A stretch of 64,000 nucleotides of DNA from a virus: the IMG/VR virus record IMGVR_UViG_3300020392_000008, positions 41,023 through 105,022 of that record; one strand, written 5' to 3'. The notes below the pieces were generated by a model. It made no database searches and was not told the origin of the DNA. It saw only the letters and a program-made list of their open reading frames with translations. Positions within the stretch are counted from its first letter, which is position 1; every line of letters starts with the position of its first letter. Position numbers and translations under genes: made by a program. Shown here one piece after another: positions 1 to 64,000 of the stretch.

Positions 1-2433
1 GGATATATTGTTAGAAGAAAACCTGATCCAGGTAACGTAGTACCTCCTCCTGGAGTAAATCAGTTTACGGATTCTTTTTTAGTTTTTAATTTAGGATCAG
101 ATTTAAATTTCCCTAAAATAGTTTCTTGGTTAGGTACAAATAATACTTTTTCTCCAGGTTCTTCAAAAATGGATAAATTGAGAAGAGTTAAAACATTTGG
201 AAATTGGGCAATGTGTATAACAGACTCAGAATCAGTAAATGCTGACTCATATCTTTTAGCTGTTGATGTATCAAATCCAAAGGCTCCTATTTTTAATAAT
301 AGTAATAGTCATCATACTTTTTCAGGTAGACACATAGACTTTGATATAGATAATGAAGTAGCATATATTTTATCTATAGAAAACACAGGTGGTACTCAAG
401 AAAATTCAATTTTAACAAAAGTTGGTTTAACAGATCCATTTTATTTAAATACCGCGGTTTCGACGAGTTTAAATATGACATTAAATACGCCTATTCCTGC
501 TAATTTAAAAGATATTGGAGGAATAAAAGCTGTTGGTAAAAAAGTATATACTGTTCATGGTAATAGATTTTTTATATACAACAGTGGTGAAAGGTTAACA
601 ACCACTCCTATTCAACTAAGCAATACATATTTACCTCAGGATCATTATGGAACAGATGTAGATGTTGTTGGAAATTACGCTTACATATATGCAACTAATG
701 ATATTACAAAGAGTTCATGCATACTTATATACGATATAAGTGACATATACTCCCCAGTATTACTTGATCCAATAACGTATTTTGGAAGCGGATCTGGTAA
801 AAGTTTAGGAAGTAAATTCACAACTGTTGGAAATAGAATTTATACAGTTTCAGCTAGACATGATGATGGGCAAGGAAATTTAAGTCCTTCAGGAGTTAAT
901 TCAATTCATATAGGAGGAATTAGTTCTCCGTCTGCTAATTTAGCTAAAATAAGCGCTTCTGAAATAAATGTATCTAAAAAAATAAATATATCTAATGACC
1001 TAGATGTAGGAAATTCTATTTCAGTTGGTTCTGGAGGAATTAATGTAAATGGAGACGCAGGTATTTCAACAAGCACTATTATAGCCAAGCCTCAGCTATT
1101 GAGAAAAAATCAATCATTACCGCTAGCTCTAGGCTCTAAATCTTGGATGCACAAACTTAACCCAGGTAATCTTGCATATGCAACAGCAATATGGGGTAAT
1201 CAGATTTTATTAGAAGATATTGATGTAAGTTCTATTACTTTTAACGCATTTGATCTTCCAAAGGTAGCTGGTTTAGTTATTAACATAAATAATGTAAATA
1301 CATATAATTACCCTGGATCAAGTTCACTAGGCTCTTTTGTATATGGAATAAGACAGGACCAGGATTCTCAAACAACTTCTAATGGAACGACTGTAATAAA
1401 CGATTTTAGTGGAGCTATAAGAAACTTAGATGATAATACTCAAGAAAACGGAATATACTTCTTTGGAACAGATAATAATTGTGCTTCAACATATGATGCA
1501 AACATTAAAAATATACCTGCCGTAAATAACACCCCCGATCAATATTTAGGTCAATGGGGTATTGAATACGTAGGCAGCCAAAGTGACACAGACCCTAATG
1601 TAAATGGACTTAATTTTTGGAAACCTAGTCCTTCTCACAATCCTGGTAACTTTAAATTATTCTTAACAGATGGCGGAAGAATTGGAATTAATACTGGCAC
1701 GCCTCAATACACATTAGATGTAAATGGAGATATAAATGCCAATGGAGGTATAACTGCTACTGGACCATCTACTATTAATAATTTCTCTAGCAACGGTGTT
1801 GATATTACCGGCGGTAGCATAACAGGACAAACAAGCTGGGATTCATCAGGATCGTTTAATCAACAAGGTACTGCGACAATCGCAACAGTAGGAGGCTTTT
1901 TAGGAGTAGGGACTGCTCAGAGTAATTATAGCACGACTGGAACAAGTGGTAGTAACAACCAACATCATGTGGCAATATACACATGGACTAATTCAAACCA
2001 AAGCGGTGATCTTAAATATTATAACAGAGTAGTAAACACGTCTAATGTATTTCATAAACTAGCCGTAAATGGTTACATATACGGAAAAGGTATACATTGT
2101 GCTTCTGATAAAAGAGATAAAGATCATATAACATATGTCGACTCTAAAGAAGCATTATCTGTTATAGAAAAATTAAATCCAGTGTTTTATAAAAGAAAAA
2201 GCAATGGATTATTAGAAACAGGTTTTTATGCACAAGACGTAAAAGAAATTTTACCTGAAGCAGTTTTATCATCTGATAATGAAGAAGAAAATTTAATATT
2301 AAGTTATAACCAAATAACAACATGTAACACTTCAGCTATTCAGGAATTAAATAATATTATAAAAGAAAAAGATAAGAAAATAAACGATTTAGAATCAAGA
2401 TTGGCAGCAATCGAAGAAAAAATAGGATTATAA
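1..2433 (+). CDS. Tail fibre/spike with C-terminal intramolecular chaperone (peptidase S74-like), 5'-truncated
   Basis: Frame 1 is open from base 1, so the gene starts upstream of the window. N-terminal LVIVD/propeller-like repeats, GRIGINTGTPQYTLDVNG fibre motif, SDKRDK...GFYAQDV..ILPEAV chaperone motif, terminal coiled coil. Confidence 0.85.
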   Translation, partial: GYIVRRKPDPGNVVPPPGVNQFTDSFLVFNLGSDLNFPKIVSWLGTNNTFSPGSSKMDKLRRVKTFGNWAMCITDSESVNADSYLLAVDVSNPKAPIFNNSNSHHTFSGRHIDFDIDNEVAYILSIENTGGTQENSILTKVGLTDPFYLNTAVSTSLNMTLNTPIPANLKDIGGIKAVGKKVYTVHGNRFFIYNSGERLTTTPIQLSNTYLPQDHYGTDVDVVGNYAYIYATNDITKSSCILIYDISDIYSPVLLDPITYFGSGSGKSLGSKFTTVGNRIYTVSARHDDGQGNLSPSGVNSIHIGGISSPSANLAKISASEINVSKKINISNDLDVGNSISVGSGGINVNGDAGISTSTIIAKPQLLRKNQSLPLALGSKSWMHKLNPGNLAYATAIWGNQILLEDIDVSSITFNAFDLPKVAGLVININNVNTYNYPGSSSLGSFVYGIRQDQDSQTTSNGTTVINDFSGAIRNLDDNTQENGIYFFGTDNNCASTYDANIKNIPAVNNTPDQYLGQWGIEYVGSQSDTDPNVNGLNFWKPSPSHNPGNFKLFLTDGGRIGINTGTPQYTLDVNGDINANGGITATGPSTINNFSSNGVDITGGSITGQTSWDSSGSFNQQGTATIATVGGFLGVGTAQSNYSTTGTSGSNNQHHVAIYTWTNSNQSGDLKYYNRVVNTSNVFHKLAVNGYIYGKGIHCASDKRDKDHITYVDSKEALSVIEKLNPVFYKRKSNGLLETGFYAQDVKEILPEAVLSSDNEEENLILSYNQITTCNTSAIQELNNIIKEKDKKINDLESRLAAIEEKIGL

Positions 2434-2434
2434 A

Positions 2435-3073
2435 ATGGCATTAATAATAACATCAGAAATACCAACCAGTGCTGGAGTAACAAACCAAGCATTTTTAATA
2501 ATAGAAAAAACTAGTTACGCAATTGATCAACTTGCTCTTAGATATGGTACTGACACTTTATCTGTTAGTACTAGGTTATACTTAAATAAAGAATCTTGGG
2601 AGTCAGATCCTACATCTTCATGTGTATCCAATAGTGTACTTGAATCATTTTCATTTCAAGGAGGTGCTAGTCCAGATATACTATTCCCCCTTAAAGATAG
2701 TATTCCCCTTTTAGAAGCTTGTTATGATTTAGTTAAGCAAGAACTTGAAGCAATAGGGTTAAACGTTGAATATGGAGATGATACTGACGCTAGAATATCA
2801 GAAAAAATGCGAGACTGGAGAGAGGGAAATAAAAAAGATATAGCTAACGCTAAACAACGTGAGACTGATAGATTAGTAGCATTAAACGAAGCGGCAGAAA
2901 GAGAAGCTCGTGAATCTTTAGAAGCCGCTCAAGCTAAAAAAGATGCTGAAGCTGAACAAGCTGCAATCGACGCCGAAGTTGCTAAAAAAGCAGAAGCCGA
3001 AGCTGAAAAAGAAAAAGCTGAAGCTGAACAAGCTAAAAAAAATAAAGAAGATTCTAACGAAGGTTACGCCTAA
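2435..3073 (+). CDS. Hypothetical protein, possible fibre-associated chaperone with Ala/Glu/Lys coiled-coil tail
   Basis: Directly downstream of the fibre gene; AEAE/KKAE low-complexity C-terminus. Confidence 0.6.
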   Translation: MALIITSEIPTSAGVTNQAFLIIEKTSYAIDQLALRYGTDTLSVSTRLYLNKESWESDPTSSCVSNSVLESFSFQGGASPDILFPLKDSIPLLEACYDLVKQELEAIGLNVEYGDDTDARISEKMRDWREGNKKDIANAKQRETDRLVALNEAAEREARESLEAAQAKKDAEAEQAAIDAEVAKKAEAEAEKEKAEAEQAKKNKEDSNEGYA

Positions 3074-3939
3074 AGAAAGTCTTCTGATAGTTTAAAAGGT
3101 AATATATTTTCGTCTATTAAAATATCAAGCGCGTTCTCTAAAAGATTTGGGTCAAATCTATTGTCATTAGCCATTAATTTATTAAGAAGAATAGTGTTTT
3201 TTATAGAATCAGCCACTATATCTAAATCTAATTCCTTTTCTTTACAAATACAAAAAAGTAAATTTATATCAGGATCAAGTTTATTTAATTCCTTGTTATC
3301 TATTTTTTCTATTACGTCTTTAATAGGTGTTTCTTCGATATTATCTACTTTTAAAGTTTCTACTTTAAAAAATTTATAACCTTTTGTATATCGCTTATCC
3401 ATTTTTAATTTCCATATGTTATATGTTGAAGTTTCATTTATGTTTATAATAACATACACTTCATTTAAAAATTGAATTTCACTGTTTACATAATATATGT
3501 TAAAGTTTTTTATATTAAAAATTTCACATTGTTTTTCTAGGTAATCTATACATAGGTTTCTAAATACTTCGTTGGCCTTTTTAACTGTTTCGCCAGATTC
3601 ATTATCTGTTTTATAAAAAGAAGATAATTCATTAGATATCTCTATAATTCTATCGTTTCTCCAAGAAGATTTCATTTTAAAATTAAACATGTTTCCATCT
3701 AATACTAAATTATTTAGGTTTAAATAATGAAAAAGGATTTCATAAAAATACTCGTTATTTCCATTCTCTAATTCATTAGTGTATTTTTGTTCAGCAGCCT
3801 TTAATACATACGTAAAGTATTCAGAATCTATATAATCCTTTTTAGTTATCCACATTGGATCTAGTATGTGTTTAGACTTCAAAACCAACATATTTATTTT
3901 TATATATTCTACAACAAAACAGCCTATTGGTTCTATCAT
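3070..3939 (-). CDS. Hypothetical protein (true start may be an internal Met)
   Basis: 289-aa ORF filling the gap between genes. Confidence 0.7.
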   Translation of the reverse strand: MIEPIGCFVVEYIKINMLVLKSKHILDPMWITKKDYIDSEYFTYVLKAAEQKYTNELENGNNEYFYEILFHYLNLNNLVLDGNMFNFKMKSSWRNDRIIEISNELSSFYKTDNESGETVKKANEVFRNLCIDYLEKQCEIFNIKNFNIYYVNSEIQFLNEVYVIININETSTYNIWKLKMDKRYTKGYKFFKVETLKVDNIEETPIKDVIEKIDNKELNKLDPDINLLFCICKEKELDLDIVADSIKNTILLNKLMANDNRFDPNLLENALDILIDENILPFKLSEDFL

Positions 3940-4002
3940 AAATTGGGTATTAATTAATTAAATATATAAACATATAGAGCATAAACATAATACCTTGTAT
4001 AT

Positions 4003-6162
4003 ATGAACATTACCATAAAAATAATACCTGAAGCAGGTTCAAATAATTTAACATTTAGTAAAAATTTTAGAATATTTTCAATAGCAGAACCTATTAGGGG
4101 AATAACTGGAATAGTAGATATATTAGAGGACTTAGAAATATCTTCTTCAAGTGGCGTAGACATATCTAATTTAAAAAGATTTTTTAGATATTCATGCAAT
4201 AATATAGATTGGTCCCTATGGTATGGATTTACCCCAATTAGTATTGACCCAAACGGTCTTGATTCTATAAAAGATATAGAATTAGACCCAGAGCAATGTA
4301 TTCATATAGAGATAAAATACGAATATGACGATGGTACTTTTGAGGAACTAGACAGTGTAATACAAATAGATGAAATAAAAATAAGAGGTAAAAGAAATGA
4401 CCCAGGTTTACCAAATGTATTAACGCCTGAAATAGCATGTACTGATGAAAAATGTCCGGCTTTAATTTTTGAGAGAGAAGCAAGCTTTAGGCCATATCAA
4501 GTAGATAGTGCAATTGGAATATACAAGGAATTAAGTTTTCACACTAATAAAATATTTGGACACGAAGTTGTTTATTTTAGAACAGTTCCAGAGTCAGACA
4601 GTGGAGATTATATATTTAAGGAATGGACGCTTTACAAAAACGTAGATAGAAAATGTGTAAAAATACTTGTACCAGATAATAATTTTCCAGATAATAAACC
4701 CAAGTTTTCTGAGTTTGGAATAGACTTTGAAGTGCCCTTTGAAATACACATTGACCACAGATATTTTCAAACTATTTTTGGAAATGAATCAGAACCTAGA
4801 AAGAGAGACTTTCTTTATTTTCCATTAATCAATAGAATGTTTGAGATACAGGGTTCTTATTTACACAGAGGTTTTATGATGGAACCTAGTTATTGGAAAA
4901 TACAACTTTATAAGTTTAATCCAAATATAGACATGTTAATGAAAGATGAAAACCGTCAATACATGGATAATATTATAACAAGCGCTGAAGAATTGTTTGC
5001 AGAAGAAGTAAAAGAAGACATCGAGGACGCTACAATGCCTGAACAATATGAAACTATATCTAGAAAATACGATATCACTAGGGGCTCTATTCACCCTGAT
5101 CTTAAAATAAAAAATATAAAGTTTAATTTTAATTATGCCCCATTAATGGAAAACTATTACGATCTTAGTGGAATAGAAGCAACTTTAAATCTTTATGATT
5201 TAACCAGCGGATCCCCATTATTGTCTACGTCTCAAGAGGTAGTTACAGTACAGGGAACTGTTAATAATAAAAAACAATTTGAAGTTATTAGAGCATATCA
5301 AGAAAGTCCAATATTTAAAACCTGGCAAAATAACTCATTAATGACAAATGATAAAAATGTTTTAGGAATAGACGTTAAGTATTTAAGAGTAAGGGGACCA
5401 TTTGATACAATACCCGACCATATTGGTCAATCTGAATCTGGTAGATATTTACAGTTAGAAGCATATAAAGATTTAAGCTTTTCTACCCAAAGAAATATTA
5501 TGATAAATGACCCCGGAGGTGCACAACCTCAGGTAGGTTTAAAACTAAGAGAAACATCTATAGTATATAATAGATTGCCAGAGTTTGGCACAGAGGAAAT
5601 AGATAATTTATCCTATACAAGTATGTTTAATGTTCCATCAGATTCAGAAATAGTTAGTTTTATAAACGGATATGATAATGAATCACAATCAGGCTTATAT
5701 GTATATGCTCAATTTAATAAATACACTAATGATGAACCTGAAGGCGATTTGATTTTAAATATTAAAGTTAACGATATATTAAAAACTTACACACTGTCTG
5801 GTTTTGAATCAGGGAAATGGCATTCAACTGTTATATCTATATCTAATGAGTTTAATCAAATGGGAGTTTACGTATATAAAACAATTGAAGACCCTTCTGA
5901 TTTGTCTAATCATTCTGATTTTAGTAAAATATTTGAAAATATATCATCTATGCAAGATCAGTCTTTTAAATTAGATCAACCTTATACTATACCTACTTCT
6001 AATTTAAAAATATCTAACATTAGGTTATTCAAGACTATGATTAAAGAAGAACAACACGATTTTATATTAAGTCAACAATTTATTAAAGACGAATCTATGT
6101 TATTGTTAATAGATAATTGTAGACCTCAGGTCAAAGTACCTTTCATAACTAGAAATAGATAA
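4003..6162 (+). CDS. Neck protein (T4 gp14-like) with N- and C-terminal extensions; C-terminus LamG/ConA-like
   Basis: FGHEVVYFRT and EPRKRDFLYFPLINRMFEI resemble gp14 motifs; C-terminal GKWHSTVISI...ISNIRLF is LamG-like; upstream of the gp15-like gene. Confidence 0.65.
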   Translation: MNITIKIIPEAGSNNLTFSKNFRIFSIAEPIRGITGIVDILEDLEISSSSGVDISNLKRFFRYSCNNIDWSLWYGFTPISIDPNGLDSIKDIELDPEQCIHIEIKYEYDDGTFEELDSVIQIDEIKIRGKRNDPGLPNVLTPEIACTDEKCPALIFEREASFRPYQVDSAIGIYKELSFHTNKIFGHEVVYFRTVPESDSGDYIFKEWTLYKNVDRKCVKILVPDNNFPDNKPKFSEFGIDFEVPFEIHIDHRYFQTIFGNESEPRKRDFLYFPLINRMFEIQGSYLHRGFMMEPSYWKIQLYKFNPNIDMLMKDENRQYMDNIITSAEELFAEEVKEDIEDATMPEQYETISRKYDITRGSIHPDLKIKNIKFNFNYAPLMENYYDLSGIEATLNLYDLTSGSPLLSTSQEVVTVQGTVNNKKQFEVIRAYQESPIFKTWQNNSLMTNDKNVLGIDVKYLRVRGPFDTIPDHIGQSESGRYLQLEAYKDLSFSTQRNIMINDPGGAQPQVGLKLRETSIVYNRLPEFGTEEIDNLSYTSMFNVPSDSEIVSFINGYDNESQSGLYVYAQFNKYTNDEPEGDLILNIKVNDILKTYTLSGFESGKWHSTVISISNEFNQMGVYVYKTIEDPSDLSNHSDFSKIFENISSMQDQSFKLDQPYTIPTSNLKISNIRLFKTMIKEEQHDFILSQQFIKDESMLLLIDNCRPQVKVPFITRNR

Positions 6163-6172
6163 ATAATAATAT

Positions 6173-6955
6173 ATGAATACAGATAATCAAAACGTAAGAA
6201 ACAATAACACACAGGATATATTCTTAAGAAATGCTGTGCTATCTTTATTAGATGTTTTAAATAGGGAAATTATAGTTGACCTTGTTAGAGATGGAAAAAT
6301 AGAAAAACATGAAATACCTTTTTTCTATAATATGGCAGCCGATGAAGGTTTTATGAAAGATTTTTTTATACAAGTACCAGATGGTTGTAAAGTTCCAGTA
6401 GTAGCTGAAGGAAATTACGATATTGTCCCTAGAGGAATCATAACACTTAATTCTTTTCAAATAAAATCTAGTGACATTACTAATAAATTTGTAAGAGGTA
6501 GTTTTAATCAACAGGTTTTAGATGACAATGAGCAAAAGGTAAATAAAGCCTTTTCAGCACGTTTATATAGCCTACCTATGTCACTTAAATTTTCTGCAAA
6601 AATATTATGTGATAATCTAAATAAAACGTTTAAAATAATTGAAAGATTGATTGATCTTTTTTATAAAAACAGGGTTGTTTATTTTCAATATAAAGGTGTT
6701 AGAATACCTGGACAGTTTACTTTTCCAGAAACAGAGGCATTTGAAAAAAAATACGATTTTGATTACACAACCGATCAGCGAGTAAATATATCCTTTGATA
6801 TAGAAATGGAAACTTACTTCCCAAGCTTTAATGAAGATAGTGTATTCTACAAAGGAAATACTATAAGACAAATTAATATGAACACTAAGTTGGAAGATAC
6901 TGGAGTAAACATAGATAGTTCTTTTATAGATGAAGATCATCCACCTAGCGAGTAA
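6173..6955 (+). CDS. Tail sheath stabiliser/terminator (T4 gp15-like)
   Basis: EIPFFY, VPRGIITL, PMSLKFSAKIL...IIERL pattern; follows the gp14-like gene; GATAAATA upstream. Confidence 0.65.
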   Translation: MNTDNQNVRNNNTQDIFLRNAVLSLLDVLNREIIVDLVRDGKIEKHEIPFFYNMAADEGFMKDFFIQVPDGCKVPVVAEGNYDIVPRGIITLNSFQIKSSDITNKFVRGSFNQQVLDDNEQKVNKAFSARLYSLPMSLKFSAKILCDNLNKTFKIIERLIDLFYKNRVVYFQYKGVRIPGQFTFPETEAFEKKYDFDYTTDQRVNISFDIEMETYFPSFNEDSVFYKGNTIRQINMNTKLEDTGVNIDSSFIDEDHPPSE

Positions 6956-6957
6956 AC

Positions 6958-8118
6958 ATGGAGATAAGAAAAAAATACAATATAGAACTTCCAAAAGACA
7001 TTCTAATGATACGAGATGTATTTAAAAAGAATGGCTATAAATTATATTTAGTAGGAGGCGCCGTTAGAGACGCGGTATCTGGGATCACTCCTAAAGATTA
7101 CGATTTAGCAACAGACGCGTTACCAGATGAGGTAGATAAAATGCTTTCTCCAATTTATAAAATGTTACCTATAGGAGAAAAATTTGGCATATGGCTTGCC
7201 ATAACACCTAGTGGTGAATTTGAAATTGCTACTTTTAGAAAAGACGTAGGTACTGGCCGTAGACCAGATTCGGTTGAGTTTACAACTATAGACCAAGATG
7301 TTCTTAGAAGAGACTTAACAATAAATGCGTTATTCTATGATATTGAAAAACAAGAAATAGTTGATTTAGTTGGAGGAATAGAAGATCTTAAAAATGGGGT
7401 AGTCAAATCCGTTGGCAATCCGGCTGATCGATTCGAAGACGATAAATTAAGAAAACTCAGAGCAATTCGTTTTGCCGGAGTAACAGGGTCTGAATTAGAC
7501 AGAGAAATCCACCAATATTTATTAAAGGACCCTGGGCTTGAAGAAATCTCAGCGGAAAGAATAAGGGATGAGTTTTTAAAAGGTATAGCTAAATCATCTT
7601 CAGTTGTTTATTTTATGAACCTTTTAGATAAGTATAATTTTTTTAATTCAATATTTCCTAATTTAAATATAAATGCAAAATACGTAGAAGAAAAAGATTA
7701 CATAATAAACCTAGCAACTCTTCTTAAAGAAAACGATTCAATTGAACTTAAAGATGTTTTAAATAAAGTAACTTATTCTAATGAAGAAATTAAAAACATA
7801 TTATTTCTAAAATCTCTTGTTCACTTAAATGAAGAAAATGCACTTAACATTAAAAAGTCTCAATACAATACTTCTGTTACAGATGAGCAAATATTAAAAT
7901 TTGCTAAATTAAATGAACTAGATGAAAAATTAATACGTACTTTTATTCAATATATACCTAGTATAAGTGGAAAAGACGTAATGGATAAGATGAATATTAA
8001 AGGTGGACCTGAAGTTGGCGAATATATAAAAAAAATGGAAGCTGATATATTTAAAGACTTGATGTCAAATGAATCTTACCGTTTTAAATACATAAAAGAA
8101 TTTATAAGTTATGAATAA
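6958..8118 (+). CDS. cca: CCA-adding tRNA nucleotidyltransferase (class II, no HD domain)
   Basis: LYLVGGAVRD, DYDLAT, EIATFR, RRDLTINAL, RFEDDKLRKLRAIRF and ISAERI motifs. Confidence 0.92.
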   Translation: MEIRKKYNIELPKDILMIRDVFKKNGYKLYLVGGAVRDAVSGITPKDYDLATDALPDEVDKMLSPIYKMLPIGEKFGIWLAITPSGEFEIATFRKDVGTGRRPDSVEFTTIDQDVLRRDLTINALFYDIEKQEIVDLVGGIEDLKNGVVKSVGNPADRFEDDKLRKLRAIRFAGVTGSELDREIHQYLLKDPGLEEISAERIRDEFLKGIAKSSSVVYFMNLLDKYNFFNSIFPNLNINAKYVEEKDYIINLATLLKENDSIELKDVLNKVTYSNEEIKNILFLKSLVHLNEENALNIKKSQYNTSVTDEQILKFAKLNELDEKLIRTFIQYIPSISGKDVMDKMNIKGGPEVGEYIKKMEADIFKDLMSNESYRFKYIKEFISYE

Positions 8119-8560
8119 AAAGCACATAAAATTGTACGAAAACTTTGATTTAAACGATGATAGTTATACAGAAATAATTGACAAAAACGTATATCAAAGA
8201 GTAAGTGTATATAATTCTCCAGAAGAAACCAGTCAATGGGGAGACTCTATAGACAGTGATTCCGAAATAGAGCTAAACAGAGTTGTTGTTAAATTTAATT
8301 TAGACATAAATTATAAACGCAGTGGAATAGAAGACATTACATTTAGATTAATTTCTATCGCATTAGACGGATCAATAATAGACTATGATGGTAATGAAAT
8401 AGAAAACTTTGATATAGTAGATGATGACATATCTTATGAAAAATATGAAACACAAATGGGAACGTTTCCACTATATTTAGGAGATATAGAAATAAACATG
8501 AACAAAACATTTGATACTAGCAAATGGAAATACGAAATAGCAATTGGTAACTTTAGATAA
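8111..8560 (+). CDS. Hypothetical acidic protein with N-terminal KHIKLYENF tag
   Basis: 149-aa ORF overlapping the cca stop codon. Confidence 0.75.
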   Translation: MNKKHIKLYENFDLNDDSYTEIIDKNVYQRVSVYNSPEETSQWGDSIDSDSEIELNRVVVKFNLDINYKRSGIEDITFRLISIALDGSIIDYDGNEIENFDIVDDDISYEKYETQMGTFPLYLGDIEINMNKTFDTSKWKYEIAIGNFR

Positions 8561-8562
8561 TT

Positions 8563-9111
8563 ATGATTTTAAATGTAAGAAATAATAGCTTTGTATTTTT
8601 ATTCCCTGAGAATTTTTTTACAAATTCAATTAAAGAAAAATATAAAGATTACTATCAAAGTTTAATACTTCCATATGATACTATTGATGATTTTATGTCA
8701 TCCACTGTTCAGCAGATAGATTTTCCATCTTGGAATATGCCAACGGCCGAACAAACTAGGCCCTTAGGTAAAAGACAAGACTATAAAAGTTCAAAACCAC
8801 TAAAGGAATTATTTAACAGGGAAATTACTATAACTATGAAAATATCTGACGCTTATCTTAATTATTTTATTTTCTTAGAAAATTCATTAGAATTTTTAGA
8901 TTTTTCAAATAAAAAACAAACACTTTCCCCTATAAGATTAATGATGTTGAATAATGAAGGATATTCAGTGTCTTCTATTATATTTAATAATCCAATATTA
9001 ACATCACAATCGGGCATTAAATTATCTTATAGTTCAGTAACACCTCAATTTAATACTTTTGACATAAAGTTTAAATACTTTGATTTTGATTTAAAAGTTG
9101 ATTTTAACTAA
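8563..9111 (+). CDS. Tail-tube-fold protein (T4 gp3/gp19-like)
   Basis: VQQIDFPSW, ITITMKISDAYLNY and terminal FDIKFKY pattern typical of tube-fold proteins. Confidence 0.5.
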   Translation: MILNVRNNSFVFLFPENFFTNSIKEKYKDYYQSLILPYDTIDDFMSSTVQQIDFPSWNMPTAEQTRPLGKRQDYKSSKPLKELFNREITITMKISDAYLNYFIFLENSLEFLDFSNKKQTLSPIRLMMLNNEGYSVSSIIFNNPILTSQSGIKLSYSSVTPQFNTFDIKFKYFDFDLKVDFN

Positions 9112-9589
9112 TTTCAATTCTTTCTTTTTGAATACTATATAATTTATTAAGGGTTAATAAATGAAACATGCATATTGCTAATATTCCAACTATTTCGGCT
9201 ACTAATAAACTAAATGGTAAAAATAAAAGCCCAGAAAAATATACCCATTTACAAAATTTATAATTATTTGAAACATATAATGGGTAAATGCAACACCCAA
9301 AAAATATTATTGCAAAAATATTATGTAAATCGGGATACATACTTACTGAAAAAGAAGTTACTAATAATAAGCAACACGCCGAAGCTCTCCATTTAGGTAT
9401 ACCTACTAAGTAATATGCTGTTAAAGAATTAGCTATAATAAAAATAGGTTGGGCCTCGGTGTTCCAATATTGAGATATCGATTTTTCATAACCCGAAAAT
9501 AATAAGCAAATAAATGGAGAAAAAGCAGCGAAGAGAACTACGCAAACTCTTAACAAGTAGTCAAACCTGGTTATATTTCCACTAATCAT
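9104..9589 (-). CDS. Multi-pass membrane protein
   Basis: Several hydrophobic segments; SISQYW and LHNIFA motifs. Confidence 0.75.
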   Translation of the reverse strand: MISGNITRFDYLLRVCVVLFAAFSPFICLLFSGYEKSISQYWNTEAQPIFIIANSLTAYYLVGIPKWRASACCLLLVTSFSVSMYPDLHNIFAIIFFGCCIYPLYVSNNYKFCKWVYFSGLLFLPFSLLVAEIVGILAICMFHLLTLNKLYSIQKERIEIS

Positions 9590-9672
9590 TTCCTGTTTTC
9601 ATAATATAAATTTTAGATTATAGAGAAGATCTATAATTTTATTTATCTTATGCACAAGAAACTTTTATTATG

Positions 9673-9924
9673 TTAAAGGTTACCTAGTCCTTTAAATGAC
9701 GTTTCTCTCAAAACAACCTTAAGTAATCCAGATTTTTCAGCTTCTGTTTCAATTATAGGGTATTCATCCGAAGCAGCATCGTTTATCATGCTTATCGCGT
9801 CGGTTAAATTTTCACTAACAGGTTCGTTGATTTGTATTGCAATTCCTAACTTTCCAGTGTCTATGACATGTTTAATTATTGTTCCAACCGTTTCTAATTT
9901 TGTTTCTAATTTTTCCCAATCCAT
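9673..9924 (-). CDS. Hypothetical protein
   Basis: 83-aa ORF co-oriented with and abutting the upstream gene. Confidence 0.65.
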   Translation of the reverse strand: MDWEKLETKLETVGTIIKHVIDTGKLGIAIQINEPVSENLTDAISMINDAASDEYPIIETEAEKSGLLKVVLRETSFKGLGNL

Positions 9925-9926
9925 TT

Positions 9927-10553
9927 TTAAGTATAAAATAATTTTACGTTTGCTAAATTGTTTGTTTGTCTTTTTGTAAATCCAGTTGATCCGCTAGGAT
10001 AAGAATTATCTCTATACCCTTGAATCATTACATTATTTGAAGTACTTCCGACGTTGCTGTATCTTATAGATGGGTACCCATAATCATAATCTCCCCAGCG
10101 GTTTTCCCATTTAATTATAAGATTATAAGAATTATTATAATTAAAATTAGTATCAAATGGATATTCTCTCCAGCCATCGTTTCCGCTAAAATTAACACTG
10201 AAATTACTTTTAACGGTTGTTACGTTAAAAGGCGATGCTGAACTAAGCGATTCATTATTTGAAGAAAAACTAGAAGAATTAGTATGCGCAAGTATAAGTG
10301 TCTGATTAGTAATAGACGGTGTAACTGGTGGATATGGATCATCGTCTAGTTTATAATAAAACGCTAATTTATTAAAAGTGTAATTTCCACCTATGCTAGC
10401 CGCTGGTATAATCATACCTAAATAACCATATTCATACAAATAATATGCAGGCTGATATACTGAAGTATTAGTCTCTGAACCTATGGTAATATCACCTGGC
10501 ACGGTAGGATTTGTCCTAGATCCCTGGTTTAAAAATTGAGGCATATGTATCAT
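9927..10553 (-). CDS. Putative fibre-associated beta-sandwich protein
   Basis: Coupled to the fibre gene by an ATGA overlap; GWREYPFDTNFNYNNSYNLII motif. Confidence 0.65.
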   Translation of the reverse strand: MIHMPQFLNQGSRTNPTVPGDITIGSETNTSVYQPAYYLYEYGYLGMIIPAASIGGNYTFNKLAFYYKLDDDPYPPVTPSITNQTLILAHTNSSSFSSNNESLSSASPFNVTTVKSNFSVNFSGNDGWREYPFDTNFNYNNSYNLIIKWENRWGDYDYGYPSIRYSNVGSTSNNVMIQGYRDNSYPSGSTGFTKRQTNNLANVKLFYT

Positions 10554-13500
10554 GATGGTACAGAATAATTTTGCGCAAAGTTAGCATACATGTCTACTCC
10601 ATCATAATAGAATACAACAGTATCTATTGCATTTGCCCCGGCGGATAGAGATATGGCTGTTCCTCCTGGCCATTTTACATTACCTCCAGTGAGTGTCCAT
10701 GTATCTATTTCTACTGGGCTAGAACTCTTTTGCTTTATTTTTAAAAAGTATGTTCCTCCCTGTTTAGCATTATCAAAAGTTACTGCTACGGGACCTGTTG
10801 CATTTGCTAAATCTAAAGATTGACCATTACCGGTATCACAATCAAATACAGTGGCGTTATTTGCTACGGTCATGCTACCTTGAGCAGCAGTTATTTGTCC
10901 ATTCGATGCTTCTAAATTACCGTTTGGTATTTGTACATTATCATCTGTATCTATCTTTAACGTTGTAGTTGAAGGGGATGGACTAGTAGTTATATCATCT
11001 CGTGTAATTTTTAAACAATCGTCACCGCCATCTGAATATAGCTGCCAACGTCTACCGTTAGCTTCATTAAATTGAAGAACTGCGTAGCTAGATGTATTGG
11101 AATCTATTACAAATCTAGAATAGCCTCCGTTGCTTTCTAGTTTAGTAGTGATATTATTTGCGCTAAATACATGAAGAGGATATCCTGGAGTATCTGTTCC
11201 AATACCAAAATATTTGTTTGAATTATCCCATGTAAAATCAGTGTCTCCCTGTAACTCTCCCATTGTTCCGACAAAAAGCACTTTTTTGGCATCTGCACTA
11301 CTTGATGAACTGCTTAACGTTTGACCAATATATGGTGCTCCATTTTCCCAACTTGCATTACCATTAGCATCACTTGTAAGTACGTAGCCATCTTCCTCAG
11401 TTCCATCTACTAGTTTTAATGCATAGTTATTTGTTCCACCTGTTACGGATATATCTATTCCTATATTAGTTGTAGCATCCGTATCTATATTAATACTTTG
11501 GCCCCTTGATGTAGTAAGAGTCGCTCCATTTGTACTTTCTATTTCTATTTCATTACCTAGTATAGAAGTTGCTTGTGCACCGGGATCTATATAAATCTTG
11601 CTACCTATGTTAATTGTTGCGTTTCCGCCAACGCTTATAAGACTACCCATTATACTATTTACGTAAGTATCTGACATAGTAGTAGAAACTCCATATACAT
11701 TAGTTTGCCCAGTGTTATGTGCACCGCCGGAAGAATTCTTTATTAAATATTTTGATTGCAGAGAATTAACAGCATTATTGCTATTCATTATACCTACTGC
11801 AGAACTTTTATTATTAGTTAAATCACTAGTTATACTATTTACTATACCCACGTTAGCGTTATTCACAGTGGTAGGTCCTGAATATCCAACGGTATTTCTT
11901 ATTCCATAAGTACCTTCATTAGTTGCACCTTGGCTAAGGTCTGTATGTAAATCTAAAGCTACACTGTAATCGTTTTCTGGACTAAATCCACCCGCTACTT
12001 TTCTTATATCTACGCCTATTTCTTCACTATCACTACTAATTAAAAATAGTTTATTTGAAGATACATTAGCGCCTATTGCTACTCTTATTCCATCATCTTT
12101 TATGGTTCCAGTAGCTAAATTATTATTAACGTCTTCCCTAAGAGTAGTGTTTGCTGTTCCTCCTGTAATACTATCCCCTATTGTAAGGCTTCCTCCTGTT
12201 GGTATGGCCTGAGCTGATAGAATACCGGTAGCACTTGCTACTACCATTCTAGTACCTGTTCCAGAGAGACTTGACATTTCTATAATGCTGTCTTCGTCTA
12301 TTACAAATCCCGTATCGGTGTTACCTGAAGAATCAGTCGTCAGCATTTGTATTTTATTTCCTGCTTCTTTATTTGCTATTATAAGATTATCATTAGCTGT
12401 ACTTCCATATCCTACATAGCCTTTTTCACCAGATCCATCATAAAATTCTAAATAGTTTTTACCAATGGCCTCGGTAGTTTCTAATTTAAGTATTGAACTA
12501 GAACCCTTAACATGAAGTTCTCTATCTGGAGCATTTGTACCTATACCTACGTTTCCTTCGGCATTTATTCTCATTCTTTCGCCTACTAAATCCTGAGGGT
12601 TAGCTCCTTCTAAGGATGGAGTTAATCCAGTTGCAGTTGCAAATATTATTGAACTATCAGCATTTGATGCCTGTATTCCACCTATATAACTCTTAACACC
12701 GCCTCCACCGCCACCGGTGGCGGTGTTTTCATTACTAAAGAACTCAATTTTACCTATAAATTGTTCCTGAAATGATGTAATGACAGTATCATTGTCTCTA
12801 AATCTTAATGTATTATCTAATGCATACGTATTTCCTGCTGAGTATAACTCTAATTTTGTAGCCGGGTTATAAGTTCCTATACCTACTAGGCTTGAACCCA
12901 TTACCATTTTAGCACGCTCTAGGTCTTGATTAGTTAGTTCTATTTCTAAATCCTGTGTTCCTCCAAAAGTAGATGCTGCAAGCGTTATAATATCTCCAGC
13001 TCTAAATCCGCTTCCCTGAGCTGTTTTGGCGTTGTTGCCGCCTGCAGATTGGTATCCACTGCTAACTAGTATTGAGGTTGCAATTCCTCCTGATATAACT
13101 ACTGTTAATCTTAAACCTGTTGCGTCTACATTATTTACTGTAACCCCAGGCGTAACTCCAACTACTAGATTATCTATATTTGTACTATCTGTTGCTCCAT
13201 TAAAGTTTGTTGTAACTGATCCTATTAAATCTTTTCCAAATTCAATAGAACCAAGCGCTCTAACAGTCATTATAATATCTCCAGCATTTGAATTAATATT
13301 TATAGATTCGCCGGCTTCTGGTCCAAGTGAATCTATTCCACCGGTATTGCTATCATCTAAACCATTATATGTATAAATTCCAATTCGTCCTCCTTTTGAC
13401 TGAATACTTAAATCTCCGCCCGCAGTGGTTGTCCCGGCGTTACCTGTTCTAATGTCAACTTTTCTTTTAGATTGTAATATTATATCTGAACCTGCCGCCC

Positions 13501-15361
13501 CGTAATTATAGGTATCAATAATATAAGTCCCTGTTAAATACCAAGATAAGGCACCTGACCATATTTGATTTCCATTCATGTTTATTCTACCTCCTGAGTT
13601 TAAACTTATGTCTTTACCGCTTGGAGAGGTAAGAGTAATGTTTCCATCACCTGTATTTAAATTTATTCCATTACTTGTTCCACTAGTTTCTATTTTAAAT
13701 GACCTAGTAGTTGATATACTACTGTCACTATATTCTGTATTCCAAGTAGCGCTGTTATTAGTTAAATTAATAACATCAGTAGAAGTATTATTTATGCCTA
13801 GTACTCCGTCTAAGCCTAGAGACTGTCCGCCCGTAGGTGTGCTTATCCACTTTAATTCACCTGAAGCATTTGCCTCTAATATTCTACCGCCTGAAGCGTG
13901 TGCAGTAGTAATAGCTATTGAGTTAGGTAGCTGTATAGTGTAGCTAGCTGGAGAACCTCCTGTATGTTCAGGGCCTTTTATACCTACATGATGAGCCGCG
14001 TTAGATGCTTCGCAGTATAATTTAAGTAATCCATGATTACTACCGTCTCCTCTTAAACCTAATTCATATATAATATCTACTTTAGTGGCTTTATCTGTAG
14101 TAAAAAAGCTACCTGCTCCAAATGCTCCAGTATCATTGTATTGTATTTCAGTATCATTACCAAAAGGAGTTCCTCCCCCTGTTCCAGTGGGCGTGTTTAT
14201 CCAAGAGAGCTGGCCTGTAGCATCGGATTCTAATATTTGATTAGCATTAGCGGGGCCAGTTGGTGGTAGTGTTATATTATAACTTACAGCATTGGTTGTA
14301 AGAGGACCATTTAATTGCACGAATTTTTGAGAATTAGTACAAAATAACCTTAGAGCACCCGCTGGACCATTTGTTGCGTTTTCACCATATATTTCTAACA
14401 TTCCAGGGTATCCGACACTTCCTCCACCACCTGCTCCTATTCTTACTTTTTCCCAGGCGGTTGCTGATCCAATAGTGCCTGATCCTGGAATATAAACAAA
14501 TTCATCAGATCCAGCGAACGTATTATTATCATTATATTGTATTTGAGTAGGCCCGCCTCCAGGAGAAGGTATTCCGCCTGTTATATCAGATGCAGTTATA
14601 TTAGCCCAATTAGCTTTACCGCTCCCTGTATCTTTTAAAAATTTTCCACCTAACGTAGTTTGTGTTCCATCAGATAAGCGAACTGAGTAGCTCGTTCCTC
14701 CACCGCTACCTGGAGAAGCGGAAAACACTCCTCCTATGTTTTCCACTGTACCGTTATTTGCAGCGGCTTGAACACCTATATTAGTACTCGCGGCACCTTG
14801 AGATGAAAATAATCCTGCTTTTGCTAAAGTTCCGGTATGTGTATTTATGATTCTTAAACCGTTGACTAAATTATCTTCTATATTTAAAGAAGACTGTGGG
14901 TTTAAAGCACCTATTCCAATTACGCTGCCATTGTCTAATAATGTACCTGTTGCTAAATTATTGTTAAGATCTTCCCTAAGAGTGGTGTTTGATACCCCAC
15001 CGGTGATTGGGTCTCCAATATTAATTCCAACCCCAATTGTTCCATTTGATGCTGATGTAATTCTACCCTGAGCGTCTACTGTAATATTTGCATTCGTATA
15101 AGAACCTGCTTGAACAGCAGTGTTTGCTAGATCTATTGTACCTGACCCAGTTATGGTTCCTCCATTTAATCCAGTTCCAGCTGTTATTGAAGTAACTGTA
15201 CCGGAACCTTGTGAAGTTTGCCATGATATGTTTCCAAGCCCATCTGTTACTAAAGATTGACCCGCAATTCCATCAGTAATTGGCATAGTAAAGGCTCCAT
15301 TACCAATTGTTAATTCATCTACTGATAAGTTTATGTATTTTCTAGTAGTCTTTGGTGGCAT
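10550..15361 (-). CDS. Long tail fibre-like protein with modular repeats
   Basis: 1603 aa, Gly/Thr/Asn-rich; GTVTSITAGTGLNGG, ITVDAQGRIT, repeated VGIGT and QIQYND motifs. Confidence 0.85.
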   Translation of the reverse strand: MPPKTTRKYINLSVDELTIGNGAFTMPITDGIAGQSLVTDGLGNISWQTSQGSGTVTSITAGTGLNGGTITGSGTIDLANTAVQAGSYTNANITVDAQGRITSASNGTIGVGINIGDPITGGVSNTTLREDLNNNLATGTLLDNGSVIGIGALNPQSSLNIEDNLVNGLRIINTHTGTLAKAGLFSSQGAASTNIGVQAAANNGTVENIGGVFSASPGSGGGTSYSVRLSDGTQTTLGGKFLKDTGSGKANWANITASDITGGIPSPGGGPTQIQYNDNNTFAGSDEFVYIPGSGTIGSATAWEKVRIGAGGGGSVGYPGMLEIYGENATNGPAGALRLFCTNSQKFVQLNGPLTTNAVSYNITLPPTGPANANQILESDATGQLSWINTPTGTGGGTPFGNDTEIQYNDTGAFGAGSFFTTDKATKVDIIYELGLRGDGSNHGLLKLYCEASNAAHHVGIKGPEHTGGSPASYTIQLPNSIAITTAHASGGRILEANASGELKWISTPTGGQSLGLDGVLGINNTSTDVINLTNNSATWNTEYSDSSISTTRSFKIETSGTSNGINLNTGDGNITLTSPSGKDISLNSGGRINMNGNQIWSGALSWYLTGTYIIDTYNYGAAGSDIILQSKRKVDIRTGNAGTTTAGGDLSIQSKGGRIGIYTYNGLDDSNTGGIDSLGPEAGESININSNAGDIIMTVRALGSIEFGKDLIGSVTTNFNGATDSTNIDNLVVGVTPGVTVNNVDATGLRLTVVISGGIATSILVSSGYQSAGGNNAKTAQGSGFRAGDIITLAASTFGGTQDLEIELTNQDLERAKMVMGSSLVGIGTYNPATKLELYSAGNTYALDNTLRFRDNDTVITSFQEQFIGKIEFFSNENTATGGGGGGVKSYIGGIQASNADSSIIFATATGLTPSLEGANPQDLVGERMRINAEGNVGIGTNAPDRELHVKGSSSILKLETTEAIGKNYLEFYDGSGEKGYVGYGSTANDNLIIANKEAGNKIQMLTTDSSGNTDTGFVIDEDSIIEMSSLSGTGTRMVVASATGILSAQAIPTGGSLTIGDSITGGTANTTLREDVNNNLATGTIKDDGIRVAIGANVSSNKLFLISSDSEEIGVDIRKVAGGFSPENDYSVALDLHTDLSQGATNEGTYGIRNTVGYSGPTTVNNANVGIVNSITSDLTNNKSSAVGIMNSNNAVNSLQSKYLIKNSSGGAHNTGQTNVYGVSTTMSDTYVNSIMGSLISVGGNATINIGSKIYIDPGAQATSILGNEIEIESTNGATLTTSRGQSINIDTDATTNIGIDISVTGGTNNYALKLVDGTEEDGYVLTSDANGNASWENGAPYIGQTLSSSSSSADAKKVLFVGTMGELQGDTDFTWDNSNKYFGIGTDTPGYPLHVFSANNITTKLESNGGYSRFVIDSNTSSYAVLQFNEANGRRWQLYSDGGDDCLKITRDDITTSPSPSTTTLKIDTDDNVQIPNGNLEASNGQITAAQGSMTVANNATVFDCDTGNGQSLDLANATGPVAVTFDNAKQGGTYFLKIKQKSSSPVEIDTWTLTGGNVKWPGGTAISLSAGANAIDTVVFYYDGVDMYANFAQNYSVPS

Positions 15362-15408
15362 TTATTTAAGATTTATTTAGTTTATTTATCTAAATATATC
15401 TTTGTGGT

Positions 15409-16971
15409 TTATGACATAACTACAACTTTAATATTATTTTGAAATTTACTTTTAATTTCAATCTCATTAGGTCCTACTATTCTGATTCTGCCTCCGCTAG
15501 CGATTTTTGTAGGATAGGGTGGGATATCCATATCCCATAACTCTACTAGTATGTCTTCTGTATTTAATTGATGAATAATACTATCCCAAACTTGGCCTCC
15601 TGTTGAAAGATATTCTTCTACATATTTTTTACTATTTACCCATTCTTTTGTTACATATACATTATCATCTTGAGTATTTATAGCATCTGTAGAATCTCCT
15701 GCATTCCATACATTTTGTATATCTGTCCAAAACATATGATTTCCAAAAGTAGTATCGCCTTGATTTAAAGTATATGCAAGATTAGTTTTAACAAGTTCAA
15801 ATTCACCAGTAGGGCTTTGATTATAAGTACCGTTATTTATTAAGCTACCATTTACTATAATTAATCTACCATTGTTATCTACCGTAACCCCGGGTAATAT
15901 TTCCATGTCTCCCCATACAATATACATTGCATGCTCAGGTATTTCTAAATCAGAAGTAATAGTATGCCATATACAGTGTTCATCTCCGGTTCCTCCTCCA
16001 TATATTGGTATATTTAATACGCCGTTTAATAAGGTAGATGGGCCAGATGTTCCATTGGTAGTTAAACTCGTAACGCTCCCTCCGCTTCCTGTTCCACCGG
16101 CTGATAATATAACTATTCTTACACTAGACATATCTTGAGTCATAGTTACATCTATTGAGTTTAAATCATAATCATCTATATGTCCATCTATTCTATCTCC
16201 GGTAACCGTGTCTATAAAATCTACAACCACACTGTCTGTCCCTAAACCATGTGTTATGGTTTTAGTAACATTAGATACAAAGTTAGTTGTTTCAATGTAA
16301 GAAGCATTGTTTCCTCCGCCACCTCCGCCGCCACCGCAACATGTTAATCTAAATATTTCACCATTTTCATCAGTAAAATAAAGATCTTGCGTAGTAGGCG
16401 TGTGAGTTGTGGCTAGGTTAGGGTTACCTATCCATACTATTCCACTACCTGGAGCCGGTGTTGGTGCTATTCCTGGACTACCTGTAGTTTCAAGTAATGT
16501 AAGTCCATACATTACACCTCCATTTTCTGTTAAACTAACCCATCCTCTTCCATCTAAGTAGCCAATAAAGTCTTCTCCAAATTCAGGTCTTTGGTTTTGT
16601 ATACCTGTGTATATTATTTCACCGGCTACTCCTACATCTGGCCAGTTTGGAAAATCAGTGTGTCTATATCTTTTTGCTTCAGCTACTTCAACTAAAAACG
16701 AGTTACCTTCAGCTCTTCCTTGTGAATCTATGTTAAATGTAGTTACGCCATTTAGTTTAACACTTAAATTATTATCTACATTAATTTCTTTTACGTTAAT
16801 GCTATCAAGCCCCTTAATGGCATTTGTAGTCTCATCATATTCAACATTATTTAAAAATTCAAGTAATGCAATAGATAAATCATTAAAATTAAGGTTTGAA
16901 ACCTCAATAATTGACCCTAGACTTGAATTAGTTAATCTTCTTATATTTGAAAGTTTGGAATATATAGCCAT
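15409..16971 (-). CDS. Putative virion structural/fibre protein
   Basis: ITHGLGT and IIHQLNT repeats, Gly-rich linkers; late-promoter-like motif upstream. Confidence 0.65.
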   Translation of the reverse strand: MAIYSKLSNIRRLTNSSLGSIIEVSNLNFNDLSIALLEFLNNVEYDETTNAIKGLDSINVKEINVDNNLSVKLNGVTTFNIDSQGRAEGNSFLVEVAEAKRYRHTDFPNWPDVGVAGEIIYTGIQNQRPEFGEDFIGYLDGRGWVSLTENGGVMYGLTLLETTGSPGIAPTPAPGSGIVWIGNPNLATTHTPTTQDLYFTDENGEIFRLTCCGGGGGGGGNNASYIETTNFVSNVTKTITHGLGTDSVVVDFIDTVTGDRIDGHIDDYDLNSIDVTMTQDMSSVRIVILSAGGTGSGGSVTSLTTNGTSGPSTLLNGVLNIPIYGGGTGDEHCIWHTITSDLEIPEHAMYIVWGDMEILPGVTVDNNGRLIIVNGSLINNGTYNQSPTGEFELVKTNLAYTLNQGDTTFGNHMFWTDIQNVWNAGDSTDAINTQDDNVYVTKEWVNSKKYVEEYLSTGGQVWDSIIHQLNTEDILVELWDMDIPPYPTKIASGGRIRIVGPNEIEIKSKFQNNIKVVVMS

Positions 16972-17014
16972 TTATCAGTCCTACTATTTTTTTTATTTAT
17001 TCTAGAAAACATGA

Positions 17015-18343
17015 CTAATTATTACGTGATTTATTTATTAATTCAGTTTTACTATCTATCTTTGATTCTTGTGAAAAATTGCCATTAAAAACTATGCAAT
17101 TATATAAATCAGCATTTATGACTTTATCTAAGTCACTATAAATAGAAGAAGACTTTATTTCATTTAAATATCCTCCATACACACAATCGAATATTTTAGA
17201 ATACTTAATATCGTTATTTGAATGTAAATTACTGTCTTTTATGTTAGAATTTCTAATTATGCATTGCTCAAAAAGACAATCCTCTAAATCTGCTTCAATA
17301 TTACAATTGAAAAAATCCATATTTGTTAAAGAAAAACCTTTTTTAATTTTTGCATCTTTAACCTGTATTCTTTTTCTAGCTGTATCAAAATTAATGATTG
17401 CTTTATTCATTTCACAACAAGATATTAGTTCAAATAATTTATTTCTTATAGTTTTATAATTAGATTCTATTAAGAAAGAATGTTTTTTTAAATCGACTAA
17501 TATTTGAATATCTGGATATGAGTGTTTAAAAATATCATAAGACTTAGTATTGTCTATTGTAGATTGATATTTTTCTAATATTTTTTGTATTTTTCTTTTT
17601 TCGTCTAAATCAAATGAAAAGTTATTTTTTAAAGTTTCATATAAATGTTTACATGTGTAATTTATTAACTCAACCGATTCCTTTTTCTTTTTTTGATAAT
17701 TTTTACCGCCTGCGTATTTTATGGAAATATATCCATTTTCAATATTTGAAAAGTCAGTACCAAAATTAGATGATCTTGGAAAATTATACTCCATGGGATT
17801 TGCTCTTTCAAGTAGATTTCCTGTGAGCCTACTGGAATAAAGTTTTTTTGGATATATAAACATGGCTTTACTTTGATGTATCTTTTGTTTTTCAGAAGAG
17901 GATTCTGGCCACATTTCAAATATGTTTTTTTCATTAATATTTAAAATATATTTAAACTTATTTAAGGTTTCTAATTTATTCTTTAAACCTAAATCCATTT
18001 CATTAAGGGATATTTTAATATTTAGATTAGATCTACTATTTGTAAAACCATTTTCATTTATAAAGTTCATACATTTAAGCATTGTATGAATAGCTTCATG
18101 ATATGGCATTAGGTCTATATCTATTCTATTCATTCTATGTCCTCCTTCAAAGTCAGGAGATACGTATATTGCTTCATCAACAAACTTAACATTGGAGGAT
18201 TTCTCTAGAGGTATTACATTTTTGCCTAAATATTTACTTAGTTTTAGAGAAATCTTTTCTTTAGATAAAGGGGTAAAAAATTGAAATGTAAATCCGACAT
18301 TAGTATTATCAAAAAGAAATTTATTTTCTATATTATTATACAC
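17015..18343 (-). CDS. Amidoligase-like protein with C-terminal beta-helix; catalytic residues appear degenerate
   Basis: VGFTFQFF (typical GxEfE), PDFEGG, TNSRSNLNIKIS (typical H replaced), YISIKYAGGKNY; repetitive C-terminus. Confidence 0.55.
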   Translation of the reverse strand: MYNNIENKFLFDNTNVGFTFQFFTPLSKEKISLKLSKYLGKNVIPLEKSSNVKFVDEAIYVSPDFEGGHRMNRIDIDLMPYHEAIHTMLKCMNFINENGFTNSRSNLNIKISLNEMDLGLKNKLETLNKFKYILNINEKNIFEMWPESSSEKQKIHQSKAMFIYPKKLYSSRLTGNLLERANPMEYNFPRSSNFGTDFSNIENGYISIKYAGGKNYQKKKKESVELINYTCKHLYETLKNNFSFDLDEKRKIQKILEKYQSTIDNTKSYDIFKHSYPDIQILVDLKKHSFLIESNYKTIRNKLFELISCCEMNKAIINFDTARKRIQVKDAKIKKGFSLTNMDFFNCNIEADLEDCLFEQCIIRNSNIKDSNLHSNNDIKYSKIFDCVYGGYLNEIKSSSIYSDLDKVINADLYNCIVFNGNFSQESKIDSKTELINKSRNN

Positions 18344-18388
18344 GAGTAATGTTTTTTATTATTTATCCCATTATCGTGAATTTTTTTA

Positions 18389-18613
18389 CTAATTAACTAT
18401 TTGTATAGATACTTCATCTTTATGAACCCATACTTCTTTCCCTGCCATAAACGCAGTTTCATCTAGTTGATCATACAAATATGTTTTTGTAGGATATTTA
18501 GCTAGCTGATATACGCCCATTTCATATCTCCAAGCAAATTCAAATTCTTTTTTTACTATTAAGTCTGGTAAGGTGTCTAATTTATTGTTGTAATCTTTTA
18601 TTATAACTTTCAT
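18389..18613 (-). CDS. Hypothetical protein
   Basis: 74-aa ORF with TAGTATAATA upstream on the minus strand. Confidence 0.65.
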   Translation of the reverse strand: MKVIIKDYNNKLDTLPDLIVKKEFEFAWRYEMGVYQLAKYPTKTYLYDQLDETAFMAGKEVWVHKDEVSIQIVN

Positions 18614-18678
18614 ACTTTAAAACTTTTATATATTATACTAAATAAAAAATAAAGATAAATAAAAAAAAATACACCTAA

Positions 18679-20340
18679 ATGGCTAAAACGGTTTCTAATT
18701 GGAAAATATTTAAATCTTTAGACTATTCTGTACAGATATTATTAAAACAAACCATAGATTATTTGTCAGGTAAGTTTAACCAAAGTTTACAGGTTTTCAC
18801 AGCAGCCAGTCCTTTTGGTCAAATTTTACTTGTTTTAGAAAATCTTAGTCAAATGATTTTTTACTACATCGAGGATTCTATAACTGAATTAAGTATGAAA
18901 GAGGCGACTAGAGTGTCTTCAATATATTCATTATCTACTTTAGCTGGTCATAGTCCTAGTAGAGCAATATCTGCAAATGGAGAAATATCCCTTGTTACTA
19001 CGTCTAATGCAGCAACGGCTGATTTTGATACTATTATAATACCTAATTTAAGTAAAATTAAATCTAGAAACAATGGGTTAAACTATATAATAAAATTACC
19101 TCAAGACGACATTAAATTTTCTATGAAAGGAAACAACAATGGACTTTCAATGAAAATATTACAGGGAAACATTGAAACTCAAACATTAGTGGCGATTGGG
19201 CAAGAAATGGAAAGTTTTTCACTAAACTCAGCTCAAAATTATTTAGTTGATAATTATTTAGTAGACGTTTATGTAAATGGAGAAAAATGGAAAAGGTATG
19301 ATTCAATATTAGACATGCCCAGGGGAAAAAAAGGATACATAGTAAAAACAGGAATAACAACCGGCGTTGACATATTTTTTGGAAATGATTTTTTTGGAAA
19401 AGTACCTGCTAAAGGTTCAGAAATAAAAGTAGAATATTTAGTAAATAGTGGAGCATCTGGAAATATAATAACCGATCAAACTTCACAAGTATTATTTGAT
19501 TGGTCAGATACAGGTTTTACGTTAACTGGAAACGAAGTAGATTTAAACGAATTCATCAAAATCAATACTGTCCATTCCCCTCAATTTGGAGCAAATCCAG
19601 AAGATTCAGAATTAACTAGATTATTGGCGCCAAAGCAGTCAAAAAGTTTTGCTTTAGTAAATATAGATCATTATGTATCTATATTAAGAAGGTTAAAATT
19701 GTTTTCTGTAATAGATATTTTTCTTGACGAAAACGACAGTAGAATGCTAAATTTATTTTTAATACCTGACGTAACGAAGTTATTTAATTCTGGAAAAGAT
19801 TATTTTAATATAGATTCAAATAGTTTTAAATTTAGCGAATTTAGAAAAAATGAATTACTTAGATATTTGAATATGACAGGGTCTAAATTAATATCTACAG
19901 ATACCAAAATAGTAGACCCTATTATTAAAAAATATGTAATTAATATAAATACTATAGTATTCGATGACGTAGCAACTGAAATAATAAAAAAAGACATATA
20001 TAATAATTTAGGTAATTATTTTATATCTAATAAAAGAAGAAAGAGAATACCTAAAAGTGACTTAATAAAAATTTTAGAAGAAATAGCTGGAATAGATTCA
20101 GTAAGTATTAATATAGTATCTGAAGATAATGAAGTGTCAATAATTCAAGACCCAAACGCAGACCTTATTGGAATTGATGAATTTAATGACATTATCATAA
20201 AGGAATATGAGCTACCTATTATACAGGGAGGTTTTAAAGATAGATATGGAAATGAATATTCGCAAGGTATTTCCGAACAGGCATTAGGTTCTGTAAATAT
20301 ACAAATAAAAAAAATAGTGCCTAGGCCACTTGAAAACTAA
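18679..20340 (+). CDS. Baseplate wedge protein (T4 gp6/baseplate J-like)
   Basis: ASPFGQILLVLE, EATRVSSIYSLS, IFFGNDFFGKVP, VEYLVNSGASGN, GANPEDSE...LAP motifs. Confidence 0.8.
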   Translation: MAKTVSNWKIFKSLDYSVQILLKQTIDYLSGKFNQSLQVFTAASPFGQILLVLENLSQMIFYYIEDSITELSMKEATRVSSIYSLSTLAGHSPSRAISANGEISLVTTSNAATADFDTIIIPNLSKIKSRNNGLNYIIKLPQDDIKFSMKGNNNGLSMKILQGNIETQTLVAIGQEMESFSLNSAQNYLVDNYLVDVYVNGEKWKRYDSILDMPRGKKGYIVKTGITTGVDIFFGNDFFGKVPAKGSEIKVEYLVNSGASGNIITDQTSQVLFDWSDTGFTLTGNEVDLNEFIKINTVHSPQFGANPEDSELTRLLAPKQSKSFALVNIDHYVSILRRLKLFSVIDIFLDENDSRMLNLFLIPDVTKLFNSGKDYFNIDSNSFKFSEFRKNELLRYLNMTGSKLISTDTKIVDPIIKKYVININTIVFDDVATEIIKKDIYNNLGNYFISNKRRKRIPKSDLIKILEEIAGIDSVSINIVSEDNEVSIIQDPNADLIGIDEFNDIIIKEYELPIIQGGFKDRYGNEYSQGISEQALGSVNIQIKKIVPRPLEN

Positions 20341-20585
20341 TGACAAAAGATAGTATATACAGAGCAGCATATAATAGAAGAAAAAAATTGCTTAATACCG
20401 GGTACCAGTATAAAGAAAATATCCTTAAAAATACTTTATCTAAGCAAATGTATGGAGTAAATGAAACATTAGATACTTTTTTAAAAAATATAAATGATGT
20501 AGTTTATGAAAACATTGAAGCTGTAAAAAACATAAAAATTTTTGCAAATCCAGCATTAGATAAGTACGAAAGGGATATAAAATAA
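20340..20585 (+). CDS. Hypothetical protein
   Basis: Coupled to the baseplate gene by a TAATG overlap. Confidence 0.7.
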   Translation: MTKDSIYRAAYNRRKKLLNTGYQYKENILKNTLSKQMYGVNETLDTFLKNINDVVYENIEAVKNIKIFANPALDKYERDIK

Positions 20586-20602
20586 AGTATTAAAATTTAA
20601 AT

Positions 20603-21313
20603 ATGCTTAAGGATAAAGACAATAGAAAGGCTTTAAAAAATGAAATCGAAAGCCTATTAAGTGGAATAAATCATGAAGAACATAGTGACCTAAACGTAGA
20701 TTCAGAATTATTAGAAGAAACTAAAATAGAAAGCCCTTATGATTTTGATGAAATGACTAGAGAATTTAATCAAAAGGCAAAGGAAATAACAGATTCCTTA
20801 TTTGAATATTATGTAGAGCTAGGTATCTTAGAGGAAAACAATTATATAAAGTTAAAAAAAGAAATGGACACCGTTAATATGTCTAATATTTTTTTTCAAA
20901 TAAAAACACTAAAGATAACTATAACTAAAATAATGGAAGAAATTACAACCGGTAATACTGCTCCTCGTTTAATGGAAGTATTTGGTCAGCTTCAAGATAA
21001 GTTAAAAACCCTAGTTCAAACACAGGCTAATCACATGTTATTTTTAGAAGAAACCTATAAGAAAATAAACAATGATGATCCTAAAAATTCGAATAACTCT
21101 TTAAACAATTCAAATCCAGAGGGAGAATTTTTTATATCAGTTGGAACAAAAACAATGGTAGAAAGTCTACCTGAAAACTCGCCAGAGTATGAAATGAAAG
21201 ATGATTTAATCAACCCATCTAATAAATCAGATTTAATGAAAGAAAATAACATAAAAATAAAAGGAGAAGAAAATGATGATTCTGATTTTATAGATGTTAC
21301 TGAAATAATTTAA
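20603..21313 (+). CDS. Terminase small subunit (T4 gp16-like)
   Basis: PRLMEVFGQL resembles the T4 gp16 motif PRHMEVFATL; immediately upstream of the large subunit. Confidence 0.7.
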   Translation: MLKDKDNRKALKNEIESLLSGINHEEHSDLNVDSELLEETKIESPYDFDEMTREFNQKAKEITDSLFEYYVELGILEENNYIKLKKEMDTVNMSNIFFQIKTLKITITKIMEEITTGNTAPRLMEVFGQLQDKLKTLVQTQANHMLFLEETYKKINNDDPKNSNNSLNNSNPEGEFFISVGTKTMVESLPENSPEYEMKDDLINPSNKSDLMKENNIKIKGEENDDSDFIDVTEII

Positions 21314-21318
21314 AGCTT

Positions 21319-23283
21319 ATGCAAAACCCATTGTCAAAAGGAGGAGGATTTACATCTTTAAAATTATCTAGTCTTAATTCTGAAAGTGGAAATAATCACG
21401 TATGGAATTCTGAAAAAGTTAATTCCATTATTCATAAAGTTTCTCAAGAAGGATTAGATATTAGAGGAATGCAAAATACTCCATTCAAAGAAAACGATAT
21501 CCTATTAAAAAGAGCAAACTTACCCTTTGAATATACTAAAGAGGAATGGAATCACATGCAAGAATGTAAAAAAAATCCCATGTATTTTGCTCAAAAATTT
21601 GCTTTTATAAGAACACCAAAAGGAGATATGTCTGTTGAAGAAGCAGGGGGTTTACGAGATTTTCAAGAACAACTTGTTAAGAACATGCATAACAATAAGT
21701 TTAATATACTTATGGCCAGTAGACAAATTGGTAAAACCGTTACAACAGCAATATACATAGTGTGGTTTTTACTATTTAATAAAGAGAAAAACGTACTAAT
21801 GGTAGCTGATAATATGACAACCACTAAAGAAATAATGGAAAAACTAAGAATAGTTTTAGATAATCTTCCTTTCTTTATGAAACCTGGAATTGTTAAAATA
21901 AATGAGTCATCTATTAGGTTAGACAATGACTGTAGATTAGTACTTAGAACAACTACAAAAAAGTCAGGTATTGGTATGACTGTGAACTTTCTTTATATAG
22001 ATGAATTTGCACATATATCAGAGTCTAACTTGGATAAGTTCTATAGAGCTATTTTACCCACAATTACAGAGGATCCATTTGCTAAAGTAGTTATAACATC
22101 TACCCCTAATGGTAGAAATAAATTTTGGGATATTTGGTCAGACGCCGTAGATGGAGAAAATGACTATAGCCCAATGAGAGTAGACTGGTGGCAAGTACCT
22201 GGAAGAGACGAAGAGTGGAAGAAAAAAACAATAGCTAACATGGGATCTGAAACAGATTTTAACCAGGAATATGGTTTGCAATTTTTTTCATCTGATCAAC
22301 TTTTATTATCTTCTAATGATCTTCAAAAGTTAGAGACCTTTCAATCAACGTATTTAAATACAACTTTAGACTTAGACGAGGACGATTTTTACATAAATGA
22401 ATATTTAACCTTTCATAAAAAATATAAAGACTTTAAATTAGAAGATTTTAAAAATGACCCTTCCTATTTTGTTTTTTCAATAGACACAGCAGATGGAGTA
22501 GATCAAGATTATTCAGTGCTAAATATATTTAAAGCAGTGGCTTTACCAATTAAAGATCTTTTAAAAAATAAAAATAATATTAAAAGCGAATTAGATTGTA
22601 TTTCCATGGTTCAAATAGGTAAATTTAAGTCTAACTCTTTGAATATCAACGACTTTGCAATAGCATGTGAAAAAATTATATATGAAATATTTAACCCAGA
22701 AAAAATAAGAATAATTTTAGAGTTAAATCATAAGGGAGAAATATTACATAACAGGTTTGCTCTAAATGAACAATACTGGTGGGGACAAATGGTTCACACT
22801 AAGCACACTGAATTATCTAAAAATATAAAAGCAGGTGTTAGATTAGGGCCTACTAATAAATTAAAATATTGTGAAAAGTTTAGGTATTATGTTTCCATTA
22901 ATAAGGTGTTAGTTACATGTTATGAAACTTTTTTAGAGTTATCTTCGTTTGGAAGATCTAGAGGAGGTTCCTATAGATGCCAAAGTGGAAATGATGACTT
23001 AGCAATGACATGTGTAAATATCGCTCCATTGTTTCAATCTCCTCAATTTTGGGAAATAGGAGGAGAGGTATATGAAAATACTTCAAATGAATATAAAAAA
23101 GAGCTATATGAAAAACTTATTGACGTAAGAGTTGACAAAACAGCGTTTGATTTTAATAGATTAAATGATTTAAATAATCAATTAAATCCTAGAGAATTTA
23201 AAACATCTGGAAAGAAAAGTGTATTCGATATCAACCACTTAAAAAAAATTCAAAAAATTAATAAAGATTTTTATAAATCTTAG
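21319..23283 (+). CDS. terL: Terminase large subunit (T4 gp17-like)
   Basis: LRDFQ, Walker A ASRQIGKT, Walker B LYIDEFAH, ITSTPNG, FNQEY, nuclease motifs SIDTADG and NDDLAM. Confidence 0.95.
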   Translation: MQNPLSKGGGFTSLKLSSLNSESGNNHVWNSEKVNSIIHKVSQEGLDIRGMQNTPFKENDILLKRANLPFEYTKEEWNHMQECKKNPMYFAQKFAFIRTPKGDMSVEEAGGLRDFQEQLVKNMHNNKFNILMASRQIGKTVTTAIYIVWFLLFNKEKNVLMVADNMTTTKEIMEKLRIVLDNLPFFMKPGIVKINESSIRLDNDCRLVLRTTTKKSGIGMTVNFLYIDEFAHISESNLDKFYRAILPTITEDPFAKVVITSTPNGRNKFWDIWSDAVDGENDYSPMRVDWWQVPGRDEEWKKKTIANMGSETDFNQEYGLQFFSSDQLLLSSNDLQKLETFQSTYLNTTLDLDEDDFYINEYLTFHKKYKDFKLEDFKNDPSYFVFSIDTADGVDQDYSVLNIFKAVALPIKDLLKNKNNIKSELDCISMVQIGKFKSNSLNINDFAIACEKIIYEIFNPEKIRIILELNHKGEILHNRFALNEQYWWGQMVHTKHTELSKNIKAGVRLGPTNKLKYCEKFRYYVSINKVLVTCYETFLELSSFGRSRGGSYRCQSGNDDLAMTCVNIAPLFQSPQFWEIGGEVYENTSNEYKKELYEKLIDVRVDKTAFDFNRLNDLNNQLNPREFKTSGKKSVFDINHLKKIQKINKDFYKS

Positions 23284-23335
23284 TTTACTTTTAGTATATT
23301 AATTTGTATATTTAGCCAAGTTGTAAAACAAAAAT

Positions 23336-23638
23336 ATGAAGCAAATAATTTTATCTGAAAAAAACGAAACCTTAGGAAATTTCTTAGTACAAAATAAAGA
23401 TGTTGTTTATTCGGCCCTTCTAGATTCAATAGAAAAACATTACTTAGATTTAAATAAAAATAACGTAGACGTTTTAAAAATACGGGCTAGGGATAAAACA
23501 ACACATATAACGTTGCTCAGAAAAGATTGGGCAAGAGGTCTTAAAAAGGCTATTAAATATTTTGAAAAACCAAACATTGAACAATATGAAAAATGTAAAC
23601 GCTGTCTAGATATAATAAATTTTCTTGAAAAAAAATAA
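23336..23638 (+). CDS. Hypothetical protein
   Basis: 100-aa ORF with C-terminal EQYEKC (UVR-like) motif. Confidence 0.7.
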   Translation: MKQIILSEKNETLGNFLVQNKDVVYSALLDSIEKHYLDLNKNNVDVLKIRARDKTTHITLLRKDWARGLKKAIKYFEKPNIEQYEKCKRCLDIINFLEKK

Positions 23639-23663
23639 ACAAAACCTTATACTAGAATATAAT
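23637..23663 (+). promoter_or_regulatory. AAAC-N16-ATATAAT promoter upstream of the ECF sigma gene
   Basis: Variant of the repeated motif, 23 nt before the ATG. Confidence 0.55.
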
Positions 23664-23686
23664 AACAAAAAAATAAAAAAAAAATT

Positions 23687-24352
23687 ATGCCTGCATTTGA
23701 TGAACTAAATAAAAAAATCAATAATAGAATTCAAGAAATATCAATAAAAATACATAAGAAAAAATACACTAAAAAAGAATATGAAGAAATAGCAGAACTA
23801 GTATATCCAAAATTAAAATATCATATTTGGAAGTTTTGTAAAAACGATTTAGACACCGAAGAAGCCCTTCACTTTACCCTAGTTAAAATATTTAATAATA
23901 TAGAAAAATATAACCCAGAATCAGGTAGATTTACTACTTGGGCATTTACAATAGCTAGAAATGAAACTTTGTATTATTTAGATAGAAAATATAAAGATAT
24001 TCCTAAATACATAGAAATATCTGCTTTATATGAAGATAGTAAATATAATGATCAGCTTTCTGCGGATCAAATTTCTAGTAATCATAATGAAGTAACTGAA
24101 ATATTTAATAAAACTATTAATGAAATATTTAATTTAGAAGACGAACTTTTAAAAAACATAGCCATTGATAAAATGGTAAATAATACTAAAGTTAAAGAGA
24201 TAGCAAAAAAATATAACATGCCTGAAAATACAGTCAAAACAAAACTTAGAAAAGCCAGGTTTGAAATACGAAAATCTGTTATCAGGAAAGACCCAGATGT
24301 AAATAAAAAATTATCAGACTCGTTACCTGATTTTAAAATAAAACAAAAATGA
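23687..24352 (+). CDS. ECF-type RNA polymerase sigma factor
   Basis: Region 2 (DTEEALHFTLVKIF...FTTWAFTIARNE) and region 4 HTH (KEIAKKYNMPENTVKTKLRKAR). Confidence 0.9.
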   Translation: MPAFDELNKKINNRIQEISIKIHKKKYTKKEYEEIAELVYPKLKYHIWKFCKNDLDTEEALHFTLVKIFNNIEKYNPESGRFTTWAFTIARNETLYYLDRKYKDIPKYIEISALYEDSKYNDQLSADQISSNHNEVTEIFNKTINEIFNLEDELLKNIAIDKMVNNTKVKEIAKKYNMPENTVKTKLRKARFEIRKSVIRKDPDVNKKLSDSLPDFKIKQK

Positions 24353-24867
24353 AAAAAATACTTAATTATTTTAATCCTTTTAATATCATACTTAGGTTTT
24401 ACCTCATGACAAAGGAGTTAATATTTTTTATTTCCTATGTACGAGGTGTTAGAAAAATTGAATTAGAATTAGAAAGTAGAAATATATTTAAATATTCATG
24501 GTTTTCATACGTAAAGGCGGTTAATTTAAAAGCAGAAACATTATCCTTAATGAATAAACCAGAGGCTGAATTAGATAAAGATGAAAAAAAGGAACTGGAA
24601 AAATTAGAACTAAGTTTCGTAAGTAGAGAAATATCAAAGTATAATGATATCTTTTTAAAAAACAGTTTAATAGAGCTTATAAAAACTAAAGCAGAAAGGG
24701 TTAAAAATTCAGATTTTTATGGATACATGGTTATAATATCCTTTAATTGGAAAGAGGCTTCTCTTTATAACTTCTTAAGAACTCTACTTCACTTTTTTAT
24801 ATTACTAGTGTTTTTTACCATATTACCCTATGATGCTATTTATAATTATATTACCTCTTTTTTCTAA
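24349..24867 (+). CDS. Hypothetical protein with C-terminal TM segment
   Basis: ATGA overlap with the sigma gene; hydrophobic C-terminus. Confidence 0.7.
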   Translation: MKKILNYFNPFNIILRFYLMTKELIFFISYVRGVRKIELELESRNIFKYSWFSYVKAVNLKAETLSLMNKPEAELDKDEKKELEKLELSFVSREISKYNDIFLKNSLIELIKTKAERVKNSDFYGYMVIISFNWKEASLYNFLRTLLHFFILLVFFTILPYDAIYNYITSFF

Positions 24868-24891
24868 TAAATAAAAAAAAATATTAAATAT

Positions 24892-25215
24892 ATGAAAATT
24901 AAAGAGATAGTATCAAAATGGTCTTGGCAAATCATATCAATATTATTTGTTTTATTATATTTCGGTAAAGGATGTACCCATAAAAAAGTTAGTAAAATAG
25001 ATAAAAAACTAGAAGAAAAAACAATTATTCTTTCAAATTCTATAGATTCTCTTTCTATGGAATTAAATAAACTTAAAGAATCTACTGCTAATAAGAAAGA
25101 AGTAACTGATATTATGGAAAAAGTAATGTTAGAATACTTGATATATGAAGATGATTTAGATAAAGGAAAAACAAGCCTATCCCAAATAAAAAATAAGATA
25201 GAAGAAAATGATTAA
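24892..25215 (+). CDS. Membrane-anchored coiled-coil protein
   Basis: N-terminal TM ending in FGKGC, followed by a coiled coil. Confidence 0.7.
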   Translation: MKIKEIVSKWSWQIISILFVLLYFGKGCTHKKVSKIDKKLEEKTIILSNSIDSLSMELNKLKESTANKKEVTDIMEKVMLEYLIYEDDLDKGKTSLSQIKNKIEEND

Positions 25216-25906
25216 ATGGATAAAAAATAATAGAAATACTATTATTAGAAATTCATTTTTATTACCCATTCTTTTAGTAGTTATTATGTCAATTAGCCAT
25301 GTGGTTAGTTGGTATGATATAGGTAACCCTCTTTCATGGGCAATATATTTGTCTGTTGCTGTTGAGATATTCGCGTTAGCTTCTGTTTCTGCAGCAACTA
25401 TAAAAATGAGTAAAGGTAGTATATGGTTTTTATTCATTCTTGTTACTTTAATTCAATTAATAGGTAATGTTTTTTACGAATATAAGGAAATATCATTAAC
25501 CGATTTAGGTTTTATATCTTGGGTTGAATTAGTTACACCATGGTTTGATGACTGGACGATATTAGATCATAAAAGATTCTTGGCCCTTATACAGGGTGGA
25601 ACCCTTCCAATTATGTCATTAACTTCTTTACATTTTTACATACAATTTAATGATAACCTTGAAGATCATACTACAGTTATAGAAAATAAAAATGATGATA
25701 CTGAGTATCAAACACAATTAGACGACAAAGTAGAAGAATTTAAAACAGAAGAAATAGTTACTAAAAAATATAAAAAAGAAAGTGATACTATTCTAGATTC
25801 AACTAATCCCAATGATCCAAAAAGATATATAAAAAAAACGGACACTGATTACAGGGCCTCTAAAGGTATAAAAAGTGGACGTCCTCAAAAAAATTGGGGA
25901 AAATAA
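25208..25906 (+). CDS. Multi-pass membrane protein with charged C-terminal tail
   Basis: Three to four hydrophobic helices in the first 145 aa. Confidence 0.75.
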   Translation: MIKWIKNNRNTIIRNSFLLPILLVVIMSISHVVSWYDIGNPLSWAIYLSVAVEIFALASVSAATIKMSKGSIWFLFILVTLIQLIGNVFYEYKEISLTDLGFISWVELVTPWFDDWTILDHKRFLALIQGGTLPIMSLTSLHFYIQFNDNLEDHTTVIENKNDDTEYQTQLDDKVEEFKTEEIVTKKYKKESDTILDSTNPNDPKRYIKKTDTDYRASKGIKSGRPQKNWGK

Positions 25907-25917
25907 ATTTATAACTA

Positions 25918-26487
25918 ATGGGTAATTGTAAAGGAGGATGTGTTAATAATCTTTGTGCATGTACTACTGTAGCCAGTAAACCTTTGCTTGTAGCAGGCGA
26001 TAAAGAGTTTACAATAGGCGATGGGGCAGATACTATTGGAAAATTTAACTTAAACGACTTTGCTTTTCCAGTTGATGGAAAACAGTGCATGGAATTAGAA
26101 ATACCTAAATCTATTTCTGGTGCACAGTGGAAAACTCTAACAATATTTGACAACGAAATTGATATAAATTTTCAAGCGTCACCGGCCGAAACTATAGATC
26201 ATAATATTTCTTATGTAAGAGGTATATTATTAAAAATAAAATATCAAGAAGAAGACGAAAACCTGGAAGAAGTTCCATTAAAAGAAAAAAAATGTTATAT
26301 AACTGTTATAAATTCTTTGAACGAAGAATGTACATATCCATTATATGACTTTTTTAGCATTTTTACAAACCCTGTAACTGACGACCCTGCTGAGTTTATA
26401 AATAAAATAGTTATAAGCAACCCGAGTACTAAACATTCAATATATGTTGACGCACTAATATTGTATACAAAAACAAGTACTTTATAA
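25918..26487 (+). CDS. Hypothetical protein
   Basis: 189-aa ORF with a Cys-rich N-terminus. Confidence 0.7.
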   Translation: MGNCKGGCVNNLCACTTVASKPLLVAGDKEFTIGDGADTIGKFNLNDFAFPVDGKQCMELEIPKSISGAQWKTLTIFDNEIDINFQASPAETIDHNISYVRGILLKIKYQEEDENLEEVPLKEKKCYITVINSLNEECTYPLYDFFSIFTNPVTDDPAEFINKIVISNPSTKHSIYVDALILYTKTSTL

Positions 26488-26504
26488 AAAATAATAATAT
26501 TAAC

Positions 26505-26909
26505 ATGGTATCACCACAAAGCGCAACCGAATTAATTGAACTAAAACATTTTGATCTAGCCGGAGACGATTATATTCCAACGTGGATAAGTACATCTAAA
26601 AGAGGATCTAGTGCAACTATTGGATATTATCAAATTGGCTCAACTTCACAGCATGGATTAACCCATTCTCCTGTATATAGAATGATTTTTGATAATATAG
26701 ACAACGTAGCTGCTACCCATATAAAAATATGGGGAATAAGCAATGATGTAGATGCTGTTATATTTTCAGTAAGTTACTTAAGGGGAAAAACATTAGATGT
26801 CTTTTTAAATAAGTTTGAATTCACAAATGAATTTGGTGATTTAATGGATCCAGTAGAACCCTATACAATAATAGGCTGTAAGAAAAAATCAATGCCCGTA
26901 ACATACTAA
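26505..26909 (+). CDS. Hypothetical protein
   Basis: 134-aa ORF within an operon. Confidence 0.7.
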   Translation: MVSPQSATELIELKHFDLAGDDYIPTWISTSKRGSSATIGYYQIGSTSQHGLTHSPVYRMIFDNIDNVAATHIKIWGISNDVDAVIFSVSYLRGKTLDVFLNKFEFTNEFGDLMDPVEPYTIIGCKKKSMPVTY

Positions 26910-27406
26910 TGGAATTCATTTACGAAAATAACATAGTAATGACATATGCTCAACACAGTGATTTTACTAGGGGACTTCCTTTTTATGGTGAGAAAGGAGA
27001 TTTTAACTTTGTCATGGGACGAAGTCAATTTACCCCAGGCATATCAATTAAAATACTTCCACTTAGTGACTTGTCTAGAAACGCAGACGTGGGTATAACT
27101 GAATTTCAACAATATGTAAATACTATTAACAATATGTTTAAACCCGGAGACAGAATAAGGGGAATAGAAATGAACTCAATGTTAAACGAAGATGATGAAG
27201 AAGGAACACAAGTAGTAGGAAAATTTGATAAAATAAAAGTAGACTATGAAAATAAACAAATAAGAGCTTTTGTAAAAGATCCATCTACTTTAAAATCTAC
27301 TGAAGTATATCCTGGAACAATGGAAAGGCTTATGGAAAGCGCATCATACAAAAATAAAGATTCCTATTTAATACCTAATTTTAATAAATTTATAGAAAAG
27401 CTATAA
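26909..27406 (+). CDS. Hypothetical protein (SH3-like segment) with C-terminal tag-like motif
   Basis: FKPGDRIRG; ends LMES...LIPNFNKFIEKL. Confidence 0.7.
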   Translation: MEFIYENNIVMTYAQHSDFTRGLPFYGEKGDFNFVMGRSQFTPGISIKILPLSDLSRNADVGITEFQQYVNTINNMFKPGDRIRGIEMNSMLNEDDEEGTQVVGKFDKIKVDYENKQIRAFVKDPSTLKSTEVYPGTMERLMESASYKNKDSYLIPNFNKFIEKL

Positions 27407-27417
27407 TATACTAGCAA

Positions 27418-27444
27418 AAACTTTATCTACCATCTTTGTATAAT
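27418..27444 (+). promoter_or_regulatory. AAAC-N16-GTATAAT promoter
   Basis: Intergenic, upstream of the gp26-like gene. Confidence 0.65.
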
Positions 27445-27479
27445 ATCTTTATAGATAATAAAAAAATCAAATTATACAT

Positions 27480-28463
27480 ATGGATAATAAAGATGATCTA
27501 GCTAAAGAAGCCCTAGGTGAACTTGAAGCCAGTAGTCAATTAGAATACGATAAATCTGAAAAAGAAAAACCAAAAAAAGTAACCAGCTTAGGAAAAGCTT
27601 CAATATCTTCCACCGTTGATACAATGGCAAATGAATCAGGTTGGAAATTAGTAGCTTTAAATAATCTTCCTTCTCAAGGTTTTTTCTATGATAGAAATAT
27701 TGAAATACTAATAAAGTCTGCTAAAACTAAAGAAATAAGACATTGGTCTACTATAGATGAACACGACCCTATAGATGTTTCTGATAAAATAGCATTTGTA
27801 ACAGATTCATGTAGTAAGTTAAATATAAAGGGAGAAATAAAAAATTTAAATTCTAATGATATATTAGAAATTGACAAATATCAAACTTTATTTAAAATAC
27901 ATAGATTGACTTTTCCAAATAATGAAAATGTTTTAAAGGCAAATATTAAATGTTCAAATACCAAATGTGGACATGTTAATTCTATACCGGTAAGTGATAC
28001 TAATTTACAAGGATTTCAAATTCCAGAAGAAATGATAGAATTTTACTCAGAAGAAGAAAGATGCTTTATTATAAATTCTGAAAAATTAGGAGAAACTATA
28101 AAATTGTACATGCCAACTATAGGATCAACTAAGCTTATTAATGAATATAAAAAATTATGTAAAAGAAGAGGGTATAATGAAGATAAATCAATAGATAATA
28201 TTTTGCCTTATCTTATACCTAGTTGGAAAAACACTGAAGTTTCTGAATTGTTTAGTATTAGAAACCAGAGTAATAACTGGTCTCAAAATAAATTTATTTT
28301 TTTACACAAAGCTACTGAACTATTATCTCTTAATTCCAAAAATAAAGTACTTGGAATTTGTGAAAAATGCAGTAATAAAATGGCCTCTTCTATTTTTTTG
28401 GGAGGAAGCTTCACAGCAAAAGATATTTTCATTGTTTCAACTAGACTTAGAGACCTTGTTTGA
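27480..28463 (+). CDS. Baseplate hub assembly protein (T4 gp26-like)
   Basis: LPSQGFFY, two CxxC-type pairs (CSNTKC, CEKC), IKLYMPT. Confidence 0.7.
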   Translation: MDNKDDLAKEALGELEASSQLEYDKSEKEKPKKVTSLGKASISSTVDTMANESGWKLVALNNLPSQGFFYDRNIEILIKSAKTKEIRHWSTIDEHDPIDVSDKIAFVTDSCSKLNIKGEIKNLNSNDILEIDKYQTLFKIHRLTFPNNENVLKANIKCSNTKCGHVNSIPVSDTNLQGFQIPEEMIEFYSEEERCFIINSEKLGETIKLYMPTIGSTKLINEYKKLCKRRGYNEDKSIDNILPYLIPSWKNTEVSELFSIRNQSNNWSQNKFIFLHKATELLSLNSKNKVLGICEKCSNKMASSIFLGGSFTAKDIFIVSTRLRDLV

Positions 28464-28671
28464 TATAAATATGGAATTAGCTGTGAAGCTTAATCAAAGC
28501 TTAGATACACTATACGACTTAGATTTTTTAGAATATTCAATGCTTGTTTCTTCTATTAAAAGAAAAATAAAAGAAAAAAATGAAAGCCAATCTTCTTCAG
28601 ATGACGTATACTTTGATAACTCAAAACCAACTAAGTTAGGAATACCAGATAACTTAAAAATGGGTAGATAA
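28432..28671 (+). CDS. Baseplate hub assembly catalyst/tail chaperone (gp51-like); start uncertain
   Basis: LETLFDINMELAVKLNQSLDTLYDLDFLEY..L resembles the small protein that follows gp26 in T4-like phages; candidate starts TTG 28432 or ATG 28471. Confidence 0.55.
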   Translation: MFQLDLETLFDINMELAVKLNQSLDTLYDLDFLEYSMLVSSIKRKIKEKNESQSSSDDVYFDNSKPTKLGIPDNLKMGR

Positions 28672-28694
28672 ATAATAAAAACACTTGTCAGTTA

Positions 28695-30500
28695 ATGGCT
28701 TCTGAAAATTTAAACTCTTTTATAACCCTATATAAGGAAAAGGCTCAGTTATCCCTAGATAAAGCAACTAAAACGCTTGAAAAAAGACAGGGCCAACTTG
28801 AAACGTTTAACACGTTACGACCTCTTCTTTTAGAGGAAGCTAAATCGCTTGACTTTTTAGAAGACTTTGAAAGACTTTTTCCTGAGAATGGAGATAGTCC
28901 TTTTTTTTCACAATCTGATCTTAACGCATATGTTGGAATGCTAGAGTTAGTTGATGACTCAAAGCAATTAAAGGCTTTTTATAAAATATCAAGGGCCCCT
29001 AAAAGATTAGAAACTGCTAAGGAGTATTTAAAGTATGCTGAAGCCGATCTAGCCAGAGACCCGGAAGAATATCTAGGCAAACTCCATGGTGCGCTAATAG
29101 GAGAGCTTGCTAAATCAGCCAGTATGGGTGCTGGAAATATAGATTCATTAAAACAAAAAGTTTTCGAAGATCAGGATTCATATGAGGATATAATAGAATA
29201 TGCGGCAGAAAATGTAGATGGCCCAAGAGGGGTTAAAACTAACCCTGCTACATATGCGGCCTTAAAAGAATTAGTAAACAGTAGTTCTAACACGGAATCA
29301 GCGGATTCAGAAAACATAGAAACACAAGAGGTTTCTCCAATAAATGAAGAAGATTCAACCAATGATGTTGATTTAGAAAAAGAATCATCGGCTATAAACG
29401 AAACTGAAGAAGAAATTATATTAGAAGAAGATTCTAAAGAATTAGCTGAACCTATTGAAGAACCGGAAGTATCGCCTGAAACGGTTGTGGAAAGTTCAGG
29501 TTTAGATATTCCCGAAGAAAAAGAAGAGGTTTTACAGGAAATAGAAGAACCTATAAGTGAACCTTCTCCGGTAGAGTCTCCGCCTTCTATATCATCTGAT
29601 TCCCCCGTTTTACAAGAAACAAATGACGATAAAGAATTAGAAAGTAAATCTATAAACGAGGTTCCTATTCAAAAAGCAGAAGAATTACCTTCTTTAGAAA
29701 CAACTGAAGTTGTAAATAACATAACTAACATAGATAATATTTCAGAGGATAGTACTAATACGACTACTAATATAGAAGAAAATACAGGAGACATTAATAC
29801 TAACACTATAAATGATATTAAAAAGCCTATTACTACATCTGGTGAAGGTACTATTTATCAGCAAGCCGCTGTTTCTGGGCCTAGTAGTTTTTTAAATAGT
29901 TTTTTACAAGACATAACAGGAATGTCTAACGAAGAAATGAATGCTATAACTAATATGGGTTCTTCGGTTGTAAACAATATGAGTAATGAATCTAATATTG
30001 AAAATATTAACACAACCGCCATGGAATCATCTATAGGAGACTCTATAAAAGAATCTAATATATCTAGTATAAATCAAGTGGAAAACATCACAGGTGGCAT
30101 CTCTAGTGCAATGGATGAAACTAAAAGTTTAGTTAATAATAATATTTCAGAAAATTTTGAAAAAAATTCAAATTTTAGCTCGTTTGAAGAATCTTCTATA
30201 ATTAAACCTGAACCTATTACAAAAGAAGATATTGGTTCAGTTGGTAAAGATATATCTAGTGAAATAACTTCTACTATGTCTTTATCTAGCGGCGATAATG
30301 AGCCCACTTCTTCATCTAATAATTCTATAATGGAAAATTCAACAGCTAGTTCTACTCAACCAGCTATGAATAAAGCTAGTGGTGAAGGAGATAACGTAAT
30401 GATTGAAGAATCCAGTATAGATACTGCCACTTTAGAAAAAAGATTAAAGAACATAGAAATATTACTAATGGGTCCTTTAGAAGTTAAAATAAAAAATTAA
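28695..30500 (+). CDS. Acidic low-complexity protein (Glu/Pro/Ser/Asn-rich)
   Basis: 601-aa ORF preceded by GATAAATA. Confidence 0.75.
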   Translation: MASENLNSFITLYKEKAQLSLDKATKTLEKRQGQLETFNTLRPLLLEEAKSLDFLEDFERLFPENGDSPFFSQSDLNAYVGMLELVDDSKQLKAFYKISRAPKRLETAKEYLKYAEADLARDPEEYLGKLHGALIGELAKSASMGAGNIDSLKQKVFEDQDSYEDIIEYAAENVDGPRGVKTNPATYAALKELVNSSSNTESADSENIETQEVSPINEEDSTNDVDLEKESSAINETEEEIILEEDSKELAEPIEEPEVSPETVVESSGLDIPEEKEEVLQEIEEPISEPSPVESPPSISSDSPVLQETNDDKELESKSINEVPIQKAEELPSLETTEVVNNITNIDNISEDSTNTTTNIEENTGDINTNTINDIKKPITTSGEGTIYQQAAVSGPSSFLNSFLQDITGMSNEEMNAITNMGSSVVNNMSNESNIENINTTAMESSIGDSIKESNISSINQVENITGGISSAMDETKSLVNNNISENFEKNSNFSSFEESSIIKPEPITKEDIGSVGKDISSEITSTMSLSSGDNEPTSSSNNSIMENSTASSTQPAMNKASGEGDNVMIEESSIDTATLEKRLKNIEILLMGPLEVKIKN

Positions 30501-30501
30501 T

Positions 30502-30717
30502 ATGAATAATTTAAAAAGTGAATTAAACACGATCGTAAAAGAATATTCAAGGCTACATGAAAATTTAAATACTCTTGAAAAACAAATATCTCAACAGATG
30601 TCTACATATAATGACTTAAAAATTAAACTGGACTCACTTAGAGCTAGAGAAAAAGAAATAATAAATAATATAGAAAAAGAGACAGGTAAAAAGGTAAATA
30701 TAATGGACTATTTATGA
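30502..30717 (+). CDS. Small coiled-coil protein
   Basis: 71-aa ORF with a heptad pattern. Confidence 0.65.
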   Translation: MNNLKSELNTIVKEYSRLHENLNTLEKQISQQMSTYNDLKIKLDSLRAREKEIINNIEKETGKKVNIMDYL

Positions 30718-31553
30718 TTAATATAATGAACATATTAGGTAATATTTTAAAGTTTATAACCGATCCTAAAAATACTAGAATGCTTTTATTTGCTTTAATA
30801 GTTGGATTATTTCTATTACTACTTAGGCAATGTGGAAAAACTAAGGAAGCAAAGCAGGAGGTTATTAAAACACAAGAACAAGTTCTTAGAGTTAAGAATA
30901 ATTATGAAGCTTCTCAAGATTCTATAATTACGTATAGGTTAGACAATGAAACAATGAGAACAGAAAAAAAAGGATTTGAATTAACAATAGACGAACTAAA
31001 AAACGAGTATCAAGATTTATTAGGTAAACTTAAATTAGAAAAAAGTAAACCTCCAAAGGTAGTTATTAAAACAGAATATTTAATAAAGGAAGTTATTACA
31101 GAAGTCCCTATATATGTTACTTCAGATAGTTCTGGTAGTAATATAACTTTTTTAGATAGTATATCTCATAATGAAAATAATTACAGGGTTCTTTCGGGTA
31201 ACATTCCATTTAAAATTGATACTCTAAACGATAGCACTGTAATAAAACCAGACAAGGGAACCTTTATGTTAGATTTAGGCATGAGCCTTGATTTAGCATT
31301 ACTTAAAGATAAAGAAACTAAAAAGATAAATATAATAGTAGATACAGATTATCCCGGTGTAAAGTTTACTAAAATAAATGGAGCTAGCATACTGGATAAC
31401 CCTGCAAATAAAAAAACATTAAGACAACTTAGAAAAAATTGGAGCTTAGGATTTCAAGTAGGATATGGATTAAACGTAAATAACAATGGTATTTTTAGTT
31501 CACCATATTTTGGACTAGGATTAAATTATTCACCAAAGTTTTTACAGTGGTAA
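30714..31553 (+). CDS. Envelope protein: N-terminal TM, coiled coil, C-terminal beta-hairpin
   Basis: LLFALIVGLFLLLLRQC; C-terminal WSLGFQVGYG...PYFGLGLNYSPKFLQW. Confidence 0.7.
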   Translation: MINIMNILGNILKFITDPKNTRMLLFALIVGLFLLLLRQCGKTKEAKQEVIKTQEQVLRVKNNYEASQDSIITYRLDNETMRTEKKGFELTIDELKNEYQDLLGKLKLEKSKPPKVVIKTEYLIKEVITEVPIYVTSDSSGSNITFLDSISHNENNYRVLSGNIPFKIDTLNDSTVIKPDKGTFMLDLGMSLDLALLKDKETKKINIIVDTDYPGVKFTKINGASILDNPANKKTLRQLRKNWSLGFQVGYGLNVNNNGIFSSPYFGLGLNYSPKFLQW

Positions 31554-31568
31554 AAAAATATACATTAA

Positions 31569-33566
31569 ATGAGAGAAAGTAGATTCGTAAACTTAACTAG
31601 ATATTGTATAGTAGAATATATGCTAGAAGACTTAGGGTCCTTAGACTATATTAATGATTCTTTTAAATTACTTCAAAATGATCATATAGATTCTCATCAA
31701 ATATTTAATAATGATGGATCTTTTATAAAAACTAGAAATATACAAGATATAACAGTAACCTCAATTGAAGGAAACAAATATGCTTATTTAGATAGTGAGA
31801 AAATACCCAACTATATAGATTATGATAATAAAATAACTGAAACGACTATATCTGGACATAACGTTACACTTGATAAAGTTAGATTTCATTTTATTGCGGG
31901 TTTTGAATTTGAAGAATTTAGAGCTTTAGTGTTAAGTGTAAAAAATATAGAAAATAATCAAAAAACAAACATATTTGCTAATATTCTTTTTAATCAGGAC
32001 ACTCAATCAACCATTTTAGCTTTTAATCCTAAACCTTTATATATTGCTAACGCAATGTACGATAGATATGTAGACGTATATGTTCCTTCAATAAAAAATA
32101 TAAATGAAGAGTTAAATACTTCACCAACTCCAGCAAATACGTTTGCTGCTGATATTACACCCGATAATGGTTCATATACAGGATTTATAACAAACAAACC
32201 TATTATTGTTTCGTTAGATGAATGTGAAAAACAAGAAAAAATAGATACAAACATTGGAGTAGAATACGATGCCTTTTTAATATCAGAACATTATGAAGCA
32301 GTTGTTTCTCAAAGTAATGAGTTTGATTCAGTTGGCGCATATATAGATGAATCAAGTCAAGGGGATTTTTTAGAATTTTTTTTAACTTTCAATGGCGGTT
32401 TCCCAGAAGAATTAATTTCTATACTTAATAAAAGAAACCCTATGAATAACTACGTAATAGCCCATGAATTAACCGTATTTGAACAAATAGGTACCGCTTT
32501 TGTGGAAAGTTCTAGGCTTGTGTTTTTTCAAGATAAAGATTTTGATGAACCTAATCTTTTTAGACCCGTTCTTAAAAATGCTAACGTTGCTGTAACAATG
32601 TCGGTTGATTATATAGTGCGTTTAGTAAACAGGTTTAATGGAGATCAAGTTATAAGAGAAGGATCTTTAATAGTAAATTCACCAAAAAAATATGGTAAAA
32701 AGTTATTAAAATTAAGTCTAAAAGATAAGCCTCAGTCTCAAAATATTATAAATAAAATTTACAAAAATGATTTTGAAGCAACTGAACTCTTTATAGACCC
32801 GGCTCAAAAGGTTACTAAATCTATTGGAAGTATAGTTACTTCAACTTCAAACAGTGCTCCCTCAGTTCAATATGTTCCAATATTTTTCACTAAATCGAAT
32901 ATTTCTGTTTCAAATAAAAGTGCTACTGTCAAAAGCAGTGATAATAAAGACGAAGTAGTGTTTAAAAATGGTAATCTTAGATTTGTAATATCCCCATTTG
33001 ATAACTACTTAAAATTTAAATTTTACACAGAAATAAAGAATAAAACAGCTCCATTAGATTTAAATATAGGAGACGCAACATATAGGGCAGTTTTTGAAAC
33101 AGAAAATGGTAAAATAAAAATAGATAATTTAAATGATCAATCTAAAGAAAATCCATCTGTTGGAGAGATATCTTTTAATATACCCACCAAAGATAGTGAG
33201 CAAATACTGCAATCAGGTAATAGATCTTTTTATATAACATCTGTTGCACAAGACGGAACTGAAACTTTAATGTATAATGGTGAATGGAGAAAAACATCTG
33301 AACAAAACGAAGTAGATGATGCAATAGCTAAAGCAAGGGAAGAATCTGAAGCAATTAACAAAACAACAACTAAAGTAAATGAAATCTTAGAAAAATATAA
33401 AAAAGTTGAAGAAGACGCTATAAGAAAAAAACCCGCTATTTTACCTAATAAATCAAAAATACCCGGATATGTAGATAAAAAATCTAGAAAATCTATTTCA
33501 ACAGTTAATAGATTTGGTATGAAAAGGCCTACTAAGATAATAACAAATAGGGGTAATGCTAAATAA
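31569..33566 (+). CDS. Putative virion structural protein
   Basis: 665-aa beta-rich ORF in the morphogenesis region. Confidence 0.65.
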   Translation: MRESRFVNLTRYCIVEYMLEDLGSLDYINDSFKLLQNDHIDSHQIFNNDGSFIKTRNIQDITVTSIEGNKYAYLDSEKIPNYIDYDNKITETTISGHNVTLDKVRFHFIAGFEFEEFRALVLSVKNIENNQKTNIFANILFNQDTQSTILAFNPKPLYIANAMYDRYVDVYVPSIKNINEELNTSPTPANTFAADITPDNGSYTGFITNKPIIVSLDECEKQEKIDTNIGVEYDAFLISEHYEAVVSQSNEFDSVGAYIDESSQGDFLEFFLTFNGGFPEELISILNKRNPMNNYVIAHELTVFEQIGTAFVESSRLVFFQDKDFDEPNLFRPVLKNANVAVTMSVDYIVRLVNRFNGDQVIREGSLIVNSPKKYGKKLLKLSLKDKPQSQNIINKIYKNDFEATELFIDPAQKVTKSIGSIVTSTSNSAPSVQYVPIFFTKSNISVSNKSATVKSSDNKDEVVFKNGNLRFVISPFDNYLKFKFYTEIKNKTAPLDLNIGDATYRAVFETENGKIKIDNLNDQSKENPSVGEISFNIPTKDSEQILQSGNRSFYITSVAQDGTETLMYNGEWRKTSEQNEVDDAIAKAREESEAINKTTTKVNEILEKYKKVEEDAIRKKPAILPNKSKIPGYVDKKSRKSISTVNRFGMKRPTKIITNRGNAK

Positions 33567-33632
33567 TACTATAGATTTATAGAATTTAAATAAATAATTT
33601 AAGATAAATAAAAAAAAATAATTATCTAATAG

Positions 33633-35210
33633 ATGAAGACTTTTATAAACAAAACGATTGATACGCTATCAGACAGCAATGTTTCTAGTAATTCTTTAGT
33701 AAAGATTTTAATAGAATCTACTAAAAATTCTTTAGAAACAAATAGCGGTATATCTTCGACATATAATTCCCTAAAAAATGGATTGGTAGAATTAAACAAC
33801 CATTTAAAAAATGACACTATCACAAATATATTGGAACAGTTTGATAAATTTGAATATTCAGACAACAATAGAATAAATGAAATGAATAAAGAAGCAGGTT
33901 TAGCTTTAGAAATAGAAAAAATAAAAACCAGTGATTCCTATTCTAACCCAATATGTCTTCAAAATGTAATTATTTTAGAAGAATCTATTAAGGAAAATCC
34001 TGAATTTTTATTCTATGGAAAGTTTGTAGATTTATTTAAACAGTTTTCTTATGATGACGTTGTAAAAGAATCAATTACTAGAATATCTGATTATATAAAC
34101 AAAAATGTTGAAAAGCTAATGGTATTAGATTCTATCAACAATATGAAAAAATCAAAGGGATACGAAAAAGATATAGAGGGATTAAGTAAAATGTTAATAT
34201 CTGAATCTTATTCTAGTGAAGCTATTAAACATAGACTTAACAGTGAACTTCCAATACTTAAAGATCTTTATTCTAGATTAGCTATGATAGAGTCTAAAAA
34301 TTCTTCATCTTTTACTTTAGGTAGTGGAAATTCAGAATGTATTATAGAAAACACAATTGCACCTACTTTAAAAACAGGTAAAAACACTATTTTAAGTTTT
34401 ATTGATAATAAATTTATTGCAATATCTACTAAAAACCTAACTAAAGGATCTATGCTATCTGAGTCTAAGTCATCTAAGGTTTATGAAATGGATGCAACAT
34501 ATATAAAAGAAAAATATAATTCTTTTTATACTTTATGTGAATCTTTTTTTAATTTAGGATTTAAAAAGTCTCAACATGGAATAAAATCAACATCAATAAA
34601 AAACTTTACTTTAGAATTTGCAGCAGATGAACTTGGTAAATTAGATGTATTTGTAAATGAAAGTATTGTAAAAAATCCTAAAGAATTTAACTTCAGTGAA
34701 ATACTTACACTTGAGAGCAACTCTATTAAAACTCAAGTTAGTAAAATACTAAAAGAATCATCTAATATATTCAACTTAGAATTTATAAAAACTTTAACTA
34801 ACAACTCTACAGGTAAAAGGGTTATAGTAATGGAATTAGAAGGAGATTATCACGTTTGCGAAATGTTAAATCAAGTAGAAAGAGTTTGGAAAAACGATAT
34901 TAACGAATACAAATTACATAATTATATTTTAGAAAACTTTAAATACGATATTTCTTCTATATTTCAAGTAAAAATAGACGAACAAAAATTAGCTATTAAA
35001 AACATTGAATCTAGAAAATCAGAAATTGAAAATAATATTTCTAAATTAGAAAATGAAGTTAATAAAATTAAAACTAATATTGAATCAGGACAAATAGATT
35101 CTAAATATTTTGGACAACTTGAAGACATCAAAGAGCAATTAGAAATTAAAATAAACTCTTTAAAAGAAGAAATTGTAGAAAACGATCTTAAAAAAAAAGA
35201 ATTAGTCTAA
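33633..35210 (+). CDS. Putative head-core/scaffold-like protein with C-terminal coiled coil
   Basis: GATAAATA upstream; many (L/I)xES sites; ends at an A9 run. Confidence 0.7.
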   Translation: MKTFINKTIDTLSDSNVSSNSLVKILIESTKNSLETNSGISSTYNSLKNGLVELNNHLKNDTITNILEQFDKFEYSDNNRINEMNKEAGLALEIEKIKTSDSYSNPICLQNVIILEESIKENPEFLFYGKFVDLFKQFSYDDVVKESITRISDYINKNVEKLMVLDSINNMKKSKGYEKDIEGLSKMLISESYSSEAIKHRLNSELPILKDLYSRLAMIESKNSSSFTLGSGNSECIIENTIAPTLKTGKNTILSFIDNKFIAISTKNLTKGSMLSESKSSKVYEMDATYIKEKYNSFYTLCESFFNLGFKKSQHGIKSTSIKNFTLEFAADELGKLDVFVNESIVKNPKEFNFSEILTLESNSIKTQVSKILKESSNIFNLEFIKTLTNNSTGKRVIVMELEGDYHVCEMLNQVERVWKNDINEYKLHNYILENFKYDISSIFQVKIDEQKLAIKNIESRKSEIENNISKLENEVNKIKTNIESGQIDSKYFGQLEDIKEQLEIKINSLKEEIVENDLKKKELV

Positions 35211-35464
35211 TAAGCGAAAGCTTTGATGGAAATTATAAAAATACCCGTTCTTATAAAATAGGGCAAAGAGTTTCTGTCAAAGATAAAGTAGGAACTATAA
35301 TAGGAGTAAATACCGCTATAAATGAGTATCAGATAATGATTAATGGAGTGTCAAAATCTTATAAATCTCAGGATATTTCTGAAATAGAAAAACTAAAATC
35401 TAAAAAAGTTAACCTTAAACTTAAAAAGAAAATTAAGGAAAAATCTTATCTAGATAAAAAATAA
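35192..35464 (+). CDS. 90-codon -1 frame extension of the 33633 gene, no start codon near its 5' end (candidate programmed frameshift product)
   Basis: The frame opens right after TAA at 35189-35191, within A9, and reads KKRISLISESFDGNYKNTRSYKIGQRVSVKDKVGTIIGVNTAINEYQIMINGVSKSY...LDKK*. Confidence 0.65.
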   Translation, partial: KKRISLISESFDGNYKNTRSYKIGQRVSVKDKVGTIIGVNTAINEYQIMINGVSKSYKSQDISEIEKLKSKKVNLKLKKKIKEKSYLDKK

Positions 35465-35470
35465 AAAAAA

Positions 35471-35662
35471 ATGATTTATATTTCAATTTATATATTATTA
35501 GGTATTATAGTTACTTTTTTAACAGAGCTTTACGTTGAGCGCGTTAAGTATCTAGTCCCAGAAGAAGACAGGTTTGAATTTGATGGAATAACTAGAGCGA
35601 TTAACATATTTCTGTGGCCTATATTTTTACATAGAATAATTAAGTCTTACTTCTTTAATTAA
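35471..35662 (+). CDS. Small membrane protein
   Basis: Two hydrophobic segments; IFLWPIF. Confidence 0.7.
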   Translation: MIYISIYILLGIIVTFLTELYVERVKYLVPEEDRFEFDGITRAINIFLWPIFLHRIIKSYFFN

Positions 35663-35734
35663 ACTTATCATATATTTTTTAGTATAATATTATTATAATA
35701 ATCTTTAAACTATTGTTATGTTACATAGTATAAT
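35661..35734 (+). promoter_or_regulatory. Two tandem AAAC-N17-GTATAAT promoters upstream of the AGT operon
   Basis: Copies at 35661-35688 and 35707-35734. Confidence 0.65.
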
Positions 35735-35844
35735 AAAATGGATCGACCTAAATTTAGGTTGGATATTTATAAATGGCAGAAAAAGGGATCGATGGAATAG
35801 GACGTTACAAAATAAATATCCAGAAGAATTTAAACTTGATAATT

Positions 35845-35997
35845 ATGAATAAAAATAAAGAAGCTGTATTATTATCTAAATTAATATTAGGTATAGCTTT
35901 TATTGTAACTGCGATAATTTTTCCTCCAATTATTTTAATTACCATAATTTTATGGGCCGGATGGATTGTTTTTAATAATTATATGGATACTAGATGA
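35845..35997 (+). CDS. Small membrane protein
   Basis: Hydrophobic hairpin; start placed at the internal Met MNKNK (the ORF track starts at 35773). Confidence 0.55.
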   Translation: MNKNKEAVLLSKLILGIAFIVTAIIFPPIILITIILWAGWIVFNNYMDTR

Positions 35998-36281
35998 AAA
36001 AGAAAATAAAAAAATCTATATGTGAAGAAGCTCATGATATAGTCAATAATAGAGACGAAGAAAAAGAAAGAATGTATGGACCTTTTAGCGAAGGAATGGA
36101 TAGAGCAGCAAGTATTTTTAATGGAATGTCAGGTTTAAACATAACGGGTAAAGAAATGTTTATGGCAATGATAGCATTAAAGTTTTCAAGAGAATCTTAT
36201 AATCATAAAAAAGATAATTTACTAGACGCAGTTGCATATATACAAGGTTTAGAAAACTACATGAATGAAAACAAAAAATAA
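35994..36281 (+). CDS. DUF6378-like (MazG/dNTP diphosphohydrolase-type fold) nucleotide-modification-associated protein
   Basis: EEAHDIVN...YGPF...MIALKFSRE...DNLLDAVAY pattern. Confidence 0.7.
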   Translation: MKKKIKKSICEEAHDIVNNRDEEKERMYGPFSEGMDRAASIFNGMSGLNITGKEMFMAMIALKFSRESYNHKKDNLLDAVAYIQGLENYMNENKK

Positions 36282-36465
36282 ACATAAATATAAAATAGCA
36301 ATTTCATATATAAATTCATCTGAAGACGAAATACAAATGGAATTAATAGACCTTATAACTAACAATATAGAATTTTCCATGGAACAATACGCGAGAAATA
36401 GAAATCCTTTTAAATGGAAAATAATAAGAAAAATAGACATTGATAAAAACAAAAAAAATGATTAA
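36265..36465 (+). CDS. Hypothetical protein
   Basis: 66-aa ORF; IEFSMEQYARNR. Confidence 0.65.
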   Translation: MKTKNKHKYKIAISYINSSEDEIQMELIDLITNNIEFSMEQYARNRNPFKWKIIRKIDIDKNKKND

Positions 36466-36934
36466 ATTAGAAGAATTCTTTAATGATGAAAGTAAGTTAA
36501 ATCTTTTAAATTCTAACGAATTAAAAAAAATTAAAAACCCAGATAATATACAATATCTTATAGCAAACTATTTAATGGAAGATGGCGATGTTTTAAATGT
36601 TAAAAATCGTAGAGAAAATGAATTTTTTATACAACAGGAATTTATAGTAACTCAACCCGATGGTAAATGGTTTAAATACCCTTTCTTATTAAGAAAGAAT
36701 AAAGGTACGCCTGTCAAACAGGAATTAATGTATTTAAATCATTTAAGAAAAATATCTTTTGTAAAACATGTAATGTCTGGAAAAACACCTGATTCTTTTT
36801 CAATGTATGATGTTTTTACCAATAAACCATTTAATATAAATGAAGTAAATAAAGAATTTAGTAAAGAAGAAATAGTAGATATTGCTAAAGAAGCAGATTT
36901 TGAAAACTTAAAATATACGTTAAATAATAATTAA
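36440..36934 (+). CDS. Hypothetical protein
   Basis: ORF within an operon; start may be 36458. Confidence 0.65.
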   Translation: MIKTKKMIKLEEFFNDESKLNLLNSNELKKIKNPDNIQYLIANYLMEDGDVLNVKNRRENEFFIQQEFIVTQPDGKWFKYPFLLRKNKGTPVKQELMYLNHLRKISFVKHVMSGKTPDSFSMYDVFTNKPFNINEVNKEFSKEEIVDIAKEADFENLKYTLNNN

Positions 36935-36936
36935 AT

Positions 36937-38364
36937 ATGAAAAAAATAGCTATAATACTTGGAAGAGGAGTAGAAGGTTGTGGAGTAACTCGATGCGCAG
37001 TCGAATTTCAAAAAGCAACCCCTAATACAAAAATATTTGCAACAATAGATAAAAAATGGGCCCGTAGAGACACCATGGTTTTTGACAAAGATGAGTTTAC
37101 TTGCGCAAATTCAGAGGAAATGAATAAAGTGCTAACAGAAGTTAATAAAAATTTCGATATGGCTCTTATATATTCTGTTCCTTCTAAAAAACATCCTGAA
37201 GATTGTCAAACTAATTTTGTTAAACTTGTTAAAGGAATAAATTTACCCAAAGCGATTATTCAACTAGACCATAAAATGCAGTCTTTAAGTAGAAATGGAA
37301 AGTTTGATGAAATATGCAGTAATGTAGATGTTTTAATGACTCATTCTTTAGAATCTGATTTTACAAGATGGGCAAAAAGAGAAAACGTAAATACTCCTTT
37401 CAAAAAAATGGCATTGGGTTTTACATATGATGATCATAGAGAAAAATACTGGCTGCCAATAAGTGAGCAAGATCATAAAACAGTTAGATGGATTGGTAGG
37501 CTATCTGGCTGGAAAGGACCTAATTTAATGATGGACTTTCATGCTCAACATTTAATGAAAGAAGGCTACATAACAATACTTGAAGGACTAGAGGCAAGTA
37601 TAGGTTGGGCAGGCATATTGTATGAAAAAGGAGATAATAAAAATGGAAAACCTTTTTATAAAGATAATGAAATAGTAAATTATTTTAGACCTAGAAAAGA
37701 ATTAAACGAGGTAAAATTTACAGAAGATTTGCATGGAAAAGAAATTCATGGAGCTGGAGCGTACTTATATCCTCCTTATACAAATGTAGACTGCATGGAA
37801 CGTATGGCAAAAAGTGCTTTTGGGTCTGATTTATACCATTTGAAAGCTCATATGTATGGTAACAATATTGAAAATTGCCATGCTGAAGTAATTGCATCTG
37901 GAACTATCCCTATTTTTCATAAACATTTTTGCGATAATGTAATACATAGAGTTACTGGAAACCCTGTAAGTGAAGATAGTCATAGTGGAACAATAGGACT
38001 TGATAAAACTAATTTTAATAAATGTTCAAATCTTATGGTTAAATTATCTAATGATCCTGTGATGAGAGATGAAATGAGAGAAATGTCATTTGAATATTGG
38101 AAAAAGCATTCAAACGCAGAAATATGTACACATGAAATCATTAAAAATCTAGAAGATATAGTATCAGAAAAAGGTTTTATAGGTGCACAGGAATCCTCTA
38201 ATGTACCTAATGATAATAACCAATTAAGTATATTTGATTCAATAGAAAGTACACCAAAAGTATCTAATGCTATTATAGAAGAAAATTTACAAAAAAATTC
38301 TAATGATGTTACTAATGAAACTGTAGATTATGATTCATTATTAAATGACTTAAAAAACTTATAA
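36937..38364 (+). CDS. agt: DNA alpha-glucosyltransferase (T4 AGT-like)
   Basis: N-terminal IILGRGVEGCGVT matches T4 AGT (MARGLEGCGVT); IIQLDH, RWIGR..WKG, EVIASGTIPIF. Confidence 0.85.
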   Translation: MKKIAIILGRGVEGCGVTRCAVEFQKATPNTKIFATIDKKWARRDTMVFDKDEFTCANSEEMNKVLTEVNKNFDMALIYSVPSKKHPEDCQTNFVKLVKGINLPKAIIQLDHKMQSLSRNGKFDEICSNVDVLMTHSLESDFTRWAKRENVNTPFKKMALGFTYDDHREKYWLPISEQDHKTVRWIGRLSGWKGPNLMMDFHAQHLMKEGYITILEGLEASIGWAGILYEKGDNKNGKPFYKDNEIVNYFRPRKELNEVKFTEDLHGKEIHGAGAYLYPPYTNVDCMERMAKSAFGSDLYHLKAHMYGNNIENCHAEVIASGTIPIFHKHFCDNVIHRVTGNPVSEDSHSGTIGLDKTNFNKCSNLMVKLSNDPVMRDEMREMSFEYWKKHSNAEICTHEIIKNLEDIVSEKGFIGAQESSNVPNDNNQLSIFDSIESTPKVSNAIIEENLQKNSNDVTNETVDYDSLLNDLKNL

Positions 38365-38367
38365 AAC

Positions 38368-38712
38368 ATGCCAAATATATCAGGTAAATTAAAAGTTAAA
38401 TACGATGAAGTACAATTAACTGAAAAATTCAAAAAAAGAGAATTCGTAATTCAATTACCAACAACCGGTTATAATGGATCAAATGAATACGTGAAATTTT
38501 CTTTAATAATGGATAATTGTTCAATGATAGATTCTTTTTCAGAAGGAGAGTCCATTATAGTATCCTATGAAGTAAAAGCTAGAGAATGGGTAAATCCAGA
38601 AAATGAAACAGTTTATATTAATGATGTAAAGGCATTATCAATTAAATACAATACTGAAGAAGCTCCTGTTGAAATAGACATGTCAGGGAGCGGAGACGAC
38701 TTGCCTTTTTAA
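38368..38712 (+). CDS. DUF3127-family OB-fold/SSB-like protein
   Basis: FKKREFVI, VKFSL, V.YEVKAREW and an acidic DDLPF tail. Confidence 0.8.
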   Translation: MPNISGKLKVKYDEVQLTEKFKKREFVIQLPTTGYNGSNEYVKFSLIMDNCSMIDSFSEGESIIVSYEVKAREWVNPENETVYINDVKALSIKYNTEEAPVEIDMSGSGDDLPF

Positions 38713-38742
38713 TTATAAAACCATAAGCATTATTTATAGATA

Positions 38743-38750
38743 TATAAATA
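38743..38750 (+). promoter_or_regulatory. T4-type late promoter TATAAATA (one representative of about 13 (G/T)ATAAATA sites)
   Basis: Also on + at 6158, 18654, 28667, 33603, 50444, 55796 and on - at 9640-9647, 15383-15390, 18360-18367, 55754-55761, 60207-60214; each lies shortly before a gene start. Confidence 0.7.
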
Positions 38751-38769
38751 AAAGAATTATCTATACATA

Positions 38770-40464
38770 ATGGATTTATCAATACAATATACTCAAGAAT
38801 TACAGTCTAAAGAAGGTCAAGAAATTCTAAATGCATTAAAAAGTAAAATGCATATTTTAGAAGAAGCTTTAGATTTAAACAATTTAATACCTGAAATTAG
38901 ATCTTTATCAGAGAAAGATTTCTTTAAAAGTCCTATATTAAGAAGTGAATTGCGTTTAATAAATGAAGCAGAAGCAGCAGAATTAGAAGCAGCGGCTGTT
39001 AGTGGAGATGAAGCAGCAATAGACAATGTACTTGCTAATTCTGGAGGACTGCCTTCCCCTAGCGGAGGAATACTTAGTATGTTAAAAAGCTTATTAAGTA
39101 CTCTAACCGAGGGAGGAAGCCCCATAGGAATATTACATTTAGTATTAGATTTTATAGGTCTAGTTGGAGATGCATTTTTAGTAGTAGGAATACCGTTAGG
39201 TATGGTAGCAGATTGTATTAATGGTATAATTTATATGTTTAGAGGAAAATGGATACTTGGATTAATATCTTTAATAGCAATGATACCTTTTGGAGGAGAC
39301 GTTGCTAAAGGATTTAAAGGTGTAGCTCATACCTTTTCAAAACCTTTTTCTAAACTGGCAACTAAAGGCGCTGGAAAAGGGATAGCTAAAGAATCAGCTG
39401 AGGTGTTAATGAAACAAGAAGGTAAAGCTTTTGGTAAAAGTAAAAGATTTTTAGAATATATTAAAAAATCAGCCGCTAAAGTGGCATCTAGTATTTCAAG
39501 CGCAGTTTCTTTCTTATTAAAAGACGTTATTGGAAAAGCAGTTGGTTGGGTTCCTTTTATTGGAAAACCATTAAGAAGATTCTTTACTAAAATCGCAAAC
39601 TTTGCAAAAAATATTGCAGATAATTTATTAGTATTTTCAAAAACAGTAGACGCCCCTATTGCTAAAGCAATTAGCAAAAAAGCTGCTAAGAATTTTAAAT
39701 ACATGGATGAAGCTCTCGCAGCAGGAGGAAAAGTAGTAAAAGAAGGTGAAAAATTAGTTATTAAAAAAGGAGGAAAAGTGGTTAAAAAAATACCAATAGA
39801 AGACCTTGCTAAGTATTCAAATATATCTAAGAAATTCCCAGATGGTCCAATGTCTAAAATTTTAAAAAATTCAGATGATGTAGCTGACTTTTATACTTTT
39901 GTATCTCAACGGGGCGGAGCCGCAAGAGCATTTTTAACAAGGAATAAAAATGTCTTAATATTAAGAGGATTAGGTCTAGGTAAATTTGGATCTTTTATAG
40001 CTAAGCAAATTGTTAAATTACTGGGTTCATCTGCAAATGCCCTCTCTGATTTTGAAAGAGAAGGAATGAGTGATATAATAACTACACAGGAATTAAATGA
40101 CAGAATGGAGGAACACGCTCAAAATGAAAAAGAAAGAAAAGGTTCTGTAATAGACGTTCCTTATATAGATCAACAACTTAAAGATAGACCTGAAACAGAA
40201 TTAGATGAAGGTGATTTAGTTTACGATTTACAGCGGCATTTAGATTATAACGCTAAAAGAATGGGTCTTCCTAGTTTTCCATCTTATATATATGCTAGAG
40301 CAAAAGAGGAAAATGAACAAGAAATGATAGATGTTTACACAGAACATGCAATATCTGATGAAGAATATAATAAAATAATGGGTATACAAAACAGTGGAGC
40401 AAAAGCTCTTGAAAGTAAACAATATTCTAAAAACTTAAAGTATATCAAGCCTTTTACTTTATGA
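38770..40464 (+). CDS. Membrane-hairpin protein with pre-toxin (PT-TG-like) segment; C-terminal tag
   Basis: HLVLDFIGLVGD..G..ADCING..Y..RG...LISLIAMIPFGGD..K; TATAAATA upstream; ends LES...LKYIKPF. Confidence 0.6.
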   Translation: MDLSIQYTQELQSKEGQEILNALKSKMHILEEALDLNNLIPEIRSLSEKDFFKSPILRSELRLINEAEAAELEAAAVSGDEAAIDNVLANSGGLPSPSGGILSMLKSLLSTLTEGGSPIGILHLVLDFIGLVGDAFLVVGIPLGMVADCINGIIYMFRGKWILGLISLIAMIPFGGDVAKGFKGVAHTFSKPFSKLATKGAGKGIAKESAEVLMKQEGKAFGKSKRFLEYIKKSAAKVASSISSAVSFLLKDVIGKAVGWVPFIGKPLRRFFTKIANFAKNIADNLLVFSKTVDAPIAKAISKKAAKNFKYMDEALAAGGKVVKEGEKLVIKKGGKVVKKIPIEDLAKYSNISKKFPDGPMSKILKNSDDVADFYTFVSQRGGAARAFLTRNKNVLILRGLGLGKFGSFIAKQIVKLLGSSANALSDFEREGMSDIITTQELNDRMEEHAQNEKERKGSVIDVPYIDQQLKDRPETELDEGDLVYDLQRHLDYNAKRMGLPSFPSYIYARAKEENEQEMIDVYTEHAISDEEYNKIMGIQNSGAKALESKQYSKNLKYIKPFTL

Positions 40465-40997
40465 AATCTGTAAACTATATAAAACCCATAAAAATATGGG
40501 AATCTGAAGAAGTAGGGATGAACTTTAAGGATTTATTACTCAGGGCCCCGGGCGAATTAGTTCAAATAGCAATGTCTTTGAAAAAAGTTGCTCAAAACCC
40601 AAAATGGCACCCTGAAGGAAATACATTAAAGCACATAATAACTGTTTTTAAAAGAGCAGTTGAGCATTATCCAGGCAATATAGATATTGCTATGGCCGCT
40701 TTTTTTCATGATTTAGGAAAACTAGATACATATGAAATAAGCCCTAAAACAGGTCAACCTACTGCACATGGTCATGAAATAGTTAGCGCTGAACTTGTTA
40801 AAAAATACTCTAATTGGATAAGTGAAATAGGAGCAGACCCTGAGGTAGTTCATTATATTGTTATAAATCACATGAAAATGAAACCATCTATTTGGAATGT
40901 AATGAGAGATAAAAAGAAAGACAAGATTAAATCATCTGATTCCTTTAAAGATCTTGAAAAATTTTCAAAAATAGATAGAGGAGGCTTAGATATTTAA
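40461..40997 (+). CDS. Stand-alone HD phosphohydrolase related to the HD domain of multifunctional CCA enzymes
   Basis: QNPKWHPEG..LKH, AAFFHDLGK, HGHE, HM, DRGG. Confidence 0.8.
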   Translation: MKSVNYIKPIKIWESEEVGMNFKDLLLRAPGELVQIAMSLKKVAQNPKWHPEGNTLKHIITVFKRAVEHYPGNIDIAMAAFFHDLGKLDTYEISPKTGQPTAHGHEIVSAELVKKYSNWISEIGADPEVVHYIVINHMKMKPSIWNVMRDKKKDKIKSSDSFKDLEKFSKIDRGGLDI

Positions 40998-41132
40998 TTA
41001 TCTGCCCTGTCCTCTATATCTTTTCTTATAATGCTTTGATTTTTTACTATTTGAAGTTTTACATTTAGCATGAACACCCTTTCTTTTTAATTTAGTTTTA
41101 TCAAGCGCGCCTATTGATCTAACTTTAGCCAT
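40998..41132 (-). CDS. Small basic 44-aa protein (missed by the ORF track)
   Basis: Manual translation: MAKVRSIGALDKTKLKRKGVHAKCKTSNSKKSKHYKKRYRGQGR*. Confidence 0.75.
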   Translation of the reverse strand: MAKVRSIGALDKTKLKRKGVHAKCKTSNSKKSKHYKKRYRGQGR

Positions 41133-41167
41133 TTTATATAATATTTTTTATTATATATTATTTAAAA

Positions 41168-43324
41168 TTAAGCTATATTAAAATTAGGTAAAATTTTATT
41201 AGCACTTGCTATTGCTCTATTTGGACTATTCCCCCAACCTGCATTTGCTCCAGCATATTTAGCAATAGCATCCTGGTTATTAGCAAAGCCATTTATATCT
41301 ATCCCTGCTTTTTTAAATGAATTTATGAAATATTTAATTGCTACTTCAGCTGCAGTATCTACATTATTTAATAAGTCAGGATTGTTTACTAAATCTAAGC
41401 CCGTGTCTTTTGCCCATTGTTTGTATTGTTGTTTAAATGTTATTCCATTAAAACCTCTTCCTCTATACTTATATCCGTCCCCGGGTAAAACTGGATCGTT
41501 CTTTTTATTGTTCCAAGTATGATACCCATTTTTTACACCTATGTGTCCATATATTACATCATAAAAAGCAACATCATTCATCTTTAGTTTACTTAATTCT
41601 GAGTCAGTTAGGTGTTTTAAAGGCCCGCTAAATAAATCTCTTAATCTAGCATTGCTTGTTCCACTGTATGAATATTCTGATTTTGGTTTAAAATGTGTTT
41701 CTTTTCCAATAACAGTCAGCATTCCTATTAAACTATGTGGATTGGTAATACCTAAAGACTTAGCCTTATTGATCAGTACATTAATATTTTTAGCTCTAGT
41801 TCCAGTGTATTTATGTGTAACTTTTCCATTCAGATTAGTTGATGTTGATGTGTCAGTTGAGTTAGTACTCGTCTGTCCCGCTTCTTTAAATATATTTTGA
41901 ACAAACTTAGCATCTTCAGGGCTTAATTCAATTGCATTATTAGTTCCTAATTTGTCAGAGCCTGATTTATTATATGGTTTTAAATAAAATTTATTTAACT
42001 TTTTATTATAAACTATATCTACTTGAGGCTTCGAAGCCGGTTCTGTGCTAGTTTTACCTGGGCCACTGTCAGGCGCGCTTAAAATATTATCCGATGGACC
42101 TGTTCCGTCTATTGGACTAGATTTTACTCTGCCATCCCTATACATATCAGCTAATCTAGTATCGCTAGCTTGCTTTATATCTTTTATTTTATTTGCAAAT
42201 CTTTTAAGTCCTCCTTTTTCAAGTATCATATCTGAAAATTTACTAATTGAATTTTTATGTTCTATAACAGCTCTTTTAATTATAAAGTCTGAGCTAGTAG
42301 ATATATCTTTATTATCTACTTTTAGTATACTTCCAGGAAGCAAGGTCGGTATAGTAATATTTGCTAATTTTTCTATGAATTTATCAGGTGAACCTACTGT
42401 TACTCCTACGGTATTTGTTGAAGTAGAACCTCCTTTACTACTTGACTTAGATGGAACATATTTAACTCCCTTAGTTATAGATGCCAAAAGGCTCTTATCT
42501 ATCGGAGCGTCTGATTTTATATTGTTTTTAGATTTCCAATCTGCTATTGCATTGTTTGTTTTTGTTCCAAGTTCTCCGTCTACTCCATCTTTATTTGGTC
42601 CAAAATTTCCCAGATCATATCCTGCTTTTTTAAGGGCACTTTGTATATCTTTTATGTCATTTTTAGAAAGTCCTCCAACATATTCCTCTGAAGAAAAATC
42701 AGTTTTTGCATTCGCAACCGTTTTTGCAACCGTTTGTTCAAATTTATCATTTCTATGACCTTTAAAATAATCTATAAAACCTAATAAACTACCCTGTGAC
42801 ATTTTTCTAGTATTTCTTCCAACTCTGTGCCCTTCTCCGGATAGTTTATCATTAGTATTTCCTTCAATAGTGGTAAATGTTTTATTTTTAGAATCAACAG
42901 CCGTAACTATACCAGTATGGCCTCCACCTTTACGACTTTGAATAAATACTTGCCCGGGTTTTACTAAACTTGGATTAGATCTAGCTTTAGAAATAGGTAT
43001 TTTTAAAGAAGCATCAGCCCTATTCCAGTGCTTAAGAACACCGGCAGTTCTCACTACAGGATTCTTAACTCCCATTTCTTTACAAAAATCATCAAACATA
43101 GCGTATACAAAAGCTGCACACCATGGGTATCCTTTATTACCCATTGCTCTATTATCTAATCCTACTAAATCAAAATATCTATCTATTTCTTTACTTCTGT
43201 TTGATCCAGATGGTATTTCCCTTACATTTACGTTTTTAGCAAGCGTATCTGCATATGGAACAGCCATTTGATCAGGATCTCCATTAATAGCGGCTTCGCT
43301 TAATATTTCTCTAAAAGACCTCAT
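41168..43324 (-). CDS. Multidomain peptidoglycan hydrolase: CHAP amidase, PG-binding domain and GH19 lysozyme
   Basis: YPWCAAFV/GHTGIV/IEGNT (CHAP); IQSALKKAGY...GVDGELGTKT (PG_binding_1); KETHF and YRGRGFNGIT (GH19). Confidence 0.88.
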   Translation of the reverse strand: MRSFREILSEAAINGDPDQMAVPYADTLAKNVNVREIPSGSNRSKEIDRYFDLVGLDNRAMGNKGYPWCAAFVYAMFDDFCKEMGVKNPVVRTAGVLKHWNRADASLKIPISKARSNPSLVKPGQVFIQSRKGGGHTGIVTAVDSKNKTFTTIEGNTNDKLSGEGHRVGRNTRKMSQGSLLGFIDYFKGHRNDKFEQTVAKTVANAKTDFSSEEYVGGLSKNDIKDIQSALKKAGYDLGNFGPNKDGVDGELGTKTNNAIADWKSKNNIKSDAPIDKSLLASITKGVKYVPSKSSSKGGSTSTNTVGVTVGSPDKFIEKLANITIPTLLPGSILKVDNKDISTSSDFIIKRAVIEHKNSISKFSDMILEKGGLKRFANKIKDIKQASDTRLADMYRDGRVKSSPIDGTGPSDNILSAPDSGPGKTSTEPASKPQVDIVYNKKLNKFYLKPYNKSGSDKLGTNNAIELSPEDAKFVQNIFKEAGQTSTNSTDTSTSTNLNGKVTHKYTGTRAKNINVLINKAKSLGITNPHSLIGMLTVIGKETHFKPKSEYSYSGTSNARLRDLFSGPLKHLTDSELSKLKMNDVAFYDVIYGHIGVKNGYHTWNNKKNDPVLPGDGYKYRGRGFNGITFKQQYKQWAKDTGLDLVNNPDLLNNVDTAAEVAIKYFINSFKKAGIDINGFANNQDAIAKYAGANAGWGNSPNRAIASANKILPNFNIA

Positions 43325-43338
43325 AATATTATATAATT

Positions 43339-43839
43339 TTATTTATTTAAATGGCGATCTAATATTATCAACTGCCATTCACTTATCTTAGGGTAAGCCT
43401 CTTCAGCTGTTAAAAAACCTGCCCAGTCAACTTCTTCTGCTTGTAACTGATTTTTAGGTATTCTTAAACTATTCATCTTTATTTCAGATAAATCTTCTAT
43501 TTTGTGTAAAAAATAAATTAATTGCTTTTCAACATTTCCATTTTTATCATATAAATCACATACGTATGGCTCAGACTTTGAAAGTATGGAAGCATTTAAT
43601 TCTATTCCTGTTTCTTCTTTAAGTTCTCTAATAGATCCTGTTAAAACGTCTTCTCCTTTTTCTACTTTTCCTTTAGGTATTCCTAATGTTCTTTTTTGCC
43701 AACTGGCGTTAGTTGGATGAACTAGTAAAATTTTATTATCATGTATTATACATACGCCTGCTACTTTATTTTCAATAGAATCATCTACATCTTTCCACTC
43801 TTCGTTTAACACAGATTTCAAGCTTTTAAACGATTTCAC
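43339..43839 (-). CDS. NUDIX hydrolase
   Basis: Nudix box GKVEKGEDVLTGSIRELKEETG. Confidence 0.9.
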   Translation of the reverse strand: MKSFKSLKSVLNEEWKDVDDSIENKVAGVCIIHDNKILLVHPTNASWQKRTLGIPKGKVEKGEDVLTGSIRELKEETGIELNASILSKSEPYVCDLYDKNGNVEKQLIYFLHKIEDLSEIKMNSLRIPKNQLQAEEVDWAGFLTAEEAYPKISEWQLIILDRHLNK

Positions 43840-44621
43840 TTTTTAGCTTTACTTTTTTTAACGTTTGCCCAGGGTTTACTAGGCGTAGCTTTGTTTACTC
43901 TTGCCATTGCCCATCCGTGTGCAGTCATGCCTGGTCTAGACCCTGAACTATAAAATGCTCCTAGTCCTTTAATGTATTCGGCTTTTAAACTTCCAAAAGT
44001 ATATCCTTTTTTATTTGCAACCTTTCTTATTTTTGCTTCAGTTGCTTTACTTAAAGTTTTTTTCTTTTTCTTTTTCTTTGCTTTTTTAGCTTCATTAATA
44101 GGTTCAGTATCTTTATTTCTTATGCAAAGTTCTCCTAATACTTCTATTTTACCTACTATTTCTTGAAATTTCTTTTGAGTAATGTCCATGTCTTTAGAAG
44201 TTGACTCAACTAATTCGTTTATTAAGTCATCATACTCGTCTTTAAAGTTTGACATATCAAAGTTTCCTTTAGCCGCTTTTTCATAATATGGTATTTTAAC
44301 TTTAAAATGATCATACGAAAGCATAGAAAAACCTCCTTTTTCTTTAGAGCTACTTACTGTGTTTTTTGCACTATCACCTCTTTTTTCCGCAAATTCTGTT
44401 AAATCTACTTTTGGGTCTATTGTTTCATTAGTTTTTTCTCTTTCATCTGCCTCCATCTTATCCCTAATTTCATAAGCTTTCTTTTTATCGGCTTCAGAAC
44501 CTTTTAATAACTTTTGAACTTTTTTCAATAAAGTATCTCTTTTACTACCCTTAGGCGCTTTATATTCAGAAGGATGCTCTTCTTTTAAATATTCAGTATA
44601 ACTTTTTATAGGCTTATTCAT
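43836..44621 (-). CDS. Hypothetical protein with N-terminal tag and basic C-terminal domain
   Basis: MNKPIKSYTEYLKEE; C-terminal GLGAFYSSGSRPGMTAHGWAMARVN. Confidence 0.75.
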   Translation of the reverse strand: MNKPIKSYTEYLKEEHPSEYKAPKGSKRDTLLKKVQKLLKGSEADKKKAYEIRDKMEADEREKTNETIDPKVDLTEFAEKRGDSAKNTVSSSKEKGGFSMLSYDHFKVKIPYYEKAAKGNFDMSNFKDEYDDLINELVESTSKDMDITQKKFQEIVGKIEVLGELCIRNKDTEPINEAKKAKKKKKKKTLSKATEAKIRKVANKKGYTFGSLKAEYIKGLGAFYSSGSRPGMTAHGWAMARVNKATPSKPWANVKKSKAKK

Positions 44622-44624
44622 TTT

Positions 44625-44903
44625 CTATTTCTTTTTTTTATTTAAAATCTTTTTTACTTTTTCCCTAACTTTTTCCATTTTTTTAGCATAGGTAGGGTTA
44701 CTTTTTTTATTAAAGTTTATTTGTTGGTTTAAGCTTCCTGTTATCTTTCTCATATCACTATTTCTAGTTTTAATTAGCCAATCAGCAAGTGCTTTTATAC
44801 CTAATTCTTTAAACTTTCCATTTGCATCAGGTGCATCTGAATGATGAAACTTCAATCTTTTTTTCTCGTTTAGAACAAAATTTTTAAAATTTAATAGTTT
44901 CAT
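44625..44903 (-). CDS. Small basic protein with N-terminal tag
   Basis: MKLLNFKNFVLNE. Confidence 0.7.
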   Translation of the reverse strand: MKLLNFKNFVLNEKKRLKFHHSDAPDANGKFKELGIKALADWLIKTRNSDMRKITGSLNQQINFNKKSNPTYAKKMEKVREKVKKILNKKKK

Positions 44904-44909
44904 TTCTTT

Positions 44910-45233
44910 TTATTTTTTATTTGATTTAGTTTCATTTATTTTTATAAAACTATTAAAATCAATTACTTCACTTTCTATAGTAATAAAATCAAGTTCTTTA
45001 GGTTCTTCTTGTTGGGCAGGAACCGGAACTGTTTTTGTTTTATTCATTATAAAATCAAAAACCTGATCCATATTTTCTTTAGCCACTGACACATGATCGT
45101 CTGCCCAATCATGTCCGTGTTGTAAAATTTTATCCAACATACTATGATCCATTTGATACAACATAGTTGTTTGTCTCATAATTTGTTCTAGGTTTTTAAA
45201 AAACATATAATTTTCTTGCTCATGATGTGCCAT
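44910..45233 (-). CDS. Hypothetical protein with C-terminal tag
   Basis: NYMFFKNL...HGHDWADDH; ends TIES-EVIDFNSFIKINE. Confidence 0.7.
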   Translation of the reverse strand: MAHHEQENYMFFKNLEQIMRQTTMLYQMDHSMLDKILQHGHDWADDHVSVAKENMDQVFDFIMNKTKTVPVPAQQEEPKELDFITIESEVIDFNSFIKINETKSNKK

Positions 45234-45234
45234 T

Positions 45235-45501
45235 TTAATCTTTCTTTATTTTATATATCGCTATTCCTGTTCCCTTTATAACCCTATGCCAAATTCCTTT
45301 TGGAATAGTTAAAGTTTCCCCGGGATTTACGTTTTTTGGTAATTCATCTTCTAATTGAATTTGCCAGTTGTTATTGTTTAAAGCTTCTATTTCCCTATCT
45401 TCTAGGTCTCTATGCCATTTAAAATCTTCTGAATCAGTAGATTCTTTAAATGTTCTAATAACAACGTCATTTTCTATTGTATGTTCAGTATATGGGTTCA
45501 T
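45235..45501 (-). CDS. Cupin-fold protein
   Basis: WHRD..DRE, IPKGIWHRVIKG; start placed at MNPYTE. Confidence 0.75.
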   Translation of the reverse strand: MNPYTEHTIENDVVIRTFKESTDSEDFKWHRDLEDREIEALNNNNWQIQLEDELPKNVNPGETLTIPKGIWHRVIKGTGIAIYKIKKD

Positions 45502-45509
45502 ATATATAT

Positions 45510-46091
45510 TTACCAGTATCCTGGATATGTTTTTCCTCCCCAAAGATGGGCGTATTTGTTAATTCTACAAGACCAATATCCTGCTTTTGTTTTATCTTTT
45601 TTAGTGCTACATTTATGACGAGCAGCAAAACTTTTTCTAGCTTTAGGATCACTTACTTTGGCTTTTAGTCCTGTTGTATCTCCTATCTGTAACATTTTAA
45701 CATTTCCAGTTTTAGGATTTCTAACATATACTTTAAATTTTTTAGATCCTCCTCGCGTTGGATAATTAAGTTTAACTTCCCTGCCTTTATATTTAGCTTC
45801 ATTTAAAATAAAATCTTCTAAAGGTAAATCGAGTGGAACCGTATGTCCTTCGTATACTCCTACTTTACCTAAATCGGTTTCATCAAAAAGAATTGCGTCA
45901 TCGTAACCTAATTTTAGTTTACCTAAAGAGTAAAGTTCCCTAGCCTCTTTAAGAATTTCTATGTGAGAATGGCTTCCTGGTCTAAATACTGTTTCGACAA
46001 TAGATATTGAATTATCTATATGGTATTGTAAATTTTCAGAAATTGGATTTATACCAGTGTATTCACTAAATGATTTTATTCTATTTTTCAT
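45510..46091 (-). CDS. Hypothetical protein with N-terminal tag and basic C-terminal domain
   Basis: MKNRIKSFSEY; LNE-AKYKGR; ARKSFAARHKC...GYWSC. Confidence 0.75.
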   Translation of the reverse strand: MKNRIKSFSEYTGINPISENLQYHIDNSISIVETVFRPGSHSHIEILKEARELYSLGKLKLGYDDAILFDETDLGKVGVYEGHTVPLDLPLEDFILNEAKYKGREVKLNYPTRGGSKKFKVYVRNPKTGNVKMLQIGDTTGLKAKVSDPKARKSFAARHKCSTKKDKTKAGYWSCRINKYAHLWGGKTYPGYW

Positions 46092-46260
46092 AATTGTTTT
46101 TTCTTATAGCTTTATTTTTAATATTTCTTTTTCGCTCAGAGTTTTTAGTATATGTCATTCTATTTTTTAATTCTTTATGAATTTTAGTATCCTTGGCTTT
46201 CTTTTTATACTTTTTTAATGCGTATTCTATTTTTCCATTTATTACTTTAATTATTAACAT
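46081..46260 (-). CDS. rpsU: Ribosomal protein bS21, Bacteroidota-type (missed by the ORF track)
   Basis: Manual translation: MLIIKVINGKIEYALKKYKKKAKDTKIHKELKNRMTYTKNSERKRNIKNKAIRKNNYEK*; matches the bS21 pattern I-[ED]-x-ALK-x-[YF]K...EL..R..Y.K.S..R. Confidence 0.88.
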   Translation of the reverse strand: MLIIKVINGKIEYALKKYKKKAKDTKIHKELKNRMTYTKNSERKRNIKNKAIRKNNYEK

Positions 46261-47014
46261 TTATACTCCTTACTTTATTTTTAAACCATGTAGGTATATT
46301 GTATCCATAATGGTGTTCATAAATTTTTATATACAATTGATACGATTGTTTTTCGTCTAAGCTATTACATTTGTTTATACTTTTTAAGTAATATTTACCT
46401 AAATCTGATTCGTATATAGTAAGACAATATGCGTCAAATTTATGACCTTCTGACACTTTATTATTTATGTGTTTTATTGCCCTACTTAATTTTTTAGACG
46501 GAACAACTTCAAAGTTTTGATTGTTTATGTTTTCATGAACAGAAACTAAATCATTATTAAACATTAATATTTTGTATCTTGTTTTAGGGTTTATCTTTTC
46601 TTGAAACTTATCATAACTATTTTCAGATTTTTTAAATTTATACAAAGAATTATACGTATTAGATCCGTTTTTACCAGTTGCTATTATTGGAAACTTTAAA
46701 CGTTTAACGTTGTTTCTATTCTTAACTACTTTTGGAATAAAAGACTCCCCTACATATTTGTTAAGGTGATTATAACCTTTTCTAAAATTAAAGGAATTGT
46801 ATACTGTGTAATTGTTTGATTCATTTAGCCTAGTAATTCTAAAATCATTACATATTAACACAGGCATATTTGAGGCCTCGTTTAATGATTCTATTTTAGA
46901 AAAAGGAGATTTATAATTAGCTTCATCGTTTATTAAAATATAAACTTTATTAACTATATCCTTTTCTTCACCGTTTATATACTTTTCATATTCATTAAAT
47001 GATCTGATGTTCAT
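46247..47014 (-). CDS. Degenerate ATP-grasp (RimK-like) protein with N-terminal tag
   Basis: FIPKVV, LKFPIIA, FQEKI...YKILMF, GKYYLKSIN (catalytic ExN absent). Confidence 0.5.
   Translation of the reverse strand: MNIRSFNEYEKYINGEEKDIVNKVYILINDEANYKSPFSKIESLNEASNMPVLICNDFRITRLNESNNYTVYNSFNFRKGYNHLNKYVGESFIPKVVKNRNNVKRLKFPIIATGKNGSNTYNSLYKFKKSENSYDKFQEKINPKTRYKILMFNNDLVSVHENINNQNFEVVPSKKLSRAIKHINNKVSEGHKFDAYCLTIYESDLGKYYLKSINKCNSLDEKQSYQLYIKIYEHHYGYNIPTWFKNKVRSINVNN
46266..46271 (-). promoter_or_regulatory. Shine-Dalgarno AAGGAG of the phage rpsU gene
   Basis: The minus strand reads TAAGGAG-TATAA-ATG. Confidence 0.65.
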
Positions 47015-47081
47015 AGTTCTTTAAAAGGCTATTTTTTTTTATTTATTTGTCGTATATATAAAATAAAATACATTTCATTAC

Positions 47082-48215
47082 ATGAAGACTATAAAAAGCT
47101 TTAGTGATTTTGATAAACAAGATAATCACGTAGATGAACAACTATTTAAAAGAGCTAGAGAAAAACGTAGAGAAAAGAAAGCGTTAAAGCAAGCAGACTC
47201 TCAAATGAATCCAAATGCAAGTGACGACAAAATAAGAGGAGTAAAAGGAAAAGAAGTATACACGGATTCTCAAGGTACTAGACATAAAGTAGTTTGGAAA
47301 GCACAGGATTCAACAAATTTTATTGTAAAGTTAGTTAATGATTATGATTGGTTAGATGCTAATTCAAATTTAACTCAAAATGGATCAAATGCCCTTTTAG
47401 AATTTTTAAATGGAGAAAATTCATTTACAAATCAATATGGAAAATTAGATGATGTATTTTTTCAAAAAAATATAATAGCTTATTCTGTTAGAGTAGATAC
47501 TGATAGGCGCCAAAAATTGCAATTTACAATATTAAATAAAGAAGCTATGATAGCTAAGCAAACTCAAAACGCTACAGACGGCGCTGAATTAGCTGACCTA
47601 ACAAATGTTACTTTTATTAATGCAAAAGATTTAATGACGATTGATTCAGGTATAGCTAAAAATCAAAGCATACTTTCAAATACCGAAGTTCCTGTTGAAA
47701 ATGAAAACGATGGAAAAGTTGATGATCAAGATAATCAAGAAAATACTAATCAAGAAATAGACAATGAAGAAAATAATGATATAGTAGATGAAATACCACT
47801 ACCAAATTCTGATTTAATAGGTAAGCAGTTTGAATATCAGAGCGGCGCAGACGGTAAGCTATACATTATAACAATAGATGAAGGCGATAATGGTCAACTA
47901 GAGTTTTACGCTAAAGCAAAAGATGGATCTAATGAAGGTTGGGTATATTTAAAAGACGGTGAGCCTTTTTGGAAAAACGCAGATGGAACTTCTTCAGCAA
48001 TAACAAATGCTAAAGATATTGAATTTTTTAAAAGAATTTATACTGATGAAGCTTATTTAAGACAATTAATAGCCGAATTTGAAGCAAAATATCCAAACGG
48101 AGCTGACTGGACTATTAAAGATATATTATTTTACACAGACGGTAATAAAATATATCAAGAAGAAGTTGCTACTGATGAAGAACAGCCTACAGTAAATGTA
48201 GCCGTCGCAAATTAA
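47082..48215 (+). CDS. Hypothetical protein with N-terminal tag
   Basis: MKTIKSFSDF; acidic central linker. Confidence 0.75.
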   Translation: MKTIKSFSDFDKQDNHVDEQLFKRAREKRREKKALKQADSQMNPNASDDKIRGVKGKEVYTDSQGTRHKVVWKAQDSTNFIVKLVNDYDWLDANSNLTQNGSNALLEFLNGENSFTNQYGKLDDVFFQKNIIAYSVRVDTDRRQKLQFTILNKEAMIAKQTQNATDGAELADLTNVTFINAKDLMTIDSGIAKNQSILSNTEVPVENENDGKVDDQDNQENTNQEIDNEENNDIVDEIPLPNSDLIGKQFEYQSGADGKLYIITIDEGDNGQLEFYAKAKDGSNEGWVYLKDGEPFWKNADGTSSAITNAKDIEFFKRIYTDEAYLRQLIAEFEAKYPNGADWTIKDILFYTDGNKIYQEEVATDEEQPTVNVAVAN

Positions 48216-48223
48216 AAATAAAA

Positions 48224-49849
48224 ATGAGTCAAATGTTATACAAAAAAAATACACTTCCAACTTGGTATTCTAACTATGGTCAAATTCTGAATGAACAAAA
48301 CGCAACAGTGACTGTTTTTTCAGATGACGCAAAAGAAAGATTGAAACAATATTTAGATTCTAATAAAAACCTATTAGCTGAAATAAATGAACTATATCAA
48401 AAAGTAGCTGATGGTAAAATGGAAGAAGCCTATATTTCTTTAGACGGATCTAAATATAAAGTAAAACCTGGAGATGAACTTTCTTTAACCATAGACAGAA
48501 CAGACGAAGGTTCTCCTAAAGTAATATTATCAATAGAAAATGAAAAAACATTATTAGGGGACTTAAACCTTTCAACAATTGCTGGTTATGTTTATAAATC
48601 AATGGATGGAATGGGAACATATGAAGACATGTTTGCCTCTTCACTAGCAGCTATTCACATGGATTTAGCATCTAGAAATGTATCAGCTAGAGGTGTTCAA
48701 AGAGTATTTGATATATTTAACTCAAAAGTATTTGGAACAAAATACGAGGGAGAAACCCTTGATCAGTGGATAGATGGCGATTTTGATGGAAGAGCCGAAG
48801 CATGTGCAATGGCCCTTGCTAAAAGACCTATTCCTAAATCAATTATAAGGGGAATTAGTTGGGGAACAGTGTTTACTGATTTAGGATTATTAGTATTAGC
48901 TATTCCTACATTAGGAGGCTCCTTGGCTGCTTCTGGAATAGGTAGAGCAGCAATGGCTGGCGGAAAAGCTACAAAAAGGGTAGTAAGCGCAGTTGGTAAA
49001 TCAAAAAGAATGACTAAGGCTGCTCAAAAAACTAAAGCTATTGGTAAAGCAATAAAATCAGGAAAAACCTTTCAAAGAATAACCAAACCAATGATAAAAG
49101 GTTGGAATGCAATGTCTAAATCAGCAAAGCTTACTCACGCTAAAAAGGTAATGCCCGTAGGAAAAGAACTAAACTGGATTGCTAAAAATGGTAAAGAATC
49201 AACCGTTAAAATAGTAAAGTATTTTAAAAATAAAGCCGGTAACTGGATGGTACAGGTTAGAAACATAGGTGCAAAAGGACAAAACGCAGCAGGTGGCTTT
49301 TCTGCAAGTCTTGATACGCTTATGGTGCAAGCAGGTAAACCAGGTGGAATTACAATGAAAACTGCTACTAAATTAGCTACAGCAGCAGGTTTAGTTGGAG
49401 TTCTTCAAAAAGGTGAAACTGGAAATTTAGAAGGTATAGCAGGCGAAGATGAACAAATGGATGATATGTTTAATCCATACAACCCTACTGAGTTATTAGG
49501 ATATTATGATCAAACTAATGCAGACCCCGCTAAAGCAATGCGTCAATACAAACAATTTGCCGCTAAAGAATTAGCAACTATGTTATATGATGCAATGGAT
49601 GGATGGACAGATAATTCTGATGAAATGGCAATAGCTTTAATGATATTAAGTATGGATAAACAAACCGCAATAGACGTACAAAAAGAATATCAAGCCGCTT
49701 ACGCAGGAAGCAATTTTTACGAAGATGTTATAGCAGACGAACTTGAATCAGATATGGAACAAATAGTAGGTTGTTATTGGGCAGCAATGACTGGTACAGG
49801 GCCTTATGTTTCAATGGTTAAACAAAAATTAGCAGCAGCTAAAAAGTAA
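48224..49849 (+). CDS. Protein with two annexin-like repeats flanking a TM hairpin and a basic region
   Basis: YKSMDGMGTYED...LDQWIDGDFDG and LYDAMDGWTD..DE..I...VQKEYQAAY...IADELESD resemble annexin repeats. Confidence 0.65.
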   Translation: MSQMLYKKNTLPTWYSNYGQILNEQNATVTVFSDDAKERLKQYLDSNKNLLAEINELYQKVADGKMEEAYISLDGSKYKVKPGDELSLTIDRTDEGSPKVILSIENEKTLLGDLNLSTIAGYVYKSMDGMGTYEDMFASSLAAIHMDLASRNVSARGVQRVFDIFNSKVFGTKYEGETLDQWIDGDFDGRAEACAMALAKRPIPKSIIRGISWGTVFTDLGLLVLAIPTLGGSLAASGIGRAAMAGGKATKRVVSAVGKSKRMTKAAQKTKAIGKAIKSGKTFQRITKPMIKGWNAMSKSAKLTHAKKVMPVGKELNWIAKNGKESTVKIVKYFKNKAGNWMVQVRNIGAKGQNAAGGFSASLDTLMVQAGKPGGITMKTATKLATAAGLVGVLQKGETGNLEGIAGEDEQMDDMFNPYNPTELLGYYDQTNADPAKAMRQYKQFAAKELATMLYDAMDGWTDNSDEMAIALMILSMDKQTAIDVQKEYQAAYAGSNFYEDVIADELESDMEQIVGCYWAAMTGTGPYVSMVKQKLAAAKK

Positions 49850-49856
49850 TTTATTA

Positions 49857-49883
49857 AAACTATACACAGTAGCTAGGTATAAT
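49857..49883 (+). promoter_or_regulatory. AAAC-N16-GTATAAT promoter
   Basis: Intergenic, upstream of the 49901 gene. Confidence 0.65.
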
Positions 49884-49900
49884 AAAATAAAAGTTTAATT

Positions 49901-50410
49901 ATGACACAAGTTAAAGAAGATTCAAAACCCGTTGAGGAAAAAGTTGAAGCAACTAAACCTGTTGAAAAAACGGAAGATCAACCAAAAGAAGAAAAAAAAC
50001 TAACACCCGAAGAAACTTTAGAAAAATTAAGGGATTTTAGAAAAAACGGGAGTATATCTTTAGATATTAGCTATTCTGATTTTAAAAAAATTAGAAATAC
50101 TTTTAAAAACGATATTCCGTGGGAAGGACCTAATCAGGCTTATCTATTAACTATTCTAATGTTAGGGTTAGAAGCTGCCCTATCCACAATGGACCCTAAA
50201 AATAAAGAAACTCAAAAAGTTCCATTAAAAAATGACTCTATTGAGTCTATTGCGTTTTTCTTAAATAAAATAAATGGTAAAAATTCTCATTCTGCTCAAA
50301 ATTCTTTAGGTATGTTTTTTGCTTTACAACAAGCTATTGCTCAATTAAAGCAAGTTGATAAAGAAATAGCTGACCTATCTCCTAAAGAAAAAACAAATGA
50401 CACTAAATAA
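49901..50410 (+). CDS. Hypothetical protein
   Basis: 169-aa ORF with AAAC-N16-GTATAAT upstream. Confidence 0.75.
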   Translation: MTQVKEDSKPVEEKVEATKPVEKTEDQPKEEKKLTPEETLEKLRDFRKNGSISLDISYSDFKKIRNTFKNDIPWEGPNQAYLLTILMLGLEAALSTMDPKNKETQKVPLKNDSIESIAFFLNKINGKNSHSAQNSLGMFFALQQAIAQLKQVDKEIADLSPKEKTNDTK

Positions 50411-50468
50411 TAATTTTTTGTTTTTTGTTAAATAAAGCAGATATATAAATAAAATAAACATTAGTAAA

Positions 50469-50825
50469 ATGAAAAGAAAAATTGCTAACTTTAATTCTTT
50501 CATGAAGAATAAATTAAATGAAATGGAAGAAATGGATAACGAATTCGCAATGAGCATGGATGCTTATTCAGAAGCGCCTGAAGAAGATATGGAAGATAAC
50601 ATGGAAGAAGATCCAGATCTAGACATGGACGAAGAAGGAGATGAAGAAGAGGAAGAGCTTACTATGGAAGACCTTAAAGCTATCGTTGACGACCTTGAAG
50701 AAAGACTATCTGCATTAGAAGGCGGAGAAGAAGAAGAGGAAGAAGGCGAAGAGGAAGAAGAAGAAGGTGAAGAAGAGGAAGGCGAAGGCGAAGAAGAGGA
50801 AGAAGAAGCAGACGAAGAAATTTAA
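50469..50825 (+). CDS. Extremely acidic poly-Glu protein with N-terminal tag (prohead-core gp67-like)
   Basis: IANFNSFMKNKLNE followed by a Glu/Asp-rich body; TATAAATA upstream. Confidence 0.7.
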   Translation: MKRKIANFNSFMKNKLNEMEEMDNEFAMSMDAYSEAPEEDMEDNMEEDPDLDMDEEGDEEEEELTMEDLKAIVDDLEERLSALEGGEEEEEEGEEEEEEGEEEEGEGEEEEEEADEEI

Positions 50826-50857
50826 TTATAGCTAAGTTTTTATACAAAAAAATTAAA

Positions 50858-50902
50858 GGCACAGATAGCTAATCAATTATTTTTAATTAGCTGTTTGTGC
50901 TT
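50858..50902 (+). terminator. Imperfect hairpin, possible terminator
   Basis: GCACAGATAGCTAAT...ATTAGCTGTTTGTGC followed by TTATTT. Confidence 0.5.
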
Positions 50903-50916
50903 ATTTAGCTTTATAA

Positions 50917-51336
50917 ATGGACTCTAATAAAATAACATCAATTCCCTTATTTGAAAACTATTGTAAACAATCTACAATAGATAATAAGATTATTGACTGT
51001 AATATTGGAGAAAATTCTATTAAATTAAAAGTAGCCTCTACTCCTAAATCTCATTCTATCGGGTATCAAAATGTAAAAGAAGAACCTTCTGATAAAGAAG
51101 GAATATTATTTGTATACCCTAGCGAATGCCTTTCATCTTTCTGGATGAAAAATGTAAATTTCCCATTAGACATACTCTTCTTTAATTCAAATAAAGAACT
51201 AGTAGGCAATCAAACTATGCCTAATAATAGTTACCCAAAAACTTTTAAATGTAATAAACCCTTTCAATATGCAGTTGAAACAAAAGCAGGTTGGTTTGAC
51301 AGGAATGGAAATAAAGACATAAAATTATCAATATGA
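50917..51336 (+). CDS. DUF192 family protein
   Basis: VASTP, GILFVY, FWMKNVNFPLDILF, YAVETKAG. Confidence 0.85.
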   Translation: MDSNKITSIPLFENYCKQSTIDNKIIDCNIGENSIKLKVASTPKSHSIGYQNVKEEPSDKEGILFVYPSECLSSFWMKNVNFPLDILFFNSNKELVGNQTMPNNSYPKTFKCNKPFQYAVETKAGWFDRNGNKDIKLSI

Positions 51337-51512
51337 AAACATCATATAATAGAAAAGACTTAGATTGTAAAATATGCGGCGAAACTGTAAATAACGTAGG
51401 ACTTGAAGCAACTGCGGTCACCTGTTGGAAATGTGTTAATGAACAGCTAAAAGGAATGCCTATTTTTATATCAGACTCTTGTGAAAATGAAGAAAATGAA
51501 AACGAGGAATAA
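51333..51512 (+). CDS. Small Zn-finger-like protein, 59 aa (missed by the ORF track)
   Basis: MKTSYNRKDLDCKICGE...VTCWKCV...; ATGA overlap with the DUF192 gene. Confidence 0.7.
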   Translation: MKTSYNRKDLDCKICGETVNNVGLEATAVTCWKCVNEQLKGMPIFISDSCENEENENEE

Positions 51513-51978
51513 ATACGTATCACTGTATAATTCATTCAAGTATAATGATTATTATGAAGTATTACTTGAAGAATATTCTAATCAATCTAAATATAAAACA
51601 TTTAAAAGCTTTGTAGTAAATAAAGCAAAGAGGGTAAAGGATATATCTAAAAATGTTATAAACGCCTTTAAAAAGGAAGGAACAGAAACAACTGACATGC
51701 TAAGTGTTTTTAACAGACAGCTTCGTAAAAAATTAAATTTAAAAACTAGAAAAGATGTTCCTACAAAAGAAGAATTAGATGAAGCATTAAATCAATTAAA
51801 AGACATACCCAAACTTCTTCCATATGCAATCGTAATGTTAGCAACTCCCATACCTGGTTCCTCAACAATGTATACCGTCTTTGCTTATTTTCTAAAGAAA
51901 AGATCTAATGGTAAAATAAACCTGTTGCCAGATTCTTTTGATGACATATTATCAACTAAAGTAGATAACAAAGACTAG
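51496..51978 (+). CDS. Hypothetical protein with hydrophobic PIPG hairpin
   Basis: ALNQLKDIPK...PIPGS; start placed at MKTRNK (the ORF track starts at GTG 51481). Confidence 0.65.
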   Translation: MKTRNKYVSLYNSFKYNDYYEVLLEEYSNQSKYKTFKSFVVNKAKRVKDISKNVINAFKKEGTETTDMLSVFNRQLRKKLNLKTRKDVPTKEELDEALNQLKDIPKLLPYAIVMLATPIPGSSTMYTVFAYFLKKRSNGKINLLPDSFDDILSTKVDNKD

Positions 51979-51989
51979 TTTTTTGCACA

Positions 51990-52021
51990 TATGTCATATC
52001 TTAAATAAAATAAATGACATA
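51990..52021. promoter_or_regulatory. 8-bp inverted repeat upstream of the sigma54 promoter
   Basis: TATGTCAT-N16-ATGACATA. Confidence 0.55.
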
Positions 52022-52039
52022 ATTTCCAATTTAATTTAA

Positions 52040-52055
52040 TGGCACATTTTTTGCA
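52040..52055 (+). promoter_or_regulatory. Sigma54 (-24/-12) promoter of hsp20
   Basis: TGGCAC-ATTTT-TTGCA with exact consensus spacing, ending 26 nt before the ATG. Confidence 0.75.
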
Positions 52056-52081
52056 GAGTATACATTAAAAACAATAAACAA

Positions 52082-52441
52082 ATGAGACAAACAAATCTTT
52101 TAAAAAATTTCTTTTCAATAGCAGATGAGGCTTTTTATAATAATAAAATACCTTCTTTTTTCTATGAAACTACTAAACTTGAAAATTCAATAGAAGTAGA
52201 AATGATTCTTCCAGGGTATACTAGAGATGAATTAAATATTACATCGGATAGTGAAGATTTATTAATAGAAACTAATGAAAAATTTAAAGAAAATAAATGG
52301 AAAATACCATTGAAAAGAGCATTTAAATTATCTGATAATCTAGATAGTAAAAATATTAACGCAAAACTTGAAAACGGAATATTAACAATTAGTATTCCAA
52401 ATAAAGCAAAGGCTAAAAAAAGAAACATTAGTATAGATTAA
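52082..52441 (+). CDS. Small heat shock protein Hsp20
   Basis: LPGY...L.I, RAFKL, INAKLENGILTISIP. Confidence 0.9.
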   Translation: MRQTNLLKNFFSIADEAFYNNKIPSFFYETTKLENSIEVEMILPGYTRDELNITSDSEDLLIETNEKFKENKWKIPLKRAFKLSDNLDSKNINAKLENGILTISIPNKAKAKKRNISID

Positions 52442-52466
52442 TATTAAAATTTAATTATTTTAAACT

Positions 52467-52493
52467 AAGGGAATTTTACAATTCCCTTTTTTT
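52467..52493 (+). terminator. Intrinsic terminator after hsp20
   Basis: AAGGGAATT-TTAC-AATTCCCTT followed by a T-run. Confidence 0.8.
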
Positions 52494-52508
52494 ATTTAGT
52501 TTATTTTA

Positions 52509-52535
52509 AAACCGTCTATTAAATTCCGGTATAAT
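52509..52535 (+). promoter_or_regulatory. AAAC-N16-GTATAAT promoter
   Basis: After the terminator and upstream of ugd. Confidence 0.65.
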
Positions 52536-52562
52536 AAAATATATTACAAAATCTTAATTTAA

Positions 52563-53528
52563 ATGAAGTTAGAAAATAAAAATATTGGAATAGTAGGTCA
52601 GGGATTTGTAGGAACGGCCGTTAAAGAAAAATTAAAAGAATCTAAAACAATTTACGCATATGATTTAGATGATTCTAAATGTGGAATATTTAGTACAAAA
52701 GATGAATATAAACCTACTGATATTCCACTATTAGTGGATAATTGTGATATAATATTTGTGTGCGTACCTACTCCTATGTATGCTACTGGAAAATGCAACA
52801 CTGGTATAGTAGAAAATGTTCTTACTGAAATAAATAATTCCACATACACTAGTAATAATTTTTCAAAAAACACAATTGTTATAATTAAATCAACAATACC
52901 ACCAGGTACAACTGAATCCTTTAATAAAAAATATAAAAACATAGGTATTGTTTTTAGTCCTGAATTTTTAACAGAAGCTAATTCAATTGAAGATTTTAAA
53001 AATCAAAATAGAATAATTTTAGGTATAGATTGGGCAGAACATATTAAACCTGTAACAAAGGTTTTTAAAGATGCTTTTCCAGATGCAGAAATAGCTGTGT
53101 TAAATACAGCTGAAGCTGAACTTACTAAATATATGACAAATTTATTTTTAGCAACAAAAGTAAGTTTTTTTAATGACATGTATAAATTAACAGAGTCCAT
53201 TAATAACTCAGAAAATTTAGCTGTTTCTCAAAAAATAAAATTTGACTCTGTTGTAGACGCTACACTGTTAGATCCAAGAATAGGAAAATCTCATACATTA
53301 GTACCAGGTCCCGATGGAGATTTTGGCTATGGAGGTCATTGTTTCCCTAAAGACATGGCAGCTATTTTAAGTTTAGCAGATCAATTAGGCGCATCGTTGC
53401 CTACTTTATTTGGTGCAAGCACTACTAATTCTATAGTTAGAACAGATAGAGACTGGGAAAAAATGGAAGGGAGAGCAGTTTCTAATGATGAAAAAACTTT
53501 TGAACACGTTTTTCCACATGAGCTTTAA
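52563..53528 (+). CDS. ugd: UDP-glucose/GDP-mannose dehydrogenase family protein
   Basis: GIVGQGFVG, FVCVPTP, IKSTIPPGTT, FSPEFL, AELTKY..N, GYGGHCFPKD. Confidence 0.9.
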   Translation: MKLENKNIGIVGQGFVGTAVKEKLKESKTIYAYDLDDSKCGIFSTKDEYKPTDIPLLVDNCDIIFVCVPTPMYATGKCNTGIVENVLTEINNSTYTSNNFSKNTIVIIKSTIPPGTTESFNKKYKNIGIVFSPEFLTEANSIEDFKNQNRIILGIDWAEHIKPVTKVFKDAFPDAEIAVLNTAEAELTKYMTNLFLATKVSFFNDMYKLTESINNSENLAVSQKIKFDSVVDATLLDPRIGKSHTLVPGPDGDFGYGGHCFPKDMAAILSLADQLGASLPTLFGASTTNSIVRTDRDWEKMEGRAVSNDEKTFEHVFPHEL

Positions 53529-53820
53529 TAAAAAACACATACCGGCAAAGAAAAACTTTTTAAAAAAAGAGTATTTAAAAATAGGTCATGATAAATTCAT
53601 AAAAAAATATCGTAAATATGACGCTTTTATAGTAGGAAATTATACAAATTCATTTTTTATAAACTGGGTCATATATGAAAATAAAAAGTACGTATTTATT
53701 GTGTATGAATTATGTCAATTTTTATATAGAATAAAAGAATTAGGATTAAAAGGAATAATAAGTAATTTAAATTATAAATTAAAAAAAAGAATAAAATATG
53801 TATTGGGTAGCAAAAGTTAA
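53518..53820 (+). CDS. Hypothetical protein
   Basis: ORF filling the gap; start placed at MSFNKK. Confidence 0.5.
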   Translation: MSFNKKHIPAKKNFLKKEYLKIGHDKFIKKYRKYDAFIVGNYTNSFFINWVIYENKKYVFIVYELCQFLYRIKELGLKGIISNLNYKLKKRIKYVLGSKS

Positions 53821-53998
53821 ATTTGAATCTATAAACGACAATAACGGTAAAATACAAACCACCAAAGAAGAATATTTAGTTTCAGCTGAATCCGTTACTG
53901 AAGTTGAAGAAAAATTAAATACTAAATTTGGAGAAGGAATGTCAGAATTTTCAGTGTCAGGAGTCGCCGAATCTAAAATAATGGGAATAGTAGAATAA
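53798..53998 (+). CDS. DUF4494-like protein
   Basis: EEYLVSAESVTEVE...VAESKIM. Confidence 0.7.
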   Translation: MYWVAKVKFESINDNNGKIQTTKEEYLVSAESVTEVEEKLNTKFGEGMSEFSVSGVAESKIMGIVE

Positions 53999-54300
53999 TG
54001 CAAGAATTAATATACCACGACGATATAAATAAACAAGAGGTTGATTTAAATAATCAAGAAAACTTGGCAGACAACGAATTTATTTCAAAAAGAGTTTCTG
54101 AAATACGAAACAGTATACAGGAACTATTTAAAGAATTAGACGAGGTGGTATCTATGTGTAATCATAAAGATGGACATGACGTAAAGCTTATAGCAAATAG
54201 TAAACTAGATTCAGGAGGTTTAAGGAGAGTTTGTAAAATATGTAAAACACCCATTGGATATGCTAGTAAAAAAGAAGCAGATGAGTGGCAAAAAGACTAA
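53998..54300 (+). CDS. Hypothetical protein with CxH...CxxC motif
   Basis: MCNH...VCKIC. Confidence 0.7.
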   Translation: MQELIYHDDINKQEVDLNNQENLADNEFISKRVSEIRNSIQELFKELDEVVSMCNHKDGHDVKLIANSKLDSGGLRRVCKICKTPIGYASKKEADEWQKD

Positions 54301-54607
54301 TCAAAAAATAAAGTCAAGTAAATCTGAAGCCATATACGATGTTTTTATAAAAACTTTAAATTGCTCTTCTAATTATTATGAAAAGGAAGCTTTTGTATAT
54401 CATCATTCAGTAGTTTCCCACGATATAAAAAAGTATAGGCTTAAATCAAATGAAAAATGTAATAGCGTTAGTTGGAGTTTTACTATAAGCGCCTGTGAAA
54501 TGGTACAATTTAAATGCAAAGATGGTACCCCAATGAATGTCTTTTTAGAGTCTATTGCTTTACAAAATAAAGTAAATTCTCTAGTAAATTACATATTAAA
54601 AAATTAA
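54281..54607 (+). CDS. Hypothetical protein
   Basis: ORF within an operon; start uncertain. Confidence 0.55.
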   Translation: MSGKKTNQKIKSSKSEAIYDVFIKTLNCSSNYYEKEAFVYHHSVVSHDIKKYRLKSNEKCNSVSWSFTISACEMVQFKCKDGTPMNVFLESIALQNKVNSLVNYILKN

Positions 54608-54608
54608 A

Positions 54609-55040
54609 ATGCAGGTATTAAAGGTTCCATTAGTAAAAGACTCATTATTTGAAAGAGAGCTAAAAAAATATCTCTTATATAGAATGGACTTATTATTTAA
54701 AGAATACAACAATAATATACCTGACACTATTTCATGTAAAGGTCACTTAGGGAAGCATGTATTTAATATTATAACTAGTAATAATTGGAAATTTGGTTCA
54801 ACTAAAATAGTTCACGAGAAGGGTCCTAATGCAATAGAGATAAGGTTCGACAATGGTATAAGCATAGAAAAAAATTCTAAATTATCAATGGGCACCGGTT
54901 CAACTATGGATGGTAGAGTAATTGAAGGATTTATAGATTCTAAAAGCCAGGCTTCTATTATACAATCTTCCATAGATAATAATTTTACTATAGAAAAAAT
55001 TGTTAACCCCAAGGTTATTATAAAGTTAGAAAAACTATGA
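54609..55040 (+). CDS. Hypothetical protein
   Basis: 143-aa ORF within an operon. Confidence 0.65.
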   Translation: MQVLKVPLVKDSLFERELKKYLLYRMDLLFKEYNNNIPDTISCKGHLGKHVFNIITSNNWKFGSTKIVHEKGPNAIEIRFDNGISIEKNSKLSMGTGSTMDGRVIEGFIDSKSQASIIQSSIDNNFTIEKIVNPKVIIKLEKL

Positions 55041-55742
55041 AATATCCTTAACTACATAGGCTGTTACTTTGCCTACTCCTTTTAGTTTACTCAATGGTTC
55101 ACAGGTATGCAATTGAAGTTCAGATAACATTCTTCCAGATCTTTTTCTTTTTCCAGAATAACATTTATGTCTATAGTCTATAATTTCCATTTTATATTTA
55201 CTATCGTTTAAATACTTTACTATTTTTTCTTCTTGTAATTTATCTAAACTTTCTGTAAAACTAAAAGCCATTTCACCAGATTCAGATACAGTTGATTCCA
55301 TTCTAGATGCAGTGTTTACCGTATTTCCAAAATAATCCCATAATTTTTTATTTTGAATATTTACTTTCTTTTTATATAAAGGACCCCATGATATTCCCAT
55401 TCTAATAGTTAAAGGTTTTCCTTTTATCTTAATGGGTTTTTTATAAAGATTTTTTTGTATTTCTATGCCCGCTAAAATGGCTTTATATAATGAATCTTTT
55501 CCATCCCAGCCTAACATATAGCTATCGCCTATTGTTTTTATAATATCTCCACCGTGCTTTGGAACTATTGTTTCCATTCTTTTTTCATGTTCTTTAAGAG
55601 CGTCAAACATTCCATCTTTATGTAAGTTCCAAAGTTTAGAACTACCCTTGACGTCTGTGAATAAAATAGCTTGATCTTTTTCTTCTAGTTTATCTAAATC
55701 GGATACGCTTTCAAACAATTTAAAAGATGTTATCATGTTCAT
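55035..55742 (-). CDS. Class III adenylyl cyclase, stand-alone, with N-terminal tag
   Basis: AILFTDVKGS, IIKTIGDSYM, IRMGISWGP, WDYFGNTVNTASRME, LKGVG. Confidence 0.9.
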   Translation of the reverse strand: MNMITSFKLFESVSDLDKLEEKDQAILFTDVKGSSKLWNLHKDGMFDALKEHEKRMETIVPKHGGDIIKTIGDSYMLGWDGKDSLYKAILAGIEIQKNLYKKPIKIKGKPLTIRMGISWGPLYKKKVNIQNKKLWDYFGNTVNTASRMESTVSESGEMAFSFTESLDKLQEEKIVKYLNDSKYKMEIIDYRHKCYSGKRKRSGRMLSELQLHTCEPLSKLKGVGKVTAYVVKDIS

Positions 55743-55822
55743 TATTTTTATTTTATTTATCTTAAATTAATATATTATTTTAAATGAATTACGCGTATAA
55801 ATAATAAAAAAGGTTTTTATAA

Positions 55823-57094
55823 ATGAAAAATTATCTTAAAGACTTTAATAGTTTTAGCATAAATGAAATGGCAAGTACTCTTTCTAAGTTAGGATTGCCT
55901 AAAAAACTAATTAGAGTAATACATAGCCTACCTGATACTATAGAAAAAATTAGCCCTTTTGCATATGCAACAGCTAGACAAAGAGGAGCAGAACTTCCTC
56001 CTATAGGCGGAAATAGACCTAGTCATGAAGTAGAAATAATAGAACATTTTAGAATGAGAAAAACTCAATTGCTAGGTAATCAATATGGAACGTATCCAGC
56101 TAAACAACCAGGTTGGCTTGCAGAAAAACCATGGGGAGATCATAGTATTCTTCTAGCTGTCCCTGAGCCAGGTGGAAAATACGCAGGAGAAGATCCTAGA
56201 TATGACTACATTTATAATAAAGAAAGTGCATTTGACGATAGAGGAGCTGGAAGAGGAAAAAAATATAGAGTTATTACCATGGGAAAAGATGGTAAAATAC
56301 TTAGAGACTGGGCTGCTTTTCAAGGCAAAATAACATATCCTGCAAATCCAGAAACTGGAGAAAGAATGTATAGAAATGATTTTAAAGATTATCCAACCGC
56401 AGCAGATGGTAAAATAGACGTTTACGTATTAGATACTGAAACAGTTGGAACCGAAAGAGAAAAAAGACAATTAGGACCCGGTAAAGGATTTGATTGGCAC
56501 GATGTTCCAATTGGAAAAGCAAGGGCTAAAAAAAGAGAACGTGTAAAATCTAGACAAGTAACAGCTTACACTTTTATAGATGATTTTGCTGAAAGATTTG
56601 AAAAAATTCTTTCTTCTATTTTTGGTAAAAGAAAAAAGCAAGCTGCTGAAAAATATGCAAGTTTAATATTACAAGATGATGCAGATCCAACAGAATTAGC
56701 CAATCTATCTAAAGTTATACATGAAGAACCTAATGTAATGGATAATATTATTAAATATTATGAAAAATTCTTGAAATATCTTAAATTGAATGGAGACTAT
56801 GGACATGCTTCACAAAAAGAACTTCATGATGCAATGTATGTTAGAAACATGGAAGAACTCGCTTCAATAGAAGACATTGTAAAAGTTCATGGAAAAATGA
56901 AAGCACTTAAAAATTTCGCAGAGTTTATATTAACAGGTGATGTAAATGACATTAATAAAGAAATGGAAAAAGCAATTGAAGAACCTGGAGCTCAAATGAG
57001 AGACGATTTTGAAGACATGTTAGATTTTGATTTTGACATGGACAACCCCGCTCCATATAACCCTAACGAGGAAGATGACGAAATAGACATATGA
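55823..57094 (+). CDS. Hypothetical protein with N-terminal tag
   Basis: MKNYLKDFNSFSINE; TATAAATA upstream; acidic tail. Confidence 0.75.
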   Translation: MKNYLKDFNSFSINEMASTLSKLGLPKKLIRVIHSLPDTIEKISPFAYATARQRGAELPPIGGNRPSHEVEIIEHFRMRKTQLLGNQYGTYPAKQPGWLAEKPWGDHSILLAVPEPGGKYAGEDPRYDYIYNKESAFDDRGAGRGKKYRVITMGKDGKILRDWAAFQGKITYPANPETGERMYRNDFKDYPTAADGKIDVYVLDTETVGTEREKRQLGPGKGFDWHDVPIGKARAKKRERVKSRQVTAYTFIDDFAERFEKILSSIFGKRKKQAAEKYASLILQDDADPTELANLSKVIHEEPNVMDNIIKYYEKFLKYLKLNGDYGHASQKELHDAMYVRNMEELASIEDIVKVHGKMKALKNFAEFILTGDVNDINKEMEKAIEEPGAQMRDDFEDMLDFDFDMDNPAPYNPNEEDDEIDI

Positions 57095-57468
57095 AACATA
57101 TAAAACTCTTTGAAAATAAAGAAAACAATATATTAAAACCATTGTTTGAACTTAAAAGAGTTGGTGTAGAGGCAACTGCTCTTGGAAAAATGAAAGATGG
57201 TGCTAATCTTATTTCTAATTATTTGGAAAATAACAAAAATGAAATAAGAAATGCTCTTGATTTCTATACTTCATGGACAATGAGTCAACATGGCGGATTT
57301 ACAAGACAAATAAGTGTTACAGATTTATTATATCCCTTCTTTATAAAATACAGTAAAGAAATAGAAGAGGGATTATTTAGCAAAGAATACGCTAAAGATT
57401 CTGATTTAGACATACCATCAGATGCAGAAGATATGTTAAGTTCAGATGATTTTGAATTAGATATTTAA
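57091..57468 (+). CDS. Hypothetical protein with N-terminal tag
   Basis: MKHIKLFEN; acidic tail ending DDFELDI. Confidence 0.75.
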   Translation: MKHIKLFENKENNILKPLFELKRVGVEATALGKMKDGANLISNYLENNKNEIRNALDFYTSWTMSQHGGFTRQISVTDLLYPFFIKYSKEIEEGLFSKEYAKDSDLDIPSDAEDMLSSDDFELDI

Positions 57469-58064
57469 TTACAATCTTTACAATTAGAGTTAGAATTAGA
57501 ACTAGATTTACCTTTATTTCCTGTAGCGTATTTTACACCCATTATTGTACCTATTATACTAAATGCATTTGTTAATAGTATACCAAACATGTTGCTCCAC
57601 GTGTTTCCTATTAGCTGTGTTTCTTTATCATAATATATAGAAAACATATAAAGGATTGTTGTAAATAAACCTACTCCTATTATAATAGCCAGTGCTATTT
57701 TTACTATGACAGTTACTAGTTCAAATTGTGTCTTTTTTTGAAGAATGTCTAAGTCTTTTAATGCATTTTGTTTAGAATGCTCGGCTGTTTTTAGAGCGTT
57801 TTCTAATTTAGAATTTGCTTTTTCTACACTTTGCGTTGCGCTTTTTAATTGCTTATTTTGAGCTTGAACTTGCTTAGTTATGTCTAAACGTTTTCTTTGT
57901 TTTTCTTTTTGTAAATTAGTTGCTTTTTTTACATACTCTTCTAAGTTTTTATCATTTTCAGAATCTATCAATTTTAAAACATTACCTTCTATGTATATGC
58001 TTTTTTCTTTTCCTACTTGTAAAAGCTTTTCCTTGGTTTCTTTACAAAAAGTTATTTTCATCAT
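57465..58064 (-). CDS. Coiled-coil, two-TM membrane protein of the two-component operon
   Basis: ATGA overlap with the receiver gene; two hydrophobic helices. Confidence 0.75.
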   Translation of the reverse strand: MMKITFCKETKEKLLQVGKEKSIYIEGNVLKLIDSENDKNLEEYVKKATNLQKEKQRKRLDITKQVQAQNKQLKSATQSVEKANSKLENALKTAEHSKQNALKDLDILQKKTQFELVTVIVKIALAIIIGVGLFTTILYMFSIYYDKETQLIGNTWSNMFGILLTNAFSIIGTIMGVKYATGNKGKSSSNSNSNCKDCN

Positions 58065-58498
58065 TTGTATATCTTAAAAGAATTTGTTCTATCTACGTAA
58101 CCCGGATAGTCTTTAAGAAAATCTTCTAATCTAGGCTCTATTTCGTCAGATTTAATTATCCAAAATTGAGCACCTGCGCTTATTGCTCTTGCCTGTTCTT
58201 CCTCCTCGTCGCTCGATGATATTATTCCTACGACTACATGATTTCCATAGTTAAAATTAATACGTCTAATTAATTCTATTCCATCGAAGGAGGAACCTAT
58301 CATATTTAAATCTACAAAAACGCATGACGGTTTTTCATGTTTCTCTATTCCATCAAACCATTTTTTAAACATTTTTTCTGCACCGTCTGCACTATTAATA
58401 GCCCTTAGGGATAGTGTTATATCTAATAAGCTACACGCGTCCTCAAACACTAAATGAAACAAATCTTCATCATCAACTAACATTATAGAATCAATCAT
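58061..58498 (-). CDS. Single-domain response regulator (receiver)
   Basis: LVDDE, VFVDLNM..DG, IISSS, WIIK. Confidence 0.9.
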   Translation of the reverse strand: MIDSIMLVDDEDLFHLVFEDACSLLDITLSLRAINSADGAEKMFKKWFDGIEKHEKPSCVFVDLNMIGSSFDGIELIRRINFNYGNHVVVGIISSSDEEEEQARAISAGAQFWIIKSDEIEPRLEDFLKDYPGYVDRTNSFKIYK

Positions 58499-58520
58499 AG
58501 TAATTTAAATATTATTATAT

Positions 58521-60182
58521 TTATTTATCTAAAGATATTTCTAGTTTAGTCCCTTTTCTACTTTTTAAAAGATTTAATTTCCATCCATGCTCTTTTATTA
58601 TCGCTATACATATGTTTAAACCGAGCCCGCTTCCAGATTCTTTATTATTGTGCTTTCGGGTATATGGCTTTGAATATTCTTCAAATTCTGTTTTACTCAT
58701 TCCTCTACCGTTATCTTCTACTACAATATTTCCTTTTTTTCTGTATATTTTAACTAATTTAGTATTGCTATCGTTATATTTTAAACCGTTTCTTATCAAA
58801 TTATCAATTGCTGTACAGAATAAAGACCCATTAACTATTTCTTCTCCTAATTCCGATAAAGATACGCTACTAGAATAGGCTGTGTTTTTTAAATAACTTT
58901 TTAATATACTGGTTAAATCTAGTTTTTGCACTTCCATTGTAGATTCCTTTTTAACTAAATTTGTAAATTCTTTAACTCCATTATATACTTTTTGAGAATG
59001 TGTAAGCCCTCCTTTTAATAATTTCATAGGCCCTTCAAACATTTTATTCAAGTCTTCTATATCTATATTATTTTCTTCAGAAAATTTAACAAGCCTTCTT
59101 TCGAATGAAGATATTCCTCTGGGAATATATGTATTTATTCCACTATGCATATCGTGTCTTAATATTTTAGAAGCATGTTCTAGATACGAATTTTTTCTTT
59201 CAAGTTCTATTTTTTGATTTATAGAATCACTTATATCGTTGGCTATTTTAAGTACTTTTACAACTTTACCTTTTGAATTTACTATAGGATTATATGTTCC
59301 GGCTATCCAAAAATGAGAACCATCTTTTTTTATTCTCATATATTCTCCATATTTAGAATTTCCATTTTTTATATCTTCCCAAAACGATTGATATTTTTCG
59401 TTTTCTTTCCATTGATCATCTTCCATAAATATTGTATGATGTTTACCCTGTATTTCATGAAGGGTTGGATACCCAGTCATTTCTAAAAACTTATTATTTG
59501 CGTTTATTACAAATCCATTTGTACAAAATTCAACAGTTGCGCTAGATTGATTTATGGCTAACATAATACCTGTCATTTCCTCTTCCTTGTTTTTAAGTTT
59601 TTCTAAAGAATCATATAGATCTGTTAAATCATGCCTAACTGACATAAAACCAATATGATTATTTTTTTCATCAAATTCAGCCATTATCCATGAATCAACT
59701 GTGTAATGCTTACCGTTTTTTTTACGATTTATAATTATTTCATTCCATATGGCTTTATGTTTCACGGTTGATGTGTACATTTTATTCCAAAAATTTAAAT
59801 CATGCTTTTTAGAACTTAACATAGAGTGATTTTTACCTAGTAACTCATGAGGCTTATATCCTGACGAATCGCAAAATATTTTATTTACATGTGTTATAAC
59901 ACCGTTTTTATCTGTTTTAGAAATTAAAGATGATTCGTTTAATATATTTTCAATAGTATTTCTTTTAATAGTTTCTATTCTTTGTCTCTTAATTATATCT
60001 TTAATTATTATCAACAATAAAGGCATTGATGATAATATACATACAAAACCTATTGATGAAACAGCATGGGTAGGTTTTATTAAGTCAAAAGCTAATAAAG
60101 TTTGAAGTATTGAAAATAATATCATTACTGTTATTAATAAAGTAATACTTACTTTAGATCTAAGTGTTAGGTTTTTAAACAT
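58521..60182 (-). CDS. Membrane sensor histidine kinase with two PAS domains
   Basis: Two TM segments; two PAS domains; H-box LRHDM, N-box DNLIRNGLKY, G1 EDNGRG, G2 GSGLGL. Confidence 0.9.
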   Translation of the reverse strand: MFKNLTLRSKVSITLLITVMILFSILQTLLAFDLIKPTHAVSSIGFVCILSSMPLLLIIIKDIIKRQRIETIKRNTIENILNESSLISKTDKNGVITHVNKIFCDSSGYKPHELLGKNHSMLSSKKHDLNFWNKMYTSTVKHKAIWNEIIINRKKNGKHYTVDSWIMAEFDEKNNHIGFMSVRHDLTDLYDSLEKLKNKEEEMTGIMLAINQSSATVEFCTNGFVINANNKFLEMTGYPTLHEIQGKHHTIFMEDDQWKENEKYQSFWEDIKNGNSKYGEYMRIKKDGSHFWIAGTYNPIVNSKGKVVKVLKIANDISDSINQKIELERKNSYLEHASKILRHDMHSGINTYIPRGISSFERRLVKFSEENNIDIEDLNKMFEGPMKLLKGGLTHSQKVYNGVKEFTNLVKKESTMEVQKLDLTSILKSYLKNTAYSSSVSLSELGEEIVNGSLFCTAIDNLIRNGLKYNDSNTKLVKIYRKKGNIVVEDNGRGMSKTEFEEYSKPYTRKHNNKESGSGLGLNICIAIIKEHGWKLNLLKSRKGTKLEISLDK

Positions 60183-60217
60183 TTTTTATAAAAATCTTAT
60201 TTTAATTATTTATATTA

Positions 60218-60244
60218 AAACCTATATTTTATATTTCGTATAAT
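60218..60244 (+). promoter_or_regulatory. AAAC-N16-GTATAAT promoter
   Basis: Upstream of the epimerase gene. Confidence 0.65.
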
Positions 60245-60265
60245 ATCTAAAATATCCATGAATAA

Positions 60266-61183
60266 ATGAAAAATGTATTAGTAACAGGAGGCGCTGGTTT
60301 TATAGGTTCAAATTTAGTTAAGCACCTACTTAAGGAATATAAAGAAGTTGAAAAGATTGTTGTTTTGGACAATATGTTTACGGGCAAAGAAGAAAATAAG
60401 GTTGACCACAAAAAGGTCATATATATTGAATCTCCAACATGGGACATCGATAAATTTTTCTCAGATAAAGAAGGTCTTTTTGATACTGTTTTTCACTTTG
60501 GCGAATACTCAAGAATTGTTAAGTCTTTTAATGATAGCAAATATGTTATGAAAACCAATCTACATGGAACAACCTGCGTATTAGAAAAATGTAGAAAATG
60601 GAAATCTAAATTAATTTATTCCGCAAGTTCATCAAAATTTGGAAACGATGGAAAAGATGAAAACTTAAGTCCATATTCTTGGGTTAAGTCAAAAATTGTC
60701 GAACTAATTAAAAACTATAATGATTGGTATAATCTACAATATGAAGTCTGTTACTTTTTTAATGTATATGGTCCAGGGCAAATATCAACGGGTGATTACG
60801 CAACTGTTATTGGCATATTTGAAAATCAATACTTAAATGGAGAAAAAATGACTGTCGTAAGCCCGGGCACACAAACTAGAGACTTTACGCACGTATATGA
60901 TGTGGTTAGAGGCGTAGGTAAAGCCGCAAATATAGGAATGAATAAAGAGTGGCACCTAAGATCTGGAAAGAACGTGTCTATTATAAACGTAGCTGATATG
61001 TATAGTAGAGGAGATTGGCAATTAATACCTGAACGCAGGGGTGAAAGGTTTACATCTGAGGAGTTTCCATCTGATACTAATAAAGTACTTCAATGGGAAC
61101 CTCAAGAGTCATTAGAAGAGTGGATAGAATCAATACGCAAGTGTAAAAACTCAAAGGCTAAACCTGAGAAAATGATTAACTAA
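60266..61183 (+). CDS. NAD-dependent nucleotide-sugar epimerase/dehydratase
   Basis: VTGGAGFIGS, SASSS, YSWVK (YxxxK), FNVYGP, RDFTHV. Confidence 0.9.
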   Translation: MKNVLVTGGAGFIGSNLVKHLLKEYKEVEKIVVLDNMFTGKEENKVDHKKVIYIESPTWDIDKFFSDKEGLFDTVFHFGEYSRIVKSFNDSKYVMKTNLHGTTCVLEKCRKWKSKLIYSASSSKFGNDGKDENLSPYSWVKSKIVELIKNYNDWYNLQYEVCYFFNVYGPGQISTGDYATVIGIFENQYLNGEKMTVVSPGTQTRDFTHVYDVVRGVGKAANIGMNKEWHLRSGKNVSIINVADMYSRGDWQLIPERRGERFTSEEFPSDTNKVLQWEPQESLEEWIESIRKCKNSKAKPEKMIN

Positions 61184-61480
61184 ATGAAATTTTGGAAAGT
61201 TTACATATTATGTTGTTCTGATGGTACTTATTATACAGGCATAACAACAGACATACAAAGAAGATTGAATGAACATAACACCGGTAATGGTGCAAAATAC
61301 ACTAAAAATAGAACCCCAGTTTTATTAGAAGAATTTAAATCTTTTAATAGTAGATCAGAGGCCACTAAAGAAGAAATTAGAATAAAAAAATTAACTCGAG
61401 CCAAAAAAGAAAAACTTATAGGTGAATGGAGGGTCTCTAGATTAAAAAAAGAATATTTGATAAATAAGGAAGATATCTAG
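61184..61480 (+). CDS. GIY-YIG nuclease (UPF0213-like)
   Basis: VYIL...YYTGIT...RL.EHN.G.GAKYT...E..IKK. Confidence 0.85.
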   Translation: MKFWKVYILCCSDGTYYTGITTDIQRRLNEHNTGNGAKYTKNRTPVLLEEFKSFNSRSEATKEEIRIKKLTRAKKEKLIGEWRVSRLKKEYLINKEDI

Positions 61481-61542
61481 TTATTTTTTTCAAAAATGTT
61501 TAGTATAATATAATCGACAACAAAAAGCTAAACAGATTTATT

Positions 61543-61989
61543 ATGAAATCTCTACATGAAAAAATATTAAAAAACGAATATAACTCTTTTGAAAATAAAA
61601 GATTTAGAACAATTGCACAAGGTCGTAATATTATAGAAAAAACTACTGAATATACGTCTAACATGAGAGATAAAGAAAAAACCTATATGGGAAGAGGTTC
61701 TAAAGCAGGTTTTATAGATAAAAACGAAATATACAATCAATTCATAGATTTAGCTAAAGACGATGGTAAATGGAGCAATGTATTTATAGACGATAAATTT
61801 ATAGAAACATGGAAAGATATTTCAAAAAAAGAAGAAATATCAAAGTGGAAAGAAGGTAAAAAAGGTTTAATAATTAGACTATTTGTTAAAACACCAGAAG
61901 CCCCTTATTATTTAGGGTATGGAATATATTACTATGTAGGAACCTCAGCTAATGGTGTTCTATGGAAAAAAATGAATTATTTTGCTTAA
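61543..61989 (+). CDS. Hypothetical protein
   Basis: 148-aa ORF with TAGTATAAT upstream. Confidence 0.7.
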   Translation: MKSLHEKILKNEYNSFENKRFRTIAQGRNIIEKTTEYTSNMRDKEKTYMGRGSKAGFIDKNEIYNQFIDLAKDDGKWSNVFIDDKFIETWKDISKKEEISKWKEGKKGLIIRLFVKTPEAPYYLGYGIYYYVGTSANGVLWKKMNYFA

Positions 61990-62161
61990 AAACTCACCTA
62001 CTCAAAAAGAATATGATCATGTTACTTTAATTTTAAAAGAAGCAAATAAACATGGTTTAGAAATAGAAGTAAAAGAAATGGCAGAAAAAATAATTAAAGA
62101 TAACCCAGATATAGACATAGTTTCTGCATATCAGAATGCATTTAATAATTGGATAAAATAA
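61982..62161 (+). CDS. Small hypothetical protein (TTG start, 59 aa)
   Basis: Manual translation fills the gap: ...LILKEANKHGLEIEVKEMA...AFNNWIK*. Confidence 0.55.
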   Translation: MLKNSPTQKEYDHVTLILKEANKHGLEIEVKEMAEKIIKDNPDIDIVSAYQNAFNNWIK

Positions 62162-62167
62162 AGTAAA

Positions 62168-62437
62168 ATGAATAAAACTAAAGAAGTACCAAGCTGGTTT
62201 ACGGGAGAAATATACCAAAAGGGAAAAGTTGTAAAAAATCCATATAGCGGTAGAACAATGGAGTTAGATGCGTTAGAGCTTAGTATATATGATTACATAA
62301 TAGGTTTAAATAGTATTATACAAAGTATGGGAGGAGTAATGGACCCTAGAACCGGAAGATTTCAAGTTGAAATGGCAAAGGGTTTATCCTGGTTTAGAAA
62401 CAACAATGCAGAAGCCTACATGGTGTTACTTGATTAA
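62168..62437 (+). CDS. Hypothetical protein
   Basis: VKNPYSG...ELSIYDYI.G...WFR..N.EAYMVLLD. Confidence 0.75.
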   Translation: MNKTKEVPSWFTGEIYQKGKVVKNPYSGRTMELDALELSIYDYIIGLNSIIQSMGGVMDPRTGRFQVEMAKGLSWFRNNNAEAYMVLLD

Positions 62438-62438
62438 T

Positions 62439-62645
62439 ATGAGTTTAAAGGATCAGTTTAAATATGTAAATAAAATAGTTATCACTTGTAAAACCAAGCA
62501 GCAAAAAGATAATGCGTATAAATGGGCTTGGGAGTGGTCTAAAAGAGCAAAATTTAATTACCCCGATATTATACACAGTCATACTGATTTATTCTTAGAC
62601 GTAATTAGAAAATGGAATTTCTTAAATAAAAAATTAGAAAAATGA
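62439..62645 (+). CDS. Hypothetical protein
   Basis: Start placed at MSLKDQ, right after the upstream stop. Confidence 0.6.
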   Translation: MSLKDQFKYVNKIVITCKTKQQKDNAYKWAWEWSKRAKFNYPDIIHSHTDLFLDVIRKWNFLNKKLEK

Positions 62646-62902
62646 ATAGAAAAATATTTGAGGAAAATATAGAATTTTTTACCAAAGAATTTTACAAAGG
62701 AAATTATACTCTAAATGAATTAAGACATCGGTTAATCCAATTTCGAGATGCTAACTTATATGGAACAAAATATATGAAGGATTATGGCCGTTTAAGAGCT
62801 GAAAACACAGCCTTTTTTTATGACGATTTCGTAAATAAAACAGTAGAAAAAATTTTATTAAATAAAAAATATGAAAGCAAAAGCATACAAACAAAAACCT
62901 AA
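62642..62902 (+). CDS. Hypothetical protein
   Basis: ATGA overlap with the previous gene. Confidence 0.6.
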   Translation: MNRKIFEENIEFFTKEFYKGNYTLNELRHRLIQFRDANLYGTKYMKDYGRLRAENTAFFYDDFVNKTVEKILLNKKYESKSIQTKT

Positions 62903-63044
62903 AAGAAAATTTGACTTATCTCATAGGGGTTACGAAATTATCAAAGAGGATAATCAGTATGTAGCAATGATAGGTCCTCTTAAATTAAGAGCAATGGAAA
63001 TTGAAGATTTAAAAAAACAGATTGATAAAATTAGAGACTTTTAA
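62871..63044 (+). CDS. Small hypothetical protein (57 aa)
   Basis: Manual translation: MKAKAYKQ...HRGYEII...LKKQIDKIRDF*. Confidence 0.55.
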   Translation: MKAKAYKQKPKRKFDLSHRGYEIIKEDNQYVAMIGPLKLRAMEIEDLKKQIDKIRDF

Positions 63045-63054
63045 AAAAAACAAT

Positions 63055-63537
63055 ATGAATTTCGAAAGATTAAAACGATATATTACATCAAAATATAGTA
63101 AACAACAGGGTATGGTTTCTCCTCAAATAAAACCATATAAAGCAGGAACTGCTAATATTGAAGCCAAGCTAATGGAAAAAATATGGCTTTGCGGCGCAAT
63201 GTACTTAAGAGTATTTGGAACGGCTGAAAATCTGTTGACCGGTAAAACATATAGTCATTTAATAGATAACCCGGACCCAGGATTAGCTAATATAGATTCA
63301 ACAGATTGGACCCAGGAGGATTGGGCCAGCTATACTAAGAATTGGAATTATTATATAAGTAATATAATTGAGTTAGAAAAAGAGTGTGAAACCATGTCAA
63401 AGCTATTAGAAAAAACCGTAAATGCTAAACGTTTAGAGAGTGCTGATGAGGTAGAAGACGACAATTCGCACGCTGAAATATTAGGCCGCTGGCATTTTGA
63501 CAGAAAAGCTAAACAGAGAAAAAGCAATAGGAGATGA
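63055..63537 (+). CDS. Hypothetical protein
   Basis: Start placed at MNFERL (the ORF track starts at TTG 63022). Confidence 0.65.
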   Translation: MNFERLKRYITSKYSKQQGMVSPQIKPYKAGTANIEAKLMEKIWLCGAMYLRVFGTAENLLTGKTYSHLIDNPDPGLANIDSTDWTQEDWASYTKNWNYYISNIIELEKECETMSKLLEKTVNAKRLESADEVEDDNSHAEILGRWHFDRKAKQRKSNRR

Positions 63538-63710
63538 TTAAAACTAAACTAATCAAGCAGTATGCTGATGATATTTCTTTTAGACTATTAGCTACTAATA
63601 AAACCATAGATCAACCATGGTTAGAGGAAAAATTAGAACAACTATGTTTAGATATGTCTAAGATAGATAAAAACTCAAAAAAACTAAAAAAAAATGAGCA
63701 AAAAGTCTAA
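63534..63710 (+). CDS. Small hypothetical protein (58 aa)
   Basis: ATGA overlap; manual translation. Confidence 0.5.
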   Translation: MIKTKLIKQYADDISFRLLATNKTIDQPWLEEKLEQLCLDMSKIDKNSKKLKKNEQKV

Positions 63711-63914
63711 AAAACCCCAGAGTAACCAACAATTAATGGATGATATACTTAAAGATTTAAGTGAGATAAATTCATACCTGGATAAATTACTTGAAAAACA
63801 AAATAAATGAAACAAGGCTTATTTGAAACTAGGTCAAGGAGTATTCTTCGTAAATGTGTTTTTCGCTTAAACATATGGAAGTGGCAATTCAGAATTTATA
63901 AAAAAGCCAAATAG

Positions 63915-63998
63915 GCTCGAGTGGTGGAATAGGTAGACACGCAAGACTTAAAATCTTGTTCCCATTTGGGAGTGCGGGTTCGATTCCCGCCTCGAGTA
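63915..63998 (+). tRNA. tRNA-Leu (anticodon UAA), CCA not encoded
   Basis: Acceptor stem GCTCGAG/CTCGAGT, D-loop GGAATAGGTAGAC, anticodon arm CAAGA-CTTAAAA-TCTTG, long variable arm, GGTTCGATTCC, discriminator A followed by CA. Confidence 0.95.
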
Positions 63999-64000
63999 CA

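Follow-up and report, generated by a model that had tools for sequence, protein, structure and literature searches.

Results

The sigma operon and a recurrent bipartite motif

The window analyzed here is a stretch of 64,000 nucleotides (positions 41,023 to 105,022 of IMG/VR virus record IMGVR_UViG_3300020392_000008); the whole 105,022-bp record is called G0. It comes from a large marine T4-related phage that probably has a Bacteroidota host; its cultured relatives have Bacteroidota hosts (PMC3738902). At the locus, an operon encodes orf100, an ECF-type sigma factor (hereafter the 23687 sigma) and orf172, the start of which overlaps the sigma stop codon. Copies of a promoter-like motif lie upstream of further genes, among them a DNA alpha-glucosyltransferase operon, ugd and an epimerase gene (Table 1). 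Three relatives (G006, G008 and G009) share the arrangement in which a baseplate wedge gene is followed by a pair of small genes, the large terminase gene TerL, orf100, the sigma gene and orf172.

The motif was searched for as a strict pattern (AAAC-N16/17-GTATAAT) and as an R pattern that admits G or A at the first -10 base (RTATAAT). All seven copies listed in a preliminary description were found in place on the + strand. The strict pattern matches the window six times (mean 0.29, maximum 2 in 100 dinucleotide shuffles) and the R pattern seven times (shuffle mean 1.14, maximum 5), the added match being the ATATAAT variant at 23637. The 23637 variant alone is therefore within chance. The genome-wide scan that had been proposed as a check returned seven strict copies in G0, with none for a reversed-pattern control, and ten R-pattern copies. 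All ten are intergenic, even though intergenic DNA makes up 5.0% of the record, all are co-oriented with the next gene, and 17–84 nt separate the end of the -10 box from the next ATG. When the intergenic DNA was simulated by a first-order Markov model (46 segments, 5,954 nt, 77% A+T, 2,000 runs), the mean counts were 0.03 (strict) and 0.16 (R), with a maximum of 2, against the 7 and 10 observed. AAAC is present at N16/17 in seven of the nine intergenic GTATAA[TC] sites of G0. The base preceding the G of GTATAAT varies (T, A, A, G, G, C, T), with no conserved C, and the -35 box of the family is (A)AAAC(T/C), not TTGACA.

Table 1. Genes and promoter-like features at the locus (window coordinates).
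Feature	Coordinates	Strand	Content or position
Conserved predicted promoter, TTTTTATAAAT-N15-GTATATT	23268..23300	+	5' of orf100; predicted to drive the orf100-sigma-orf172 operon
Sigma operon	23336..24867	+	orf100 (23336-23638), ECF-type sigma (23687-24352), orf172 (24349-24867)
Doubtful copy, AAAC-N16-ATATAAT	23637..23663	+	Between orf100 and sigma gene; AAAC overlaps orf100 stop
Predicted promoter, AAAC-N16-GTATAAT	27418..27444	+	35 nt 5' of ATG of gene 27480-28463
Predicted promoter, AAAC-N17-GTATAAT	35661..35688	+	Upstream one of tandem pair 5' of 35773 operon
Predicted promoter, AAAC-N17-GTATAAT	35707..35734	+	38 nt 5' of gene 35773; kept in G001
Glucosyltransferase operon (Pfam, PHROGs)	35773..38712	+	Small ORFs, DUF6378, DNA alpha-glucosyltransferase (36937-38364), DUF3127 SSB-like gene
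Predicted promoter, AAAC-N16-GTATAAT	49857..49883	+	17 nt 5' of gene 49901-50410
Terminator-like hairpin and T-run	52467..52488	+	Closes hsp20 unit, directly 5' of 52509 promoter
Predicted promoter, AAAC-N16-GTATAAT	52509..52535	+	27 nt 5' of ugd (52563-53528); kept in G001
Predicted promoter, AAAC-N16-GTATAAT	60218..60244	+	21 nt 5' of epimerase gene (60266-61183)

The motif family is conserved in related phages

The motif family is real and is kept in related phages. Between G0 and G001, a near relative that is 77% identical, the boxes agree at 65 of 66 positions and the spacers at 68 of 100. AAAC-type predicted promoters are retained at orthologous genes in relatives that have diverged by 50%. 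Summed over 19 related records, there are 39 exact copies versus 4 matches to reversed-pattern controls, and a 271-kb record rated complete by CheckV has nine versus none. Of five complete genomes without a 23687-type sigma, four contain zero (PTm1, MA9V-1 and MA9V-2) or one exact copy (MaF61), and the fifth, PAU, contains 28. When up to one -10 mismatch was allowed, the fraction of hits both intergenic and co-oriented with the next gene was 11/19 in G0, 13/25 in G006 and 2/40 in PTm1. Records with a 23687-type sigma do carry the motif, but G008 and G009 do so weakly: the relaxed family is only slightly enriched there, with 5/23 and 4/16 sites in intergenic DNA, which accounts for about 15% of the sequence, and G009 has no exact copy despite carrying a 23687-type sigma.

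At individual sites, the boxes of the 27418 copy are retained with altered spacers in G001, in G004 and at loci L011, L018/L020/L021 and L014/L016, and the 60218 copy is retained in G001 with an N17 spacer. GAAC replaces AAAC at the G001 orthologue of the 35661 site, and an exact copy stands 5' of the DUF6378 orthologue in G008 (compare the 35707 site). Orthologues of gene 49901 in G001, G006, G008 and G009 retain AAAAC upstream, with the -10 variants GTTTAAT and GTAGAAT, while AAAC-N16-GTACAAT is retained in G006 5' of the position of the ruvC-like and gp55-like sigma genes. We take the strict motif to be the core of a wider family, in which the -35 box resembles (T)TTAAAAC, the spacer has 15–17 nt and the -10 box is GTATAA(T).

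Gene 23687 encodes an ECF sigma factor closest to SigW

The product of gene 23687 is a genuine ECF sigma factor, as had been proposed. Regions 2 and 4_2 are all that Pfam detects in it, in agreement with the sigma2-plus-sigma4 composition of ECF sigmas, and the predicted structure has two helical bundles and a disordered linker (residues 105-129, pLDDT <50). The top 11 PDB chains in a Foldseek search with this model are all ECF sigmas, SigW being the first. SigW is also the best PDB match of the family profile (E = 3.8e-8) and the best specific family in NCBIfam, at 51 bits against a curated cut-off of 209. Two DNA-recognition stretches, GRFTTW..TIARNETL and ENTVKTKLRK, do not vary among the family members (15/15), whose identity goes down to 50%. 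The protein is not, however, the only phage sigma, as had been implied: two further full sigmas, both RpoD/RpoS-like, are encoded in G001 past the point where the G0 record ends, and G0 itself has a gp55-like one.

The -10 box of ECF promoters is usually CGT or GTC. The motif family has the AAC-containing -35 box and a spacer in the ~14–17 bp range of ECF promoters, and its GTATAAT has GTA in common with the CGTA of sigmaW, but the base ahead of that G varies. B. subtilis ECF promoters combine tgaAAC with CGTA or CGTC over spacers of 14–17 bp (PMC5758882).

The 23637 copy had been taken for an autoregulatory site, a role that comparison with relatives does not favor. The strict pattern is found at the equivalent position in 0/13 relatives, two of the 13 have off-spacing variants (N14-ATATAAT in G004 and N15-GTATAAT in G005), and the gap between orf100 and the sigma gene in G006, G008 and G009 is too short for any promoter. 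The conserved operon promoter instead lies upstream of orf100, where all 26 rows compared (23 distinct records) have a T-run/A-run box 15–17 nt 5' of a GTAT(A/T/C)AT-type box, 12 of them with an exact GTATAAT. In G0, this predicted promoter has the same -10 type as the family and an A/T-rich -35 box that lacks the C of AAAC. The sigma operon would be transcribed from here rather than from the 23637 site. Searches of orf172 against Pfam and NCBIfam gave no match of any kind, and hence no anti-sigma domain.

The family differs from other promoter classes

A separate, T4-like late family in G0 consists of ATAAATAA, with 25 of 47 copies intergenic and 5' of structural genes; one at 38744 leads into the unit after the glucosyltransferase operon. 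We considered whether the AAAC family could itself be of the T4 late type (gp55, a lone TATAAATA-like box and no -35 box), but the family has a fixed -35 box and ATAAATAA fills that role. Compared with the canonical sigma-70 promoter (TTGACA, 17 ± 1 bp, TATAAT), the family agrees in the -10 box but not in the -35 box, and a scan for the generic sigma-70 consensus gave no enrichment (117 vs 114.6 expected and 100 vs 107.1 expected). Nor does the family correspond to the Bacteroidota housekeeping promoter (TTTG at -33, TAnnTTTG at -7), as had been pointed out: TTTG-N17-21-TAnnTTTG has no intergenic copy in G0, and only 7 of the 145 copies of TAnnTTTG alone are intergenic. In flavobacteria, TAnnTTTG is read by sigmaA, and the mapping of 5' ends gave an ECF motif in which the -10 box is CGT rather than GTATAAT (PMC9723704).

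Discussion

A predicted middle promoter class

We consider it likely that the sites are promoters dependent on a phage-encoded sigma factor. Host core RNA polymerase carrying a phage factor of the sigma-70 family would read them, and the host housekeeping sigma would not. The class would drive groEL, an S1-domain gene, an operon with a ruvC-like gene and a gp55-like late sigma, and gene 27480, together with the glucosyltransferase operon, gene 49901, ugd and the epimerase gene. Pfam and PHROGs confirmed the earlier assignments of the sigma gene, the glucosyltransferase operon, ugd and the epimerase; the label "gp26-like" for gene 27480 was not borne out, the sole match in these searches being phrog_36717, of unknown function. 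A regulon specific to DNA glycosylation, as first suggested, is too narrow for a class that also takes in groEL, the S1-domain gene, the ruvC-like and late-sigma genes, 27480 and 49901. By contrast, the label "middle" fits, because one copy is placed to drive the operon with the gp55-like late sigma; the set of genes therefore puts the class between earlier and late tiers. We envisage a sigma cascade in which an earlier tier would give way to the AAAC-GTATAAT middle tier and this in turn to the T4-like late tier (ATAAATAA). A sigma made by the phage probably lets the middle wave of genes turn on through this family.

Which sigma factor reads the family?

Of all the possible readers, the ECF sigma encoded at 23687, which resembles SigW, is the likeliest, a tentative choice to which we give a little less than an even chance. 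An ECF-like -35 box and spacer speak for the link drawn earlier between this sigma and the promoters, but the cultured phage PAU contradicts it: in that complete genome the motif has 28 exact copies, every one of them on the coding strand (none for the control), and protein and family-profile searches found no homologue of the 23687 sigma there. Also counting against the ECF sigma are the canonical RpoD-type TATAAT within the -10 box, the missing C of AAAC in the promoter upstream of orf100, the two further sigmas of G001, the weak enrichment in G008 and G009, and the lack of an anti-sigma match for orf172. In its favor, the region-4.2 helices of the RpoD-like sigmas vary widely among motif-carrying records, whereas its own recognition stretches are invariant, and four complete genomes without it (PTm1, MA9V-1, MA9V-2 and MaF61) have at most one exact copy.

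A less probable, though serious, alternative is that an RpoD/RpoS-like phage sigma reads the family, namely gp1 in PAU and the 239-aa "sigB" or 299-aa "sigC" in G001. Region 2 of such a sigma would read the TATAAT-type -10 box, AAAC would replace the extended -10 (TTTA-G) of AAAC-less promoters, and the 23687 sigma would serve a different target set. PAU speaks for this, since gp1 is the only full sigma there, the other sigma-like gene being gp55-like. Nine further PAU sites join the same -35 box to GTAGTACTAT, TGAAAC and TAGTATAAT both occur in PAU promoters, and the -10 variants TATAAT and TACTAT retain A at position 2 and T at position 6. In NCBIfam, gp1, sigB and sigC match best to families of RpoS, RpoD and SigA, sigC aligns over its full length to RpoD_Cterm, and the best BLASTP partner of gp1 is sigB (E = 8e-10). 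Moreover, the same GTATAAT heptamer occurs at promoters with and without AAAC; G001 has about 25 of the latter, where an ECF sigma is not expected because it depends on the -35 box. Nevertheless, the region-4.2 helices of sigB homologues differ strongly (VGVSRIV, VRVCQIV, SEVNRSL, ATISNIK and others), yet those records still carry 8, 5, 9 and 4 exact copies (controls, 0–2), and the helix of sigC is likewise variable. The complete genomes of PTm1, MA9V-1 and MA9V-2 encode a gp1-like sigma and no 23687-type sigma, and they are without the motif. RpoD-type sigmas depend most on the T that ends the -10 box, but in G006 this is where 6 of the 12 one-mismatch sites depart from the heptamer.

We regard a host factor as an improbable reader. 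The sites would then be recognized by an alternative (ECF) sigma of the host, or by the host sigmaA if a small co-factor from the phage redirected it, on the model of MotA/AsiA at T4 middle promoters, and the phage sigmas would serve other promoters. The motif is indeed common to PAU and the marine clade despite their differing sets of phage sigmas, its -35 box and spacer are of a kind general among ECF promoters, and Bacteroidota have many ECF sigmas (PMC13472631). However, the motif is not in use in PTm1, MA9V-1/2 and MaF61, which are related phages of Bacteroidota; PTm1 has instead 40 upstream copies of the sigmaA-type ATATTTG, and the mapped flavobacterial ECF -10 box is CGT (PMC9723704). 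Finally, that the sites are chance AT-rich matches, or a signal of another kind to which proteins bind in replication or packaging, for example, is very hard to credit: metatranscriptome contigs yielded no usable 5' ends at the sites, but all ten copies are intergenic and co-oriented at 17–84 nt from an ATG where simulation expects 0.16, the boxes are kept while the spacers drift and vary in length, and the bipartite geometry is of the sigma-70-family promoter type.

Comparison with known systems

The promoter set of PAU, whose host is Sphingobacterium, has the same bipartite motif, cTGAAAC-N16-GTAGTATAAT. Unlike G0, PAU is without the ECF sigma; its RpoD-like gp1 is annotated as an internal capsid protein, and its -35 box is frequently in a hairpin loop. 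Our literature search found no paper on PAU promoters of this type. The sigmaW promoters of B. subtilis (TGAAAC ... CGTA), which have N16 spacing, resemble the family in a -35 box that ends in AAAC, a 14–17 bp spacer range and GTA in the -10 box, and among solved and curated proteins none is closer to the 23687 sigma than SigW. They differ from it in the -10 box, which in G0 reads GTATAAT and has no conserved C ahead of its G; in addition, the 23687 sigma is phage-encoded, and an RsiW-like anti-sigma was not detected.

Phages 7-11 (gp47) and phiEco32 (gp36) offer a parallel for a phage-encoded, ECF-sized sigma that brings the host core polymerase to a motif specific to the phage, which is the bipartite GTAAtg-(16)-aCTA in 7-11 and tAATGTAtA, containing GTAT, in phiEco32 (PMC8948821). 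Both are enterobacterial podoviruses that have one phage sigma each and experimentally mapped promoters, whereas the family described here is predicted from sequence and its lineage has at least four sigma-like genes. As in the T4 and SPO1 cascades, promoter type would define temporal class (PMC2988021 and PMC13401047). T4 middle promoters use host sigma-70 with MotA/AsiA and no separate full sigma, and SPO1 uses gp28 and gp33/34. The likeness to T4 extends to the pairing of a gp55-like sigma with a TATAAATA-like late box, and both T4 and SPO1 place the late-sigma gene under a promoter of the preceding class, as we propose for this phage.

A compact promoter family precedes dispersed genes

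We scanned the window for AAAC-N16/17-GTATAAT and found six copies versus 0.29 expected, in line with the promoter family proposed in the preliminary description. Allowing either purine at the first position of the -10 box (RTATAAT) added the site at 23637, giving seven copies versus 1.14 expected. Across the whole record, this purine variant occurs ten times, and all ten copies are intergenic though intergenic DNA makes up 5% of the sequence; simulation of AT-rich intergenic DNA alone predicted 0.16 copies. Every copy is oriented toward the next gene and ends 17–84 nt upstream of its start codon. A bipartite 4-mer search returned AAAC..GTAT as its top ECF-like pair (24 observed versus 6 expected), and turned up no 'AAC..CGT' pair that the ECF sigma might read. 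We found no description of the motif in the literature.

The record (105,022 bp, G+C 29.8%, CheckV completeness estimate 41%) is, judged by its genes, a large T4-related myovirus. It encodes the large terminase (TerL), baseplate wedge, tail sheath stabiliser and neck, as well as ribonucleotide reductase, groEL/groES, clpP and a DNA alpha-glucosyltransferase. By terminase comparison, its nearest cultured relatives are phage PAU, Tenacibaculum phages PTm1/PTm5 and Flavobacterium phage MaF61, and Lak megaphages are related too. The cultured relatives have Bacteroidota hosts, that of PAU being re-identified as Sphingobacterium (PMC3738902), and Prevotella is the host in Lak records. Signalling and host-like genes were also noted (listed in the table).

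Features by coordinate (window, bases 41023-105022 of the record; C1, whole-record coordinates)
Feature	Position	Frame	Remark
orf100, ECF sigma, orf172	23336-23638, 23687-24352, 24349-24867	window	operon
Promoter of orf100-sigma-orf172 operon	~23268-23300	window	-10 box GTATATT
gp55-like 'late sigma'	24366-24779	C1	outside window
Motif copies outside window (three)			upstream of groEL; of an S1-domain gene; of a ruvC-like gene then the gp55-like sigma
ATAAATAA boxes, examples	18655, 33604, 38744, 50445, 55797	window	
TATAGATAATAAAAAA box	27445-27479	window	immediately upstream of gene 27480
Class III adenylate/guanylate cyclase domain protein, receiver-domain protein, PAS histidine kinase	55035-60182 (-)	window	signalling
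Ribosomal protein S21	46081-46260 (-)	window	host-like
Hsp20	52082-52441 (+)	window	host-like
Hc1 histone-like protein	5706-5969 (-)	C1	host-like
AAAC-type promoters		G006	upstream of S1-domain gene and of ruvC-like/late-sigma operon
AAAC-type promoter		G006, G008, G009	upstream of 49901 orthologue
AAAC-type promoter		G008	upstream of DUF6378 gene
TATATTTAtaGTATAAC promoters (~10)	~57,000-68,300	G001 (L045-L046)	upstream of small ORFs and the 239-aa sigma gene
gp1	94-1182	PAU (L063)	RpoD-like
Terminator-like hairpins, examples	35772-35810, 91481-91519	PAU	CCTCGGAAACTGAAACTTTCGAGG; -35 TGAAAC in loop

The boxes are conserved in relatives

A near relative, G001 (~77% nucleotide identity), overlaps the right half of the record. 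For the six sites that could be paired, 65 of 66 box positions were identical, versus 68 of 100 spacer positions, and three of the six spacers differed in length by one base. Summed over 19 related records, exact copies numbered 39 versus 4 for a reversed-pattern control. Exact-pattern counts had suggested that the motif is absent from relatives whose sigma is ~50% identical. This was overturned once one mismatch was allowed and orthologous genes were compared: AAAC-type promoters persist there, with weaker -10 boxes, in the more distant relatives G006, G008 and G009. We also noted that all 12 exact copies in the Prevotella phage Lak-A1 have N17 spacing, and that this phage carries an ECF sigma homologue (E 1.7e-14).

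The family extends beyond the AAAC-containing sites. Past the end of the record, G001 has ~25 more intergenic GTATAAT/GTATAAC sites lacking AAAC, and the GTATAAT sites of G006, G008 and G009 carry TTTAA(a/c) at -35; therefore, AAAC-N16/17-GTATAAT is the strict core of a wider GTATAAT family. A TATATTTAtaGTATAAC subgroup of the AAAC-less G001 sites resembles the sigmaA-type promoters of PTm1 (TATATTTG...GTCAAAC) and may be a host-read early class.

A second promoter class is the late-type box ATAAATAA, present in 47 copies in the whole record, 25 of them intergenic. Most intergenic copies lie 14–26 nt upstream of a start codon, mainly of structural genes, and by analogy with T4 they would be late boxes belonging to the gp55-like sigma. 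Metatranscriptome cover came from four RNA runs of one study and reached parts of 44001-64000 as short contigs, which yielded no 5' end at any AAAC site and left ugd uncovered. Contigs from the four runs start at 50455-50488, directly past the late box at 50445-50452, which is only a weak start-site hint, because contigs cannot show RNA ends. The TATAGATAATAAAAAA box may be a second, late-like promoter of gene 27480; it is kept as TATATAAGATAAAAAA in G006, G008 and G009, which lack the AAAC promoter there.

The motif set is a general, probably middle, class

The preliminary description had the motif coordinate DNA-glycosylation genes and implied that the 23637 site autoregulates the sigma gene; the first proposal did not hold, and the second is doubtful. 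Sugar or glycosylation genes lie downstream of only four of the ten sites, two of which form a tandem pair; others precede chaperone, RNA-binding, recombination and late-sigma genes and two genes of unknown function. The set is thus a general, probably middle, class rather than a glycosylation regulon. As for 23637, none of 13 relatives has the strict pattern there, two show differently spaced variants, and the orf100-sigma gap in G006, G008 and G009 is too short for a promoter.

Gene order around the sigma gene is conserved (baseplate wedge, two small genes, terminase, orf100, sigma, orf172). In all 26 rows examined, a promoter lies 5' of orf100, made up of a T-run/A-run box, a 15–17 nt spacer and GTAT(A/T/C)AT. 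It has the family-type -10 box and lacks the C of AAAC, and therefore may be either the autoregulatory site or the point at which an earlier sigma acts. orf172 was considered as an anti-sigma factor, and family searches gave no match.

Which sigma reads the motif?

The 23687 protein is a two-domain ECF sigma. Pfam detects regions 2 and 4_2, and in the predicted structure (mean pLDDT 80.5) the domains are connected by a disordered linker. Foldseek against the PDB gave ECF sigmas as its first 11 matches, led by SigW; SigW is also the best PDB match of the family profile, and among specific NCBIfam models those for SigW ranked highest, scoring under their cut-offs. The family comprises 423 members, many of them on 130–250 kb contigs, and both DNA-reading stretches are unchanged in 15 of 15 aligned members.

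Whether this protein reads AAAC-GTATAAT, as the preliminary description proposed, is close to evenly balanced. The recognition helices of the ECF sigma are constant, whereas those of the RpoD-like sigmas vary widely among motif-keeping records, and four complete genomes with a gp1-like sigma but no ECF sigma have 0, 0, 0 and 1 exact copies. These observations favor the ECF sigma over an RpoD-like phage sigma, which we consider an unlikely reader. Against the ECF sigma stands the complete genome of PAU, which has 28 exact copies, all on the coding strand (control 0), and nine further copies with an unchanged -35 box and GTAGTACTAT. Neither protein nor family-profile searches found an ECF sigma homologue in PAU, whose only sigma-like genes are the RpoD-like gp1 and a gp55-like gene. 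G001 encodes two further full sigmas past the record's end (239 and 299 aa; best families RpoS, RpoD and SigA), both related to PAU gp1, and a TATAAT -10 box is the normal target of RpoD-type sigmas. Jumbo phages of this group are known to encode minimal and RpoD-like sigmas (PMC7824862).

We also considered covariation of the region-4.2 helix of the 239-aa sigma with the motif, since the first five genomes had 'SK..[IV]SR' in PAU and G001 and other helices elsewhere. This was rejected: ten more records combine very different helices with exact motif copies, and G008 keeps orthologous AAAC sites.

A host factor is an improbable reader. The motif is, as first described, unlike the Bacteroidota housekeeping promoter, whose pattern has no intergenic copies and whose TAnnTTTG sequence is that read by flavobacterial sigmaA (PMC9723704).

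A possible sigma cascade

GenBank names PAU gp1 'internal capsid vertex protein (mango) subunit 2', an annotation as a virion protein that would allow for delivery of the sigma along with the DNA. Many PAU promoters place the -35 box TGAAAC within a terminator-like hairpin, in its loop, so that terminator and promoter form one fused cassette.

A joint reading, which we regard as rather unlikely as a whole, is that Bacteroidota jumbo phages would use an orthogonal promoter code, unreadable by host sigmaA, in which TATAAT-type -10 boxes are paired with -35 boxes of AAAC or TTTAAAA. This code would be read by as many as four phage sigmas acting in a cascade (two RpoD-like, one SigW-like ECF and one gp55-like), the ECF tier (AAAC-N16/17-GTATAA) being the switch that activates the late sigma. 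PAU would have this cascade reduced to one sigma, the annotated internal capsid protein, which, if virion-borne, would enter with the DNA and initiate transcription. Starts would be expected during PAU infection 5–9 nt past GTAGTATAAT, earlier than those at TATACATA late boxes.

Transcription in Bacteroidota phages is little understood because the promoter code of the host polymerase is unusual. The motif family is present in uncultured marine phages and in cultured PAU, and since it is compact and conserved and its candidate sigmas form a defined set, the question of its reader is directly testable. If these sigma assignments prove right, they would chart gene timing in a widespread group of ~250-kb marine phages, supply orthogonal sigma/promoter pairs usable as Bacteroidota genetic tools, and provide an example of an ECF sigma acting within a phage sigma cascade. 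Bacillus subtilis ECF promoters are described as tgaAAC plus CGTA or CGTC (PMC5758882), and the -35 box and spacer of the phage motif match that type.

What the first reader, a model, noticed from the sequence alone, without database searches (positions are those of the whole stretch)
33633..35464. Candidate -1 programmed frameshift adds a 90-aa SH3-like/basic tail to a putative head protein
Seen: the 525-aa ORF ends CTT AAA AAA AAA GAA TTA GTC TAA, with A9 at 35190-35198 (an in-frame A_AAA_AAA heptamer). The -1 frame has a stop at 35189-35191 and is then open for 90 codons to 35464, filling the otherwise empty gap up to the next gene at 35471. Its only ATG is halfway along. It encodes LISES, the same motif repeated in the parent protein, then YKIGQRVSVKDKVGTIIGV (SH3/KOW-like) and a Lys-rich end. 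Inference: ribosomal frameshifting or transcriptional slippage gives two isoforms.
Basis: partly seen in the sequence, partly recalled or inferred. Interest (0 to 1): 0.7.

Follow-up and report, generated by a model that had tools for sequence, protein, structure and literature searches.

The report
Conserved A9 slip site fuses SH3-like domain
A large phage makes two versions of one protein by slipping one base backwards at a run of nine A's, which adds a small barrel-shaped domain; the trick is kept across very distant relatives, so it is real, but it belongs to a known kind of gene-expression device.

Summary
The 525-aa ORF (33633-35210) ends CTT AAA AAA AAA GAA TTA GTC TAA. The -1 frame is closed by TAA at 35189-35191 and then open for 90 codons to 35464.

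One A9 run in a 27% GC genome is not beyond chance. The comparison with relatives decides it. Of 79 related IMG/VR loci, 51 have the same layout: an A run (A9 in 34 of 36 distinct sequences, counting the window; one A8, one A10) a few codons before the stop, followed by a homologous -1 ORF with no start codon. These loci form three deep clades, down to 26% identity.

The run is never interrupted by AAG, although other conserved Lys codons often are. One derived clade lost the run; there the domain is a separate gene with its own start and a T4-like capsid-targeting tag. Three remote homologues carry the domain in frame.

The extension is a disordered linker with an invariant [LIV]-x-Glu, a Tudor/KOW/SH3-like barrel, and a tail. 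I conclude that this is programmed -1 recoding giving a 610-aa isoform. Transcriptional slippage is slightly favoured over ribosomal frameshifting.

Release of the domain by a T4-type prohead protease is inferred, not shown. "Head protein" is unproven. Another first-stage note on this genome flagged the same site.

The parts
33633..35210 (+). Zero-frame gene for the 525-aa protein (P0001). It has a helical N-domain (1-223), a beta domain (236-423) and a C-terminal helical hairpin (445-524). Its function is unknown.
   Evidence: ORF list and translation. AF2 model with pLDDT 85. 25 homologues of 492-535 aa. No Pfam, PHROG or PDB fold match.
33708..33719 (+). L-I-E-S at residues 26-29 of the parent protein, a candidate T4-type prohead protease site.
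   Evidence: The site is kept in 34 of 35 aligned homologues. P0001 has 6 [LI]-x-E-[SAG] sites against 1.9 expected; 3 of 300 shuffles reach 6. Cleavage itself is inferred.
35190..35198 (+). A9 slip site: Lys520-522 as AAA AAA AAA, containing the in-register heptamer A_AAA_AAA.
   Evidence: the run is A9 in 34 of 36 distinct sequences counting the window (A8 in L027, A10 in L011), in register 0 or 2; 0 of 34 AAG in the run columns, against 4-21 of 31-34 in seven other conserved Lys columns.
35189..35191 (+). TAA stop in the -1 frame, which closes that frame just 5' of the run. Entry into the -1 frame must therefore occur within 35192-35207.
   Evidence: the overlap window is 16 nt here and 13-73 nt in relatives.
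35208..35210 (+). Zero-frame stop TAA of the short (525-aa) isoform.
35192..35464 (+). The -1 frame ORF: 90 codons (P0002) plus a stop at 35462-35464. With slippage the product is residues 1-522 plus 88 residues, 610 aa in all.
   Evidence: Homologous -1 ORFs are found in 51 loci (hmmsearch E 1e-18 to 1e-35). Alignments A3 and A4.
35210..35221 (+). I-S-E-S (P0002 residues 7-10) in the disordered linker, with an invariant Glu. It is a candidate protease site between carrier and domain.
   Evidence: E9 is invariant in 24 and 26 aligned sequences. The same [LIV]-x-E-[SAGD] precedes the domain in separate-gene forms and in-frame forms. Cleavage is inferred.
35252..35383 (+). Five-stranded Tudor/KOW/SH3-like beta barrel (P0002 residues 21-64).
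   Evidence: AF2 pLDDT is about 91 for this part. Foldseek matches NusG KOW, PHF1/PHF19 Tudor, YorP and KIN SH3-like at rmsd 1.2-2.2 A, E 2e-3 to 2e-2. Pfam gives only sub-threshold SH3-like hits.
35384..35461 (+). Disordered Lys-rich tail (12 Lys in 26 residues).
   Evidence: The tail is basic in clades 1 and 2 but acidic or neutral in clade 3.

Best explanation
This is a programmed -1 recoding site.

Most expression of the gene stops at TAA 35208 and gives the 525-aa protein. In a fraction of events the reading frame moves back one base within the A9 run (35190-35198). Translation then continues through 35198-35461 and gives a 610-aa isoform reading ...DLKKK-RISLISES....

I favour slippage of the host RNA polymerase on the nine A's, which adds one A to part of the transcripts (about 55% of the recoding probability). 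Tandem -1 slippage of ribosomes on A_AAA_AAA, or A_AAA_AAG in relatives, is the alternative or an added contributor (about 45%). Both routes give the same protein.

The added part has three pieces:
- a disordered linker with an invariant [LIV]-x-Glu;
- a Tudor/KOW/SH3-like barrel;
- a tail, which is basic in this phage.

The following is inferred, not shown (about 0.45). The 525-aa protein is built into the prohead. The fusion carries the small domain in with it. A T4 gp21-type prohead protease then cuts after the Glu and frees an 81-residue, probably nucleic-acid-binding, internal protein. A sister clade reaches the same end by giving the domain its own start codon and a T4-like capsid-targeting tag.
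For: Shown:
- (1) Anatomy.
- (2) 51 of 79 IMG/VR relatives, from contigs up to 271 kb, have an A run a few codons before the stop plus a -1 ORF of 80-110 residues homologous to P0002.
- (3) These loci form three deep clades on both sides of the midpoint root of the main-protein tree, at 26-88% identity to the window protein.
- (4) Synonymous constraint: 0 of 34 AAG in the run columns, against 4-21 in seven other conserved Lys columns. Lys AAA use is as low as 0.45 in some relatives.
- (5) In 36 distinct sequences (35 loci plus the window) the -1 frame has no ATG, GTG or TTG before the conserved Glu (one TTG in L071). Seven also lack any ATT, ATA, ATC or CTG there.
- (6) All 26 loci without a run of 7 or more A's lack a start-less -1 ORF. 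In 15 of them the domain is a downstream gene with its own ATG or TTG. In the stand-alone forms it also has an added N-terminal tag M-K-x-I-L-S-Y-x-x-[YF]..S-L-K-E-S. That clade is monophyletic (SH-aLRT 95).
- (7) In-frame fusions occur in remote homologues. P0082 matches at hhalign probability 98.2, E 5e-14. P0055 matches at probability 95, E 4e-8. The 617-aa protein of huge phage LR756500.1 is the third case.

For transcriptional slippage:
- Run length is held at 9 in both registers. Four register-2 lineages use TCA, TTA or CTA, so a synonymous A extends the run.
- No downstream RNA structure is shared by all clades.
- Bacterial RNA polymerase slips efficiently on 9 A's or T's, and its RNA:DNA hybrid is 9-10 bp (PMC5009743).

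For the packaging and cleavage reading:
- The Glu is invariant and a [LIV]-x-E precedes the domain in every architecture.
- T4 gp21 cuts after L/I-x-E, and 10-residue capsid-targeting tags deliver T4 internal proteins (PMC9026906).
- Relatives encode Peptidase_S77 and Gp23-family proteins.
- Tag-like N-termini occur on 11 of 78 window ORFs, against 2.9% of internal control windows.
Against: - There are no RNA or protein data, so neither the fused product nor its abundance has been observed.
- A9 runs also serve as A-rich leaders just upstream of start codons in this phage, so the run could in principle have another role.
- The heptamer needed for ribosomal slippage is in register in every locus, so the two mechanisms cannot be separated from sequence.
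- The A9 length partly follows from a conserved K-K-K.
- No Peptidase_S77 or Gp23 gene was found on the window's own contig, which is only 41% complete.
- P0001 has no recognisable head-protein fold.
- In a complete relative the homologue lies about 100 kb from the capsid genes.
- The tree is a quick search only.
Confidence: 0.85

Rival explanations
1. The recoding is purely ribosomal. It would be a classical tandem -1 slip on A_AAA_AAA (A_AAA_AAG in register-2 relatives) from uniform A9 transcripts, perhaps helped by the nearby zero-frame stop. This is a rival only for the mechanism within the recoding reading, not for recoding itself.
For: A heptamer in the correct register is present in every locus with the A-run layout. 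Register-2 loci have A_AAA_AAG, the most shift-prone heptamer in E. coli (PMC5009743). In L021 and L022 it is followed directly by TAA. Weak hairpins lie 13-14 nt downstream in some clades.
Against: Only 7 A's are needed, yet 9 are kept in both registers, including at synonymous third positions of the preceding Ser or Leu codon. A_AAA_AAA is much less shift-prone than A_AAA_AAG in E. coli, yet most loci use it. No stimulatory structure is conserved across clades.
Confidence: 0.4
2. The -1 ORF is translated on its own from a non-canonical start, or by re-initiation. In this reading the A9 run acts as the A-rich leader that precedes many genes of this phage, and no fusion protein is made.
For: Six of the other seven A9 runs in the window lie 0-15 nt upstream of start codons. 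ATT (35201) and ATA (35210) follow the run in the -1 frame. In one clade the domain really is a separate gene.
Against: No ATG, GTG or TTG lies before the conserved Glu in 35 of 36 distinct sequences, and seven also lack any near-cognate start codon there. Separate-gene forms have lost the run and gained both a start codon and a 9-residue tag that the start-less forms lack. Remote homologues fuse the domain in frame.
Confidence: 0.07
3. The recoding is real, but the extension stays attached as a permanent C-terminal domain of a minor isoform, like T7 10B or frameshift-added Ig-like domains. It would not be released by a protease.
For: This is the usual fate of frameshift-added domains on phage structural proteins (PMC5009743). 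Relatives L013, L018, L024 and L039 carry other in-frame C-terminal add-ons on the same protein. The [LIV]-x-E motif is short.
Against: The Glu is invariant, and the motif precedes the domain in frameshift, stand-alone, cargo-fused and in-frame forms. In stand-alone forms it follows a tag like those at 11 other N-termini in the window. Relatives have a T4-type protease.
Confidence: 0.35
4. The layout is an artefact or a relic. Either the true sequence is A10 and the gene is one 615-aa ORF (a homopolymer error), or the downstream frame is a decaying remnant that is not expressed.
For: Homopolymer length errors are common in assemblies. One extra A would join the two frames.
Against: 51 loci from many independent metagenome assemblies show the same two-frame layout. 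L011 has ten A's and still two frames. All 25 protein homologues are 492-535 aa. The -1 ORF is conserved as protein at 25-81% identity with invariant residues and folds confidently.
Confidence: 0.03

Closest known systems
Phage T7/T3 gene 10 (capsid 10A/10B) and other frameshift-extended phage structural proteins (Ig-like domain additions; Listeria phages A118, A500 and PSA)
   Same: In both, a slip near the 3' end of a phage virion-related gene gives a minor isoform with an extra C-terminal domain encoded in another frame, and both isoforms come from one gene (PMC5009743).
   Different: The protein family, slip site and added fold are different. Here the site is a pure A9 homopolymer, so RNA polymerase slippage is likely. 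The added domain is an SH3-like barrel behind a protease-type site. Related phages encode the same domain as a separate tagged gene. The parent is not the major capsid protein: relatives have a separate Gp23-family gene.
Thermus thermophilus dnaX and bacterial IS elements that use transcriptional slippage on A9/T9 runs; E. coli dnaX A_AAA_AAG ribosomal frameshift
   Same: The signal is the same: nine A's for RNA polymerase slippage, or A_AAA_AAG for ribosomes. In both, homologous genes in different lineages reach the same two products by different means.
   Different: In dnaX the shifted product is the shorter one. Here the shift lengthens the protein by 85 residues. This is a phage late gene, and the mechanism has not been tested.
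Retroviral and totiviral Gag-Pol: frameshift fusion to a capsid component, then cleavage
   Same: If the inferred part holds, the logic is the same. A fixed minority of carrier molecules is extended by recoding, so a second protein is built into the particle at a set ratio and then released by the maturation protease (introduction of PMC5009743).
   Different: This is a dsDNA tailed phage. The cargo is a small SH3-like domain, not an enzyme. Neither packaging nor cleavage has been shown.
T4 internal proteins IPI-III and Alt with capsid targeting sequences cut by gp21
   Same: Stand-alone forms of the domain start with a tag like the T4 tag, followed by L-x-E. The released piece would be small and basic, like T4 internal proteins. 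Relatives encode a Peptidase_S77 protease and a Gp23-family capsid protein (PMC9026906).
   Different: In the window's clade the tag is absent and is replaced by recoding-dependent fusion to a 525-aa protein. There is no sequence homology to T4 internal proteins.

Membership tests
Programmed -1 recoding site (ribosomal frameshift or transcriptional slippage) | A slippery sequence in the correct register inside the overlap of two open frames | tested here: met
   A9 contains the heptamer A_AAA_AAA in register. The -1 frame is open only from 35192 and the zero frame ends at 35210.
Programmed -1 recoding site (ribosomal frameshift or transcriptional slippage) | Site and second frame conserved in relatives beyond what coding needs explain | tested here: met
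   51 of 79 loci in three deep clades have the layout. There is no AAG in the run (0 of 34), against 4-21 in other conserved Lys columns.
Programmed -1 recoding site (ribosomal frameshift or transcriptional slippage) | The second frame encodes a real protein that lacks its own start | tested here: met
   hmmsearch E 1e-18 to 1e-35 across clades, a confident barrel fold, and no canonical start before the conserved residues in 35 of 36 distinct sequences.
Programmed -1 recoding site (ribosomal frameshift or transcriptional slippage) | The trans-frame product is detected | not testable with these tools
   This needs mass spectrometry, a western blot or a reporter assay.
Transcriptional slippage site (bacterial RNA polymerase) | A homopolymer of about 9 A or T, the length of the RNA:DNA hybrid | tested here: met
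   A9 in 34 of 36 distinct sequences, one A8 and one A10, in two registers. The requirement is taken from PMC5009743.
Transcriptional slippage site (bacterial RNA polymerase) | Transcripts heterogeneous in run length | not testable with these tools
   No transcript reads were available.
Ribosomal -1 frameshift cassette of the dnaX type | A 3' stimulatory hairpin or pseudoknot 5-9 nt after the heptamer, or a 5' Shine-Dalgarno-like stimulator | tested here: inconclusive
   Weak hairpins lie 13-14 nt downstream in some clades: a C-GAAA-G tetraloop stem in the window's clade and an 8-bp stem in part of clade 3. None is shared by all.
KOW / SH3-like / Tudor barrel domains | A five-stranded small beta barrel | tested here: met
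   AF2 gives strands at 26-29, 32-40, 45-50, 53-58 and 62-64 with pLDDT about 91. Foldseek matches KOW, Tudor, PWWP and SH3-like chains at rmsd 1.2-2.2 A.
KOW / SH3-like / Tudor barrel domains | A match to a curated sequence family above threshold | tested here: not met
   Pfam gives only sub-threshold hits: MSSS SH3 in 7 of 26 members (best E 0.0027), DUF5097 in 7 of 26, plus Tudor_RapA and KOWx_SPT5. The PDB profile search gives E above 0.5. The domain is therefore SH3-like by fold only.
T4-type prohead protease substrate / capsid-targeted internal protein | An L/I-x-E site at the boundary of the propeptide or carrier | tested here: met
   I-S-E-S is present here. The Glu is invariant, and [LIV]-x-E is present in all architectures.
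T4-type prohead protease substrate / capsid-targeted internal protein | A gp21-family protease encoded by the phage | tested here: inconclusive
   None was found on the window's own contig, which is 41% complete. One is present above the Pfam cut-off in three related genomes.
T4-type prohead protease substrate / capsid-targeted internal protein | The protein is found in proheads or virions and is cleaved | not testable with these tools
   This needs virion proteomics.
Phage head structural protein (major capsid, portal, scaffold) | Sequence or fold match of the 525-aa protein to a known head protein | tested here: inconclusive
   There is no Pfam or PHROG family. Foldseek against PDB gives nothing at E up to 1e-3. 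VIA-align matches only the terminal helical hairpin. BFVD matches only uncharacterised proteins, including one from Tenacibaculum phage PTm1. Relatives have a separate Gp23-family capsid gene.

The most novel reading that the evidence does not exclude
A tailed dsDNA phage lineage uses Gag-Pol-like logic. Slippage at an A9 run, probably by the host RNA polymerase, fuses a small SH3-like, nucleic-acid-binding cargo to a prohead-incorporated carrier in a fixed minority of molecules. The T4-type maturation protease then frees the cargo inside the capsid. Over evolution this device is interchangeable with a capsid-targeting tag (one derived clade) and with in-frame fusion (remote relatives). It would be the first conserved use of transcriptional slippage for virion cargo loading in a phage.
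Probability: 0.4. Interest if true: 0.75.

Novelty: new member of a known kind. Interest (0 to 1): 0.6.

Why it matters
Gene callers miss this isoform. All database homologues are annotated as proteins of about 530 aa, with either an orphan or an uncalled downstream ORF. The result therefore corrects the annotation of a family found in many large freshwater and marine phages, probably of Bacteroidota.

It also gives a clean natural test case for separating RNA polymerase slippage from ribosomal frameshifting. One family holds three solutions: A9 in two registers, a separate tagged gene, and in-frame fusion.

If the packaging reading holds, it shows how T4-like giant phages set the dose of an internal protein. 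It also suggests a way to load foreign cargo into capsids.

Tried and rejected
DNA around the homologues was taken from IMG/VR with the search for related loci instead.
- blastn and tblastn of the region and of P0001 against the phage collection found nothing.
- Pfam and PHROGs gave no family for P0001. They gave only a weak PHROG hit (E 0.004) for the extension.
- Fold searches of P0001 did not name the protein. Foldseek against PDB found nothing credible. VIA-align matched only the generic helical hairpin. The ESM Atlas gave only low-score coiled-coil look-alikes.
- Peptidase_S77, Gp23 and T4 portal families were not found on the window's own contig. That contig is incomplete, so this says little.
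- I looked for a conserved downstream stimulatory RNA structure. Only clade-specific weak hairpins were found.
- Assembly error was rejected. Independent assemblies agree, and the A10 variant still has two frames.
- An internal ATG start at 35336 was rejected. It lies inside the barrel (M49, nearly invariant) and would truncate the fold.
- The careful tree search did not finish in the time allowed, so the quick IQ-TREE result was used.
Full report
**Observation**

The window is part of a 105-kb IMG/VR virus contig estimated to be 41% complete.

- The ORF 33633-35210 encodes 525 aa and ends CTT AAA AAA AAA GAA TTA GTC TAA. The nine A's are at 35190-35198.
- The -1 frame has TAA at 35189-35191 and then runs open for 90 codons to its stop at 35462-35464.
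- The next gene starts at 35471.
- The only ATG of the -1 ORF is at 35336.

In this 27% GC genome an A9 run alone proves little. Such runs are in fact avoided: 8 sites against 24.8 +/- 7.2 in shuffles. The other seven are all intergenic, and six of them sit 0-15 nt upstream of start codons. This is the only one inside a long ORF.

**Relatives**

They come from contigs of up to 271 kb.

Scripts over these loci show three architectures.

- Class A: the window plus 51 loci, 36 distinct sequences.
  - An A run ends 1-15 nt before the stop. It is A9 in 34 sequences, A8 in L027 and A10 in L011.
  - The run is followed by a -1 ORF of 80-110 codons that an HMM of the extension finds at E 1e-18 to 1e-35.
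  - The run is in register 0 (AAA AAA AAA G) in most loci.
  - It is in register 2 (xxA AAA AAA AAG, or ACC in L027) in L021, L022, L027, L028 and L031-L033. L011, with A10, also begins its run on the third base of a CTA codon.
- Class B: 15 loci with no run of 7 or more A's.
  - The domain is a downstream gene with its own ATG or TTG.
  - In stand-alone forms it has an extra N-terminal tag M-K-x-I-L-S-Y-x-x-[YF]-x-S-x-S-L-K-E-S.
  - In L018, L019 and L053 it forms the C-terminus of a roughly 250-aa tagged protein, again behind I-K-E-S or N-E-S.
- Class C: 11 loci with no run and no domain nearby.
- L008 and L020 end before the stop and could not be classed.

**Depth and selection**

- On a quick maximum-likelihood tree of the main protein, class A occupies three deep clades on both sides of the midpoint root. 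Class B is one derived clade (SH-aLRT 95). Class C is scattered. Main-protein identity to the window falls to 26%.
- In a codon alignment of 34 class-A genes, seven conserved Lys columns outside the run use AAG in 4-21 sequences. The two run columns use it in none. Some of these phages use AAA for only 45-48% of Lys codons.
- In the -1 frame no ATG, GTG or TTG lies between the upstream stop and the conserved residues in 35 of 36 distinct sequences. Seven also have no near-cognate codon there.
- The -1 product is conserved from the run onward. It reads K-K-x..[LIV]-x-E-[SAG], with an invariant Glu, and then the barrel motif.

**Fusion elsewhere**

A profile of the extension was searched against 1.8 billion representatives. 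It found stand-alone forms of about 95 aa and two long proteins.

- P0082 (881 aa) and P0055 (654 aa) are remote homologues of the main protein. hhalign against A2 gives probability 98.2, E 5e-14, and probability 95, E 4e-8.
- Both carry the domain in frame at the C-terminus, behind Q-I-N-E-D in P0082 and behind K-V-E-E-A and A-V-N-E-S in P0055.
- A 462-kb huge phage, LR756500.1, has a 617-aa homologue with an in-frame barrel-like end behind N-V-S-E-A.

The two parts are therefore one polypeptide in distant relatives. This is what a recoded fusion predicts.

**Structure**

- The AF2 model of the extension has pLDDT of about 91 for residues 21-64, which form a five-stranded barrel. Both ends are disordered.
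- Foldseek matches NusG KOW, PHF1 Tudor, PWWP, YorP and KIN SH3-like domains at rmsd 1.2-2.2 A, with weak E-values.
- Pfam gives only sub-threshold SH3-like hits.
- P0001 folds confidently (pLDDT 85) into a helical domain, a beta domain and a terminal helical hairpin.
- P0001 has no informative match in PDB. In BFVD it matches only uncharacterised proteins, including one from Tenacibaculum phage PTm1.

**Mechanism**

Both routes give the same 610-aa protein.

- For RNA polymerase slippage:
  - The run is held at nine in both registers, including synonymous A's in preceding TCA, TTA or CTA codons.
  - No stimulatory structure is shared by the clades.
  - Nine A's or T's are the classical bacterial slippage signal and match the 9-10 bp hybrid (PMC5009743).
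- For the ribosome:
  - An in-register heptamer is always present.
  - Register-2 loci have A_AAA_AAG.

I put recoding at 0.85. Within that, I put transcriptional slippage at about 55%.

**Function (inferred)**

- The [LIV]-x-Glu in front of the domain in all architectures matches the L/I-x-E specificity of T4 gp21. The class-B tag resembles the 10-residue T4 capsid-targeting sequence (PMC9026906).
- Three related genomes, two of them estimated at 93% or more complete, encode a Peptidase_S77 domain and a Gp23-family capsid protein. The window's own partial contig does not.
- In the window, 11 of 78 ORFs begin with a similar tag, against 2.9% of internal control windows.
- P0001 has the highest density of [LI]-x-E-[SAG] sites among 22 large ORFs (6 sites against 1.9 expected). 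Two of them are conserved.

Taken together, this suggests that the fusion carries the barrel into the prohead and that the protease then frees it. No step of this has been observed, and I give it about 0.45.

**Verdict**

This is a real, ancient and conserved recoding site in a new protein family of large phages. The principle is known from T7/T3 gene 10, frameshift-added Ig-like domains, and dnaX. The Gag-Pol-like reading and the likely use of transcriptional slippage are the parts that would be new.

Noticed in passing
window 18661, 23675, 24873, 33610, 35463 (+), 47032 (-): Runs of 9-10 A's lie 0-15 nt upstream of start codons, as A-rich leaders. Overall, A9 runs are three times rarer than in shuffles. 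This fits a host without Shine-Dalgarno use, such as Bacteroidota.
   Followed up: partly
L015:5591-5710, and the same place in L016, L017, L023, L024, L070, L080: In relatives with a separate domain gene, a roughly 38-aa lipoprotein-like ORF (hydrophobic stretch, Cys, then C-D-A-Y) sits between the main gene and the domain gene. It overlaps the main gene's stop as ATGA and the next start as TTGA.
   Followed up: no
L015:5740-5765 and homologous sites in L016, L030, L042, L070: A 7-bp hairpin covers the S-x-S-L-K-E-S codons and shows two compensatory changes: GCGACTC/GAGTCGC, GCGCCTC/GAGGCGC and GTGACTC/GAGTCAC. Its function is unknown.
   Followed up: partly
L082, L083, L084 (G003:55503, G001:100030, G002:162804): In relatives the T4-type prohead protease domain lies inside a 663-674-aa open frame, far longer than T4 gp21. 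It is about 2 kb upstream of the Gp23-family capsid gene. It may be a protease-scaffold fusion.
   Followed up: no
window ORF starts at 43836-44621(-), 44625-44903(-), 45510-46091(-), 47082, 50469, 55035-55742(-), 55823 and others: Eleven of 78 ORFs begin with a tag of the type [FYILW]-x-x-[FYW]...[LIV]-x-E, for example MNKPIKSYTEYLKE and MKNYLKDFNSFSINE. The rate in internal control windows is 2.9%. This resembles the T4 capsid-targeting sequence.
   Followed up: partly
L013, L018, L024, L039 (3' ends of the main gene): Some relatives extend the same protein in frame by 110-210 residues of unrelated sequence. The C-terminus of this family therefore seems to be a general attachment point for add-on domains.
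   Followed up: no
window 36937-38364: A T4-like DNA alpha-glucosyltransferase is encoded here (Pfam AGT E 1e-30; PHROG 2888 E 2e-72). This suggests glucosylated hydroxymethyl-cytosine DNA.
   Followed up: no

Follow-up and report, generated by a model that had tools for sequence, protein, structure and literature searches.

A phage-encoded annexin-repeat protein with a split repeat pair, a candidate for virion delivery and membrane docking

The F0 locus and its family

The window analyzed here is the whole 64,000-nucleotide stretch covering positions 41,023 to 105,022 of IMG/VR virus record IMGVR_UViG_3300020392_000008. It comes from a marine, T4-like phage that is uncultured and has a large genome, and the host is probably a Bacteroidota bacterium. 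Note that a giant-virus origin, hinted at by a DUF5824 domain in a neighboring gene, was rejected since the window carries a T4-type terminase, neck, baseplate and lysin. The locus contains the following elements.

41168..43324, minus strand: tagged lysin F7, with CHAP, peptidoglycan-binding and TseP-type lysozyme domains as assigned by Pfam
47030..47069, plus strand: promoter-like element upstream of the F2-annexin operon, a T-rich block followed by TATATATAAAATAAAAT
47082..48215, plus strand: F2, the operon partner (377 aa), directly upstream of the annexin gene
48224..49849, plus strand: F0, the annexin-repeat protein gene, a real open reading frame of 541 aa plus stop

The F0 family comprises 43 representatives at 50% identity, 26 of which were recovered at E≤1e-30. 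The members reside on contigs classed as viral with conserved phage synteny, and the synteny around F0 is fixed down to 24% identity. As this conserved family shows, the annexin module is used by phages. No cultured relative was found by tblastn of the window protein and the distant member L010 against 50,697 deposited phages. Furthermore, comparison of the window protein with PHROGs gave nothing usable, an ESM Atlas look-up gave no usable match, and a Foldseek search of its AlphaFold model against the BFVD viral structures gave no meaningful match.

Annexins are textbook Ca2+-dependent membrane binders of eukaryotes and are rare in bacteria. A literature search of open-access papers and bioRxiv found no published annexin in viruses or phages. 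The only systematic survey found lists none in viruses (PMC3894181).

Two annexin repeats and the regions around them

The F0 protein was divided into the following parts, all on the plus strand.

48257..48295, plus strand: N-terminal linear motif, residues 12-24, P-T-W-Y-S-N-Y-G-Q-I-L-N-E
48311..48553, plus strand: N-terminal alpha/beta domain, residues 30-110, three helices and three strands
48560..48823, plus strand: annexin repeat 1, residues 113-200, five helices
48848..48943, plus strand: marginally hydrophobic Gly/Ala/Thr-rich segment, residues 209-240
48944..49159, plus strand: Lys-rich, largely helical stretch, residues 241-312, helices at 264-296 and 299-309
49160..49318, plus strand: small beta-barrel, residues 313-365
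49319..49525, plus strand: second weakly hydrophobic small-residue stretch plus acidic linker, residues 366-434
49526..49846, plus strand: annexin repeat 2 plus C-terminal helix, residues 435-541 (repeat 435-525)

Structural comparisons were made with one AlphaFold model (mean pLDDT 64.5, pTM 0.52, no PAE). The five-helix annexin fold, on which the original prediction had staked itself, appears twice in this model as two five-helix annexin bundles. Specifically, the helices of repeat 1 span residues 116-127, 134-150, 155-173, 179-186 and 189-198, and those of repeat 2 span residues (435)450-460, 464-476, 479-492, 498-504 and 509-523. The top 11 PDB matches in VIA-align all belonged to the annexin family (Z 13.9-9.1), the next unrelated structure having a Z of 6.6, and the best 50 Foldseek matches in the PDB were all annexins or annexin fusions. 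Alpha-11 giardin aligned with a Z of 13.9 and an rmsd of 3.4 Å over 169 residues across model positions 114-541. Domain 1 of annexin I (1bo9) superposed on repeat 1 over 73/73 residues at 1.7 Å (Z 9.1), and the annexin-like domain of astrotactin-2 matched repeat 2 over residues 439-525 (Z 10.1). In addition, two-repeat portions of giardins and several annexins could be superposed at 3.1-3.5 Å on 169-177 residues covering both repeats; the repeats, 240 residues apart in the chain, are modelled as packing like one annexin two-repeat module.

As the original prediction had proposed, two annexin-like segments are present in the protein, Y124-K-S-M-D-G-M-G-T-Y-E-D ... T178-L-D-Q-W-I-D-G-D-F-D-G and L454-Y-D-A-M-D-G-W-T-D-N-S-D-E ... 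V502-I-A-D-E-L-E-S-D, and by Pfam, family profile and fold their annexin resemblance goes far beyond chance. The Pfam search suggested at that time gave a divided result: the window sequence alone had no Annexin match at E≤1, but 13 of 29 homologs matched PF00191 at E≤0.01. The 25-bit gathering score was reached by 6/10 tested homologs (25.7-31.2 bits), these six orthologs being 59-66% identical to the window protein. The matches in homologs fell at both repeat sites, with those of P0015 and P0020 at the repeat 1 site, and covered positions 3-62 of the 66 in the profile. The family profile also found classical multi-repeat annexins at whole-library E values of 1.5e-7 to 1e-4 (1.84 billion proteins), and annexins appeared in a PDB sequence-profile search at weak E values only (0.1-0.4). 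A search of genome contigs with the A1 profile returned bacterial annexin-repeat giants only and no family members. An hhalign comparison of repeat 1 with repeat 2 aligned 25 columns only at a weak E of 0.014, so that sequence does not establish an internal duplication. Chance similarity of helical bundles in a protein unrelated to annexins could be argued from the missing Pfam match of the window protein, the weak PDB-profile and repeat-repeat values, and the middling Z that helical repeats can attain by chance; however, orthologs above the gathering score, whole-library significant matches to classical annexins, two structure aligners with only annexins at the top and a clear gap to the next fold, and conservation of G-x-G-T-x-E plus (D/E)-x-(S/D/G)-G-x-x-E make it highly improbable. 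Judged from sequence and model together, the window protein is a genuine annexin-repeat protein with two repeats.

Residues at the putative Ca2+ sites were compared across the family. Repeat 1 has a canonical type II loop between helices A and B, M127-D-G129-M-G131-T132-Y-E134, with Asp in place of the Lys of the annexin M-K-G. S126, M127, D128, G129, G131, T132 and E134 are invariant in A1, and down to 24% identity G131 and T132 stay invariant and E134 is at least 90% conserved. The acidic cap motif of repeat 1, W-I-D-G-D186-F-D-G-R-A-E192, reads E-x-E-F-S-G-R-A-E in distant members; G189 and E192 are invariant, D186 is unchanged throughout A1, and distant members carry an acidic residue there, mostly Glu. 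Repeat 2 has a variant loop, M458-D-G460-W461-T462-D-N-S-D-E467, which is acidic with Trp at its tip, two residues longer than the canonical loop, without G-x-G-T, and invariant in the close clade; distant members have G-S-G-(L/F/I/W)-(F/W)-G-N-T-T. The invariant residues of repeat 2 are G460, T462, E467 and the acidic cap E506, the last lying in D-E-L-E-S-D (D-E-L-G-G-D in distant members). By alignment only, an acidic capping residue in the D/E turn appears to be retained in both repeats. The loop tips keep hydrophobic or aromatic residues and, in distant members, carry inserted Gly/hydrophobic stretches; the two features together constitute a putative membrane-insertion signature.

The protein thus resembles eukaryotic annexins and alpha-giardins (for example annexin A4/A5/A8/XII, alpha-11 and alpha-14 giardin) in its five-helix repeat fold, in a G-x-G-T-x-E loop that joins helices A and B, in the acidic cap at the D/E turn, in a hydrophobic residue at the loop tip, and, in the model, in two repeats packed as a tight module (Z 12-14, about 170 residues, 3.2-3.4 Å). 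On the other hand, it is phage-encoded, has two repeats rather than four, splits them by a 240-residue insert, precedes them with a 110-residue alpha/beta domain, and has the longer W-T-D-N-S loop instead of G-x-G-T in repeat 2. Bacterial annexins are mostly from Bacteroidota, some with extra domains and transmembrane regions (Kodavali et al. 2014, PMC3894181). Features in common with F0 are one to five repeats that often act in pairs, a conserved GxGTD motif in which x is hydrophobic or Trp, non-annexin extra domains, predicted transmembrane regions and a marine bias; in contrast, F0 is viral and its split-pair architecture is not among the architectures described in the cited sections of that survey. 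Among cellular proteins, repeat 1 is most similar (33% identity) to one annexin repeat in a giant annexin-repeat protein from a proteobacterium.

Outside the repeats, the N-terminal alpha/beta domain was predicted with a pLDDT of about 70-82 and had a weak PAS-like match only (Z 5.7). Between the repeats, a transmembrane hairpin had been predicted. A Gly/Ala-rich, weakly hydrophobic segment does exist there, but our measures support neither a hairpin nor a classical transmembrane helix: one moderate hydropathy peak was found at residues 211-240 (Kyte-Doolittle maximum 1.69), and the best 19-21-residue window scored +3.5 kcal/mol on the Hessa scale (+1.7 to +7.7 in 23/23 aligned relatives), values that are rough because the scale as used is position-independent. 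At +3.5 kcal/mol, the segment at residues 209-240 is not a classical transmembrane helix. An integral membrane protein with a transmembrane hairpin was consequently rejected, as hydrophobicity is too low and an invariant Asp lies inside the segment. R209, G210, D219 and G231 do not vary across the wider family, nor does P228 within the close clade; AlphaFold confidence is <50 over the hydropathy peak. The segment looks more like a conditional insertion element; it is too weak for constitutive Sec insertion, as would be expected if the protein must stay soluble before delivery. The Lys-rich region that had been predicted next to it was clearly found, with 29 K/R against 2 D/E over residues 241-350. 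The pLDDT is mostly about 75-86 over residues 290-350 and lower near 351-360; the small beta-barrel had weak Tudor/CarD-like matches only (Z 5.3-5.4). Residues 366-434 hold conserved A-G-K-x-G-G and E-T-G-N-L-E-G motifs at low pLDDT.

The N-terminal tag and the operon

The ILNE string noted earlier near the N-terminus occupies residues 21-24 and ends a motif with the grammar aromatic-x-x-aromatic followed by L-x-E (Y15-S-N-Y18-G-Q-I-L22-N-E24). The pLDDT is <50 over most of residues 1-28, predicting disorder, and within this stretch neither Y18 nor E24 varies down to 24% identity, and A1 has only L, I or V at position 22. The strict tag pattern, which was defined post hoc, occurred in 13/14 F2, 12/12 F5 and 9/15 F0 proteins, with 6/15 F0 relatives fitting a looser version only, and in none of seven other conserved families (background 2.7%). 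T4 ipII and ipIII start with MKTYQEFIAE, which has the same grammar, and the determinants of the T4 capsid-targeting sequence have been described (PMC9026906). The motif may therefore be regarded as a candidate capsid-targeting and protease-cleavage signal. Note that the prohead protease (PF03420, T4 gp21) and the T4 gp23 capsid gene were unmatched in the records G000, G001, G004, G005 and G006, which are 25-54% complete and in which the protease controls were silent; these negatives are uninformative because the records are fragments.

The resemblance to T4 internal proteins extends further. As in the capsid targeting sequence of IPI-IPIII, an N-terminal aromatic-x-x-aromatic is followed by (L/I)-x-E (Mullaney and Black 1996, as reviewed in PMC9026906 and PMC3012670), the tag is common to unrelated protein bodies, and the basic region could bind DNA. 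The genes also have a lysozyme gene and a NUDIX gene as neighbors of their cluster, an arrangement known from T4 ipII-ipIII-e-nudE. In contrast to the T4 proteins, the F0 motif starts at residue 15 instead of residue 4, and the F0 protein is much larger, lacks sequence homology to them and appears membrane-directed, its packaging and cleavage being putative.

Upstream of F2, the promoter-like element of the window differs by one base from the late-type core [AGT]ATAAATAA, and all distant loci have ...TTTTTATTATTTAT-N4-7-AGATAAATAAAATAAA upstream of F2. The core occurs 42 times in the genome, with 21/42 occurrences within 50 nt upstream of gene starts (0.9 expected), and the genes that have it upstream include the baseplate wedge gene. 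F2 is directly upstream of F0 wherever both are present, with gaps of 6-28 nt. The F2 protein consists of an N-terminal tag (MKTIKSFSDF...HVDE) with an invariant E19 at its end, two beta-rich domains and an acidic linker; its fold had no known match (best Z 4.5). P0044 is a natural F2-annexin fusion (hhalign probability 100%, E 3e-53) in which the F0 motif is kept internally.

The lysin F7 starts with MRSFREILSE, lies directly after F0 in L010/L011, and resembles a T6SS-delivered amidase-lysozyme effector. In P0058, an F0 relative is fused to a domain 55% identical to F7 residues 500-642 (E 4e-49), which in turn matches the TseP lysozyme 8xcl (E 6e-8). P0044 and P0058 each come from one metagenomic prediction, and errors in assembly or gene calling may have produced them. 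T4 e (lysozyme) and nudE adjoin the T4 ip genes, so neighborhood alone does not prove packaging.

Proposed delivery to the host envelope and alternative functions

The context of F0, that is, the tag motif, the late-type promoter in relatives, the operon and the fusions, favors a virion-delivered envelope protein in our analysis. As a whole, a virion-delivered, envelope-docking annexin protein is the best explanation we can offer, held with about equal belief and doubt. F0 would be made late together with its operon partner F2, loaded into the virion via the T4 CTS-like N-terminal motif and clipped after L22-N-E24. At infection, virions would release both F0 and the tagged lysin into the host envelope. 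Seawater or periplasm rich in Ca2+ would let the annexin pair dock on the head groups of anionic phospholipids; after docking, contact of the weakly hydrophobic segment and of the Lys-rich stretch with that leaflet would anchor or seal the site of entry. As judged by sequence, the protein may serve as a conduit, a seal or an anchor. In the fuller version, an annexin packed into the head via the T4-like tag and clipped is ejected with a lysin into a Ca2+-rich marine periplasm; Ca2+ would switch its split pair onto the inner membrane and thereby make the weak hydrophobic segment and the Lys-rich stretch insert, so as to build or seal the DNA entry site. This version is put forward tentatively, as a proposal more doubtful than not. 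Several points weigh against the best explanation: no deposited phage in the tblastn search carries the family, no gp21-type protease or gp23 gene was matched in the five fragmentary records, the tag pattern is post hoc and 6/15 F0 relatives fit its looser version only, the window's own F2 promoter departs from the core by one base, the window protein by itself has no Pfam Annexin match, repeat 2 has no canonical G-x-G-T, the repeat packing comes from one AlphaFold model, the two fusions may be artefacts, and late expression with a neighboring lysin also fits a lysis-related role.

Membrane-active ejection proteins of tailed phages include T7 gp14/15/16, P22 gp7/gp20/gp16 and the SPN3US E proteins (general background and PMC7411985). 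Like these, F0 is proposed to be soluble in the virion, to be released with the DNA and to engage the host envelope together with a peptidoglycan hydrolase. These ejection proteins have no homology to F0, whose role is a proposed one, and are not known to use annexin repeats.

The architecture of F0 is unusual, a split repeat pair surrounding a putative conditional membrane segment. Operon structure and natural fusions connect the family with a cell-wall hydrolase as well as with a tagged partner. If the head-packed reading is true, F0 would be the equivalent, in a virus of prokaryotes, of membrane docking and repair by annexins, and the trait would be conserved across an entire clade of uncultured marine phages. 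Delivery, if it occurs, would provide a testable handle on inner-membrane handling during genome entry by large myovirus-type phages, suggest environmental Ca2+ as a trigger, and carry the concept of T4 capsid targeting over to a distant marine lineage in which many cargo proteins are tagged.

Alternatively, F0 could be an unpackaged annexin-repeat membrane binder that acts inside the infected cell late in infection, which we consider possible yet rather unlikely. Its site would, just as tentatively, be the cytoplasmic face of the inner membrane, reached via the weak hydrophobic wedge, the Lys-rich stretch and the annexin pair, and its roles could include lysis timing, lysin export, anchoring of head or tail assembly, or membrane remodelling. 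The late-type promoter class is common to structural and lysis genes, the peptidoglycan hydrolase adjoins F0 and has its lysozyme domain fused to it in one relative, and the T4 precedent of e and nudE beside ip genes shows such neighborhoods to be no proof of packaging. In addition, the protein has no signal peptide, and under the positive-inside rule the strongly basic stretch that follows the hydrophobic segment suits a position in the cytoplasm. However, free cytoplasmic Ca2+ is very low and would suit an annexin-type site poorly. Being internal rather than N-terminal, the hydrophobic segment does not qualify as a signal anchor of the SAR type, and its hydrophobicity falls well short of a holin transmembrane segment. 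Known holins and spanins also do not resemble a multidomain protein of 541 aa. A holin or SAR endolysin was itself rejected, given the 541-aa length and a hydrophobic segment at residues 209-240 instead of the N-terminus. Furthermore, action inside the cell leaves the conserved, disordered Y...L-x-E motif, kept even within the F2-F0 fusion, without explanation.

F1 lies beside F0 in most distant loci and showed a weak tape-measure likeness in one distant locus (phrog_167, E 3e-10); the window's F1 had no Pfam or PHROG match. F1 as a tape measure was rejected, the only match being that weak PHROG one. The position of F0 beside this weakly tape-measure-like protein is one point for the idea that the annexin fold serves the virion as a structural or protein-binding scaffold, located in the inner head, tail lumen or baseplate, and does not bind lipid in a Ca2+-dependent manner. 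The absence of a canonical G-x-G-T loop from repeat 2, the Asp replacing Lys of M-K-G in repeat 1, and the existence of non-lipid annexin-like domains such as that of astrotactin-2 are in line with it. We regard this scaffold as unlikely, since in both repeats it is exactly the Gly/Thr of the loop and the acidic cap that stay invariant to 24% identity, and since the conserved hydrophobic or aromatic loop tips, the Gly/hydrophobic insertions in distant members, and the adjacent hydrophobic and Lys-rich elements point to lipid.

Annexin identity

The open reading frame at 48224-49849 (+) encodes a 541-aa protein (family F0; residue numbers refer to it), and all sequence elements quoted in the original prediction of an annexin-like phage protein were present in this product. 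By itself, the protein had no match in Pfam or PHROGs. The annexin resemblance was nevertheless borne out by its relatives, as Pfam Annexin was matched by 13 of the 29 aligned F0 members, and the 25-bit Pfam gathering score was reached by six members, with matches at both predicted sites over nearly the full 66-position profile. Close homologs numbered 35 (47-74% identity; 339-571 aa, mostly ~530-570), all of them metagenomic, TARA included. When the F0 profile was searched exhaustively against 1.84 billion representatives, 43 proteins were obtained at E<=1e-3, including ~25 full-length distant relatives, and the tail of the search reached classical multi-repeat annexins (whole-library E 1.5e-7 to 1e-4), which are annexins according to Pfam (E 1e-41 to 1e-130).

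The AlphaFold model had a mean pLDDT of 64.5, with reasonable confidence at residues ~30-210, 290-385 and 465-541 and low confidence at 212-286 and 392-449. The five-helix annexin fold, whose absence had been set beforehand as refuting the prediction, appeared as two predicted bundles. In Foldseek against the PDB, the top 50 matches were all annexins or annexin-A2 fusion chaperones, and the top eleven chains from an independent all-against-all aligner were all annexin-family, the first unrelated chain following at Z 6.6. Annexin I domain 1 was aligned over 73 of 73 residues (Z 9.1, rmsd 1.7 A), and alpha-11 giardin over 169 residues across 114-541 of the model (Z 13.9, rmsd 3.4 A). Since the alignments span both bundles, the two repeats (residues 113-200 and 435-525), 240 residues apart, are packed in the model like an annexin two-repeat module.

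Note that, among cellular proteins, repeat 1 was matched most closely by one repeat of a giant frame on uncultured proteobacterium MAG contigs (L023 1-12219 (+), and L024). The frame is longer than 4,073 aa and open at both locus ends; its classical annexin repeats match PDB annexins at E 2e-8, and hydrophobic stretches come after them.

Predicted Ca2+ sites and the insert between the repeats

In an alignment extending to 24% identity, the invariant residues included G189, E192 and the following predicted Ca2+-site residues.

G131, T132: G-x-G-T loop, repeat 1
G460, T462, E467: loop, repeat 2
E506: cap, repeat 2

The D/E turns of distant members (E-x-E-F-S-G-R-A-E and D-E-L-G-G-D) correspond to the annexin consensus. 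Repeat 1 has the canonical loop, M-D-G-M-G-T-Y-E, whose x-residue is hydrophobic; a survey of bacterial annexins reports the same for annexins of bacteria and plants (Kodavali et al. 2014, PMC3894181). Repeat 2 has a variant loop, two residues longer, which is acidic, invariant and tipped by a Trp. Distant members have aromatic pairs at this tip, and many of them have ~25 Gly/hydrophobic residues inserted in the repeat 1 loop. Such features are signatures of membrane-contacting loops. There is good support for the annexin identity and for a role directed at membranes.

The transmembrane hairpin of the original prediction was not retained. The sole clear hydropathy peak is at residues 209-240, and a classical transmembrane helix there was rejected, as the best window on the Hessa scale, computed without position dependence, was +3.5 kcal/mol (+1.7 to +7.7 in all 23 relatives). 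Asp219 and Gly231 in this segment are invariant, as is Pro228 in the close clade, and the segment resembles an element that inserts conditionally or monotopically. Between residues 241 and 350 there are 29 K/R versus 2 D/E, and residues 313-365 are confidently modelled as a small beta-barrel without a clear relative. Two annexin repeats set apart by a hydrophobic and Lys-rich stretch make an unusual architecture. The survey of bacterial annexins found none in viruses, no later report of viral annexins was found in the open-access literature, and tblastn against 50,697 deposited phages found no cultured relative.

Gene neighbourhood, N-terminal tag and promoter

We set the window's own region against eighteen loci from IMG/VR viral contigs. 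Synteny was fixed even at 24-30% identity, with a divergent F3 followed by F2 and F0 on the same strand at gaps of 6-28 nt. Flanking families were the large lysin F7, NUDIX (F11), beta-glucosyltransferase (F8), DUF6378 (F9), DUF192 (F10), the acidic protein F5, which was kept in nearly all loci covering that region, and F1, which is 630 aa long and weakly matches a tape-measure PHROG. Two natural fusions tie F2, F0 and the lysin together. P0044 is an F2-F0 fusion (hhalign probability 100%, E 3e-53), and in P0058, F0 is joined to a domain that shares 55% identity with the lysozyme domain at the C-terminus of the window lysin (E 4e-49) and matches that of the T6SS effector TseP (8xcl, E 6e-8). 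That an annexin protein is joined to a lysozyme domain suggests action at the cell envelope.

Many of these neighbours, otherwise unrelated, share an N-terminal tag, aromatic-x-x-aromatic and then (L/I/V)-x-E, which is kept on orthologs down to 24-30% identity. Tagged ORFs at window positions 43836-57094, together with the lysin, were as follows.

41168-43324, minus: lysin F7 (MRSFREILSE), 718 aa, with CHAP, peptidoglycan-binding and lysozyme domains, the last related to the amidase-lysozyme effector TseP
43836, minus: tagged protein
44625, minus: tagged protein
45510, minus: tagged protein
46247, minus: tagged protein
47082, plus: F2, operon partner of F0 (S-F-x-S-W-x-x-(L/V)-N-E in distant loci)
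50469-50825, plus: F5, 118 aa (MKRKIANFNSF...KLNE), body almost all Glu/Asp
55823, plus: tagged protein

For an endolysin, F7 is a large protein, and it may be delivered by the virion; F5 might mimic DNA or act as a counter-ion to basic cargo. The tag resembles the T4 capsid-targeting sequence (MKTYQEFIAE in ipII and ipIII), in which targeting depends on positions 4 and 7 and gp21 processing on positions 8 and 10, with gp21 cleaving after L/I-x-E (PMC9026906). In F0 it reads Y15-S-N-Y18-G-Q-I-L22-N-E24, and it is retained internally in P0044. Because residues 1-28 are mostly disordered in the model, yet Y18 and E24 are invariant family-wide (position 22 being restricted to L, I or V among close members), this N-terminus behaves as a short linear motif. 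The tag was counted in 13/14 F2, 12/12 F5, 9/15 F0 (others fit a looser form), 6/11 F7 and 4/9 F11 members and in none of seven other conserved families, against a background of 2.7% per 32-residue window; these counts are suggestive rather than proof, since the pattern was defined after the data were seen.

The promoter-like core [AGT]ATAAATAA, which resembles the T4 late promoter TATAAATA, occurs 42 times in the viral record, and 21 occurrences lie within 50 nt (15-44 nt) upstream of gene starts versus 0.9 expected. It precedes the baseplate wedge, several very large ORFs, the lysin and tagged genes, and it was found upstream of F2 in all distant loci, with a one-base variant at the window F2. 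By its sequence, it is a T4-late-like promoter class. Examples are:

18650-18678: late-type core
28665-28694: late-type core
15362-15392, minus: late-type core

The T4 gene order ipII-ipIII-e-nudE (NC_000866 65416-67490) resembles the way in which tagged proteins, lysin and NUDIX are clustered in the window phage clade, and by this analogy the arrangement may be ancient and conserved.

The best-fitting reading, to which we give roughly even chances, is that F0 would be loaded into the virion, cleaved after E24 and ejected together with the lysin. The head module, including the protease, was not found in the available genome fragments (25-54% complete). Late intracellular action of F0 at the membrane is the main alternative and a distinctly less probable one; it accounts for the promoter and the lysin link as well, but leaves the conserved N-terminal motif unexplained and fits low cytoplasmic Ca2+ poorly.

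Source phage and host

The IMG/VR viral record is 105 kb (estimated 41% complete), and the window has a GC of ~29%. Its genes include a T4-type large terminase, neck protein, baseplate wedge, tail-fibre chaperone domain and CHAP/peptidoglycan-binding lysin. A Shine-Dalgarno-like core was present in only 3 of 75 genes, and a secreted M43 metalloprotease (record 7967-9289; L019 68-1390) had a weak, below-cut-off match to the T9SS C-terminal sorting domain (E 2.9e-4); together these suggest, but do not prove, a Bacteroidota host. Along with the beta-glucosyltransferase in relatives, three window genes suggest that the phage hypermodifies its DNA with sugars.

36937-38364: DNA alpha-glucosyltransferase
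52563-53528: UDP-glucose/GDP-mannose dehydrogenase
60266-61183: NAD-dependent epimerase

The window also encodes a predicted sensor kinase, an unusual phage gene (58521-60182, minus); Pfam finds in it two PAS domains together with an ATPase domain of the histidine-kinase type (E 1e-21 and 6e-14), and a late-type promoter core precedes the gene.
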